50,742 nucleotides of DNA from a bacterium (GCA_030611945.1 JAUWOV010000001.1:1-50742); one strand, 5' to 3'; shown: positions 1 through 50,742, counted from the first letter of the stretch. The notes: generated by a model from the letters alone, not told the origin. Program-made: numbers and translations.

Positions 1-1
1 T

Positions 2-148
2 AGTGTAGGAACGCATACTATTTTTATTGGTAAAGTCGCAGAAGCCGAAGTGCTTAAAGGGGGAGAACCAATGACTTATGCCTATTATCATAAGATTAAA
101 GGAGGCAGGCCGCCCAAAACAGCACCAACATATATTAAAGAGAAATAG
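2..148 (+). CDS. 3' end of a flavin reductase-like (flavoredoxin-type) protein, cut by window edge
   Basis: Hand translation gives SVGTHTIFIGKVAEAEVLKGGEPMTYAYYHKIKGGRPPKTAPTYIKEK*, which resembles the C-terminus of FMN-binding split-barrel flavin reductases. It is adjacent to rubredoxin. Confidence 0.45.
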   Translation, partial: SVGTHTIFIGKVAEAEVLKGGEPMTYAYYHKIKGGRPPKTAPTYIKEK

Positions 149-164
149 ATAAAATCGGAGAAAT

Positions 165-305
165 ATGATGACAAAATATAAATGCACTGTTTGCGGGTAT
201 ATTTATGATCCGGCAGAAAACAATAATGTTACATTTGAAGATTTACCGGACGATTGGGTTTGTCCGGTTTGCGGAGTTGATAAGGATAAATTTGAGAAGT
301 TATGA
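165..305 (+). CDS. rubredoxin (46 aa; below the ORF-track length cutoff)
   Basis: Hand translation gives [46 protein letters not shown]. It has two CxxCG knuckles and the DDWxCPxC signature of rubredoxins. Confidence 0.9.
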
Positions 306-952
306 AGGAATTGACTCCTGAAGTCCGAAATCTTATTTTAGATTATGGGGAGAAAAAGTCCAAAATAGGAAAACGATTAAAGGAGTTCAAGGAAGTCTGG
401 AAGCAGCCTGATAAGCAAATATTCAGCGAACTTTGTTTTTGTCTATGCACTCCGCAATCAAAGGCAATTTATTGCGGCAGTGCTATTTCTGCTCTTGAGA
501 AAAAAGAAATTCTTTTCAAGGGCAATACCCCTCAGATAAGAAGAGGTTTAAAAGCTGTTCGTTTTCCCAATAATAAGACTTGTTATATTATGGAAGCGCG
601 TAAACTTTTTACCGTGAATGGTATTATTAAAATAAAAAACAAAATTGATAAAAATAATATTTTTGAAACTCGTCAGTGGTTTGTCCGCAATGTAAAAGGA
701 TTAGGCTTTAAGGAAGCTAGCCATTTCCTAAGAAATATCGGTTTTGGCGGTGATTTTGCCATACTTGATGTGCATATACTGCGTAATCTCGTAAAATATA
801 AAGTCATAAAAGAACTTCCAAAGATTATAAGCAGGAAAGTATATATAGATATTGAAAGTAAGATACGAAGGTTTTCTAAAAAGATAGATATCCCAATGGA
901 TGAACTTGATATTTTGTTTTGGGCAAAACAAACAGGGTACATATTCAAATGA
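302..952 (+). CDS. ogg: N-glycosylase/DNA lyase, Ogg2-type 8-oxoguanine DNA glycosylase (HhH-GPD superfamily)
   Basis: Motifs [15 protein letters not shown] and the helix-hairpin-helix [15 protein letters not shown] followed by AILDVH match archaeal/Thermotoga-type Ogg2. The start overlaps the rubredoxin stop (ATGA). Confidence 0.7.
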
Positions 953-1023
953 AGAAAACCGAAAAAAGCTTTCCCCTGTTTTCCCTTTATGGTTTGAGGA
1001 TGGTGGTGTATAATTGTAGATAG

Positions 1024-1293
1024 AATGGCAAAACAATTATTTTTGAAGACACTATTCTCGAGCACTTTGAATTTGAAGAAGAGAAAGCAACAGTAAACGA
1101 GATAAAGTTTATAGAAGATTTACGGCAAGAGCACGTCGATGTGCTTAAAAAGCTCGACCAATTTAAAAAAATAAGTTCTGAGTGTAGTCCTGAGTCGGAT
1201 GGGAAACAGATAGATACAGTGATAAATTTTAGCAGGGAAATATTACAGATAATAATTGACCATATCCAAATAGGGAAAATTTTGTTAAAATAA
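1024..1293 (+). pseudogene. possible relic of a hemerythrin-like gene (C-terminal half only, no usable start)
   Basis: An open frame without an ATG translates to ...DTILEHFEFEEEKATVNEIKFIEDLRQEHVDVLKKL...IIIDHIQIGKILLK*. It has HFxxEE, EH and DHI spacing like the second half of bacteriohemerythrins. Upstream frames are broken by stops. Confidence 0.25.
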
Positions 1294-1575
1294 GAATGTT
1301 GGTATGAGAAAAAATCTAAAATCGAAATAATTTTACGGGATATAAACGGGATATTGAGAGATTACATTGAGTTATCTTCAGTGACAGATAGTGACAAAGA
1401 TTTATTTCTGTAACTACCTGTGTTGCCAACTGTTGCAATGTAAGTTATTGGGGAAGAGGAACTTAAGAAAACCGGTCATTTAGTGTCCCTCCCTCTCCGC
1501 CAGCTTGTTTAATATCAAGGCGCTTGATTATTTAACACCTATGAGATATATTGAGAATCACAAAATGGAGGATTT

Positions 1576-3639
1576 ATGAAAGAATATACTAGCGAGAAAA
1601 TAAGAAATATTATTCTAGTAGGACAGGCGAGATCCGGCAAGACTTCTCTTGCAGAAGCAATTCTACATAATTCAGGGGGTTCAAACAGACTGGGCAAGGT
1701 AGATGAAGGATCAAGTAATTTTGATTATACTCCTGAAGAAACACAAAGAATGACAACAATAACTTCAAAGGTTTGCGCATGTGAATATAATGATAGCAAA
1801 ATAAATGTTATTGATACTCCTGGATATGCCGACTTTAGAGGAGAGATGAACTCTGCGCTTAGAGTTGTAAATAATGTAATAATAGTATGTGACTCTACAA
1901 TAGAAGTTAGCTTGAAGAGTGAAAGAATCTGGAAAATGGTAAAGTCTGAAGCTTCAAGCAGACTGATTTTTGTGAATAAAATAGATAAAGATGGTTCAAG
2001 TTTTTTCAAAACTATTGAGTCTGCCGCAAAAATATTCAAAGAAAGAGTTATCCCTCTACAGATTCCGATAGGAGAAGGATCATCTTTTGGCGGGATTATT
2101 GACCTACTAAGTATGAAGGCAATACAGGGTTCAAAAACAGAGAATATCCCTGAAGCTCTTTTAGATCAAGCAAATCAATATAGGGGAAAACTAGTTGAAG
2201 CGCTTGCTGAAAGTGATGATGCCTTGACAGAAAAATATCTTGAAGGAGGGAAACTTTCTCAGGACGAACTCTCCAATGCATTAAGTAAAAGCATTCAATC
2301 AGGATTATTTATTCCGGCAATGTGCGGTTCTGCATTGAATAACGCTGGGATAAAATTGCTTACAGACTTAATAACATCTTCTATGCTGTCTCCTGTTGTA
2401 GATGGTACTGTATCAGGGAAAAAGCCGAGTACAGATGAAGTCGTAGAAAGAAAGGCGTCGGATTCGGATCCATTCAGCGCTTTGGTCTTCAAAACAGTAT
2501 CCGAGCCTCATCTCGGAGAGCTAAGCTTTTTCAGAATATATTCAGGCACGGTATCTTCTTCATCAGATGTTTATAATTCTGCCAGAAGGGAGAAAGAAAG
2601 GCTTGGACAAATTGTGCAAATGCAGGGAAAGAATAAAATAGATGTAGATAAATTACATGCAGGAGATATTGGAATAGTTGCTAAACTGAAAAACACGAAA
2701 ACAGGTGATACTTTGTGTGACTCCGGAAATCCTATAGTTTTCCCCCCTCCTAAATTTCCTTTATCAATTATATCATTTGCAATTAAGCCTGAAACAAGAA
2801 AAGACGAAGATAAAATTGGTACAGCTTTGACTAAATTAAAAGAAGAAGATCCAACATTAAGAGTGGAAGTTGATAAGGAATTCGGACAAACAATCATTTC
2901 CGGGCTTGGAGAGCTTCATTTGGAGGTTATTGCAAGTAAACTGGCAAAAAAATTTGGCGTGAGCGTTAGTATGGAAAAACCAAGAATTCCGTATAGAGAA
3001 ACAATAAGGAAATCTGCAAAGGGTCATACTAAATACAAAAAGCAGTCCGGAGGGCGCGGACAGTACGCTGAGGTGTATATTGAGGTTAAACCTCTGAAAA
3101 TCGGCAAGGGATTTGAGTTTATTAATAAGATAGTTGGAGGCGCTATCCCTGCTAAATTTATTTCTTCAGTTGAAAAGGGACTAAAACAGGCGATTCAAAA
3201 GGGAGCTTTGGCTGGTTATCCTGTCGTGGACTTGAGTGTATCGCTATATGACGGAACGTTTCATAACGTTGATTCCTCTGATATAGCTTTTCAAATAGCT
3301 GCATCTATGGCGTTTAAAGAGGCTATGATAGCGGCACATCCTGTACTTACAGAACCTATCATGGAGACGGAGGTAACGGTTCCATCTCAATATATGGGAG
3401 ATGTTAATGGAGACATGAACTCCAGACGCGGAAGAATTATTGGAATTGACACAGATGGCAGCGCTCAAACAATAAAAGCGAATGTACCTTTGGCGGAACT
3501 CTATAAATATGCAATGGATCTTAAATCTATGACACAGGGGGGCGGTACTTACAGCATGCATTTTTCGCATTATGAACAGGTTCCCGCGCAAATAAGCAGT
3601 AAGGTTGTTGAAGAAACAGAAAAAATGAAGAAAGGATAG
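1576..3639 (+). CDS. elongation factor G family GTPase, EF-G paralogue (EF-G2-like)
   Basis: G1 is GQARSGKT, G3 is DTPGYADF (Tyr where canonical EF-G has His) and G4 is NKID. Domain IV has GTFHNVDSSD and the full five-domain length is present (687 aa). It is not in an rpsL-rpsG-fusA context. Confidence 0.85.
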   Translation: MKEYTSEKIRNIILVGQARSGKTSLAEAILHNSGGSNRLGKVDEGSSNFDYTPEETQRMTTITSKVCACEYNDSKINVIDTPGYADFRGEMNSALRVVNNVIIVCDSTIEVSLKSERIWKMVKSEASSRLIFVNKIDKDGSSFFKTIESAAKIFKERVIPLQIPIGEGSSFGGIIDLLSMKAIQGSKTENIPEALLDQANQYRGKLVEALAESDDALTEKYLEGGKLSQDELSNALSKSIQSGLFIPAMCGSALNNAGIKLLTDLITSSMLSPVVDGTVSGKKPSTDEVVERKASDSDPFSALVFKTVSEPHLGELSFFRIYSGTVSSSSDVYNSARREKERLGQIVQMQGKNKIDVDKLHAGDIGIVAKLKNTKTGDTLCDSGNPIVFPPPKFPLSIISFAIKPETRKDEDKIGTALTKLKEEDPTLRVEVDKEFGQTIISGLGELHLEVIASKLAKKFGVSVSMEKPRIPYRETIRKSAKGHTKYKKQSGGRGQYAEVYIEVKPLKIGKGFEFINKIVGGAIPAKFISSVEKGLKQAIQKGALAGYPVVDLSVSLYDGTFHNVDSSDIAFQIAASMAFKEAMIAAHPVLTEPIMETEVTVPSQYMGDVNGDMNSRRGRIIGIDTDGSAQTIKANVPLAELYKYAMDLKSMTQGGGTYSMHFSHYEQVPAQISSKVVEETEKMKKG

Positions 3640-3646
3640 AGAATAT

Positions 3647-4390
3647 ATGTCTGGTCATTCAAAATGGGCATCTATTAAACATAAGAAGGCGAAAGTTGAT
3701 GCGCAGCGCGGAAAGACATTTACAAAGCTTATCAAGGAGATAACTGTTGCTGCGCGCAGTGGAGGAGGCGATATCAACGCTAATGCCAGACTAAGAAGCG
3801 CTATTCAGGTAGCAAAGGACGCAAACATGCCTGCGTCAAATGTAGAACGCGCAATTAAAAAAGGAACAGGGGAATTACCCGGAGTAAACTACGAAGAGCT
3901 TACGTATGAAGGATATGGCCCTGCCGGAGTAGCTATTTATGCAGAACTTCTTACTGATAATAAGAATCGTACAGCTGCTGAAATAAAACATGTTTTCTCA
4001 AAAAGCGGCGGGCATCTTGCTGAAGCAGGAAGTGTAGCGTGGATGTTTGAGAAAAAGGGCTTATGTCATGTTAAGAAGGAAGTTATAAGTGAAGATAGAC
4101 TCATGGAGATTGTTTTAGACGCTGGTGCTGAAGATATGACCACAGAAAGTGATTTTTACGAGGTCATAACTAATCCTCAAACTTTTGAACAAGTGAAGAC
4201 AGCAATTCTGAAAGAAGGCATCACCCCTGAACTGGTAGAAATAAGCATGATACCTAAGAGCACGGTTCCCGTTACAGAGAAAAAGGCGGAACAGATGCTT
4301 CATCTTATGGAAGCCCTTGAGGATCATGATGACGTGCAGCATGTTTATGCAAATTTTGATATTTCTGATGAGGAAATGGAAAATATATAG
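3647..4390 (+). CDS. yebC: YebC/PmpR family DNA-binding transcriptional regulator
   Basis: The N-terminus MSGHSKWASIKHKKAKVDAQRGKTFTKL is diagnostic of the family. The gene has the classic position upstream of ruvC. Confidence 0.9.
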   Translation: MSGHSKWASIKHKKAKVDAQRGKTFTKLIKEITVAARSGGGDINANARLRSAIQVAKDANMPASNVERAIKKGTGELPGVNYEELTYEGYGPAGVAIYAELLTDNKNRTAAEIKHVFSKSGGHLAEAGSVAWMFEKKGLCHVKKEVISEDRLMEIVLDAGAEDMTTESDFYEVITNPQTFEQVKTAILKEGITPELVEISMIPKSTVPVTEKKAEQMLHLMEALEDHDDVQHVYANFDISDEEMENI

Positions 4391-4911
4391 TGCGCATTCT
4401 TGGTATTGACCCGGGCGTTGCCAGAACCGGTTATGCAGTTATAGAATCTCAGCAGGGGAAAGATTCTCTTCTACCTTTGAGATTTGGATGTATAGAGACA
4501 TCAAAAGATGAGCCGTTTTTTAATCGTCTCAAGATAATTTACAGAAAAGTCTCTGATATAATAAAAAAGTATGATCCTGATGTTCTTGGCATTGAGGAAC
4601 TGTTTTTTTGCAAAAATGTAAAAACCGCTCTTCAGGTAGGACAAGCAAGGGGAGCGATTATAGTAGCCGGTGTTAACGCTGATCTTGAAATAGCATCCTA
4701 TACGCCTTTGGAGGTAAAGCTGGCTATAGTTGGATATGGAAAAGCATCCAAACAGCAGGTTCAGTTTATGGTAAGAAAACTTTTGCATCTCAAGGAAACA
4801 CCAAAGCCCGACGATGTGGCTGATGCTTTAGCTATTGCCCTGTGTTACATAAATCGATCAGTATCTAGAGGAAGAAGTGATAGGATACATAGAAGGAAAG
4901 TTATCGGTTAA
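4390..4911 (+). CDS. ruvC: crossover junction endodeoxyribonuclease RuvC
   Basis: Motifs ILGIDPGVARTGYAVIE, GIEELFF and DDVADALAIALC are present. It uses a GTG start overlapping the yebC stop by 1 nt. Confidence 0.9.
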   Translation: MRILGIDPGVARTGYAVIESQQGKDSLLPLRFGCIETSKDEPFFNRLKIIYRKVSDIIKKYDPDVLGIEELFFCKNVKTALQVGQARGAIIVAGVNADLEIASYTPLEVKLAIVGYGKASKQQVQFMVRKLLHLKETPKPDDVADALAIALCYINRSVSRGRSDRIHRRKVIG

Positions 4912-4921
4912 CTTTAAATAG
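4877..4921 (+). pseudogene. ruvA: possible 14-codon relic of the ruvA 5' end
   Basis: GTG at 4877 reads VIGYIEGKLSVNFK*, which resembles the canonical RuvA N-terminus (MIGxLxGxL). It sits where ruvA would follow ruvC, but no ruvA or ruvB follows. Confidence 0.3.
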
Positions 4922-4974
4922 CTGTAGGTCACCTTTCCACAAAAAATATTTTCCACTGATAGAGAATTACTTAC

Positions 4975-5014
4975 TTGTGTGTTATGACAATTTATAGTAT
5001 ATTTTTATTGTCAT
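4975..5014 (+). promoter_or_regulatory. candidate sigma70-like promoter plus 8-bp inverted repeat upstream of tolQ
   Basis: TTGTGT (4975-4980), a 17-nt spacer, then TATATT (4998-5003). A perfect inverted repeat ATGACAAT (4984-4991) / ATTGTCAT (5007-5014) straddles the -10. GGAGGA lies upstream of the ATG at 5036. Confidence 0.3.
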
Positions 5015-5035
5015 CTAGAAGGAGGATGAGGAGCG

Positions 5036-5710
5036 ATGAGTAGCAATTTGATTCTATCATTTCAACATTCAGGCTGGGTCGGAAGAATAATTGTTCTTTT
5101 ATTGTTTGCAATTTCTGTAGTATCATGGACTATAATAATCATAAGATTTAAGGCAATTAGGAAAGCAGAAAAAGCATCCAAGCAATTCTTAAAAATATTT
5201 CGTAACTCTTCCTCTGAAAATGTGTTTAATCTGTACATTAAAAGAAACGAAGAATACAAGTTTTCTCCTGTATTTCAAGTCTATAAACAGGGATGTGAGA
5301 AAGTTAATTCTATGGGGGAAGATATTACTGTCTCAGATTTAAAATACATAGAGAAGACACTGTTAAGTTCAGTTAGTGATTCATTCTTCAACCTGGAGAA
5401 ATTCTTAGGATTTCTTGCAACAACTGCAGGAGTCAGCCCTTTTATAGGACTTTTGGGCACTGTATGGGGCATACTTAATGTCTTCCTGCAGGTCAGTTTA
5501 CAGGGAACCGCAAGTATTGGAACTGTTGCTCCTGGAGTTGCTGAGGCGCTGATAACAACTGTAGCAGGGCTGGTAGTAGCAATCCCTGCTCTGGTTGCAT
5601 ACAATTTCTTCTCAAACCAGTTAAGAGTGTTATCAATAGAGACGGATAATTTCGTGGAGGAATTTCTTTCTCTTGCAGAAAGGAAATTAGTTAGGGCACA
5701 GAACCTGTGA
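5036..5710 (+). CDS. tolQ: MotA/TolQ/ExbB proton channel protein (TolQ by context)
   Basis: It has three predicted TM segments and the conserved C-terminal GTVAPGVAEALITTVAGLVVAIPALVAYN block. ExbD/TolR, a TonB-like gene and tolB follow. Confidence 0.85.
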   Translation: MSSNLILSFQHSGWVGRIIVLLLFAISVVSWTIIIIRFKAIRKAEKASKQFLKIFRNSSSENVFNLYIKRNEEYKFSPVFQVYKQGCEKVNSMGEDITVSDLKYIEKTLLSSVSDSFFNLEKFLGFLATTAGVSPFIGLLGTVWGILNVFLQVSLQGTASIGTVAPGVAEALITTVAGLVVAIPALVAYNFFSNQLRVLSIETDNFVEEFLSLAERKLVRAQNL

Positions 5711-6120
5711 AAAGCAGATTATATTCATACACTCCGATCAGCCAGATAAATATTACAAGTCTTGTTGATGTTACAATGGTTCTTTTAATTGTTTTTATTT
5801 TGATTACTCCGATTATGCTTCATGGAATCAATGTCCAGCTTCCACAATCATCATCTGAAAGAATGAATGTTTCAAAGGATGCTGTTACAATCAGTATATC
5901 AAGGTACGGCAGTCTGTATCTGGATAATGCCAAGGTAACATATGAATCCTTAAGAAAACGGCTAAAAATAATTGTTGGATCAACTCAAAATACATGTGTA
6001 ATAATTAAAGCTGATAAATCCGTTAAATATGGTGAAGTAGTTAAAGTTCTTGATATCGTCAAAAAATCAGGCATCTCAAGAGTTGGACTTCCAACCAGAG
6101 TTCGTAATATACGCCGCTGA
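5707..6120 (+). CDS. tolR: ExbD/TolR family protein
   Basis: The INITSLVDVTMVLLIVFIL TM helix carries the conserved Asp, followed by a periplasmic domain with ADKSVKYGEVVKVLD. Its GTG start overlaps the tolQ stop (GTGA). Confidence 0.8.
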   Translation: MKSRLYSYTPISQINITSLVDVTMVLLIVFILITPIMLHGINVQLPQSSSERMNVSKDAVTISISRYGSLYLDNAKVTYESLRKRLKIIVGSTQNTCVIIKADKSVKYGEVVKVLDIVKKSGISRVGLPTRVRNIRR

Positions 6121-6122
6121 AT

Positions 6123-6767
6123 ATGAAAAAAGCTCTGTTAATATCCCTAAGCGTTCACATAAGCATTATTTTATTAATAGTTCTTATTGCAATTGTAAAA
6201 CACAAAACATCAAAGCTTGAAGTTCCGCAATTCGTTCAATTAACTCCAGATATAGAACAGGTTGAAAAACCGACTAAGACTTTAAGGCAATCTTCTCGTC
6301 CCAAACCAGTTCGGAGGCTAAAAAAGACCTCAGACACACGCAAACTAAGGACAAAAATACTTACAAGAATTAAAGCTATGGACAAATCTGATTCGGCAAA
6401 ACGTATTTCCATTAAAAAAGAGAAGACAGTAAAATCTCTACAGCCTGTAAGCAAAGAAGATGTGCATATCAGCGCTGGAAGATTTCCTTATCTGTGGTAT
6501 TTAACCGTAATAAAAACTAAGTTGTCAAATGCATGGATACCGCCGAGTGAATATGTAATACAAAAAGAGGGGACATATGTTACAGTTAGCTTTACACTTA
6601 ATAAAAATGGCACTATAGACAATGTGAAAGCAAAGCATTCTTCTGGCATAAAATTACTTGATAATTCAGCACTAGATGCTGTAAAGTCAGTAGGAACTCT
6701 ACCTGCTCTTCCTTCAGAATGGAAAGAAGAATATTTAGATGTTAGCATTATTTTTAAAACACTATGA
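6123..6767 (+). CDS. TonB/TolA-like energy transducer (N-terminal anchor, basic linker, TonB_C-like domain)
   Basis: It has a single N-terminal TM, a Lys/Arg/Pro-rich linker, and a C-terminal domain with VSFTLNKNGTIDNVKAKHSSGIKLLDNSALDAV. It occupies the tolA position in the cluster. Confidence 0.6.
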   Translation: MKKALLISLSVHISIILLIVLIAIVKHKTSKLEVPQFVQLTPDIEQVEKPTKTLRQSSRPKPVRRLKKTSDTRKLRTKILTRIKAMDKSDSAKRISIKKEKTVKSLQPVSKEDVHISAGRFPYLWYLTVIKTKLSNAWIPPSEYVIQKEGTYVTVSFTLNKNGTIDNVKAKHSSGIKLLDNSALDAVKSVGTLPALPSEWKEEYLDVSIIFKTL

Positions 6768-8021
6768 AAAACATTAACTTCAATTTGTTAAAACTATGTG
6801 CCTATGTGCCTATGTGCCTATCTATTTTTTGTTCTTATCCCTGTTTTTCCTCAGAAGTTCAGCTGAGCATATCTAAAGAATCCGCAAAGAAACTAAATCT
6901 GCTCATTGAGACTTTCGCTGTTGAAGGAGCCAAGTCTGATACAGAATTAGAAAAAGCAATTTATACTGGTTTGTCAAAACATTTGAAGTACTCCGGGCAT
7001 TTTTCCGTACAAAAACTGGTTTCAAAAGACACAGAATTAGTAATTAAAGGCTCTTATAAAATAAAAAAAGAGAAACTTGTTCTTATAACAAAGATATATT
7101 CTCCATCAGCAAACCATGAAATATTTGCCAGAAAATATCAAGGACTAATCCATCAGTCCAGCTTATTAATAAAAACTATTGCCAGTGATATTATAGAAAA
7201 GGTTACCGGAGAAAAAAGCATTGTATTCTCAAGGGTTGCCTATACTTCTTCTGATAAGACGGGCGTAAAACAAATATATTTAATAGATTATGATGGGGAA
7301 AATAGAGAGAAAATCACTTCAGGAGATTATAATAACATTGAACCTTGCTGGTTCCCTGATCGCGCTAAGATTGCATACACCTCATATAAGAATGGTTATC
7401 CTGGAATATTTACCTGCAATCTGAAGAATCGCAAGAAAGAAGCTTTGATTTGTTATCCGGGAGTTAATGCAGCCTCTGCTATCTCAAATGACGGCAAGAA
7501 TATGGTCTTAATACTAAGCAAAGATGGAAATCCGGAATTATATAAAGTTTCCCTGCCTGATTTACTTCTTAAGCGACTAACAGCTTCTCGAGCAGTAGAA
7601 TCAAGTCCAACATGGTCCCCCAGATAACCAAAAAATAGCATTTGTCTCAGATCGCAAAGGAACTCCTCAAATATACATACATTATTTAACTGATAATAAG
7701 ACAATCAGGCTTACATTTGATGGAACGTATAACACAGATCCTTGCTGGTCTCCAGTCTCTAATAAGATTGCTTACGCGTCAGTGAAAAATGGGAATTTCC
7801 AAATCTATATAGCTAATTTGGACGTTTATGGAGTTTATCAGTTGACATATGAACCGCATCATCATGAGAATCCTTCTTGGGCTCCTGACGGGAGACATAT
7901 TGTTTACAGCGTTACAAAGAATTTCAGATCATATTTGGAAGTAATGGATGTCATAACAGGAGAGAAATATAGATTAACCTCTCCGGGACATAATGCGTTA
8001 GAACCTGCATGGTCAAGGTGA
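6764..8021 (+). pseudogene. tolB: tolB (beta-propeller Tol-Pal component) interrupted by a +1 frameshift in a C5 run
   Basis: ORF 6764-7627 ends ...SSPTWSPR*. Dropping one C from the run at 7617-7621 gives ...TWSPDNQKIAFVSDRKGTPQIYI..., which joins in frame with ORF 7782-8021 and has no intervening stops. Repeated WSPDG-like propeller motifs are present (PCWFPD, PTWSPD, PCWSP, PSWAPDG, PAWS). Confidence 0.8.
6795..6822 (+). repeat. tandem 8-nt repeat TATGTGCC x3 (plus partial 4th) inside the tolB signal-peptide region
   Basis: Read directly: TATGTGCC at 6795-6802, 6803-6810 and 6811-6818, then TATC. It encodes LCAYVPMCLS. Confidence 0.95.
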
Positions 8022-8024
8022 TGT

Positions 8025-9146
8025 TTACAAATAAAGTTCCTGTAGAAAATGAAGAGCCTTTCTAACGGTAATATTTCCTATTTGCCGTTCGCGTTTTAGG
8101 TGTTTCACCACCTGAACACCGGGAATATTGTATTTTGAAGAAAAATATGTCAATTGTTTGCTGATAGAAGAATCACTGACTTTGACTTCAATGAACTGTT
8201 CAGCAGTATTTTCTCTGATAATGCAAAAATCAACCTCCCGGCCGTCTTTGGTTCTGATATACCTTAGACTGTACGATTCGCCCAGATAGTCCTGTTTGGC
8301 GTATACAGCCTTAAGCAAACAGAGCCCTACCATGTTTTCAAACTGAACTCCTATATCTCCTTTTACCATTCCTGTATCAAAAAAATAAATCTTTGGTTCT
8401 TTGAGCAAAGATCTGCCAATATTTTTTGCAAAAGGAATGACTCGAAAAATAATATACAGCGCCTCAAAAATCTGAATATATTTTTTAACCGTATTAGGTG
8501 AAACACCGACATCCTGAGCAATAGAAGAATACGAAACCGGTGAGCCAACCCTTTGGCGCAGCAATTCTAAAACAAGCTGTATGGCCTTAAAATCGTGTAT
8601 TTTTTCAAAATCAAGTATATCAGTGCGAATAAGACCATCAACATACTGCATCCGCCATCGTTTGCTATCTGTGTCATGTTCAAAAAGAAATGGTTCAGGA
8701 AACGCGCCGCGCGTAATGAAACGGTCAAGATCCTGTGCATAGGAAGTCGACAAAAGTTCTCGTGGCGAAAATGGCAGCAACCGATGGATAAAAAATCTGC
8801 CGGAAAGTGAATCTCCTGATTGACGAAAAGTATCTAATCGGGCACTGCCTGTTACAATAATCTTAAGCCATTCTTTCTTGGTATCATAAACTCCTTTCAA
8901 ATAGTTTTTCCACTCAGGCATTTTATGAATTTCATCCAAAATCAGTAATTCAGTTGAATCAAGCCATGCCTCATCGTGGATTATTTTTCTATCTTCCAGA
9001 CGATCATAATTTAAATACGCGGTATTTTGAAATGATGCTGCAATCTCATTTGCCAGCCATGTCTTGCCAACTTGACGAGGGCCTACAATAAAAACCATTT
9101 TCTTTGTCAGATCATTTAAAATATTCTTTTTTTGCCAACGATCCAT
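8025..9146 (-). CDS. AAA+ ATPase with DUF4143-type C-terminal domain (AAA_14/DUF4143 family)
   Basis: Walker A is IVGPRQVGKTWL and Walker B-like is LLILDEIH. A winged-helix-like segment SYSSIAQDVGVSPNTVKKYIQIFE and a C-terminal restriction-endonuclease-like region GREVDFCI..EVK are present. The ORF track starts at 9194, but a start at M17 (9146, MDRWQKK...) fits the family N-terminus better. Confidence 0.75.
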   Translation of the reverse strand: MDRWQKKNILNDLTKKMVFIVGPRQVGKTWLANEIAASFQNTAYLNYDRLEDRKIIHDEAWLDSTELLILDEIHKMPEWKNYLKGVYDTKKEWLKIIVTGSARLDTFRQSGDSLSGRFFIHRLLPFSPRELLSTSYAQDLDRFITRGAFPEPFLFEHDTDSKRWRMQYVDGLIRTDILDFEKIHDFKAIQLVLELLRQRVGSPVSYSSIAQDVGVSPNTVKKYIQIFEALYIIFRVIPFAKNIGRSLLKEPKIYFFDTGMVKGDIGVQFENMVGLCLLKAVYAKQDYLGESYSLRYIRTKDGREVDFCIIRENTAEQFIEVKVSDSSISKQLTYFSSKYNIPGVQVVKHLKRERQIGNITVRKALHFLQELYL

Positions 9147-9308
9147 AGCGACTATTTTGCATTGTTTTTCGATAAAGTCAAGACTATTTTGCATTACCTA
9201 TGGCTACAGATCTATTTTGTTTTTGTTGTCCATAATGATATAATCTAACCTAAATTTTATTAGAATCTGAATAAGGCACAAAGAAAAAGATAAAGATATA
9301 GTCAAATT

Positions 9309-10451
9309 ATGAAAAACACAATAACGAAATCTGTAATTTTAGTGTTCTTACTCCTGAGCTTCTGCAGCTTAAACCCGGTCTATTCTGCTCCAAGAAAATA
9401 TAAATCAGCAATACTTATGGAAGCAGAGACAGGAAAAATACTCTTTGGAAGAAGTATGCACAGAAAATTGCCTCCTGCTTCAATGGTTAAGATGATGCTT
9501 GCGCTCATTGTTATGGAAAAAGTCAAACGCTGTGAGGTTAGTCTAAATGATAAAGTAAAGGCATCAAGACATGCAAGCATGATAGGCGGCTCACAAGTAT
9601 ATTTGAGGGAGGGAGAAGTTTTTACATTAAGAGATATGATGAAAGCCATTATGATAAAATCTGCGTGTGACGGGGCTGTTGCAGTTAGTGAGCATATAAG
9701 CGGCAGCACCAGGAAATTCCTTATATTAATGAATAAGAGAGCGTCTGAACTTAAAATGAATGATACTATATTCAAAACTACAAGCGGGCTTCCAAAAGTC
9801 CAGAATGGTCATAGCGGAGATATGTCCTCTGCCTATGACATGGCGATTCTGGCAAGAGAATTGGTTAAATATCCAACGGTACTTGAATGGACTAATACAA
9901 AAACAGACACATTCAGAAATGGCAAGTTTATTTTAACTAATACGAACAAGCTTCTTAAAACATTTCCTGAGCTTGACGGGCTGAAAACAGGTTATTACCG
10001 AAGAGCAGGCTGGAGTTTCACCGCTACTGCAAAAAAAGACAATATGAGGCTCATTTCTGTAGTTATGGGCTGCCCTACGAAGAAACTACGGTTTGATAAA
10101 ACAAGAGAAATCCTGGATATGGGGTTTAAAAATTATACGAAAGTGTGTCTGGTGAAAAAAGGAGATGTTGTTTTTGAAAATGTTCCAATTATAATGGGAG
10201 ACAGAAGATACATTAATGGCATTAGCAATAAAGACATAACATTAGTCATAAGAAAAATAGACAAAAAGAAGATTGTTAAGCAGAAAATCTTATTTGATAG
10301 AATACAAGCGCCTGTTGAAAAAGGCCGTAGAATTGGATGTATGCTGATAAAAATGGACAAAATGACAATGGCTGAAGCAAGTATAATTGCAAACGAGAAA
10401 GTTAATCAAATCAGCAGATTTAGATGGTTTTTAAGAGAATATGTTTATTAA
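9309..10451 (+). CDS. D-alanyl-D-alanine carboxypeptidase (peptidase S11, PBP5/6-like)
   Basis: It has a signal peptide, SxxK as ASMVKMM, KTG as GLKTGYY, and a C-terminal PBP5_C-like domain. The second motif reads SACDGA where SxN is expected. Confidence 0.8.
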   Translation: MKNTITKSVILVFLLLSFCSLNPVYSAPRKYKSAILMEAETGKILFGRSMHRKLPPASMVKMMLALIVMEKVKRCEVSLNDKVKASRHASMIGGSQVYLREGEVFTLRDMMKAIMIKSACDGAVAVSEHISGSTRKFLILMNKRASELKMNDTIFKTTSGLPKVQNGHSGDMSSAYDMAILARELVKYPTVLEWTNTKTDTFRNGKFILTNTNKLLKTFPELDGLKTGYYRRAGWSFTATAKKDNMRLISVVMGCPTKKLRFDKTREILDMGFKNYTKVCLVKKGDVVFENVPIIMGDRRYINGISNKDITLVIRKIDKKKIVKQKILFDRIQAPVEKGRRIGCMLIKMDKMTMAEASIIANEKVNQISRFRWFLREYVY

Positions 10452-10534
10452 TATCTTCTTGTATTTGTCTAAACCTTATAAAATTTTTCTGCATTGTCAT
10501 GAAAAAGTTTTTTTTGTTCTTCATATAACTAAAA

Positions 10535-11566
10535 TTATAGTTTTATAATTGCCTTAATTGAATCTCCTTTTCTTGCTTTTTTAAATGCTTCTTCCCATTT
10601 ATCAAGAGTATATAAGTCTTTAGTAAATGGATTTAGATTCATCTTTTTATTTGAAACCATAGATAAACATCTTTCCCAGCTTAAATAATCAGAACTATAA
10701 CTAAAGAATATATTTACAGCTTTTAATATTAAGTTCATCCACGGCGCGTTTATTTTATCAGAACATAATCCTAATGCGCAAAATCTTCCATTTTTCCGTA
10801 TAATATCAAATCCCTGCATTATTCCATTAGGTGAACCGGACAGTTCAATAACAACATCTACTCCAATATTATTTGTTGAATCCATAATAATCTTTACAGG
10901 ATCTTCCTTTCTAACATTTATTACTCTATCTGCGCAAAAACGTTTTGCGGCCTTAAACCTTATTTTTTCATCAGCATTAATCCCAGTCATAAATACTTTT
11001 GATGCACCATTTGCTTTTACCATTTGTAGCGCAAGAAGCGCAATAGGCCCGCATCCAATAATAGCAACAACATCATCCAGTTGAATTTTTGTTTTTTCAA
11101 AAATAGCATATGCAGCAATAGCCATTGGTTCTATTAAACATGCTTCCTTATAGCTAACATTATCAGGTATTTTATGAATAAGTAAGGCAGGCATTGTTAT
11201 ATATTCGGCAAATGCACCATTAACTCCATAACCGGGCGCTTTCTTTTTTGAGCATAAATGCCGATTCCCTGTCATGCAATATCTGCAAGCACTGCATGCT
11301 TTAGTATGCTGCTCGCTGACTACCCTATCTCCATATTCCCAATTTTTAACTTTGCTGCCTGCTTTATCAATCACACCTGAAAATTCATGCCCTATAATAA
11401 CCGGAGGATTGTATGGAAACTTATCATCCATAATTTTTATATCCGTACCGCACACACTGGTATACTTTATTTTAATTCTAACTTCAGATTCGTCAGGTTC
11501 CGGCACGGGGACATCTCTTATTTCTAAAAACCCTTTACCTTTTTTATACTTAACTAAAGCTTTCAT
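10535..11566 (-). CDS. zinc-dependent alcohol/polyol dehydrogenase (MDR family, sorbitol/threonine dehydrogenase-like)
   Basis: Motifs are CGTD, GHEFSGVI, a structural-zinc Cys cluster CSACRYCMTGNRHLC, and the Rossmann segment IIGCGPIAL. Confidence 0.85.
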   Translation of the reverse strand: MKALVKYKKGKGFLEIRDVPVPEPDESEVRIKIKYTSVCGTDIKIMDDKFPYNPPVIIGHEFSGVIDKAGSKVKNWEYGDRVVSEQHTKACSACRYCMTGNRHLCSKKKAPGYGVNGAFAEYITMPALLIHKIPDNVSYKEACLIEPMAIAAYAIFEKTKIQLDDVVAIIGCGPIALLALQMVKANGASKVFMTGINADEKIRFKAAKRFCADRVINVRKEDPVKIIMDSTNNIGVDVVIELSGSPNGIMQGFDIIRKNGRFCALGLCSDKINAPWMNLILKAVNIFFSYSSDYLSWERCLSMVSNKKMNLNPFTKDLYTLDKWEEAFKKARKGDSIKAIIKL

Positions 11567-11585
11567 AATTATTGTGTATAAATGT

Positions 11586-12596
11586 TTATTTATAATCCTC
11601 TATAATTTTATTTTTAATTTCTATAATTTCATTCTTATTGCCCATAAATGCCCATACTTCACTAATATCACTAATTTCGTTCCCTTTTTTCATAGATACT
11701 GCCGGACTATGATACTCCATTTCGCCAAAACCGCCGAGTTTACCGTCGTCTACATAAACCTGTTGAACATATCCTTTGTTATTTAAATCATCTACAGATA
11801 CATCATAATATTCTGATTCATCATATACAGAAAATTTTCTAACAATTATAAATGCTGGGTCATTATTCAAATTTTCATACAGCATAATGCCAAGGGAATT
11901 GTTTGCTTTTATTGAAAATTTAAAACTGGTTGATGTCTTTACTTCAGTTATAAGAGTGTTATTCCTTATATGATATTTTGATTTATTTATAAAATCTTTT
12001 GGTTTTACATTATGTCTGATAGGTATAATGATTTTTCCATTGCCCTGCACTTGTAGTATATTCCATATTGCCGGATTAACATTGTTTTTCCCATTGCCGG
12101 AATATTTTAATGATGATTTCATAATATATCCGGCATAACTACATTCATTAAATGGTTTAAAAGGAGGTTGACTGCAAAGTTCAATATTTTTTCGTATTGT
12201 AATATTAATATATTCCTTTATTCTATGAAACAACAGATTCATCTCTGTTTCAAAAACAACTTTATTTTTTTCTATTTTTAGTATTTTATATGCTGCAGGA
12301 TCCATTGATTTTTGTACATTATAAGTATCATTTGCTTTTTTACTATTATCGATATTAGTATCAACCTCAGGTGATATCCATGTGCGATCTCCTCCAATAT
12401 TTACCCAGCCTGGTTTTGTAAAAAACTCCTTTGAAGAATCTATAGACAAAATTCGGTTATTTACCCATAAAAGATTATTGATTTTATCAGGAGCAAGCCC
12501 TATAACACGCCCTCCAAAAGGTAGTATTAGTAATTTCTCATCCAGTAATACCATGCTTTGATTTATTTTTTTTAGTTTGTTAATTAATTCTTTCAT
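11586..12596 (-). CDS. hypothetical protein, possibly mutarotase-like beta-sandwich (DUF4380-like)
   Basis: This is a long ORF in an operon. The motif GGDRTWISPE resembles the conserved GGDxxWxAPE of DUF4380-type proteins. The family call is a by-eye guess. Confidence 0.5.
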   Translation of the reverse strand: MKELINKLKKINQSMVLLDEKLLILPFGGRVIGLAPDKINNLLWVNNRILSIDSSKEFFTKPGWVNIGGDRTWISPEVDTNIDNSKKANDTYNVQKSMDPAAYKILKIEKNKVVFETEMNLLFHRIKEYINITIRKNIELCSQPPFKPFNECSYAGYIMKSSLKYSGNGKNNVNPAIWNILQVQGNGKIIIPIRHNVKPKDFINKSKYHIRNNTLITEVKTSTSFKFSIKANNSLGIMLYENLNNDPAFIIVRKFSVYDESEYYDVSVDDLNNKGYVQQVYVDDGKLGGFGEMEYHSPAVSMKKGNEISDISEVWAFMGNKNEIIEIKNKIIEDYK

Positions 12597-12619
12597 TATA
12601 GCGTCTCTATTTACCTGAA

Positions 12620-13501
12620 TTATTTGCTAATAAACTCAAAACAGGGAAGCCCGCATATATTAGTCTTAAGACGAAACAGCCCTCCTGCATGAGGTTGATT
12701 TTTAATTTCATTCTCTTTTAATAAAAACGAAGCAGTAGTAATATATAACTCATTCAGGTTATCCCCTCCAAATGTACACGATGTTACATTTTGAACGGGA
12801 AGCTTTATGTATTCTAATAATTTCCTATTTAAAGGATCCCATCGTGATACACCCCAGCCTCCGAAAAGCGCAATCCAAAGCATTCCTTTTTCATCAATTG
12901 TCATTCCATCAGGATATCCCATTAATTCGGGTATTTTTATAACAGTTCTTTTATTTGCTATATCACCGCTTTTATTATCATAATCAAAAGATACTATCTC
13001 TCTTGTGGGAGTATCAATATAGTACATTTTTTTCTTATCAAGACTCCAGACTAAACCATTTGATACACTAACTCCGCTAAGCATTTTATGAAGTTTTAGA
13101 TCTTTACCAATTCTATATAAATTTGCATTTCCTGCTTTATTATCCATTGATAGAGAACCAACCCAAAAACGTCCGGATGGGTCACATTTACCGTCATTTG
13201 CTCTGTTTTCAGGAATATCTTCCTCAAAAGCAATTAATTTCTTCAATTCCTTTTTTTCAGTATTATATTCAGCTATACTATTTTCTAAGGCAAGTATTAG
13301 TTTCCCTTTTGATGCAGGGACGACTGTTCCTATACGTTCGCCAATATCATACGTTTTATTCTCTCTAGTTCCGGGATTATATATATGAAGTTCCCCTTTT
13401 TCTATATCTACCCAGTATAGAAATCTTTTTTTATAATCCCAGAATACTCCTTCTCCAAGATCCGCTTTGATATCTAATACCAATTCAATTTCTCTTTTCA
13501 T
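12620..13501 (-). CDS. SMP-30/gluconolactonase/LRE family lactonase
   Basis: Motifs LGEGVFWD, LYWVDI, NDGKCDPSGRFWVG, LYYIDT, PDGMTIDEKGMLW and LYITTA are typical six-bladed propeller lactonase signatures. Confidence 0.85.
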   Translation of the reverse strand: MKREIELVLDIKADLGEGVFWDYKKRFLYWVDIEKGELHIYNPGTRENKTYDIGERIGTVVPASKGKLILALENSIAEYNTEKKELKKLIAFEEDIPENRANDGKCDPSGRFWVGSLSMDNKAGNANLYRIGKDLKLHKMLSGVSVSNGLVWSLDKKKMYYIDTPTREIVSFDYDNKSGDIANKRTVIKIPELMGYPDGMTIDEKGMLWIALFGGWGVSRWDPLNRKLLEYIKLPVQNVTSCTFGGDNLNELYITTASFLLKENEIKNQPHAGGLFRLKTNICGLPCFEFISK

Positions 13502-13504
13502 ATT

Positions 13505-14320
13505 TTATTTTCTATCCCCGCCTTCAAGGTTGCTTGATTTATAAGGCTCGCGGCTTATTAACTGGCTTGTCATACCGCCGTCAGCAAGAATATTGGTGCC
13601 GGTAATATAGCTTGCATCATCGCTGCAAAGAAAAACCGCTGTTTTGGCAATTTCTTCAGGATGGCCTACTCTACCCATAGGTATATTAGATTTCCAGAAT
13701 TTCATGCATTCTTCAATATTGGGAGCGGCATTTTTAATATCATCCCATATTTGTGTGTCAATGAGTCCGGGAGAAAGAGCATTTACACGGATATTTCTGT
13801 CTGCATACTCCACTGCCATTGATTTTGTTAAACCAACAATTCCCCACTTACCTGCATCATAAGGTGCTGCTCCTGGAAGGCATGCCTTTGTATGCACTGT
13901 AGTTATATTTAAAATACATCCTTTTTTTGCGTTTATCATATGAGGAATACAGTAATAAGAGCATAGATATGTGCCTCGCAAATCAGTATTAATTACACGG
14001 TCCCAATCTTTCGGCTCTGTTTTTTCAAAAGGCTTTACAAAATTTACTCCTGCATTATTTACAAGAATATCAATGCGCCCATTTTTTTCTATTACTTGTT
14101 GAACCATTCTTTTTACATCATCTTCTTTTGATACATCACATTTTATAAAAACTGCTTTACCTCCCTCTGCGCAGATCCCATTAACAACAGACTCTCCGTT
14201 ATCTCTGCTCCTTGAGCTTGCATAAACCATAGCGCCTTTTTTTGCAAAAGTTTTTGCTATGCTTTTCCCAATCCCCCTTCCTGTACCAGTTATAACCGCA
14301 ATTTTATCTTTTAACATCAT
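13505..14320 (-). CDS. SDR family oxidoreductase
   Basis: Motifs are TGTGRGIGKSIA (TGxxxGIG), NNAG, and the YDAGK catalytic Tyr-Lys. An AGGAGG RBS lies 6 nt upstream of the ATG at 14320, so the ORF-track start at 14335 is probably too early. Confidence 0.85.
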   Translation of the reverse strand: MMLKDKIAVITGTGRGIGKSIAKTFAKKGAMVYASSRSRDNGESVVNGICAEGGKAVFIKCDVSKEDDVKRMVQQVIEKNGRIDILVNNAGVNFVKPFEKTEPKDWDRVINTDLRGTYLCSYYCIPHMINAKKGCILNITTVHTKACLPGAAPYDAGKWGIVGLTKSMAVEYADRNIRVNALSPGLIDTQIWDDIKNAAPNIEECMKFWKSNIPMGRVGHPEEIAKTAVFLCSDDASYITGTNILADGGMTSQLISREPYKSSNLEGGDRK

Positions 14321-14405
14321 AAAGCACCTCCTCATTTATAATTTGGTATTGTCAAAATATTATTAAAAATTAGATTGCCTCCCCCCCCTACCTCATATGT
14401 TCAGA

Positions 14406-16376
14406 TTATTTACCTGTTGAAATCCAGATCGGGCTTGACCATGCCATATGACCATCTGCCTGGGTAACCCGCATGTAATAATAAGTGTTTTTATTGAGCC
14501 GTTTTTTATCCACATACTCCAGAGTCACGGATTTTTCCCCCGGTTCTTCCGTATGAATATTCTGATTATTCCTGATGATCTCTACTTTTTCAAGTTTCTC
14601 CGTGCCTGATACTGATACTGATATTTTTATCGGCAATGCCGGATTGTCCACAGAGAATTCTTCTCCCATAAGATGTCCATTTAATTCAATATCTATAAGT
14701 ATTCTGGCACCTGTTGTGGCGTAACACCGCCGTTTTCTCAAGGCGTTGAATATTCCTTCTCTGCTCAATTCTTCAGTGATAACCGCTGTAAGGCCGCTTC
14801 GCTTGTATTTAAGAACAGGCGGAGGGTCTTCATTTGTCTTTAAATAACTGTTATGTTCGCTTAAGCGGGTGTCAATAGTTTCGTTCATCTCACTGCCCGG
14901 TCTTGAAATATGTGTATCTGAGCCGGCAGTAAATCCTAATTTGTATCCTCGCGCTAATGCATCCTGGACATAATTGCCTTTCTCTGTTTTATAAAGAGGG
15001 TAGGGGCATCCATAGTATTCCGAGCATCCATGTTTGGAATATATCTCCACCAACATTTCCATCTCTTCGTCATGATGATTCCAGTCAGTGCCCGGCACAG
15101 CCCATCCTATCGGATAACCTGGATGATGCGGAATCGTGATAGCGTTTTCTTTTTCCGATAATGTCTTCCAGAGTTTTTCCGGGGTATCCGCCTCTTTTCT
15201 GTAATGATGGTAAAGAGGTCTCCCATCGGAAGAATAATACACATTCTTATGTCCGAAATTTTTGTCGGGTGTAGAGCCAATGCCAGGCAGTGTCCATTCA
15301 TTCCCTAACAGCGTGACGAATTTTCCACACTCGTTATACCTGAACGTAGTATACGAGATAATGCTCCAGGCAGTCTCATTATTTTGCCAAAAACTGTCTA
15401 TCGGCAATTTGAACTTACCCAGTCCTCCGCATACGGCGTTTCTATTTGAAGAGACAAGATAAGAGGCATGGTCAGCTATAGCGCAAAAGTCCAGATTTTC
15501 CACATCCCGACCATACTGATAATAATAGTCCGGACTCTCCAGGCCATCAGAAAGAAAGGTGTGTCCGTGTATTTCTCCCCAATAGACATTGTGTTCTTTA
15601 TCATCTTCCCTGCATTGGACGGGATTGCTGGCAGCGACAAGATTATTCCCGGTATCTTTGGCTGTTATAGTGTGCAGTCCCGGAGAATTAAAAACAGCAT
15701 CAAATCTGTGTTTACCCTTATCATTTGGTATAAAAGCGTAATCTTCAGGTAATCGAACGTTTTTATCACTGCTCACAAAACTTACCCTGCCGGTATATCC
15801 AGACGCGGGATTCCCGAATCTGTCAAAAGCCCTTAAAACAAAGCTGAACGGTAATCTTGCTTTCGGGGTGGAATCCGCCACAAGGCTTAGCTGGACAGCC
15901 TTATCCGAAATCACATCCAGTCGGGAAATATCTTCCAGTCTCTCGTATTCATCATTGCCATACTGGTCTATCCAAACATTAAAAAGGACATTATGTGTAA
16001 AAGGCTTCATTGTATGCCCGGGGCATCTGCTCGTCCGATCTCCAAAGATGACAGTGACGGCATCGCCTTCTTTCAGGCAGCCATCTTCAATTTTTAGCTC
16101 AACACCCTTAAACATTATAGTGTCAACACAATTCAAAGAAACCGCGGCAACGCCTGAAATCTTAGCGCTAAGATATTCCGCTTTATCCGGATGGTCTGTT
16201 TGAGGGGGATACATGCATTCTCTCCCGTAAGCCATTATTCTTATTTTACCACCAGCATGAACCTCCTCTGACAGTGTTATTTTGATCTGCCAAGTTATTT
16301 GCCTGCCAACAATAGCGGGTTCCTTGCCCAAAATGGAAACCTTGCTGAATTTTATTTTTTTGCTTTCTAATGACAT
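14406..16376 (-). CDS. PHP-domain / DUF3604-like metallohydrolase, paralogue A (656 aa), substrate unknown
   Basis: Motifs YWGEIHGHTFLSDG, CAIADHA, PHHPG and GFTAGSDTH are PHP-type metal-ligand patterns. Beta-rich N- and C-terminal extensions flank them. No signal peptide. Confidence 0.7.
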   Translation of the reverse strand: MSLESKKIKFSKVSILGKEPAIVGRQITWQIKITLSEEVHAGGKIRIMAYGRECMYPPQTDHPDKAEYLSAKISGVAAVSLNCVDTIMFKGVELKIEDGCLKEGDAVTVIFGDRTSRCPGHTMKPFTHNVLFNVWIDQYGNDEYERLEDISRLDVISDKAVQLSLVADSTPKARLPFSFVLRAFDRFGNPASGYTGRVSFVSSDKNVRLPEDYAFIPNDKGKHRFDAVFNSPGLHTITAKDTGNNLVAASNPVQCREDDKEHNVYWGEIHGHTFLSDGLESPDYYYQYGRDVENLDFCAIADHASYLVSSNRNAVCGGLGKFKLPIDSFWQNNETAWSIISYTTFRYNECGKFVTLLGNEWTLPGIGSTPDKNFGHKNVYYSSDGRPLYHHYRKEADTPEKLWKTLSEKENAITIPHHPGYPIGWAVPGTDWNHHDEEMEMLVEIYSKHGCSEYYGCPYPLYKTEKGNYVQDALARGYKLGFTAGSDTHISRPGSEMNETIDTRLSEHNSYLKTNEDPPPVLKYKRSGLTAVITEELSREGIFNALRKRRCYATTGARILIDIELNGHLMGEEFSVDNPALPIKISVSVSGTEKLEKVEIIRNNQNIHTEEPGEKSVTLEYVDKKRLNKNTYYYMRVTQADGHMAWSSPIWISTGK

Positions 16377-16474
16377 TTTTATTTCTCCTGTTTCTATTTC
16401 ATCCTCTTTTTATAAAACACATTCAACACAATCTGTGACTGTCTTTGAATAATTTCTTTAAATTTTGCAAATCT

Positions 16475-18433
16475 TCACTGTACCCAGATAGGACTTGCCC
16501 AGGCCAGATGACCATCTTCCTGTGTTACCCTTATATAGTAAAAAAGAATTCGGCGTTGATTCACAGTATTTGACAGAGAAATATTCGCAATATTTTCACT
16601 ATCAATATATTCAACTTCCTCTATCTCACTTTTCCCTCTATAAGTGTGAATATCAATATTGTTTCTCACAATATCAATCTTTTTAATCTTTGCTGTTCCT
16701 GCCACTTTTACCTGAATCTTCCTCTTTTTATTATTTCCCCCTTCATTTGCTTTTGTTGTTTCACCCATCATGTGCCCGTTTAATTTAAACTCCAAAATTA
16801 TTCTCGCCCCTGTAGTTGCATAACAACGTCTGTTCATCATCGCGTCGAAAATTGCCTCTCTGGTCAGATTTTTAGCGAGAAACGCGGTGAGTCCGCTTCG
16901 GCGGCATCTAAGTATGTCCTGTGCGTCTGCGCCGGGACGTGACCAATGTGTATCCGAACCAGCTGTAAAGCCTAACTTGTATCCGCGGGCTAAAGCTTCC
17001 TGGACAAAACCGCCTGGCTTATATCCGCCAACCGGATTTGGGTTGCCACAATACTCACTCGCACCCCATAATGAGTATATTTCCACCAACCTTTCTATAT
17101 CCTCGTCATGATGTGTCCAATCAGCTCCAGAGACAATTCTCTTAAGATAGCATGGCGGTTCCGGATTTACAGGTAAAGAGGTATGATGCGAAATTGTTAC
17201 GGCTTGTTTGTTTTTTAATAAGTTCCAGAGCCTTTCAGGAGTATTGCTTTCCCGGTTAATATGAGAGTACATAGGCTCGTCATCAGATAGATAATAAACA
17301 TTTTTATGGCCAAAAGCCATGCCTTCCGGAGTATAACCATGCCCTGATGTCCATTCATATCCCAGTAAAGTTGTAAATTTCCCCGGTTTATTAAATCTGT
17401 CTGTTTCATATTTAATTATTGCCCAGGCATCTGTTGGATTTGACCAGAACGGTGTTACTTGAGGCTCATCAATATTCTGTGTTGTTTCTGTTTCAATTCT
17501 TCCCTCGATTAATCTGCCGCCGGACATGTGTGTATCATGATCAGTAATGGCACAAACATCCAATCTTGATACATCACGACCGTAGCGATAGTAAGAATCA
17601 GGTGTTTTTAAACCGTCGCTCATTAATGTCTGCCCGTGTATTTCTCCCCAGTAAATCTTGTAATGAAGTTCCTGTTTCGCAATCTCAATTATGTTGGATT
17701 TTCCTGATAGATTGGTTTTTTTATCAACAACTTCGATTTGTTCTAACCCCGGAGTATTCGCTTTTGCTTCAAATAGATGAAGTCCTTTATCTTTATTAGT
17801 AAAAGTGTATTTTTCTGGCAAAATCATGCCGACATTGCCGAAAAACTCCACAACCCCTCTGTAGGAAACAGATACATTACCGTACTCGTCTACAGCTTTG
17901 ATATGAAGGCAGAATGGTTTGTCAACCACACCCTGTGAAGGAACCAAGGCAATCAGTTTAACAGGTTTATCAGATATATATTCCAACTGTGGCGGATTTG
18001 CTAATTTAACATAGTTCCGTGAACCATCAATGTCTACCCGGAAAATTACTCTGTGTTTGTGAGAAACCTGTTTTACATAAAACTTTTCCGCATTTGCCCC
18101 AAACATGACAGTGATAGTATCTCCTTCCAAAAGAGCCGCCTCTGACACAACAACCGAAAGGCTGCAAACACACATAGGATTTCTAACTCTACCAACTGGA
18201 ATATTTACACAGGCTTTTTTTGATGATGTCTCTGCCTCGACATATCCTTCTTTGTCTGGATCAGTAGTCTGAATAGGGCCAAAAGCGCCTCTATGGAGAA
18301 CCGCAAGTTTTATCCCGCCTCCTGTTCCAATTCCTGATTTTCCAACCTTGTACACAAGACAAAATGCCGCCTTAGTCCCAACAACCAATTTTTCAGGAAG
18401 AAACACAGCACTCCCGAATTTATTCATATTCAT
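16475..18433 (-). CDS. PHP-domain / DUF3604-like metallohydrolase, paralogue B (652 aa), with HxH changed to HGQ
   Basis: It is collinear with paralogue A: YWGEIHGQTLMSDG, CAITDHD, SHHTS, GFTAGSDTH, and the C-terminal RVTQEDGHLAWASPIW. No signal peptide. Confidence 0.7.
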   Translation of the reverse strand: MNMNKFGSAVFLPEKLVVGTKAAFCLVYKVGKSGIGTGGGIKLAVLHRGAFGPIQTTDPDKEGYVEAETSSKKACVNIPVGRVRNPMCVCSLSVVVSEAALLEGDTITVMFGANAEKFYVKQVSHKHRVIFRVDIDGSRNYVKLANPPQLEYISDKPVKLIALVPSQGVVDKPFCLHIKAVDEYGNVSVSYRGVVEFFGNVGMILPEKYTFTNKDKGLHLFEAKANTPGLEQIEVVDKKTNLSGKSNIIEIAKQELHYKIYWGEIHGQTLMSDGLKTPDSYYRYGRDVSRLDVCAITDHDTHMSGGRLIEGRIETETTQNIDEPQVTPFWSNPTDAWAIIKYETDRFNKPGKFTTLLGYEWTSGHGYTPEGMAFGHKNVYYLSDDEPMYSHINRESNTPERLWNLLKNKQAVTISHHTSLPVNPEPPCYLKRIVSGADWTHHDEDIERLVEIYSLWGASEYCGNPNPVGGYKPGGFVQEALARGYKLGFTAGSDTHWSRPGADAQDILRCRRSGLTAFLAKNLTREAIFDAMMNRRCYATTGARIILEFKLNGHMMGETTKANEGGNNKKRKIQVKVAGTAKIKKIDIVRNNIDIHTYRGKSEIEEVEYIDSENIANISLSNTVNQRRILFYYIRVTQEDGHLAWASPIWVQ

Positions 18434-18456
18434 AGTAAGATTCTCCTTATGTTTTT

Positions 18457-27505: not shown

Positions 27506-28647
27506 ATAACTTCCATCTTTGCAACAACCGCTTTCACGCCTTCTCTAACGTTATCAACGCTTATGATACCTTTAACGGTATTAATAATTTCCATGCCCTT
27601 ATCTTTATTTGTACCTTCTATCCTTACAATTACGGTCTTTTTTGAAGATAGTGACTCAACCGCCTTCTTAATGCCGGAAGCAATTTCGTCGCAGCGAGTG
27701 ATCCCGCCAAAAATATTTACAAACAAAAGATCAATATCTTTATTTGATAGAATAATTCGTATGCCTTCAGCTACTCTATCAGCAGTAGCGCCTCCTCCTA
27801 TGTCCAAAACCGCGCCAACCTTAATCCCTTCTTTTGATATTAAATCAATACATGACATGATCATACCAGAGCCATTACTCATTACTGCAACTTTTCCATA
27901 TTCTTCAATTGGTATGTATAGAAACTTGAATTTTCTAGCCTCTTTTACAAGAGCTTCTTCATTAAGTTCTTCTCTGAAATTTAATATTTGTTCCTGACGG
28001 GGAAGAGCGCTGTCATCTATTGTTATCTTGCCGTCAAGCGCTATAAACTCATTTTTCCCGTTTATTGCCAGAGGATTAATTTCAACCAGCATGCAGTCTC
28101 TTTGTATAAAAAGCTCATAAAGATTTTTTACTACAGGAAATAATCTTTCCTCTAAATTTAGATCAAGATTGGATTTTTTTAAAATATATTTAATATTATA
28201 TCTTTGAATACCTAAAAGTGGATTGATTGGAATTTTGATAATTGAATCAGGATCATCTTTTGCAGCCTGCTCAATATCAATACCTCCATTTGCGCTAAAA
28301 ATAAGTACTGGCTTTTGATAATCCCGATCGAGCATTATACTTAAATAACATTCTTTTATGGGATTCGCCTTTTGTACAATTAGAAGCTTATTTACATCCA
28401 TTCCCTTTAATTTACTATGAAGCAATTCTTTACATATTTTCTTTGCTTCGTCTGGAGAATTTGCAAACTTTATTCCCCCTGCTTTACCACGACCTCCAAT
28501 TTGCACTTGAGCTTTAACAACTCTGGGATAGTCTATATTGTTTAATTTTTCATCAAGCTTATCAAGACTATCAATCACTATACCATCAGGTGTTGGCACA
28601 TTATGCGCTTTATATAACGCATGCGCCATATATTCCAATAATTTCAA
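27502..28647 (-). CDS. sucC: succinyl-CoA synthetase-like beta subunit (ATP-grasp)
   Basis: It starts MKLLEYMAHALYKAHNVPTP, with VVKAQVQIGGRGKAGGIKF and a C-terminal ligase-CoA domain (GGITRCDEIASGI). Confidence 0.85.
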   Translation of the reverse strand: MKLLEYMAHALYKAHNVPTPDGIVIDSLDKLDEKLNNIDYPRVVKAQVQIGGRGKAGGIKFANSPDEAKKICKELLHSKLKGMDVNKLLIVQKANPIKECYLSIMLDRDYQKPVLIFSANGGIDIEQAAKDDPDSIIKIPINPLLGIQRYNIKYILKKSNLDLNLEERLFPVVKNLYELFIQRDCMLVEINPLAINGKNEFIALDGKITIDDSALPRQEQILNFREELNEEALVKEARKFKFLYIPIEEYGKVAVMSNGSGMIMSCIDLISKEGIKVGAVLDIGGGATADRVAEGIRIILSNKDIDLLFVNIFGGITRCDEIASGIKKAVESLSSKKTVIVRIEGTNKDKGMEIINTVKGIISVDNVREGVKAVVAKMEVI

Positions 28648-28650
28648 TTA

Positions 28651-30015
28651 TTACCCCCATAATTCCTGATCTGTCGGCACTTTATTATCTTCCATGAGAT
28701 AAGCTATTCTTGTAATATTCATTAAGTGTTTAAACGTAAAATTTTCAGAAATACTGTTATTGCCCCATGTTCCGCATCCAAGTGTTGTTGTCGGAGCAAG
28801 ACCATTAAAAAAACTTCCGCCAACCATTTTTGAACTTATTTGATTCACAAGCAATCTGCTAACAGTTAAGTTTAGTCCTGCATATTCTATATTCTCTTTA
28901 TTATTTGAATGAATTACTGCAGAATGTCCTGCTCCTTCTACGTTTAAATTCCCTTGCGCTATTTCTATAGCCTCTTCAAACGTTTTATATTTATAAGCTG
29001 TTATAACCGGACACATTTTTTCTTTGCTAAGAATATCATTCTTGCCATATCCATCTCCTTCCACAAGTATTACCTGAGTATCACCAGGAATATCAATACC
29101 TGCAAGTTCACCTATTATTTCTACTGACTGCCCAACTGCTTTAGATGAAAAAGCGCCTTCTTCTGTCCACAAAGTTTTTCTTATTTTTTCTTTATCTTCA
29201 TTATTATTAATAAAAAATGTTTTTTGATTTTTAAATTCGTTTATTACAGCATCATAATCATCTTCATGTACTATTATTGATTGTTCACCGGAACAAATAA
29301 TGCCGTTATCAAAAATACGACCTTCAATAATTTTAGAAGTTGCTTCAGCAATGTTTACATTTCTGTCAATAATACACTGCACATTGCCAGCGCCAACTCC
29401 ATAAGAAGGTTTCCCGCTTGAATATGCTGCCTTTACCATACCCATTCCTCCTGTTGCAACAATAACATCTACCTTTCGCATTAATTCTAATGTTAGTTCT
29501 TTAGAAGGTTCTTCTATAACCTGTATTAAATTTTCCGGGATATTAAGTAATTTCAAAGCTTCATTCCATTCATCAACAAGAGCTTTTGCGCAGTTTTTTG
29601 CCCGCGGGTGAGGGGCTATTATAATTGAATTATATGCTTTTACTGCAAACATAGCATTGCATAAAGGGGTAACAATCGGGTTAGTACAAGGAGTAATTGC
29701 TCCTACAACTCCAACAGGTTTTGCTATTTCAATAATACCTGTTGTTTCGTCACGATTTATAATTCCTCTTGTTTTTTTCCCCTTAACGCTATGAAATAAT
29801 ATTTTTGATTTTCCTCGTTTTTTTAATACTTTATGTTCGTAAACACCCATTCGTGTTTCATCCACAGCCATCCTTGCCCATTTTTCTGCGCCGTCAAATA
29901 CAATTTTTGCAAGAGTAAGAAGAATTTGTTCTATTTGATCTTCTTTCAAAGACTGTAGCTCTGCCTGTGCTTTTTTTGATCTTCCTATCAATCTTTTAAT
30001 GTATGAATTTTCCAT
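28651..30015 (-). CDS. CoA-acylating aldehyde dehydrogenase (EutE/PduP / Clostridium kluyveri SucD-like succinate-semialdehyde dehydrogenase type)
   Basis: It is ~454 aa with catalytic DNGIICSGEQS. The N-terminal pattern (AQAELQSL..DETRMGVYEHKVLK) resembles acylating ALDHs as I recall them. Confidence 0.75.
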   Translation of the reverse strand: MENSYIKRLIGRSKKAQAELQSLKEDQIEQILLTLAKIVFDGAEKWARMAVDETRMGVYEHKVLKKRGKSKILFHSVKGKKTRGIINRDETTGIIEIAKPVGVVGAITPCTNPIVTPLCNAMFAVKAYNSIIIAPHPRAKNCAKALVDEWNEALKLLNIPENLIQVIEEPSKELTLELMRKVDVIVATGGMGMVKAAYSSGKPSYGVGAGNVQCIIDRNVNIAEATSKIIEGRIFDNGIICSGEQSIIVHEDDYDAVINEFKNQKTFFINNNEDKEKIRKTLWTEEGAFSSKAVGQSVEIIGELAGIDIPGDTQVILVEGDGYGKNDILSKEKMCPVITAYKYKTFEEAIEIAQGNLNVEGAGHSAVIHSNNKENIEYAGLNLTVSRLLVNQISSKMVGGSFFNGLAPTTTLGCGTWGNNSISENFTFKHLMNITRIAYLMEDNKVPTDQELWG

Positions 30016-30704
30016 TATTTCTCCCGATTATAAATTTTATATGCATTTTCAAGATGATTCTGCATTTCGTTTTTTGCGGTTTCTGAATCTTGCTGTAATA
30101 CAGCATTATATATCTTTTGATGCTGATTCCTTGCTATTTCCAAGCCGTCATTCTTTAAGGTTATTAATCTTAATTTTTTTTGCAGTGATAACAATGGTTT
30201 TGTAATTAATAAAAAAATTTCGTTTTTACATGCATAGACTAAAGAAGTATGAAATTCCAGATCAAGGCACGCAGCATCAGATATATTTTTACAAGTATTC
30301 AATGACTTAATAATACTGAGCATACGATCTATATCATTCTGTTCTCTGTTTTGCGCTGCAAGATAAGCAATTCCGGGTTCATAAATTAAACGAGCCTGCA
30401 TTATTGAATCATTGGAAGTGTTGTTTCTTTGAAGATGCATTTCAATTATATCCTGCGCCATTTCAACTTTTGGATTTGCAACGATTGTACCAGACCCCTG
30501 AACAACTTTTACCAGTCCAATAGCTTGCAATGATTTCATTACTTCACGAAGGATATTTCTGCTTATTTGAAGCTGCTCACAAAGTTCATTTTCAGTAGGT
30601 AATTTTTCTCCTAGTTTATATTTGTCTTTCATAATTATGTTTTTTATGTTTGTAAAGGCGAGATTGTGCAGGGAATTACTTTTAATTGGTTGTAAAAGCG
30701 TCAT
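30015..30704 (-). CDS. GntR family transcriptional regulator, FadR subfamily
   Basis: It has the winged HTH LPTENELCEQLQISRNILREVMKSLQAIGLV and an all-helical FCD-like C-terminal domain. Its stop overlaps the ALDH start by 1 nt (TAATG). Confidence 0.85.
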   Translation of the reverse strand: MTLLQPIKSNSLHNLAFTNIKNIIMKDKYKLGEKLPTENELCEQLQISRNILREVMKSLQAIGLVKVVQGSGTIVANPKVEMAQDIIEMHLQRNNTSNDSIMQARLIYEPGIAYLAAQNREQNDIDRMLSIIKSLNTCKNISDAACLDLEFHTSLVYACKNEIFLLITKPLLSLQKKLRLITLKNDGLEIARNQHQKIYNAVLQQDSETAKNEMQNHLENAYKIYNREK

Positions 30705-30717
30705 AACAATTCATCCT

Positions 30718-30764
30718 ATGATAGTATCATGGGATATTGTGAGCGTTTTTAAGAGATATGTCAA
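30718..30764 (-). promoter_or_regulatory. candidate promoter (TTGACA-17-CACAAT) and palindromic operator ATGATAGTATCAT upstream of the GntR gene
   Basis: On the minus strand, TTGACA lies at 30764-30759 and CACAAT at 30741-30736. A perfect 6-1-6 palindrome at 30718-30730 lies between the -10 and the start codon at 30704. Confidence 0.3.
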
Positions 30765-30796
30765 GAACTTTTAGCCACAAAATTGGAAATGAAATT

Positions 30797-31852
30797 TCAT
30801 AGAGCTTCAGCGATGGCTTTACCAACTTCTTGTGTGCTTGCTTTACCGCCTATGTCCCTGGTGCATGGTCCGTTATCTAACACAGTTTCAATAGCGGAGA
30901 CTATCGCGTCAGCAGCATCTTTGTGCCCAAGATGCTCTAACATCATTGCGCCTGCCCAGATCTGTCCTATCGGGTTGGCGATATTCTGTCCATAGATGTC
31001 CGGAGCAGATCCGTGCACCGGCTCAAACATTGATGGAAATTCTCGCTCCGGATTGAGATTAGCCGATGGCGCGATGGCAATTGTGCCGGTACATGCCGGT
31101 CCAAGGTCTGAGAGAATGTCCCCGAACAGGTTGGAGCCTACCACAACGTCAAAGCGGTCCGGATTGAGAACGAATTGTGCGGTAAGTATGTCAATATGAT
31201 ATTGGTCAATCTTCACATCCGGATACTTCTCAGACATCGCTTGTACACGTTTGTCCCAGTAAGGCATTGAGACGAAAATGCCATTCGATTTTGTAGCAGA
31301 GGTAAGGTGTTTTTTCGGTCGTGTACGGGCTAACTCAAACGCATACCGCAAGATACGATCCACACCGCGACGCGTGAAGATGCTTTCCTGAACAACAAGT
31401 TCAAAGTCAGTGTCTTCAAAGCTCATACCGCCAAGAGAGGAATATTCGCCTTCAGTGTTTTCCCGCACGACAATAAAGTCAATGTCACCGGGTTTGCGTC
31501 TGCGCAAAGGTGATTGAATTCCATGCATAAGCCGCACCGGGCGAATATTGGCATACTGCTGGAAGCCGCGACGGATATTTATCAGCAGTCCCCACAAAGA
31601 AATGTGATCAGGAACACCGGGAAAGCCAACAGCACCTAGAAAAACAGCATCGTGCCGGCGGATAAGTTCAAGTCCATCCTTCGGCATCATTCGACCGTGT
31701 TTCTTGTAATACTCACAATTCCACGGCAGCTCATCCCAGTGGAACCGGATATCGAACTTAATACCCACCGTCTCCAGCACCCGGATACCTTCAGGCATCA
31801 CTTCCTTACCGATCCCATCACCAGCAATCACAGCAATGTTATATCTACTCAT
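30797..31852 (-). CDS. ttuC: tartrate dehydrogenase/decarboxylase / D-malate dehydrogenase (isopropylmalate dehydrogenase family)
   Basis: It is collinear with Pseudomonas-type tartrate dehydrogenase as I recall it: IAVIAGDGIGKEVMPEGIRVL, GAVGFPGVPDHISLWGLL, IRPVRL, DFIVVRENTEGEYS and NLFGDILSDLG. Confidence 0.85.
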   Translation of the reverse strand: MSRYNIAVIAGDGIGKEVMPEGIRVLETVGIKFDIRFHWDELPWNCEYYKKHGRMMPKDGLELIRRHDAVFLGAVGFPGVPDHISLWGLLINIRRGFQQYANIRPVRLMHGIQSPLRRRKPGDIDFIVVRENTEGEYSSLGGMSFEDTDFELVVQESIFTRRGVDRILRYAFELARTRPKKHLTSATKSNGIFVSMPYWDKRVQAMSEKYPDVKIDQYHIDILTAQFVLNPDRFDVVVGSNLFGDILSDLGPACTGTIAIAPSANLNPEREFPSMFEPVHGSAPDIYGQNIANPIGQIWAGAMMLEHLGHKDAADAIVSAIETVLDNGPCTRDIGGKASTQEVGKAIAEAL

Positions 31853-32030
31853 AATCTTTCTCCAATTAAATTAAGTACAATGACCAAACTTTAGCGACAC
31901 CATACCCCAAATTATTTAAGACTTCAACAGGAATATACAAAAACACGTATTCAGCGCTTGATTTATTTATTTCTGGACAATTTGTAAATTCAATTGACAA
32001 ACTGTCCAAAGCATGTTATTGTTTTTTGTC

Positions 32031-33227
32031 ATGATATACAGAACGATTACTAAGAAACTAGTTTCAATGGCGCGATATTTTCCTGCAGTTGGTGTTATCG
32101 GTCCACGTCAGTCCGGCAAAACAACGCTTGTGAAAGCTTCCTTTCCAAATAAACCCTACGTTTCGTTAGAAGACCCAGCCAACCGTGAATATGCCATGAA
32201 CGATCCGCGCGGTTTTTTGGATGAATATCCCAATGGAGCAATAATAGACGAAATCCAAAGAGTTCCCGACCTATTCTCGTACTTACAGGGAATACTTGAC
32301 GAAAAGAATATTCCCGGATTATTTATTCTTACAGGATCGCAGCATTTTTTAATGATGGAAAATATTTCTCAAACACTTGCCGGTCGTATATCTTTATTGA
32401 AACTGCTCCCATTTTCTCTTGAAGAATTATACAAAGCAGGCTTCAAACACGATACTTACGAAGATTACATATATACAGGGTTTTATCCGCGAATCTATGA
32501 TAAGAATGTTCCTGCTCAGGTATGGCATACCAATTATATCCAAACATATGTAGAAAGAGATATACGTATGATAAAAAATGTTCACGACATTAACGCTTTT
32601 CAAACATTTTTAAAGATGTGCGCTTCCAGGATAGGTCAACTGCTTAATCTCTCATCGCTTGCTGATGACTGTGGAATAACTCACAACACGGCAAAAGCAT
32701 GGTTATCTGTACTGGAGACAAGTTTTGTTATTTTCCTTCTACGACCTCACTACAAAAATTTTAAAAAACGCCTTGTAAAAATGCCGAAACTATATTTTTA
32801 TGACACAGGCATTGCTTGCTTCCTGCTTGATATACAAAACAGGAAACAGCTGACTAATCATGCTTTAAGGGGGAATCTCTTTGAGTCATTTATTATATCC
32901 GAATTTGTTAAATATAGATACAATAAAGCGCAGGAACATAATTTTTATTTTTGGAGGGACAAGACAGGACATGAGATAGATTTGATAATTTCAAAGAATG
33001 ATCGGCTTATACCTGTTGAAATTAAATCGGGGAAAACACCAACAGAAGATTACTTCAGGAATATTCTGTACTGGAACAAGATATCCGGTGGGGAGGCAGG
33101 CAATTCTATTGTAATATATGGCGGTACTCAGAAACAGGAACGATCATCAGGCAAGATTATTCCATGGAAATATCTTACCAAAATCAGCGCAAAAACAGGT
33201 TCCTTTGCTCGCCTGAACGTATTGTAA
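32031..33227 (+). CDS. AAA+ ATPase with DUF4143-type C-terminal domain (second copy of the family)
   Basis: Walker A is VIGPRQSGKTTLV and Walker B-like is AIIDEIQ. NLSSLADDCGITHNTAKAWLSVLE and GHEIDLII..PVEIK are also present. A start at the ATG at 32031 (MIYRTITKKL) is preferred over the ORF-track start at 32013. Confidence 0.75.
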   Translation: MIYRTITKKLVSMARYFPAVGVIGPRQSGKTTLVKASFPNKPYVSLEDPANREYAMNDPRGFLDEYPNGAIIDEIQRVPDLFSYLQGILDEKNIPGLFILTGSQHFLMMENISQTLAGRISLLKLLPFSLEELYKAGFKHDTYEDYIYTGFYPRIYDKNVPAQVWHTNYIQTYVERDIRMIKNVHDINAFQTFLKMCASRIGQLLNLSSLADDCGITHNTAKAWLSVLETSFVIFLLRPHYKNFKKRLVKMPKLYFYDTGIACFLLDIQNRKQLTNHALRGNLFESFIISEFVKYRYNKAQEHNFYFWRDKTGHEIDLIISKNDRLIPVEIKSGKTPTEDYFRNILYWNKISGGEAGNSIVIYGGTQKQERSSGKIIPWKYLTKISAKTGSFARLNVL

Positions 33228-33309
33228 ATAAATTAAACTCACCCTGACCCTCTCTTGACAGAGAGGGAAAATGGAAATTCTTATACTATTAAATTACAGG
33301 AGGATTGAT

Positions 33310-35850
33310 GTGAAGAACACTTATTTGTTGGATATGGAGAGACATGTTCTGGAAAATGGAATGACAGTGATTACATGTAAAAAGGACAGTGCTCCAATAG
33401 TGTCCAGTTATATCTTAGTAAAAGCCGGCAGTATTACAGAAGCGGAGTTTATGGGGTCGGGAGTGTCTCATTATATTGAACATATGCTGTTCAAAGGCAC
33501 AAAAAAAAGAAAGGTAGGACAGATTTCGCGCGAGATAAGAAATATGGGCGGGGTTCTTAATGCCTATACAACCTATGACCGAACAGTTTACCATGTTACT
33601 GTTCCTTCTAAGTCCCTTGATAAAGCGCTGGAAATTCAAGCAGACGCCATTATGAACTCTTCATTTGATGTCTTGGAATGCAAAAAAGAAAGTCAGGTTA
33701 TTCTCAAGGAAATAAACATGTACATGGATGAACCCGAATCTTACTTGCAGCAGCAAGTATGGGAAACAATGTATAATACTCATCCCTACAGAGAGCCAAT
33801 AATAGGTCATAGAGAATTGTTTGAGAACTTATCAAGAGAGGATTTAATCGCATATTATAAAAGAATGTATGTTCCAAATAATATGATACTCGTCATTGCA
33901 GGAGATATTACTCATGAAAGCGCGCTAAAGGATGCAGGGAAAACATTTAGGGATTTTAAAAGAAGATCTATAAATCCAACAATTATTCCCGAAGAGCCAA
34001 AACAGCTTAATAAAAGAATTTTGCATACGGAAAAAGATGTAAATATACCTCGTATGTATATATGTTTTCATATCCCGGGGATTATTCATCCTGACGCTTA
34101 TGCTCTTGATGTGCTTTCAATAATACTTGGACATGGACGCAGTTCGTTTTTATACAAAGCTCTTATTGAGACAAAGCAATTAGTTTCTTCTGTAGAAAGC
34201 TTTTCATATACTCCAAAAGATACAGGAGTTTTTGGCATAAATTATATTCTGGCAGAGAAGAATATTGAAGAAACAATTAAAGAAACCAGAAAACAAATAG
34301 GGCTCATTAAAGAAGCCAGGGTCTCAAAAGGAGATCTTTTCAAAGCGAAGAGAATGGTTATTTTTGACCATTATTGTCATATGGAAACAGTAGATAGCGT
34401 AGCAGGAAGTCTCATAGTAAATGAGTTTTTAACGGGCGATATGCATTTCTCCGAAAAATATGTGGAAGAAATAAATAAAATTACTCTGGAGGACGTTCAA
34501 AGGGCTGCTAAAACTTATCTTGTAGAAGACAACATGTCTATAATCACATTAAAGCAAAAAGCGCCTGCAGCAATAAGCAGAGTAAAAAAGTCTGCAAAAA
34601 GGCAGAATATAGAAACTGAAAAAATAAATGGCATGACTGTTGTAGCAATAGAAAAACGCACCACTCCAATTATTTCTATTTGTGCATTATTTAAAGGTGG
34701 CATCAGGTATGAAAACAGAGGAAACAATGGTATCTGCAATCTGATGCAGCGTGTAATGCAAAAAGGAACAAAAAACAGGAATGCGTTTCAAATTGCAGAA
34801 GAATTTGAGGCAACGGGCGGAGATTTTAGCGGATTTTCTGGAGATAACAGCTTCGGATTTTCAATGGATATATTAAAAGAAAACCTTGCACATGGATTGG
34901 ATATCTTCGCTGATGTACTAATTAATCCAACCTTTCTGCCAGCCCAGATAAAAAAGGAAAGATCTATTGTTCTGGCTGGAATAAAAGCAAGAAGAGACGA
35001 GATAATTAATATTGGTATGGATATAATGCGCCAAACCATTTACAGGAAGCATCCATACAGGTTTCAGAACCTGGGCACTGAAAAGTCCTTGTTGAACATA
35101 AGCAAATCAGCTCTCACAAGTTTTCATAAAATCATGTGTATGCCAAAAAATGCCTGCATTACTGTTGCAGGAGATATAGAGTGCAATAAAATTTTTGATT
35201 CTCTCGGCAAATACTTTAGCAAATTCAATGGAGATCGCCTTATCCCGGAGATAAGTATAACTGAACCAATACAGCAGGAACACAGAAGAGCAGAGAAGAA
35301 AAAGCAAGGAGTGCAGGCCCTGCTTATGATAGGATTTCCGACTATTTCAGCCATGGATCCACACAGATACACATTTGATGTTCTAACTGCAATTCTGTCT
35401 GACCTTGGCTCGCGGCTGTTTATGAATATAAGAGAAAAGAGAGGCTTGGCATATTATGTTGGATCTTTTTCCCGGGAGGGGTTTGACCCCGGGATGTATG
35501 TGTTCTACGCCGGAACAATTCCACAAAAAATCACAGAGGCTAAACGGGCTCTGTTTGAAGAAATCCAATTACTTGGACATGCTTTTGTCAGCAATGCCGA
35601 GTTGGAACTTGCTAAGAATAATCTTATAGGTAAACATAGAATTGCGCATCAGTCAAACAAAGCGCTTTGCTTTTCTCTGGGTATGAGCGAATTGTATGGC
35701 TTGGGATACAAAAACTTTTATGAATATGAACGCAGGATAAAGGATGTAACTAAAGAGAATATAAGAGAAATTGCGCAAAAATATTTCAGAGAAAGCGCAT
35801 CTTCAACGGTTGTTGTTAAGCCGCACCCTAAAACCTACATAGAAGTCTAA
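33310..35850 (+). CDS. M16 (pitrilysin/insulinase) family zinc peptidase, two fused M16 units
   Basis: The first unit has the inverted zinc motif HYIEHMLFKGT (HxxEH). The second unit lacks it. AGGAGG (33298-33303) lies 6 nt before an in-frame GTG at 33310. The ORF-track ATG is at 33271. Confidence 0.85.
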   Translation: MKNTYLLDMERHVLENGMTVITCKKDSAPIVSSYILVKAGSITEAEFMGSGVSHYIEHMLFKGTKKRKVGQISREIRNMGGVLNAYTTYDRTVYHVTVPSKSLDKALEIQADAIMNSSFDVLECKKESQVILKEINMYMDEPESYLQQQVWETMYNTHPYREPIIGHRELFENLSREDLIAYYKRMYVPNNMILVIAGDITHESALKDAGKTFRDFKRRSINPTIIPEEPKQLNKRILHTEKDVNIPRMYICFHIPGIIHPDAYALDVLSIILGHGRSSFLYKALIETKQLVSSVESFSYTPKDTGVFGINYILAEKNIEETIKETRKQIGLIKEARVSKGDLFKAKRMVIFDHYCHMETVDSVAGSLIVNEFLTGDMHFSEKYVEEINKITLEDVQRAAKTYLVEDNMSIITLKQKAPAAISRVKKSAKRQNIETEKINGMTVVAIEKRTTPIISICALFKGGIRYENRGNNGICNLMQRVMQKGTKNRNAFQIAEEFEATGGDFSGFSGDNSFGFSMDILKENLAHGLDIFADVLINPTFLPAQIKKERSIVLAGIKARRDEIINIGMDIMRQTIYRKHPYRFQNLGTEKSLLNISKSALTSFHKIMCMPKNACITVAGDIECNKIFDSLGKYFSKFNGDRLIPEISITEPIQQEHRRAEKKKQGVQALLMIGFPTISAMDPHRYTFDVLTAILSDLGSRLFMNIREKRGLAYYVGSFSREGFDPGMYVFYAGTIPQKITEAKRALFEEIQLLGHAFVSNAELELAKNNLIGKHRIAHQSNKALCFSLGMSELYGLGYKNFYEYERRIKDVTKENIREIAQKYFRESASSTVVVKPHPKTYIEV

Positions 35851-35990
35851 AAAAAGAGTAGAAAGGAGTAGATTAGGTAAAAACTAATCCTAATTTCTCT
35901 TTAAATCCCTGTATTTGCTGGGCTAAATAGGAATTTGGGGCCAGCACAATTATTTGATTTATTATAGTCCATGAGATATAATCAGGGGCT

Positions 35991-36611
35991 ATGATTAATA
36001 AAGCGAAATTAGGAGTTTTGGTCTCAGGCAGAGGATCTAATCTTCAGTCTATTATAGATAATATTGAAAAAGGGAAATTGAATGCGGAGATAGCTGTTGT
36101 TATAAGTGATGTAAAAGATGCGTACGTTCTGGAAAGAGCAAGAAAGCGTAATATAAAAGCTTGTTTTGTCAACACTAAAGATTTTAAAAACCGTGGCGGA
36201 TTTTTTGACGAAATAGGAAAGATTCTGAGACAAAACAGTGTTGAATATGTGATTCTTGCAGGATTTATGAGAATAATTTCTCTATCACTGATAAATGCAT
36301 ATAAAAATAGAATGTTAAATATTCATCCTGCCTTGCTTCCTTCTTTTCCAGGATTGTGGGTGCAGAAAAAAGCGCTGGAATATGGAGTGAAATACTCTGG
36401 CTGTACAGTGCATTTTGTTGATGAAGGATGTGATACAGGGCCTATAATTCTACAGGCAGTTGTTCCTGTGCTTGATAATGACACTGAGGAAACTCTGTCT
36501 CAGCGCATCCTCAAAGAAGAACATAGAATTTATCCTGAGGCTATTGATTTGGTTATAAATGGCAGGGTGAAGATTGTTGGAAGGAGAGTAATTAAAAAAG
36601 ATACAAAGTAA
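35991..36611 (+). CDS. purN: phosphoribosylglycinamide formyltransferase
   Basis: Motifs VLVSGRGSNLQSII, LAGFMRI, NIHPALLPSFPG and HFVDEGCDTGPII. Confidence 0.9.
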   Translation: MINKAKLGVLVSGRGSNLQSIIDNIEKGKLNAEIAVVISDVKDAYVLERARKRNIKACFVNTKDFKNRGGFFDEIGKILRQNSVEYVILAGFMRIISLSLINAYKNRMLNIHPALLPSFPGLWVQKKALEYGVKYSGCTVHFVDEGCDTGPIILQAVVPVLDNDTEETLSQRILKEEHRIYPEAIDLVINGRVKIVGRRVIKKDTK

Positions 36612-36642
36612 CAAAGGCACAGAGGCACAAAGTAGCAAAGGA
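36603..36642 (+). repeat. five degenerate tandem 8-mers (ACAAAGTA ACAAAGGC ACAGAGGC ACAAAGTA GCAAAGGA) between purN and tyrA
   Basis: Read directly from the sequence. The first unit overlaps the purN stop, and the array ends 8 nt before the tyrA ATG. Confidence 0.85.
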
Positions 36643-36650
36643 ATAAAAAG

Positions 36651-37517
36651 ATGAAAGAGAAGTTGTTTAAGAAAATCTGCATATTTGGTGTCGGGCTTAT
36701 TGGCGGTTCAATCGGCATGGCAATCAAAAAAAACGGGTTAGCTAACGAGGTTATTGGTGTTGGCAGAGATATTGAAAGGCTTAGAAAAGCTGTTTTAGCG
36801 GGAGCAGTTGATACAGTTACAACAGATTATACAGCAGAGGTTAAGGATGCGGATCTAATAATTCTGTCAATGCACATAAATTCCTCTCTTGAAGCTGCTA
36901 AAAAAATAGCGCCTTTTTTAAAAAAAGATGCAGTAGTTACTGACGTAGGAAGCACAAAAGAACTGTTTTGTAAGAAGATGCAGAAAGTATTACCTAATGG
37001 AATACATTTTGTTGGCGCGCATCCAATAGCAGGTTTAGAAAGACAGGGCGTTGATGTTGCAAATTCTGAATTGTTTAATGGAGCAGTGTGTGTGATTACA
37101 AAAACCTCAAAGACAAATAAAAATGCGCTCCTGAAAGTTAAAAAGCTATGGAATAAAGTAGGAGCAGATGTTGTGTTTTGCTCACCAAGTCAACATGATA
37201 AGCTTGTTGCTCTTACAAGTCATCTGCCTCATATAGCGGCTGTATCACTTGTTAATGTTTTGGGCAAAACAGACTCAATAGACAGAGATTTAAAACTTGT
37301 TGTTGGAAACGGGTTCAGGGATACAACCAGAATTGCTTCAAGTTCTCCAGAGATGTGGCAGGAGATATGTGCAACAAATAAAAAAAATATTTTAACTTCC
37401 CTCTCCAGATTCCGAAAATCACTGGACAGACTGTATAAACTAATAGCTGAATCTGACAGCAAAAAACTAACCAAAGAATTTGAAAAAGCTCAATCAATAA
37501 GAAAAAGAATTATTTAG
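36651..37517 (+). CDS. tyrA: prephenate dehydrogenase
   Basis: It has the NAD-binding segment IFGVGLIGGSIGMAI, plus VTDVGSTK, GAHPIAG and SPSQHDKLVALTSHLPH. Confidence 0.85.
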   Translation: MKEKLFKKICIFGVGLIGGSIGMAIKKNGLANEVIGVGRDIERLRKAVLAGAVDTVTTDYTAEVKDADLIILSMHINSSLEAAKKIAPFLKKDAVVTDVGSTKELFCKKMQKVLPNGIHFVGAHPIAGLERQGVDVANSELFNGAVCVITKTSKTNKNALLKVKKLWNKVGADVVFCSPSQHDKLVALTSHLPHIAAVSLVNVLGKTDSIDRDLKLVVGNGFRDTTRIASSSPEMWQEICATNKKNILTSLSRFRKSLDRLYKLIAESDSKKLTKEFEKAQSIRKRII

Positions 37518-37547
37518 TAAGTAATATTTTGCAAAGGATTGTCTCAG

Positions 37548-37946
37548 ATGAAGAAAAAATCTGTAGTTTTAATCAGTTTGTTATTGACACCTTTTGAGTC
37601 CAAATTGTTTAGCTCAATAAGGAACAAGAAAAATATAAGCAAAAAGAAAGAGATTATAAAGGGAATGGTTTGGCTCGTAATCCTAGCTGTATTTATATCG
37701 TATAACTGTATTATTATCGCTCCACTCTTTTCTGATAGGGGCATTTTGATAATACTGTTGTTTTTTATATGGAGTAGTTGTTTTCTATTAGTTTTCTGTG
37801 GTGTGCTCTTTACTTACTATAGGAGTTTAGTATTTAAACTAAGTCAAAAATTAAAGGAGAAAGAAACGCACACTTCCGAAAAGGAGATAAATGTTCAGAA
37901 TATGATTGGCCAGATTGGAGATGAAAAGGAAGACGAAAAGATATGA
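37548..37946 (+). CDS. small membrane protein, unknown function
   Basis: It has two to three hydrophobic helices and a charged C-terminal tail. The ATG at 37548 follows AAAGGA. The ORF track uses a TTG at 37539. Confidence 0.55.
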   Translation: MKKKSVVLISLLLTPFESKLFSSIRNKKNISKKKEIIKGMVWLVILAVFISYNCIIIAPLFSDRGILIILLFFIWSSCFLLVFCGVLFTYYRSLVFKLSQKLKEKETHTSEKEINVQNMIGQIGDEKEDEKI

Positions 37947-38329
37947 ATAATTTAGCAAAAGGAAATTTAAAAGGACTGTTGGCGATAGGCATGCTGGTTT
38001 TAGCAGGGTTTATTATTATCTTTACCTTTCAATTAAGAGGAGGTGGTTTAATTTTACCTTCTCTTATCTCAGTTTTTGGAGTTAAGTTCGGACTAATATT
38101 TACTGTCTTTCAGATTGGTTATTGTTATTATTTTTGTGAGAAGAAAGCCTTCTGGTGGATGACAGGCGGATTATTACTTGGGTTTGTTGGTGGTTATTTG
38201 AATGTAACAAAAATTCTTTTCCCCATCGGACCTCTTCCGCCTTATAGTCTTGGCAGAGCCGTTCTAATGATGGGAGGATGTGTGAGCGCAATAGTTATTG
38301 CAATTGGAGTTTTGAAAGGAAAGCTATGA
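37943..38329 (+). CDS. small polytopic membrane protein, unknown function
   Basis: It has four predicted hydrophobic helices rich in Gly. ATGA overlaps link it to both neighbours. Confidence 0.55.
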   Translation: MNNLAKGNLKGLLAIGMLVLAGFIIIFTFQLRGGGLILPSLISVFGVKFGLIFTVFQIGYCYYFCEKKAFWWMTGGLLLGFVGGYLNVTKILFPIGPLPPYSLGRAVLMMGGCVSAIVIAIGVLKGKL

Positions 38330-39666
38330 GAAAGATATTTGTTATGTTATCCATGGTGCTTATTTTAGCATCAGGATGTGGTAGATTTAATTCTTCTCCT
38401 CGTGTTTCTCGTTTTCAGGAGAGCAAGGTATCTTTTGCTTCACCATTATGCTTGACGAGCGGGAAACTTGGTTTTCTTAAACCACATCTTCTTCTGGACG
38501 ATGAAGGTGTTTTGTCCGCTGTATGGATAGATGAAGCAACGACCTTTATTGCAAAGTCTTTTAACGAAGGGGAAACATGGAATAAGCAAATTATATCTTC
38601 GGGTAAACAGAAAAGATATGAGTGGTGGCCGTTTTGTTTTAACAAGAACTTTCAGGGGGATTTATATTTAGTCCAGGCCTCAAACGGTATTTTTCTCTCT
38701 CATTCAAATGACAAAGGCAAAACATGGACAGGACCGGTTCAGGTAAATGACGATGCACGGAAATTCGCCTATTGTCGAAATCCGACCTTTGCCATAGATG
38801 ATAATGAAAACTTTTTTATTCTTTATACTAAAAGGAAAAAAATTGACGAGATAGACCCCTGGAAAAAAGAAGCAAAAGCGGGTCTTTATCTTTCTAAATC
38901 TTTGGATGGAGGAATCAGCTGGAGTGAAAGTGTTCTCCTGAAAGACATAATTTATACAGGTCCAACTGATTTTCCATCTTTATTAAGTTATAAAAATATT
39001 CTTTATCTCACTTATGGTGATTCTATTTATAAATCTATAGACAAGGGACAAAATTGGAAAAGGATATTGAGATTAAAAAGTAAATTTGGAAATATAAAAA
39101 TTATTATGAGGAATGATTCTCATGGTAATATCTATATTGCCAGGGCACGACGAAAGGTAACGAAAGATAAGACAGGAATGTTAGGAGGAGGCAAAAAAAC
39201 AGGTTTTGTGGATATTTGTTTTTCCAAATCTATTAATGCTGGTCGCAGTTGGACTCCTCCGGTTCATATGAATGACACCAAACTTCTTTTTGAATGGAAG
39301 ATGGCGCCTATTAACATAACCGGCACAGAAAAAATGAAATACCTTACCCAGGAAACAAGAGAGGCAACGCCTTTTGATATAGCGGTTAGCGAGAATGGTG
39401 AAATAATCGGCATAATCTGGAAGGATTGGCGGAGCGGAAAAGGAGAACTTTATTTTTCATATTCACTGGACAGCGGAGAAAGCTGGTCTAAGAATGTACG
39501 AGTAAATGATGATTCTTCTCTGCCGATGAAAGTTGGTTCTCTGATTATTAAGGATAATAGTTCAGTCTATGTTCTCTGGACAAATCTTGGTTCTCACAAA
39601 TCTATCCCCGGTGGTTTTGTTGGGGATGTGAATCTTTATTTTTCTTCCGGTAGATTGGGAAAGTGA
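38326..39666 (+). CDS. BNR/Asp-box repeat (sialidase-like beta-propeller) lipoprotein
   Basis: The lipobox is MLSMVLILASGC. Six Asp-box-like motifs are present: SFNEGETW, SNDKGKTW, SLDGGISW, SIDKGQNW, SINAGRSW and SLDSGESW. A start at 38326 (ATGA overlap) is preferred over the ORF-track start at 38278. Confidence 0.75.
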   Translation: MRKIFVMLSMVLILASGCGRFNSSPRVSRFQESKVSFASPLCLTSGKLGFLKPHLLLDDEGVLSAVWIDEATTFIAKSFNEGETWNKQIISSGKQKRYEWWPFCFNKNFQGDLYLVQASNGIFLSHSNDKGKTWTGPVQVNDDARKFAYCRNPTFAIDDNENFFILYTKRKKIDEIDPWKKEAKAGLYLSKSLDGGISWSESVLLKDIIYTGPTDFPSLLSYKNILYLTYGDSIYKSIDKGQNWKRILRLKSKFGNIKIIMRNDSHGNIYIARARRKVTKDKTGMLGGGKKTGFVDICFSKSINAGRSWTPPVHMNDTKLLFEWKMAPINITGTEKMKYLTQETREATPFDIAVSENGEIIGIIWKDWRSGKGELYFSYSLDSGESWSKNVRVNDDSSLPMKVGSLIIKDNSSVYVLWTNLGSHKSIPGGFVGDVNLYFSSGRLGK

Positions 39667-39667
39667 A

Positions 39668-41005
39668 ATGCGCTCAATAATAGTAAAACCAGTAAATAAA
39701 TTATCCGGCACTATTTGTGTTCCCGGAGATAAATCAATTTCTCATCGTGCTGTCATTCTTGGCTCTCTTACAAAAGGGACAACAAGAGTAACAGGGTTTC
39801 TTGAGAGCGAAGACTGTATGAGAACAGTTAAAATCTTCAGGCAGTTGGGTGTTGATATAGTTGTAAGTGGAAATGAGGTAGTGATAACTTCGGGTGGTCT
39901 CCATGGACTAAAAGAACCAAAGGGAGACTTATACGCAGGCAACTCCGGAACGACAATGAGGCTTATGCTTGGAGTTCTGGCAGGTCAGAAGTTTACTTCA
40001 AGAATTACGGGTGATGATTCTCTTTGTAAAAGACCTATGCAAAGGATTACAGAGCCATTAAGAGGTATGGGGGCTAAAATTACAGGTACAGTTAAAAATG
40101 ATGGTGAATATGCTCCTATTGTTGTTTCTGGAGGAGATCTTTCAGGAATAGACCATAAATCAGTTTTAGTTGCAAGCGCGCAGGTAAAATCCGCAATTCT
40201 TTTAGCAGGTTTATATGCAAAAGGGGAAACTTCGGTTTTGGAATTTTCTAAATCACGAGATCATACTGAAAGAATGCTCAAATATTTTGGTTCAGATTTG
40301 AAAGTAGATGAAAACAAGGTATCAATAAATGGAGAGGGACATTTAATGTCTAAAGATATAGTTGTGCCTGGAGATATATCTTCTGCCGCCTTTTTTATGG
40401 TAGCTGCTTCATGTTTAGAAGGCTCAGAAGTTACAATAAAGAATGTAGGAGTGAATCCTACCCGGACAGGTATAATTGATGTAATGAAAGATATGAAAGC
40501 AAACATAGAATTGAAAAATGAAAAGACAATTTCAGAAGAACCTCGGGCAGATATTCTTGTTAAAAGCAGCAGACTTAAAGGAATTACTATTGAACCTAGT
40601 GAGATACCAAGAATAATTGATGAAATTCCAATAATTGCAGTTGCTGCCGCATTTGCGCAGGGAGAAACTATAATTAAGGGAGTCTCTGAATTGAAAGTTA
40701 AAGAAAGTAACAGGCTCATGGCAATTCGGGACCTATTTCACTACTTCGAAATGAGGCTCAATGATTGCAGTTCTAAAAGACTGGTTATTCCAGGAGATCA
40801 AGATACGAAACCCAAAACCTTTCCCGGAGCCGTATGTAACAGCCTTGGAGATCATCGAATAGCTATGACTGGAATTATTATGGGACTAATGGCAAAAGGG
40901 GAAACGATTGTATATGATACAGATTGTATTAATACGTCTTTTCCTAACTTTATAGAAATATTAAAGGAAGTGACTCCTGAAGGAACGATTAAAGTTGAGA
41001 AATAA
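39668..41005 (+). CDS. aroA: 3-phosphoshikimate 1-carboxyvinyltransferase (EPSP synthase)
   Basis: Motifs PGDKSISHRAVILG, AGNSGTTMRLMLG, KSAILLAGL, VKESNRL and GDHRIAM. Confidence 0.9.
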   Translation: MRSIIVKPVNKLSGTICVPGDKSISHRAVILGSLTKGTTRVTGFLESEDCMRTVKIFRQLGVDIVVSGNEVVITSGGLHGLKEPKGDLYAGNSGTTMRLMLGVLAGQKFTSRITGDDSLCKRPMQRITEPLRGMGAKITGTVKNDGEYAPIVVSGGDLSGIDHKSVLVASAQVKSAILLAGLYAKGETSVLEFSKSRDHTERMLKYFGSDLKVDENKVSINGEGHLMSKDIVVPGDISSAAFFMVAASCLEGSEVTIKNVGVNPTRTGIIDVMKDMKANIELKNEKTISEEPRADILVKSSRLKGITIEPSEIPRIIDEIPIIAVAAAFAQGETIIKGVSELKVKESNRLMAIRDLFHYFEMRLNDCSSKRLVIPGDQDTKPKTFPGAVCNSLGDHRIAMTGIIMGLMAKGETIVYDTDCINTSFPNFIEILKEVTPEGTIKVEK

Positions 41006-41657
41006 GATAACTATAGCTATTGACGGCCCTGCCGGTTCAGGTAAAAGCAGTGTTTCAAAGATTATTGCAAAAAGATTAGGGCTTTTATATGTAGATACAG
41101 GCGCTATGTACAGAGCCTTGACACTTAAGGCTATGAGAAATGGTATTGACCTGGGAAAAGAGACAGATCTGGCAGGACTCGCGCATAATACTGAAATTGA
41201 GCTAACCCATAAGGAAGAGGGGACTGTTGTTTTACTTGACGGACAAGATGTAACAGAAAAAATAAGAGGAACTGATGTAACAAATAATGTCTTTTATCTT
41301 GCCAGGGCAGAAGGGGTAAGAGAGTGTATGAAGAGGCTGCAGAGGAAAATTGCAGAAAAGGGTGATGTCGTAATGGAAGGACGGGATATCACAACAGTTA
41401 TATTGCCTGATGCAGACTATAAGTTTTATCTGGATGCTTCTTTTGAGGAGCGTGTGAAGAGGCGCAGAAAAGAGTTAGAGCAAAATGGCAAACAATTTGT
41501 GGAATCAGAACTTTCAAAAGATATAAAAATACGAGACAAAAAAGATTTGACAAGAAAGATAGCGCCTTTAAGAAAAGCAGAGGATGCTATTGTTGTTGAC
41601 TCAACAGGAATGAGTTTGGAAGAGGAAGCAGAAGCAGTCATATCCTACGTAAAATGA
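40995..41657 (+). CDS. cmk: cytidylate kinase
   Basis: Motifs are IAIDGPAGSGKSSVSK, YVDTGAMYRA and EGRDITTVILPDA. It uses a TTG start overlapping the aroA end. Confidence 0.9.
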   Translation: MRNKITIAIDGPAGSGKSSVSKIIAKRLGLLYVDTGAMYRALTLKAMRNGIDLGKETDLAGLAHNTEIELTHKEEGTVVLLDGQDVTEKIRGTDVTNNVFYLARAEGVRECMKRLQRKIAEKGDVVMEGRDITTVILPDADYKFYLDASFEERVKRRRKELEQNGKQFVESELSKDIKIRDKKDLTRKIAPLRKAEDAIVVDSTGMSLEEEAEAVISYVK

Positions 41658-42262
41658 TATATACAATAGCTAAAGCAATTTCATATATTTTCTGTAAGAT
41701 CTATTTCAGATTAGAAGTAGAAGGCGCTGATAATGTTCCTGAAAAAGATGGGGTGTTAGTTGCTTCAAATCATAGCAGTTTTCTGGACCCTGTTATTGTA
41801 GGAGTTGGAATATCCAGACAAACTTATTACCTGACAAAACAGAACTTGTTTAAGATCCCTATATTTGGATTGCTAATCAAAGCCTTGCATACTATTCCAG
41901 TAAGGCGTGAGCAGGTGAGCGTCTCTACATTTAAGGAACTAATTAAATCCCTAAATGCAAAGAAAGCTATCATTTTATTTCCGGAAGGAACAAGAAGTAT
42001 AGATGGGAAACTAGGCCAAGGAAAGATGGGTATAGGTATGCTTGCTTTAAAAGCAGATGTTCCCATTGTACCTGCCTATATAGATGGAGCAGTAAAGGCT
42101 TTTCCTAAAAATGGAAAATGGATACATCCAAAGAAGATTAGAGTTATATTTGGCAAGCCAATTGTGCCTAATAGTAAAGACCCAAGTAAGAATAACTATC
42201 AAAAAATAAGCGCCCAAGTGATGGAGTCTATAAATCGTTTAAAAGAAAATATAGCTTGCTAA
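41654..42262 (+). CDS. plsC: 1-acyl-sn-glycerol-3-phosphate acyltransferase
   Basis: It has NHSSFLDP (HX4D) and FPEGTRS motifs. An ATGA overlap links it to cmk. Confidence 0.85.
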   Translation: MIYTIAKAISYIFCKIYFRLEVEGADNVPEKDGVLVASNHSSFLDPVIVGVGISRQTYYLTKQNLFKIPIFGLLIKALHTIPVRREQVSVSTFKELIKSLNAKKAIILFPEGTRSIDGKLGQGKMGIGMLALKADVPIVPAYIDGAVKAFPKNGKWIHPKKIRVIFGKPIVPNSKDPSKNNYQKISAQVMESINRLKENIAC

Positions 42263-42335
42263 TAGGGAAACAGTCTGCTATTTTATGAAAATGATTTTTA
42301 GGAAATTTTGAAATAATAAGGAGGATTTTAGTTTA

Positions 42336-43958
42336 ATGCAGAAGACTAAGGAAGATTTAGAAGCACTGTATGAGCAGAGTTTTAAAAATATTAAAAAGGG
42401 AGATGTTGTAAAGGGCAAAATTATTGAAATAGGACGAAATGAGGTAGTAGTGGATATAGGGTATAAATCTGAAGGAGTAATCCCTCTTACGGAATTTAAG
42501 GATGCATCTAAGCTGAAGGTTGGAGATGAGACAGACGTTTTACTTGAAAAAATTGAAGATGAATCAGGCTCAGTAGTCTTGTCAAAAGAAAAAGCCGGTG
42601 AAATGAAGTTTTGGAGCGATATCGCGGCAGCGTTTTCAGAAGAAAAAAGCGTTACAGGCAAACTGGTAAGAAGGATAAAAGGCGGGTTTTCTGTAGATAT
42701 CGGAGTTGAGGGATTTTTGCCTACTTCACAGTCAGACATCAAGATAATTGCTGATTTCGAAAATATGCTTAGAAAAGATTTAGAGTTTAAAATTATAAAA
42801 TTGAATAAAATGCGTAGAAATGTTGTGGTTTCTCGTAACGCATTGTTTAAGAAGACACAAGTAGAGGATAAAGAAAAACTTTTTGGAGAGCTAAAGGAAG
42901 GACAGATTAGAAAAGGATTCATTAAAAATATAACGGATTTTGGAGCCTTTGTTGACCTTGGAGGGATTGATGGATTGCTTCATATAACGGATATATCATG
43001 GGGGCGTGTATCGCATCCCTCAGATGTGCTTTCTCTTGGACAGGAGATAGAAGTTATGATTTTGTCAATTGATAAAGAGAAGAATAGAGTATCTCTCGGC
43101 CTAAAGCAGAAAGCTACCAATCCATGGTTAGATATAGATAAAAAATATTCTGTTGGTTCAAAGGTTAAGGGAAAAGTAGTGAATATTACTGCTTATGGCG
43201 CTTTTGTTGAATTAGAAGAGGGAATAGAGGGCTTAATGCATATATCTCAGATGTCATGGACTAAAAAGATTATGCATCCCTCTGAGGTTGTAAATATGGG
43301 AGATGTAGTAGAAGCTATTGTTTTAAGTCTTGAAGAGGGAGAGGAAAAAATCTCCTTAGGGATAAAACAGTTAGAAGCAAATCCATGGGAAAAGGTAGAA
43401 GAAAAATATCCTGTTGGAGCAAAGATTAAAGGCACAGTTAGAAACATAACTGATTATGGCGTGTTTGTTGAAATAGAAGAAGGGATAGATGGGCTGGTAC
43501 ATATCTCAGATTTATCATGGTCTACGAGAGCAAATGATCCGTCGAAAATGTTTAAGAAAGATGATGAGATAGAAGTTGTTGTGTTATCTATAGACCCCGG
43601 TAACAGAAAAATCTCTCTGGGTGTAAAACAGCTTACATCTGATCCTTGGGAAGAGTTATCTGATAAATATAAAGATGGGATGGATGTAGAGTGTGGAGTA
43701 ATAAAGATAACTAAGTTTGGCGTTTTTGTTGAGCTTGAGCAAGGAGTAGAAGGTTTGATTCACGTTTCAGAACTGTCAGAAGGAGAAAATTTAGAGAAGA
43801 AGTATGAAATTGGCGCGAGAATCACTGCTAGAATAGTTAAAATTGATTTACAAGGAAGGAAGATAGGACTAAGTTTAAAGGCTAAATCCGAAGCACAAAG
43901 CACAAAATCCGAAACAATATCAAATAACAAAAATACAAATGCTCAAAACGATGTTTAG
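42336..43958 (+). CDS. rpsA: 30S ribosomal protein S1 (six S1 domains) with a repeat-derived C-terminal tail
   Basis: Repeated G.V....FGAFV.L..G..GL.HIS blocks occur six times. The last ~25 codons and the stop lie inside the palindromic repeat element at 43884-44017. Confidence 0.9.
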   Translation: MQKTKEDLEALYEQSFKNIKKGDVVKGKIIEIGRNEVVVDIGYKSEGVIPLTEFKDASKLKVGDETDVLLEKIEDESGSVVLSKEKAGEMKFWSDIAAAFSEEKSVTGKLVRRIKGGFSVDIGVEGFLPTSQSDIKIIADFENMLRKDLEFKIIKLNKMRRNVVVSRNALFKKTQVEDKEKLFGELKEGQIRKGFIKNITDFGAFVDLGGIDGLLHITDISWGRVSHPSDVLSLGQEIEVMILSIDKEKNRVSLGLKQKATNPWLDIDKKYSVGSKVKGKVVNITAYGAFVELEEGIEGLMHISQMSWTKKIMHPSEVVNMGDVVEAIVLSLEEGEEKISLGIKQLEANPWEKVEEKYPVGAKIKGTVRNITDYGVFVEIEEGIDGLVHISDLSWSTRANDPSKMFKKDDEIEVVVLSIDPGNRKISLGVKQLTSDPWEELSDKYKDGMDVECGVIKITKFGVFVELEQGVEGLIHVSELSEGENLEKKYEIGARITARIVKIDLQGRKIGLSLKAKSEAQSTKSETISNNKNTNAQNDV

Positions 43959-44017
43959 AATTTTGAAAATTAGGATTTTAGATTTGTTTTGGGTTTAGAT
44001 ATTAGGATTTCGGATTT
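43884..44017. repeat. imperfect-palindromic ~135-nt repeat element, copy A (MITE/REP-like)
   Basis: Its outer arms are AAATCCGAAACAATATC ... GATATTAGGATTTCGGATTT. The core CAATATCAAATAACAAAAATACAAATGCTCAAAACGATGTTTAGAATTTTGAAAATT matches the reverse complement of 49672-49728 with 3 mismatches by hand alignment. Confidence 0.8.
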
Positions 44018-44022
44018 GTTTA

Positions 44023-44937
44023 ATGATGATAGTTTTTTTCGTTCTAATATTTAGTTTATGCATAGGTAGTTTTTTAAATGTATGTATTTATCGAATCCCC
44101 AGGCAAAAGTCTATAGTATTTCCTCCGTCTCTATGTCCAAAATGCAGTAAGAGTATAAAGTGGTTCGATAATATCCCGTTAATAAGCTATGTTCTGCTTA
44201 GAGGCAGATGCAGGTTTTGCAAAGAAAAGATATCCGCGCAGTATTTTATTGTTGAACTTCTCACAGGAGTGCTATTACTGTTATTGTATTTTAAATTTGG
44301 CATTAGTACAAAGTTCTTTATATATTCGCTTCTTTTTGCAGTATTTATAGTTGTTTCTTTTATAGATATTGAGTGGATGCTTATTCCTGATTTCTTCTCT
44401 CTTTTTGGAATTGCGTTCGGACTTTTAATAAGTTTCCTCTATCCTCCATTAATGAATTCAGCATCAAATCTTGAAGCTTTCCTGAGATCCTTAGGAGGGG
44501 CTTTATTTGGTGGATTAAGTCTTACATGTGTTGCCTTTTTTGGCTGGTTTATTTTTAAAAAGGAGGCAATGGGAGGTGGGGATATCAAGTTGATAGCAAT
44601 GATAGGAGCATTTATTGGATGGCAATATACTTTAATGACTCTTTTTATATCATTTCTTGCAGGTGCGTTTTTTGGAGTAAGCTTTCTAATTATAGTAGCG
44701 ATAGAAAGAGTAGGTGCAACACTTAAGAGAATAAAAAGAAAGAGTAAGGAACTCACCAAGAGACAATTTTATTTCATAGTTCCAGCTAAGAGTCTGATTC
44801 ATCAGTTGAATCGTAGAAGAGGAACTGCAATACCATTTGGTCCATATATTGTTCTTGGAGCGATTTTATCTATATTATATGGAGATAAACTTCTTAACAT
44901 TTATCCCATTATTCTCCAGAAGATATGGGGTATGTAA
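44023..44937 (+). CDS. pilD: prepilin peptidase (A24 family, PilD-like)
   Basis: It has an N-terminal Cys4 motif (CPKCSKSI...CRFCKEKI), catalytic Asp contexts SFIDIEW and MGGGDIKL, and a C-terminal IPFGPY. Confidence 0.85.
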   Translation: MMIVFFVLIFSLCIGSFLNVCIYRIPRQKSIVFPPSLCPKCSKSIKWFDNIPLISYVLLRGRCRFCKEKISAQYFIVELLTGVLLLLLYFKFGISTKFFIYSLLFAVFIVVSFIDIEWMLIPDFFSLFGIAFGLLISFLYPPLMNSASNLEAFLRSLGGALFGGLSLTCVAFFGWFIFKKEAMGGGDIKLIAMIGAFIGWQYTLMTLFISFLAGAFFGVSFLIIVAIERVGATLKRIKRKSKELTKRQFYFIVPAKSLIHQLNRRRGTAIPFGPYIVLGAILSILYGDKLLNIYPIILQKIWGM

Positions 44938-44968
44938 GTAAGATTTCCAATTAAATCAAAAATAATCC

Positions 44969-44997
44969 TTGATATTCCAGACATGCTGTAGTAAAAT
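44969..44997 (+). promoter_or_regulatory. candidate sigma70-like promoter of the toxin-antitoxin pair
   Basis: TTGATA (44969-44974), a 17-nt spacer, then TAAAAT (44992-44997). A GGAGGG RBS precedes the ATG at 45037. Confidence 0.4.
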
Positions 44998-45036
44998 CAG
45001 AATGTAAGAGAGTTTGAATATAGGAGGGTTGGAATT

Positions 45037-45294
45037 ATGATGAATCTTGTTAAGATAAAGGATAAGTATCAGGTTACTATTCCTGAAGATATAAGAAAAA
45101 AAACACATTGCGAAGTAGGGGAATTGTTGAATATAAGTTTGCATGGAGATGAAATAGTATTGAAACCAATGACTGTTGAGGAGAAGTATTCAGAGAACGA
45201 AATTAACGCACTTGAGAAGATTTTTAAGAGTCCGCATAATCGCGGCAGAATAATGAATGCTAGTGAATTTAAGAGACATCAGGAGAAACTATAA
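45037..45294 (+). CDS. AbrB/SpoVT (MazE-like) family antitoxin
   Basis: The N-terminal swapped-hairpin pattern VKIKDKYQVTIPEDIRKKTHCEVGELLNISLHGDEIVLKP is typical of SpoVT-AbrB domain antitoxins. Confidence 0.7.
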   Translation: MMNLVKIKDKYQVTIPEDIRKKTHCEVGELLNISLHGDEIVLKPMTVEEKYSENEINALEKIFKSPHNRGRIMNASEFKRHQEKL

Positions 45295-45573
45295 TTGAGA
45301 TTTGAGTCTCTTGCTTCATACGAGCGTAGTCTTAAAAAATTAGATGCTGAAATAAAGAATAAAGTAAAGACAGCAGTTAATAAGTGTGTGGATTTCTTTG
45401 AAGGTGGGCATAGACCGAAAGGACTGGGACTAAGAAGACTTTCAAAACATATTTGGGAAATACGGGTTGATTTGAAAATAAGAGTTGTTTTTCGGCTTGA
45501 GAGAGACTTGGTTCAGTTGGGTCTTGTCGGAAGTCATGATGATATTAAAAGATTTTTAAAGCATTTTGATTGA
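45295..45573 (+). CDS. RelE/ParE-superfamily toxin-like protein
   Basis: It is 92 aa and starts (TTG) immediately after the antitoxin stop. The pattern IWEIRVDLKIRVVFRLERDLVQLGLVGSHDD resembles RelE/ParE-fold toxins. Confidence 0.55.
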   Translation: MRFESLASYERSLKKLDAEIKNKVKTAVNKCVDFFEGGHRPKGLGLRRLSKHIWEIRVDLKIRVVFRLERDLVQLGLVGSHDDIKRFLKHFD

Positions 45574-45636
45574 CTTTTGGTAATGGGATGATAAACTTAG
45601 ACTAACGTTGTTTTAAAAACCGTAAGGAGGTGTAGC

Positions 45637-45780
45637 ATGGCAGAAGGTTATTGTGTGAAGTGCAAGGCTAAGAAAGAAATGAAAGATGCCAAGGAAGTTA
45701 CAATGAAGAATGGCAGAAAAGCAATGAAAGGCGTTTGTCCAAGCTGCGGTACTGGTATGTATCGGATAATGGGCAAGTAA
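45637..45780 (+). CDS. small zinc-ribbon protein (DUF5679-like), 47 aa, not in ORF track
   Basis: Hand translation gives MAEGYCVKCKAKKEMKDAKEVTMKNGRKAMKGVCPSCGTGMYRIMGK*. It has CxxC...CxxC, a strong AAGGAGG RBS 7 nt upstream, and a terminator downstream. Confidence 0.65.
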   Translation: MAEGYCVKCKAKKEMKDAKEVTMKNGRKAMKGVCPSCGTGMYRIMGK

Positions 45781-45804
45781 TAATTACCTGTCTTTTGTTT
45801 TGTG

Positions 45805-45852
45805 TGCCGCAGATAAAATTTTATCGAGTTTTATCTGCGGCATCTTTATTTT
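45805..45852 (+). terminator. rho-independent terminator
   Basis: A 14-bp stem TGCCGCAGATAAAA (45805-45818) / TTTTATCTGCGGCA (45829-45842) is followed by TCTTTATTTT. Confidence 0.8.
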
Positions 45853-45875
45853 GGAGAAGATATAATTAAATACAG

Positions 45876-46607
45876 ATGACTAATTTACGCTATCCTCTTT
45901 TATTTATTCCCGGTTGGGGAACTACTAAAACTATTTGGAATTATCAACTTAAATATTTCAGGCAGAGTTATAGAACTCTTGCTATATCTCTTGAAGCAGG
46001 CTGTATGAAAGCGCATACAGAACACTTGCTTGAAATTATAAAAAAATCAAAATTAAGCAGCATCAATCTGGTTGGATGGTCAATGGGCGGCATGATTGCT
46101 ATTAATTTTGCATTTCAATACCCTGAATACGTGAAGAAACTTGTTCTTGTTAGCGCTCCTGCAAAATTTGTTGCTTCAAAGGATTATGATGCGGGTATAT
46201 CTCACGCTGTAATGCAAAGCTTTATCAACAAGTTCAGGAAATCACCTGTGAGAATGTTAAGCAATTTTGTAAGTCTTGTTTTGAAGAATGCGGATTTTAA
46301 AAAAGAAGATTTGAATTTAATAAAGCAATCGTCAAGAATGTCTGATAAAAATACAACTCTTCAGAATCTGTTGTTGCTCAGAGATTGTGATCTGAGAGAT
46401 AAATTAAACTCTATAAAAGTTCCCACTCTCATAATTCACGGGAAAATGGATATGGTATGTCCTTATGCTTGCGCAGATTATTTGCACAGTAAAATAAAAA
46501 ATTCTGTTCTTCATACGTTTGAGCGCGCAGGACATGTTCCATTTATAACGAAACATGAGGAATTTAATAATTTATTAGATGGATTTCTGAGAGATTATGA
46601 ATTTTAA
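45876..46607 (+). CDS. bioH: alpha/beta hydrolase, BioH-like pimeloyl-ACP methyl ester esterase (by context)
   Basis: It has the nucleophile elbow GWSMGG and a C-terminal GHVPF. It lies immediately upstream of bioC and bioD. Confidence 0.6.
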   Translation: MTNLRYPLLFIPGWGTTKTIWNYQLKYFRQSYRTLAISLEAGCMKAHTEHLLEIIKKSKLSSINLVGWSMGGMIAINFAFQYPEYVKKLVLVSAPAKFVASKDYDAGISHAVMQSFINKFRKSPVRMLSNFVSLVLKNADFKKEDLNLIKQSSRMSDKNTTLQNLLLLRDCDLRDKLNSIKVPTLIIHGKMDMVCPYACADYLHSKIKNSVLHTFERAGHVPFITKHEEFNNLLDGFLRDYEF

Positions 46608-47388
46608 ACATAGAACCAAGTCCTCATTTTCAAAAAGCGCTCTGACATATGATAATATTGCCGGACTGCAGTTTAAGATCGCAGATATACTGGTCTCAAT
46701 GCTGGATAAGTCTAAATGCGCCTTGAAGATACTGGACGTAGGAACAGGAACCGGTTATCTTATTGATAAGCTTGAGCGTATATTCCCAAACGCAAAAATA
46801 TATGCTGCTGATATCGCCTTTGGAATGGTCAAAATATCCTCGGCAAAAAAATGTATTAACAGAACTAATTTCATACAGGCAGACGCTGAATTTTTACCGT
46901 ATAAGAATGATATGTTTGACATACTAATTTCAAATTCTGCATATCAGTGGATGGAAAACTATTCCAGAGGGATAAATGAATTGTATAGAGTTATAAAACC
47001 GGAAGGAAAATTCATTTTTTCAATGTTTGGAGGAGAGACGCTATGCGAACTTGGTAGTTCCTTTATAGAGGCGCATAATACTTTGGGCACACAGCCTAAC
47101 TCTCATTGTATTGATTTTATTGATGAGAAGAAACTTATCAGTCTTCTTAGTAAATTTAAAGGAGTTGATGTGCGGAAAATCACAGAAAGAATATATTATG
47201 ATAATGTTGAGAGTTTATTGACCTATCTTAAGTCTTTAGGGTCCCACAATCACCTATACGGCTCAGGGGATGGATTGGGCAATAGAAGACTAATGAACAA
47301 AATGAAAGAAGTGTATGCAAAAAAATATTTCGAGAACAATAAGATTTTTGCAACCTATGATATATTGATTGCACAAGGGCAAAAATGA
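46597..47388 (+). CDS. bioC: malonyl-ACP O-methyltransferase BioC-like SAM methyltransferase
   Basis: It has SAM motif I ILDVGTGTG, a FLPYKNDMFDILISNSAYQW block, and the bio context. Confidence 0.7.
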   Translation: MNFKHRTKSSFSKSALTYDNIAGLQFKIADILVSMLDKSKCALKILDVGTGTGYLIDKLERIFPNAKIYAADIAFGMVKISSAKKCINRTNFIQADAEFLPYKNDMFDILISNSAYQWMENYSRGINELYRVIKPEGKFIFSMFGGETLCELGSSFIEAHNTLGTQPNSHCIDFIDEKKLISLLSKFKGVDVRKITERIYYDNVESLLTYLKSLGSHNHLYGSGDGLGNRRLMNKMKEVYAKKYFENNKIFATYDILIAQGQK

Positions 47389-48083
47389 GAAAAGGCGTTT
47401 TTATTATAGGGACTGATACTGGGGTTGGCAAAACCATTATAGCTGGAGGATTGGCTCGTCTGTTTCACAACATGGGGATAAATGTAGGTGTTATGAAACC
47501 TGTTGAGACAGGAGGAAAATATAAAAAAGGCAAACTTGTTGGCAAGGATACTGAATATCTGATCAGAATGAGTAAAATTCAAGACACTTACAGCCATATC
47601 AATCCTTATATATTACAGCATCCTTTAGCCCCGTATGTTGCTGCAAAGCTTGAAGGAAAGAAAATATACAAGAAAAAAATACTTACCTCTTTTAGAAACT
47701 TTACGGATAAATACGATTTCTTAATCGTTGAAGGATGCGGTGGATTTCTTGTGCCGATAACATCCAATTATATGATTTCTGATCTTGCTGGAGATATGAA
47801 ACTTCCTATTATAGTTGTTGCAAGAGCAGAGCTGGGAACTATTAACCATACTCTTTTGACTCTGGATCATGCGCAAAGATCAGGACTTAAAGTACTAGGC
47901 ATTATTATAAACAAAACCAGTAGAGAAATTCACATGGCTGAGGAAACTAATCCACAGATTATAAAAACCTTCGGGAAGGTGCCCATACTTGGTGTAATCC
48001 CATATATTCCAGGACGTAAAAACATGGATTATGTCGTCAACAAATATGTAGACATTAAAAAGATTTTATACAATAATATATAG
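47385..48083 (+). CDS. bioD: dethiobiotin synthase
   Basis: It has the P-loop GTDTGVGKT, KPVETG and VEGCGG. An ATGA overlap links it to bioC. Confidence 0.85.
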   Translation: MRKGVFIIGTDTGVGKTIIAGGLARLFHNMGINVGVMKPVETGGKYKKGKLVGKDTEYLIRMSKIQDTYSHINPYILQHPLAPYVAAKLEGKKIYKKKILTSFRNFTDKYDFLIVEGCGGFLVPITSNYMISDLAGDMKLPIIVVARAELGTINHTLLTLDHAQRSGLKVLGIIINKTSREIHMAEETNPQIIKTFGKVPILGVIPYIPGRKNMDYVVNKYVDIKKILYNNI

Positions 48084-48112
48084 GGGTTGGAAACCCTTAT
48101 GAGGAGAGAATA

Positions 48113-48871
48113 ATGAGAATCATTGCAATTGCAAAAAATACCTTCAAAGAAGCATTGAGAGGAAAGATGTTTAACATTATGCTGATTTTTGCTCTGGGCG
48201 CTATTGGAAGCACAAAGATGTTTACATTTTTTACTCCGCGCGAAGAGATGAAGATGATCAAAGACATGGGGTTTCTTTTTATAACAATTTTTGGACTGCT
48301 AATAGCGATTATTCTTGGAGCAAGATTAATTTATGAAGAACTGGAGAAAAAGACAATATATACTGTGCTTTCTAAGCCGGTTCGCAGATATGAGCTTATT
48401 TTAGGAAAACTAGTTGGCGCAATGTTTACCCTGTTTATTAATCTCTGCTTTATGACTGGTGTGTTTTTAAGTGTGCTTTATCTAAAGGAGCGCGCTCTGA
48501 ATTTTGAAATATTCAAAGCCATGTTTCTAATTTTTATTAGTTTATCGCTGCTTAGTTCTGCTGCTATTATGTTTTCAACATTTTCTACTATGTGGATAAG
48601 CATAACTTTGACATTATTTCTCTATATTGTAGGAAATATATTTGAGTATCTTAAACATCTGGCGCAAAAAGGCGGCATAGTATTGAAATTCGTTCTTGAA
48701 GGAGCATATTACCTTTTCCCTAATTTTACTAATTTCAACATAAATCGCGATGTTGTTCATGGCACGGCAGTATCAGGCATACATATACTTAAGGTTACGC
48801 TTTATGGGTTAAACTATATAATAATATTTACACTTCTTGCCATATTATTTTTTAGAAAGCGGGAAGTATGA
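48113..48871 (+). CDS. ABC-2 type transporter permease-like integral membrane protein
   Basis: It has six predicted TM helices and the N-terminal IAKNTFKEALRGKMF pattern typical of ABC-2/NosY-like permeases. No ATPase gene is adjacent. Confidence 0.5.
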   Translation: MRIIAIAKNTFKEALRGKMFNIMLIFALGAIGSTKMFTFFTPREEMKMIKDMGFLFITIFGLLIAIILGARLIYEELEKKTIYTVLSKPVRRYELILGKLVGAMFTLFINLCFMTGVFLSVLYLKERALNFEIFKAMFLIFISLSLLSSAAIMFSTFSTMWISITLTLFLYIVGNIFEYLKHLAQKGGIVLKFVLEGAYYLFPNFTNFNINRDVVHGTAVSGIHILKVTLYGLNYIIIFTLLAILFFRKREV

Positions 48872-49614
48872 GATTTAGACCTCAAAAAATACATTTCATA
48901 TTTCTTATTGTTATTCTGATATTGCTGATTATAGTCGTGCCTTTACAGCGCAGTATAGACAGGGATTTGGATAAATTACATCCGGAGAGAAAATTGGTTA
49001 CTGCTCCGGCAGGGGAATTCCTGGGGCAATTTCTCTTTGGTTTCAAGGATATTGTTGTAGATTTAATGTGGCTTAGAATAGATTACTACTGGGATCACCA
49101 GCAGCAGGAGAAGATGTTCCCGCTTTACAGAATGATCACCAAGCTTGATCCGCGCTTTCTTGACGCATGGATTTTATGGGCATGGAATATCGGATATAAC
49201 CTTAGCGCAGCTGTAAAGGATCCTGAAATAAAAGAAAAATGTTATTGGGCAGACGTTAATATACTAAAAGAAGGCATAGAGTTTAATCAAGACAAGTATG
49301 ACCTGTTCTTTGAGTGCGGATGGGTTTATTACCATAAGTTGAAATTGTTTACAGAAGCCGCTAAATACTTTGCATTGGCTGGACAAGCTGGACAGGCTAA
49401 GGATCGTCCAATGTATATTCCTCACATTCTTGCGCACAGCTATGCCAAGCAGCATAACTGGCAGAAGTCTTTAGAAATATGGGAATCTGTTAAGAGAAAA
49501 AACAATGAGTCTGCGTCGCAATCTGAAGTTGCACGAAGGCACATAAAGAAAATGAAAAAACATATCGAAATGGAACAAAGGGGCGAAACAGTTAAGGATG
49601 AGATGTACCCATGA
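48868..49614 (+). CDS. hypothetical membrane-anchored helical-repeat (TPR-like) protein
   Basis: It has an N-terminal TM helix and then a W/Y-rich helical region. An ATGA overlap links it to the permease gene. Confidence 0.45.
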   Translation: MRFRPQKIHFIFLIVILILLIIVVPLQRSIDRDLDKLHPERKLVTAPAGEFLGQFLFGFKDIVVDLMWLRIDYYWDHQQQEKMFPLYRMITKLDPRFLDAWILWAWNIGYNLSAAVKDPEIKEKCYWADVNILKEGIEFNQDKYDLFFECGWVYYHKLKLFTEAAKYFALAGQAGQAKDRPMYIPHILAHSYAKQHNWQKSLEIWESVKRKNNESASQSEVARRHIKKMKKHIEMEQRGETVKDEMYP

Positions 49615-49622
49615 AAACAAGA

Positions 49623-49763
49623 AAAATCCTAAATCCGAATATCGAAACTCGAAACAAATGCTAAGTTCAAATTTTCAAAATTCTAAACATTGTTTTGAGC
49701 ATTTGTATTTTGGTCATTTGATATTGTTTCGTATTTCGGATTTCGTGCTTCGAATTTTGGATT
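49623..49763. repeat. imperfect-palindromic repeat element, copy B (inverted relative to copy A)
   Basis: The reverse complement of 49672-49728 matches the 43913-43969 core. The outer arms AAATCCGAATATCGAAA / TTTCGTATTTCGGATTT are self-complementary. The ORF-track ORF 49598-49789 is just a read-through of this element. Confidence 0.8.
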
Positions 49764-49772
49764 ATAGGAAAT

Positions 49773-50090
49773 ATGAAGAAATTAGATAAAGTAGATATTT
49801 CCATTATTATAGTTGTGGTTTTTTTATTGGGTGTAATGGCAGTGCCCAGTTATATTAAGGATCAGGTAGCTTATAGAAAGGAAACGTGTTTGACCAATAT
49901 GAGGAAAATCGCATGGGCAAAGCAAAAATGGGCAGCCAGCAACAAGAGAGAGAATGGAGCTGATTGCACTATGGATGATTTAGTTCCTGAATATCTTCCT
50001 GAAGAATTACAGTGTCCATCCGGTACTAAACCGTATATCATTAATCCTATAGGCAAGAATCCTGTTTGCCCGAATCATACTTTGCCTTGA
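49773..50090 (+). CDS. small membrane-anchored Cys-containing protein, pilin-like topology without a prepilin cleavage motif
   Basis: It has an N-terminal hydrophobic helix followed by ETCLTNMRKIAWAKQKWA, which resembles the post-helix region of pseudopilins. It lacks the G/FTLIE processing motif. Confidence 0.4.
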   Translation: MKKLDKVDISIIIVVVFLLGVMAVPSYIKDQVAYRKETCLTNMRKIAWAKQKWAASNKRENGADCTMDDLVPEYLPEELQCPSGTKPYIINPIGKNPVCPNHTLP

Positions 50091-50126
50091 CCTAGTCTGT
50101 CTTGTATGATATTTTTAGACTATTAG

Positions 50127-50742
<616 letters not shown>

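What the first reader, a model, noticed from the sequence alone, without database searches (positions are those of the whole stretch)
10535..31852. ~21 kb, 17-gene co-directional array fusing sugar-oxidation, unknown-hydrolase and organic-acid/CoA modules
All genes from 31852 down to 10535 lie on the minus strand. Intergenic gaps are very short, with several start/stop overlaps: 27502-27505 ATGA, 30015 TAATG, and 3-10 nt gaps elsewhere. The order is tartrate/D-malate dehydrogenase, GntR regulator, CoA-acylating ALDH, SucC-like, SucD-like, E1alpha, E1beta, E2, [gene relic], helical-repeat protein, 2x TIM-barrel-like, 2x DUF3604-like, SDR, SMP-30 lactonase, mutarotase-like protein, Zn-ADH. Dehydrogenase plus lactonase plus mutarotase-like is the classic entry to oxidative (non-phosphorylative) sugar catabolism. 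However, no aldonate dehydratase, aldolase, kinase or transporter is present. I do not recognise this combination as a described pathway. It may be a chimeric operon still being assembled, or a genuinely new route from a glycoside to CoA esters.
Basis: inference. Interest (0 to 1): 0.65.

Follow-up and report, generated by a model that had tools for sequence, protein, structure and literature searches.

The report
Mosaic sugar-to-CoA catabolic gene cluster
A 21-kb run of 17 same-strand genes is a real catabolic gene cluster, probably for a sugar-derived substrate, that was visibly stitched together by recombination; several of its unusual enzyme pairings recur in unrelated bacteria, so it may mark an undescribed way of breaking down a sugar-derived compound.

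Summary

The E2-g9 spacer is a recombination scar. It holds the first 8 codons of the SDR gene g14, joined at a TGCG microhomology to the last ~21 codons of a DUF3604 gene (blastn E 2e-8 to 2.5e-13). So E2 and the SDR were once adjacent and translationally coupled. The five-gene hydrolase block g9-g13 has higher GC3 (0.34-0.41 versus 0.20-0.28) and most likely arrived later. The tartrate dehydrogenase gene (GC 49%) is another add-on.

The sub-modules are not a chance mix:
- SDR, Zn-ADH and DUF6786 (mutarotase fold) form a conserved operon core in five other metagenomic arrangements. Two of these are linked to a TPP-dependent E1 and three to a LarA-like epimerase.
- The closest DUF3604 homologues sit behind sugar ABC transporters, next to Zn-ADH-SDR or E1α-E1β-E2.
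- The acylating ALDH plus SucCD-like pair matches a known aldehyde → acyl-CoA → acid + ATP module.

No other locus carries the whole set. The substrate, the transcript structure and the chemistry remain inferred.

The parts
30797..31852 (-). g1, tartrate / D-malate dehydrogenase (Iso_dh family). Compositional outlier and probably its own transcription unit.
   Evidence: TIGR02089 scores 565 bits against a cut-off of 470. GC is 0.49, GC3 0.48 and K/(K+R) 0.38, against a window background of 0.37 and 0.31. A 92-nt spacer with a promoter-like site separates it from g2.
30713..30764 (-). Candidate promoter (TTGACA-17-CACAAT, 30764->30736) and a 23-bp palindrome (30713-30735, ATCCTATGATAgTATCATGGGAT) just upstream of g2. 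Candidate autoregulated start of the g2->downstream unit.
   Evidence: The palindrome is unique in the window. Its function is inferred.
30015..30704 (-). g2, GntR-family regulator with an FCD ligand domain.
   Evidence: Pfam GntR and FCD. Its stop overlaps the g3 start by 1 nt (TAATG).
28651..30015 (-). g3, CoA-acylating aldehyde dehydrogenase, closest to succinate-semialdehyde DH (acylating) / succinyl-CoA reductase.
   Evidence: PDB 8cei scores 514 bits with 52% identity over 450 columns, against 326 bits for AdhE. NCBIfam SauS scores 412 bits, below its cut-off. The catalytic Cys motif IICSGEQ is present.
27502..28647 (-). g4, SucC-like beta subunit of an ADP-forming acyl-CoA ligase.
   Evidence: ATP-grasp_2 and Ligase_CoA. 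NF001913 scores 384 bits, cut-off 370. The substrate motif is GIT instead of the canonical GIV (motif role from PMC11489063).
26636..27505 (-). g5, SucD-like alpha subunit.
   Evidence: CoA_binding and Ligase_CoA. The phospho-His loop GHAGA is present. SRSATNCYE replaces the canonical SRSGTLTYE. ATGA overlap with g4.
25648..26619 (-). g6, E1 alpha of a 2-oxoacid / acetoin-type dehydrogenase. Likely start is ATG 26619; the TTG ORF start is at 26685.
   Evidence: E1_dh, E = 1e-86. TIGR03182 scores 383 bits, just under its cut-off of 394. The best PDB match is human PDH E1a. The GDG...NN thiamine diphosphate motif is present. An RBS precedes 26619.
24655..25638 (-). g7, E1 beta.
   Evidence: Transket_pyr and Transketolase_C. 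PDB matches to PDH and 2-oxoacid DH beta subunits all score 256-274 bits.
23494..24645 (-). g8, E2 lipoyl-acyltransferase. No E3 is in the window.
   Evidence: Biotin_lipoyl, E3_binding and 2-oxoacid_dh. The lipoyl-Lys motif ETDKA and the catalytic motif DHRIIDG are present. Scores are similar for acetyl- and succinyl-transferase models.
23395..23514 (-). Recombination scar (the 'gene relic'). RBS plus the first 8 codons of an SDR gene (23514->23474, overlapping the E2 stop) are joined at a TGCG microhomology (23474-23477) to the last ~21 codons, the stop and ~17 nt downstream of a DUF3604 gene (23477->23395).
   Evidence: the repeat finder families D1, D2 and D5. Alignments. blastn E = 2.5e-13 versus the g13 3' end, 4.6e-10 versus the g12 3' end and 1.9e-8 versus the g14 5' end, against a noise floor of E >= 0.77. 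The relic translates LRVLQEDGHMAWSSPIWISVS*, compared with g13 MRVTQADGHMAWSSPIWISTGK*. No other spacer has such a match.
21872..23383 (-). g9, cytoplasmic protein with an N-terminal beta-sandwich and an (alpha/alpha)6 barrel. Carbohydrate-active fold resembling GH76 and AGE-type epimerases/isomerases.
   Evidence: AF2 pLDDT 94.5. Foldseek top matches are GH76, cellobiose 2-epimerase and mannose isomerase, target-normalised TM 0.55-0.71. There are 93 homologues at <=41% identity in many phyla, with non-conserved contexts.
20207..21829 (-). g10, DUF6259 protein (TIM-barrel glycosidase-like), rare subtype.
   Evidence: PF19773 scores 53 bits, cut-off 28.7. Only one homologue was found among 5.8 billion clusters: P0095, 34% identity, with a GntR/FCD gene directly upstream.
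18457..20136 (-). g11, DUF6259 paralogue (29% identical to g10).
   Evidence: Homologues in cultured bacteria sit directly behind sugar ABC transporters or a SusC/D pair, next to GH127, GH3 or CBM35 genes.
16475..18433 (-). g12, DUF3604 / CehA-McbA-type metallohydrolase (PHP-like) with an N-terminal Ig-like region. Variant metal motif IHGQT.
   Evidence: PF12228 scores 77 bits; NF038032 scores 87 bits, cut-off 80. A profile hits a PHP phosphoesterase, 3e0f, at E = 8e-4. Motifs. The nearest genomic relative, L009 (51% identity), lies behind a sugar ABC transporter and in front of ZnADH-SDR.
14406..16376 (-). g13, DUF3604 paralogue (40% identical to g12) with the canonical IHGHT motif.
13505..14335 (-). 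g14, SDR oxidoreductase. The true start is probably ATG 14320 or 14317, behind an AGGAGG RBS.
   Evidence: adh_short_C2, E = 1e-70. About 50% identical to the SDRs adjacent to DUF6786 in L005, L172, L173 and L175.
12620..13501 (-). g15, SMP-30 / gluconolactonase-family lactonase.
   Evidence: PF08450, E = 1e-81. It is absent from all related loci, so it is an addition specific to this cluster.
11586..12596 (-). g16, DUF6786 protein with a galactose-mutarotase-like fold.
   Evidence: PF20583 scores 52 bits, cut-off 27. AF2 pLDDT 95.5. Foldseek top matches are the aldose 1-epimerases 3nre and 2htb, TM 0.5-0.6. Invariant residues include R30, R71, E77, D99, E292, E294 and H296.
10535..11566 (-). 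g17, Zn-dependent medium-chain dehydrogenase.
   Evidence: ADH_N, ADH_zinc_N and Glu_dehyd_C. Tdh-like at 258 bits, below its cut-off. It is 31-37% identical to the Zn-ADHs adjacent to DUF6786 in L007, L172, L173 and L175, and 26% identical to the one in L005.

Best explanation
The array is a mosaic catabolic gene cluster for a carbohydrate-derived substrate that has not been identified. It was assembled stepwise by recombination and is probably transcribed as g1 alone plus one long GntR-controlled unit, g2-g17.

Shown:
- An older core had E1alpha-E1beta-E2 directly followed by, and translationally coupled to, the SDR gene. The scar shows this adjacency. That lactonase-DUF6786-ZnADH already followed the SDR in that older arrangement is inferred from the L173-type operon and the shared low GC3, not shown.
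- The five-gene block g9-g13 now separates E2 from the SDR. Its left end is a truncated DUF3604 gene fused by a 4-nt microhomology to the first 8 codons of the SDR.
- The tartrate dehydrogenase gene is compositionally foreign.
- SDR-ZnADH-DUF6786 is a conserved operon core elsewhere, repeatedly linked to a thiamine-diphosphate E1 and to LarA-type 2-hydroxyacid epimerases.
- DUF3604 and DUF6259 homologues typically sit as the first cytoplasmic enzyme behind sugar or organic-acid importers.

Inferred mechanism:
1. The signal-peptide-less hydrolases g9-g13 release a sugar or sugar-acid unit from an imported glycoside, oligosaccharide or ester.
2. DUF6786 (anomerase- or epimerase-like), the SDR, the lactonase and the Zn-ADH convert it by NAD(P)-dependent oxidation, through a lactone and a hydroxy acid, to a keto acid.
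3. The E1/E2 complex cleaves or decarboxylates this keto acid oxidatively to an acyl-CoA. This replaces the dehydratase/aldolase steps of the classic non-phosphorylative routes.
4. The CoA-acylating aldehyde dehydrogenase and the SucCD-type ligase turn an aldehyde or acyl-CoA product (probably C4-dicarboxylate-like) into the free acid with ATP gain.
5. Tartrate/D-malate dehydrogenase feeds a hydroxy-dicarboxylate product to pyruvate or glycerate.
For: Anatomy and intactness.

Scar showing a former E2-SDR coupling and later arrival of g9-g13.

GC3 step: g9-g13 are at 0.34-0.41 and the rest of g2-g17 at 0.20-0.28 (Mann-Whitney p = 2e-4). g1 is an outlier at 0.48.

Conserved triad SDR (~50% identity), ZnADH (26-37%) and DUF6786 (40-43%):
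- L005, L172, L173/L174 and L175/L176 carry all three; L007/L008 carry ZnADH-DUF6786.
- A fused E1alpha-beta sits inside the operon in L173/L174, immediately before the SDR.
- An AceE-type E1-E2-E3 lies 450 nt downstream in L007/L008.
- Lar_N lies upstream in L172, L173 and L007.
- LarA homologues are 2-hydroxyacid racemases/epimerases, including gluconate/mannonate epimerisation (PMC7583248, PMC11770544).

DUF3604 links:
- L009: ABC transporter - DUF3604 (51% identity) - ZnADH - SDR - AP_endonuc_2 - aldolase_II - GHL10.
- L052: LacI - ABC transporter - DUF3604 - E1a - E1b - E2, with a 16-nt gap.
- E1ab lies within 5 kb of DUF3604 in 6 of 80 loci, against 0 of 80 control loci (Fisher p = 0.014; the loci are not independent).

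DUF6259 homologues sit behind sugar ABC transporters or a PUL, next to GH127, GH3 or CBM35. DUF3604 sits behind importers in cultured strains.

The g3-g5 trio matches the biochemically characterised pairs of a CoA-acylating ALDH with an ADP-forming SucCD-type ligase: SqwD/SqwKL, HpfX/HpfYZ and SauS/SauCD (PMC11489063, PMC12890257). g3 is 52% identical to acylating succinate-semialdehyde DH. The SucCD substrate motifs deviate from canonical SCS.

No terminator-like site falls in any intergenic gap of the minus strand. There is one promoter-like site and one unique palindrome before g2.
Against: - None of the other loci examined here (about 175) carries the full set.
- None of the 80 DUF3604 loci has DUF6259, the (alpha/alpha)6 protein, DUF6786, the lactonase, the ALDH, SucCD or tartrate DH. 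None of the 80 DUF6259 loci has any partner except an occasional SDR.
- The contexts of g9 homologues are unrelated to this cluster.
- SucC, SucD and E1beta reach NCBIfam cut-offs for the housekeeping enzymes. They could be the genome's only succinyl-CoA synthetase and pyruvate dehydrogenase, placed there by chance.
- The E1 enzymes linked to the triad elsewhere are of different types (fused alpha-beta, AceE-type) and only 33-38% identical to g6/g7.
- The low-GC3 part of the cluster also deviates from the window background (p = 3e-5), so composition does not say which part is native.
- The scar is equally compatible with a microhomology deletion in a formerly larger cluster.
- No substrate, transporter or E3 is identifiable, and no transcript data exist.
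Confidence: 0.55

Rival explanations
1. Chance juxtaposition. Housekeeping central-metabolism genes (pyruvate dehydrogenase E1/E2, succinyl-CoA synthetase) happen to lie upstream of one or two unrelated accessory sugar operons on the same strand, in a genome with long co-directional gene runs. There is no shared pathway.
For: - SucC, SucD and E1beta pass NCBIfam cut-offs.
- E1alpha is closest to human PDH E1alpha.
- The right flank is a run of about 20 co-directional unrelated genes.
- The full combination is found nowhere else.
- There are six gaps of 42-110 nt.
Against: - The scar shows that E2 and the SDR were once stop/start-overlapped, which means co-translated.
- TPP-dependent E1 genes recur inside or next to the SDR-ZnADH-DUF6786 operon and next to DUF3604 in unrelated lineages.
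- The SucCD-like subunits have non-canonical substrate-site motifs and only borderline scores.
- A dedicated GntR/FCD regulator heads the unit.
Confidence: 0.2
2. A succinyl-CoA hub attached to a conventional oxidative pentose or hexuronate route, with the dehydratases encoded elsewhere. The sugar is converted to 2-oxoglutarate. E1/E2 acts as a 2-oxoglutarate dehydrogenase. SucCD makes succinate plus ATP. g3 interconverts succinyl-CoA and succinate semialdehyde.
For: - g3 is 52% identical to acylating succinate-semialdehyde DH.
- SucCD reaches the succinate-CoA ligase cut-offs.
- E2 scores almost equally well with succinyltransferase models (277 versus 305 bits).
- All three enzymes would share succinyl-CoA.
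Against: - E1alpha is PDH-like, not 2-oxoglutarate-DH-like (31 bits to TIGR00239).
- No dehydratase or 2-oxoglutarate-semialdehyde DH is in the window.
- The SucCD substrate motifs are altered.
- Tartrate DH is left unexplained.
Confidence: 0.12
3. A variant sulfoquinovose or organosulfonate pathway (sulfo-ED-like). The SDR, SMP-30 lactonase and mutarotase-like protein oxidise sulfoquinovose to sulfogluconate. The acylating ALDH and SucCD-type ligase oxidise a sulfo-aldehyde to a sulfo-acid with ATP gain.
For: - The first three sulfo-ED steps use an NAD-dependent dehydrogenase, a lactonase and a mutarotase (PMC12890257).
- Every biochemically characterised acylating-ALDH plus SucCD-type pair cited here acts on sulfonates.
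- g3 scores 412 bits with the SauS model.
- The Enterococcus gilvus and E. raffinosus homologues are 45% identical.
Against: - No sulfogluconate dehydratase, KDSG aldolase, GH31 sulfoquinovosidase, TauE-type exporter or desulfonating enzyme is present.
- The SauS score is far below its cut-off of 600, and the succinate-semialdehyde DH match is much stronger.
- The HpfYZ signature residues (Tyr->His, GIV->GIN) are not present. g5 keeps the Tyr and g4 has GIT.
Confidence: 0.06

Closest known systems
CoA-acylating aldehyde dehydrogenase plus ADP-forming SucCD-type acid-CoA ligase modules: SqwD/SqwKL, HpfX/HpfYZ, SauS/SauCD (PMC11489063, PMC12890257, PMC10413351)
   Same: The same three adjacent gene families are present: PF00171 of the acylating subclass, PF08442 + PF00549, and PF02629 + PF00549. 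The catalytic Cys and the phospho-His loop are present. The expected chemistry is aldehyde <-> acyl-CoA <-> acid + ATP.
   Different: The known examples act on sulfonates in sulfoglycolysis or sulfoacetate respiration. Here there is no sulfonate context. The ALDH is closest to succinate-semialdehyde DH. The ligase has its own motif variants (GIT, SRSATNCYE). The trio is fused to a PDH-type E1/E2 and to sugar-oxidising genes.
Non-phosphorylative oxidative sugar pathways (non-phosphorylative Entner-Doudoroff, Weimberg/Dahms, L-fucose/L-rhamnose diketo-hydrolase routes)
   Same: NAD(P)-dependent sugar dehydrogenase candidates (SDR, Zn-ADH with a Glu_dehyd_C tail), an SMP-30 lactonase and a mutarotase-fold protein are clustered.
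   Different: The defining aldonate dehydratase and the 2-keto-3-deoxy-acid aldolase (or dehydratase / semialdehyde DH) are absent. A thiamine-diphosphate E1/E2 takes their place in the cluster, and in the related operons L173/L174 and L007.
Acetoin / pyruvate-type E1alpha-E1beta-E2 dehydrogenase complexes
   Same: A heterotetrameric-type E1 with the GDG...NN motif. The E2 has lipoyl, E3-binding and catalytic domains (DHRxxDG).
   Different: No E3 gene is present. E1alpha falls just under the PDH equivalog cut-off. The complex is embedded in a sugar-oxidation cluster and was formerly translationally coupled to an SDR.
Cytoplasmic glycoside-processing genes behind CUT1-type sugar ABC transporters or PULs
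   Same: DUF6259 and the closest DUF3604 homologues occupy the position directly after the permease genes (L009, L052, Deinococcus aetherius, Cnuibacter). They are often next to GH127, GH3, CBM35 or GHL10 genes.
   Different: The window cluster has no transporter at all. It carries paired paralogues of both DUF families plus an (alpha/alpha)6 protein, a combination not seen in the 160 loci retrieved for these two families.

Membership tests
Single operon / transcription unit | All genes co-directional with short or overlapping junctions | tested here: met
   There are 17 minus-strand genes. Ten junctions are <=23 nt or overlapping, and six are 42-110 nt.
Single operon / transcription unit | No internal terminators and one promoter | tested here: inconclusive
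   No terminator-like site lies in any minus-strand intergenic gap. A promoter-like site and a palindrome lie before g2, which suggests g1 is separate. These are simple consensus scans only.
Single operon / transcription unit | One continuous transcript | not testable with these tools
   No transcript data are available.
Non-phosphorylative oxidative sugar pathway | Aldose dehydrogenase plus lactonase | tested here: met
   SDR, Zn-ADH and SMP-30 families are present. Substrate specificity is unknown.
Non-phosphorylative oxidative sugar pathway | Aldonate dehydratase (IlvD/Edd or enolase superfamily) | tested here: not met
   No such family is found in any of the 17 proteins or elsewhere in the window.
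Non-phosphorylative oxidative sugar pathway | 2-keto-3-deoxy-acid aldolase, or the dehydratase / semialdehyde DH branch | tested here: not met
   None detected.
Sulfo-ED sulfoquinovose pathway | Sulfogluconate dehydratase, KDSG aldolase, sulfoquinovosidase and a sulfonate/sulfite exporter | tested here: not met
   None detected in the window. The pathway definition is taken from PMC12890257.
Acylating-ALDH plus SucCD-type ligase module | Adjacent genes for a CoA-acylating ALDH and both ligase subunits, with catalytic residues | tested here: met
   g3-g5 are contiguous, with a 3-nt gap and an ATGA overlap. The Cys motif, the GHAGA loop and the domain sets are present.
Acylating-ALDH plus SucCD-type ligase module | Substrate identity | not testable with these tools
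   The closest solved relative is succinate-semialdehyde DH (52% identity). The ligase motifs are non-canonical.
2-oxoacid dehydrogenase complex | E1 thiamine diphosphate motif, E2 lipoyl-Lys and the DHRxxDG active site | tested here: met
   domain coverage.
2-oxoacid dehydrogenase complex | E3 (dihydrolipoamide dehydrogenase) encoded with the complex | tested here: not met
   No Pyr_redox_2 protein is in the window. E3 is often shared between complexes and encoded elsewhere (general knowledge).
Tartrate dehydrogenase (TIGR02089) | Score above the equivalog cut-off over the full length | tested here: met
   565 bits against 470, covering residues 1-351.
DUF3604 / CehA-McbA metallohydrolase | Pfam / NCBIfam score above cut-off and PHP-type metal motifs | tested here: met
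   g12 scores 77 and 87 bits, g13 scores 75 and 96 bits. An HxH-type motif is present, but it is HGQ in g12.
DUF6259 | Pfam score above the gathering cut-off | tested here: met
   53 and 52 bits against 28.7.
Galactose mutarotase (aldose 1-epimerase) family | Mutarotase beta-sandwich fold | tested here: met
   Foldseek top hits are 3nre, 2htb and 1lur, with probability 1.0 and TM 0.46-0.60.
Galactose mutarotase (aldose 1-epimerase) family | Sequence membership (Aldose_epim Pfam) and the catalytic His/Glu constellation | tested here: not met
   There is no Aldose_epim hit, only DUF6786, and 8-11% identity to the structural matches. Conserved E292, E294 and H296 exist, but their equivalence to the mutarotase residues was not established.

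The most novel reading that the evidence does not exclude
The SDR-ZnADH-DUF6786 core, together with a thiamine-diphosphate/lipoyl E1(-E2), defines an undescribed oxidative route for a sugar or sugar acid. In this route a keto-aldonate (or a methyl-ketone sugar acid) is cleaved or decarboxylated directly to an acyl-CoA. This bypasses the dehydratase and aldolase steps. Energy is conserved through an acylating ALDH and a SucCD-type ligase, and the carbon ends in a C4 hydroxy-dicarboxylate that is handled by tartrate/D-malate dehydrogenase. In this window the route has recently captured a block of three uncharacterised hydrolase families (DUF3604, DUF6259 and an (alpha/alpha)6 protein) that supplies its substrate.
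Probability: 0.2. Interest if true: 0.8.

Novelty: new variant of a known kind. Interest (0 to 1): 0.5.

Why it matters
Three Pfam families in this cluster (DUF3604, DUF6259, DUF6786) have no characterised member of this subtype, and no paper in the searchable literature assigns them a function. No solved structure matches them by sequence, apart from a weak profile hit of DUF3604 to a PHP phosphoesterase. This cluster and its relatives give each family a testable context:
- DUF6786 is a mutarotase-fold partner of two dehydrogenases.
- DUF6259 and DUF3604 are first cytoplasmic enzymes behind sugar importers.

The repeated linkage of a PDH-type E1 to sugar-oxidising genes hints at a catabolic logic that current pathway models do not include.

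The scar in the E2-g9 spacer is also a rare base-pair-resolution record of how a long catabolic operon grows. A foreign block entered between two translationally coupled genes through microhomology on one side and, apparently, homology on the other.

Tried and rejected
- **g9 contexts.** The neighbourhoods of g9 homologues (Pedobacter L001, L002, L003/L004) share nothing consistent with the window. g9 was dropped as an anchor.
- **g10.** It has a single homologue, on a 3.3-kb contig, which shows only an unrelated GntR/FCD gene upstream.
- **DUF6259 metagenome scan.** The 80 loci (22-29% identity) have no partner from the window cluster and no dominant neighbour family.
- **DUF3604 neighbour clustering.** The partners are diverse (URO-D, sulfatases, ABC ATPases, SDR). 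Only the closest relatives are informative.
- **First genome scan.** The 28-sequence alignment failed for lack of a conserved stretch and was repeated with 8 sequences.
- **Second relic.** I tested whether the g13-g14 spacer holds a relic of the g9 5' end, which would be a tandem or circular junction. No similarity was found (p = 0.53). No other spacer has a relic.
- **ALDH on plasmids.** The contexts in Caballeronia and Ponticoccus were uninformative. DUF6786 has no match in the plasmid collection.
- **Taxonomy.** It could not be established. Window proteins are singletons even at 90% identity for EF-G and are not on record for contig look-up. There are no tRNA or Rfam hits.
- **Acetoin-type idea.** I considered cleavage of a 5-keto-6-deoxy-aldonate giving tartrate semialdehyde. 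It is kept only as one variant of the inferred chemistry, because nothing tested here discriminates it from 2-keto-aldonate decarboxylation.
- **Flanking ATPase genes.** The AAA_14/DUF4143 genes on both flanks are only 29% identical, and no terminal repeats were found, so there is no evidence for a mobile island.

Full report

Yes. One search lists 17 ORFs of 229-656 aa on the minus strand between 10535 and 31852.

Pfam and NCBIfam give, in transcription order:
- g1, tartrate dehydrogenase (TIGR02089, 565 bits, cut-off 470)
- g2, GntR/FCD regulator
- g3, CoA-acylating aldehyde dehydrogenase
- g4 and g5, SucC-like and SucD-like
- g6, g7 and g8, E1alpha, E1beta and E2 of a PDH-type complex
- g9, a 503-aa protein with no Pfam family
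- g10 and g11, DUF6259 (29% identical to each other)
- g12 and g13, DUF3604 / CehA-McbA metallohydrolases (40% identical)
- g14, SDR
- g15, SMP-30 lactonase
- g16, DUF6786
- g17, Zn-dependent dehydrogenase

All proteins cover their family models end to end, and the catalytic motifs I checked are intact. These are the E2 lipoyl-Lys and DHRIIDG, the E1alpha GDG...NN motif, the ALDH Cys and the SucD GHAGA loop.

The ATGA (27502-27505) and TAATG (30015) overlaps exist.

Two corrections are needed:
- With the likelier g6 start (ATG 26619, preceded by AGGAG), the junctions in gene order g1 to g17 are 92, -1, 3, -4, 16, 9, 9, 110, 42, 70, 23, 98, 70, 3, 23 and 19 nt. Six gaps are 42-110 nt, not 3-10.
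- Co-directionality alone means little here. The right flank is a run of about 20 co-directional genes with unrelated functions, including peptidase M16, purN, tyrA, aroA, cmk, plsC, rpsA, prepilin peptidase and bioHCD.

The window comes from a low-GC diderm bacterium (Tol-Pal, RuvC, YebC, EF-G). Its proteins are singletons even at 90% identity, so the lineage could not be named.

**2. The 'gene relic' is a recombination scar.**

A repeat search found that the 110-nt E2-g9 spacer is built from two pieces that occur elsewhere in the cluster. Reading the minus strand:
- 23514->23474 matches the RBS and first 8 codons of the SDR gene g14. The match is 36 nt at 89% identity to 14332->14297, blastn E = 1.9e-8. 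The E2 stop codon TGA overlaps this SDR-like ATGATG start.
- 23477->23395 matches the last ~21 codons, the stop and ~17 nt downstream of the DUF3604 genes. It is 91% identical over 45 nt to the g13 3' end (E = 2.5e-13) and 90% identical over 39 nt to the g12 3' end (E = 4.6e-10).

The noise floor for this query is E >= 0.77. The relic translates LRVLQEDGHMAWSSPIWISVS*, against MRVTQADGHMAWSSPIWISTGK* for g13.

The two pieces meet at a shared TGCG (23474-23477). No other spacer in or around the cluster has such a match.

What this shows directly is that an ancestor had E2 immediately followed by the SDR gene, overlapping it. The present left boundary of the g9-g13 block lies inside a truncated third DUF3604 gene, joined by microhomology.

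Two histories fit:
- Insertion of a donor segment '...DUF3604-g9-g10-g11-g12-g13-SDR...', anchored by homology in the SDR and joined illegitimately on the other side.
- A microhomology deletion in a formerly larger cluster.

Composition favours different histories for the block and its neighbours. GC3 is 0.34-0.41 for g9-g13 and 0.20-0.28 for g2-g8 and g14-g17 (p = 2e-4). However, both sets deviate from the window background of 0.31, so composition does not say which part is native.

g1 is a clear outlier, with GC 0.49, GC3 0.48 and Arg-rich composition. It is separated from g2 by 92 nt that contain a TTGACA-17-CACAAT site and a unique 23-bp palindrome. I read g1 as a separate and later addition.

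**3. What are the unknown proteins?**

*g16 (DUF6786).* An AlphaFold2 model from 47 sequences has pLDDT 95.5. Its best PDB matches are aldose 1-epimerases (E. coli YphB 3nre, YeaD 2htb, GalM homologues; TM 0.46-0.60). It has the mutarotase fold but not mutarotase sequence membership.

*g9.* The model has pLDDT 94.5 and shows an N-terminal beta-sandwich plus an (alpha/alpha)6 barrel. The nearest structures are GH76 mannanase and the AGE family (cellobiose 2-epimerase, mannose isomerase), with target-normalised TM 0.55-0.71.

*g12 and g13.* They belong to a very large family: 8,823 representatives at E < 1e-3. A profile weakly matches a PHP phosphoesterase at the HxH motif. g12 and its closest relative carry HGQ instead of HGH, and g13 has ADHA instead of TDHD. 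This may mean the two work as a pair.

*General points.* None of g9-g17 shows an obvious N-terminal signal peptide (by eye), so I take these enzymes to be cytoplasmic. No paper in the searchable literature assigns a function to DUF3604, DUF6259 or DUF6786. No solved structure matches any of them by single-sequence search.

**4. Do the sub-modules travel together elsewhere?**

The result is pairwise yes, all together no.

*(a) DUF6786 anchor.* SDR (~50% identical to g14), Zn-ADH (26-37% to g17) and DUF6786 (40-43% to g16) are adjacent and co-directional in L005, L172, L173/L174 and L175/L176. L007/L008 have ZnADH-DUF6786.
- In L173/L174 a fused E1alpha-beta (721 aa) sits inside the operon, in the order Lar_N - ZnADH - E1ab - SDR - DUF6786. 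Here E1 directly precedes the SDR, which parallels the E2-SDR adjacency reconstructed in section 2.
- In L007/L008 an AceE-type E1-E2-E3 follows 450 nt downstream.
- Lar_N genes precede the core in L172, L173 and L007. LarA homologues are 2-hydroxyacid racemases/epimerases, and their known reactions include gluconate/mannonate epimerisation (PMC7583248, PMC11770544).
- L175 adds GFO_IDH_MocA, two epimerase/dehydratase-like genes and a GH36.
- None of these loci has the lactonase.

*(b) DUF3604 anchor.* This set is 80 GTDB loci.
- The closest, L009 (Planctomycetota MAG, 51% identity), reads SBP - permeases - DUF3604 - ZnADH - SDR - AP_endonuc_2 - class II aldolase - GHL10.
- L052 (Chloroflexota MAG) reads LacI - SBP - 2 permeases - DUF3604 - E1a - E1b - E2, with a 16-nt gap.
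- E1ab lies within 5 kb of DUF3604 in 6 of 80 loci, representing about three independent arrangements. The figure is 0 of 80 in the DUF6259 control set (Fisher p = 0.014).
- In cultured strains DUF3604 follows importers of various kinds.

*(c) DUF6259 anchor.* The 80 metagenomic loci share no other window gene. In cultured bacteria, however, the homologue sits directly after a sugar ABC transporter or a SusC/D pair, next to GH127, GH3 or CBM35 genes.

*(d) g9 anchor.* The contexts of g9 homologues are unrelated. One locus, L003, has a PHP protein upstream and E1ab 3 kb downstream.

**5. The CoA part.**

g3 is 52% identical over its full length to the solved CoA-acylating succinate-semialdehyde dehydrogenase 8cei (514 bits, against 326 bits for AdhE).

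An acylating ALDH next to a SucCD-type ADP-forming ligase is a biochemically established two-step module, aldehyde -> acyl-CoA -> acid + ATP. Known examples are SqwD/SqwKL, HpfX/HpfYZ and, running in reverse, SauS/SauCD (PMC11489063, PMC12890257).

That work names the residues that read the distal group of the acid: a Tyr in the alpha subunit and a GIV motif in the beta subunit. Here the Tyr is kept, but its loop is SRSATNCYE instead of SRSGTLTYE, and GIV is GIT. NCBIfam scores are only just above the succinate-CoA ligase cut-offs. The substrate may therefore be succinate or a substituted C4 acid. This cannot be decided by sequence.

E1alpha is closest to PDH E1alpha but falls just under the equivalog cut-off. 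E1beta and E2 do not discriminate. No E3 is in the window.

**6. Most likely mechanism (inferred).**

1. The cytoplasmic hydrolases g9-g13 release a sugar-like unit from an imported conjugate.
2. DUF6786, the SDR, the lactonase and the Zn-ADH oxidise it, through a lactone and a hydroxy acid, to a keto acid.
3. E1/E2 converts the keto acid to an acyl-CoA, standing in for the missing dehydratase and aldolase.
4. g3-g5 harvest ATP from an aldehyde or acyl-CoA product.
5. Tartrate/D-malate dehydrogenase handles a hydroxy-dicarboxylate.

The LarA association elsewhere fits chemistry at C1-C2 of a 2-hydroxy acid: epimerise, oxidise to the 2-oxo acid, then decarboxylate with E1. An acetoin-type cleavage of a 5-keto-6-deoxy-aldonate is an alternative that I cannot exclude.

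My confidence that this is a functionally coupled, recombination-built catabolic cluster is about 0.55. My confidence in the specific keto-acid/E1 chemistry is about 0.2-0.3.

**7. Rivals.**

- **Chance juxtaposition of housekeeping PDH and SCS with accessory sugar operons (0.2).** This is weakened by the former E2-SDR coupling and by the recurring E1 links.
- **A succinyl-CoA hub fed by a conventional route whose dehydratases lie elsewhere (0.12).**
- **A sulfoquinovose/sulfonate variant (0.06).** It lacks every sulfur-specific component.

**8. Novelty and verdict.**

Every individual enzyme family with a name is known, and catabolic super-operons are a known kind. Three things are new:
- the combination itself;
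- the conserved SDR-ZnADH-DUF6786(-E1/-LarA) core, which I could not find described;
- the base-pair-resolution scar that documents how the operon grew.

I rate it a new variant of a known kind, with interest 0.5.

Noticed in passing
window 31974-32008: A near-perfect 35-bp palindrome, TGGACAATTTGTAAATTcAATTGACAAACTGTCCA, lies in the divergent region between g1 (tartrate DH) and the AAA_14/DUF4143 gene. It overlaps a plus-strand promoter-like site at 31994-32022. It is unique in the window, with 0 expected by chance.
   Followed up: partly
window 8025-9194 (-) and 32013-33227 (+); L001 1-745: AAA_14/DUF4143 ATPase genes flank the cluster region on both sides. They are only 29% identical and no terminal repeats were found. 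A gene of the same family also lies near the g9 homologue in Pedobacter sp. BS3.
   Followed up: partly
window 16475-18433 and 14406-16376: The two DUF3604 paralogues carry complementary deviations in PHP-type motifs. g12 has IHGQT, as does its nearest relative P0158. g13 has IADHA and GNEW. This suggests a heteromeric pair or one non-catalytic subunit.
   Followed up: no
window 16475-18433, residues ~160-250 of g12: The Ig-like N-terminal region of DUF3604 matches 10-33 tandem repeats in giant proteins of 1,000-3,500 aa (P0159-P0162 and others). This inflates their scores in the representative search.
   Followed up: no
L018, L020, L039, L040, L046, L075, L081; also L007 at 4692-5714 and 19627-20730: URO-D-family genes (uroporphyrinogen decarboxylase / methyltransferase-like) sit next to DUF3604 in 7 loci, and lie between DUF3604 and E1beta in L081 and probably the related loci L018, L040 and L046. 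Two more flank the ZnADH-DUF6786 pair in L007. The window has none.
   Followed up: no
L017, L019, L044, L053, L057, L070, L085: Sulfatase genes neighbour DUF3604 in 7 of the 80 loci. This hints that some family members act in sulfated-glycan utilisation.
   Followed up: no
L172 5942-7150, L173 4533-5759, L007 7873-8958: LarA-like (Lar_N) genes lie directly upstream of the SDR/ZnADH/DUF6786 core in three unrelated contigs. The window lacks one and carries tartrate/D-malate dehydrogenase instead.
   Followed up: partly
L089 432-1157: P0095, the only close homologue of g10, is preceded by a GntR/FCD regulator gene. That regulator has no detectable similarity to g2.
   Followed up: partly
window 26619-26685 and 14317-14335: Mechanical ORF starts are probably too far upstream. 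g6 likely starts at ATG 26619 (AGGAG RBS) rather than TTG 26685. g14 likely starts at ATGATG 14320/14317 (AGGAGG RBS) rather than ATG 14335.
   Followed up: yes
window 45876-48083: A BioH-like hydrolase, a BioC-like methyltransferase and a BioD (AAA_26) gene form a biotin-synthesis run downstream of rpsA and a prepilin peptidase gene. This is ordinary housekeeping context.
   Followed up: no
window 10535-31852 versus the rest of the window: The low-GC3 part of the cluster (g2-g8 and g14-g17, GC3 0.20-0.28) is significantly below the window background of 0.31 (p = 3e-5). Even the 'older' core may therefore not be native, or it may be under different codon selection.
   Followed up: partly
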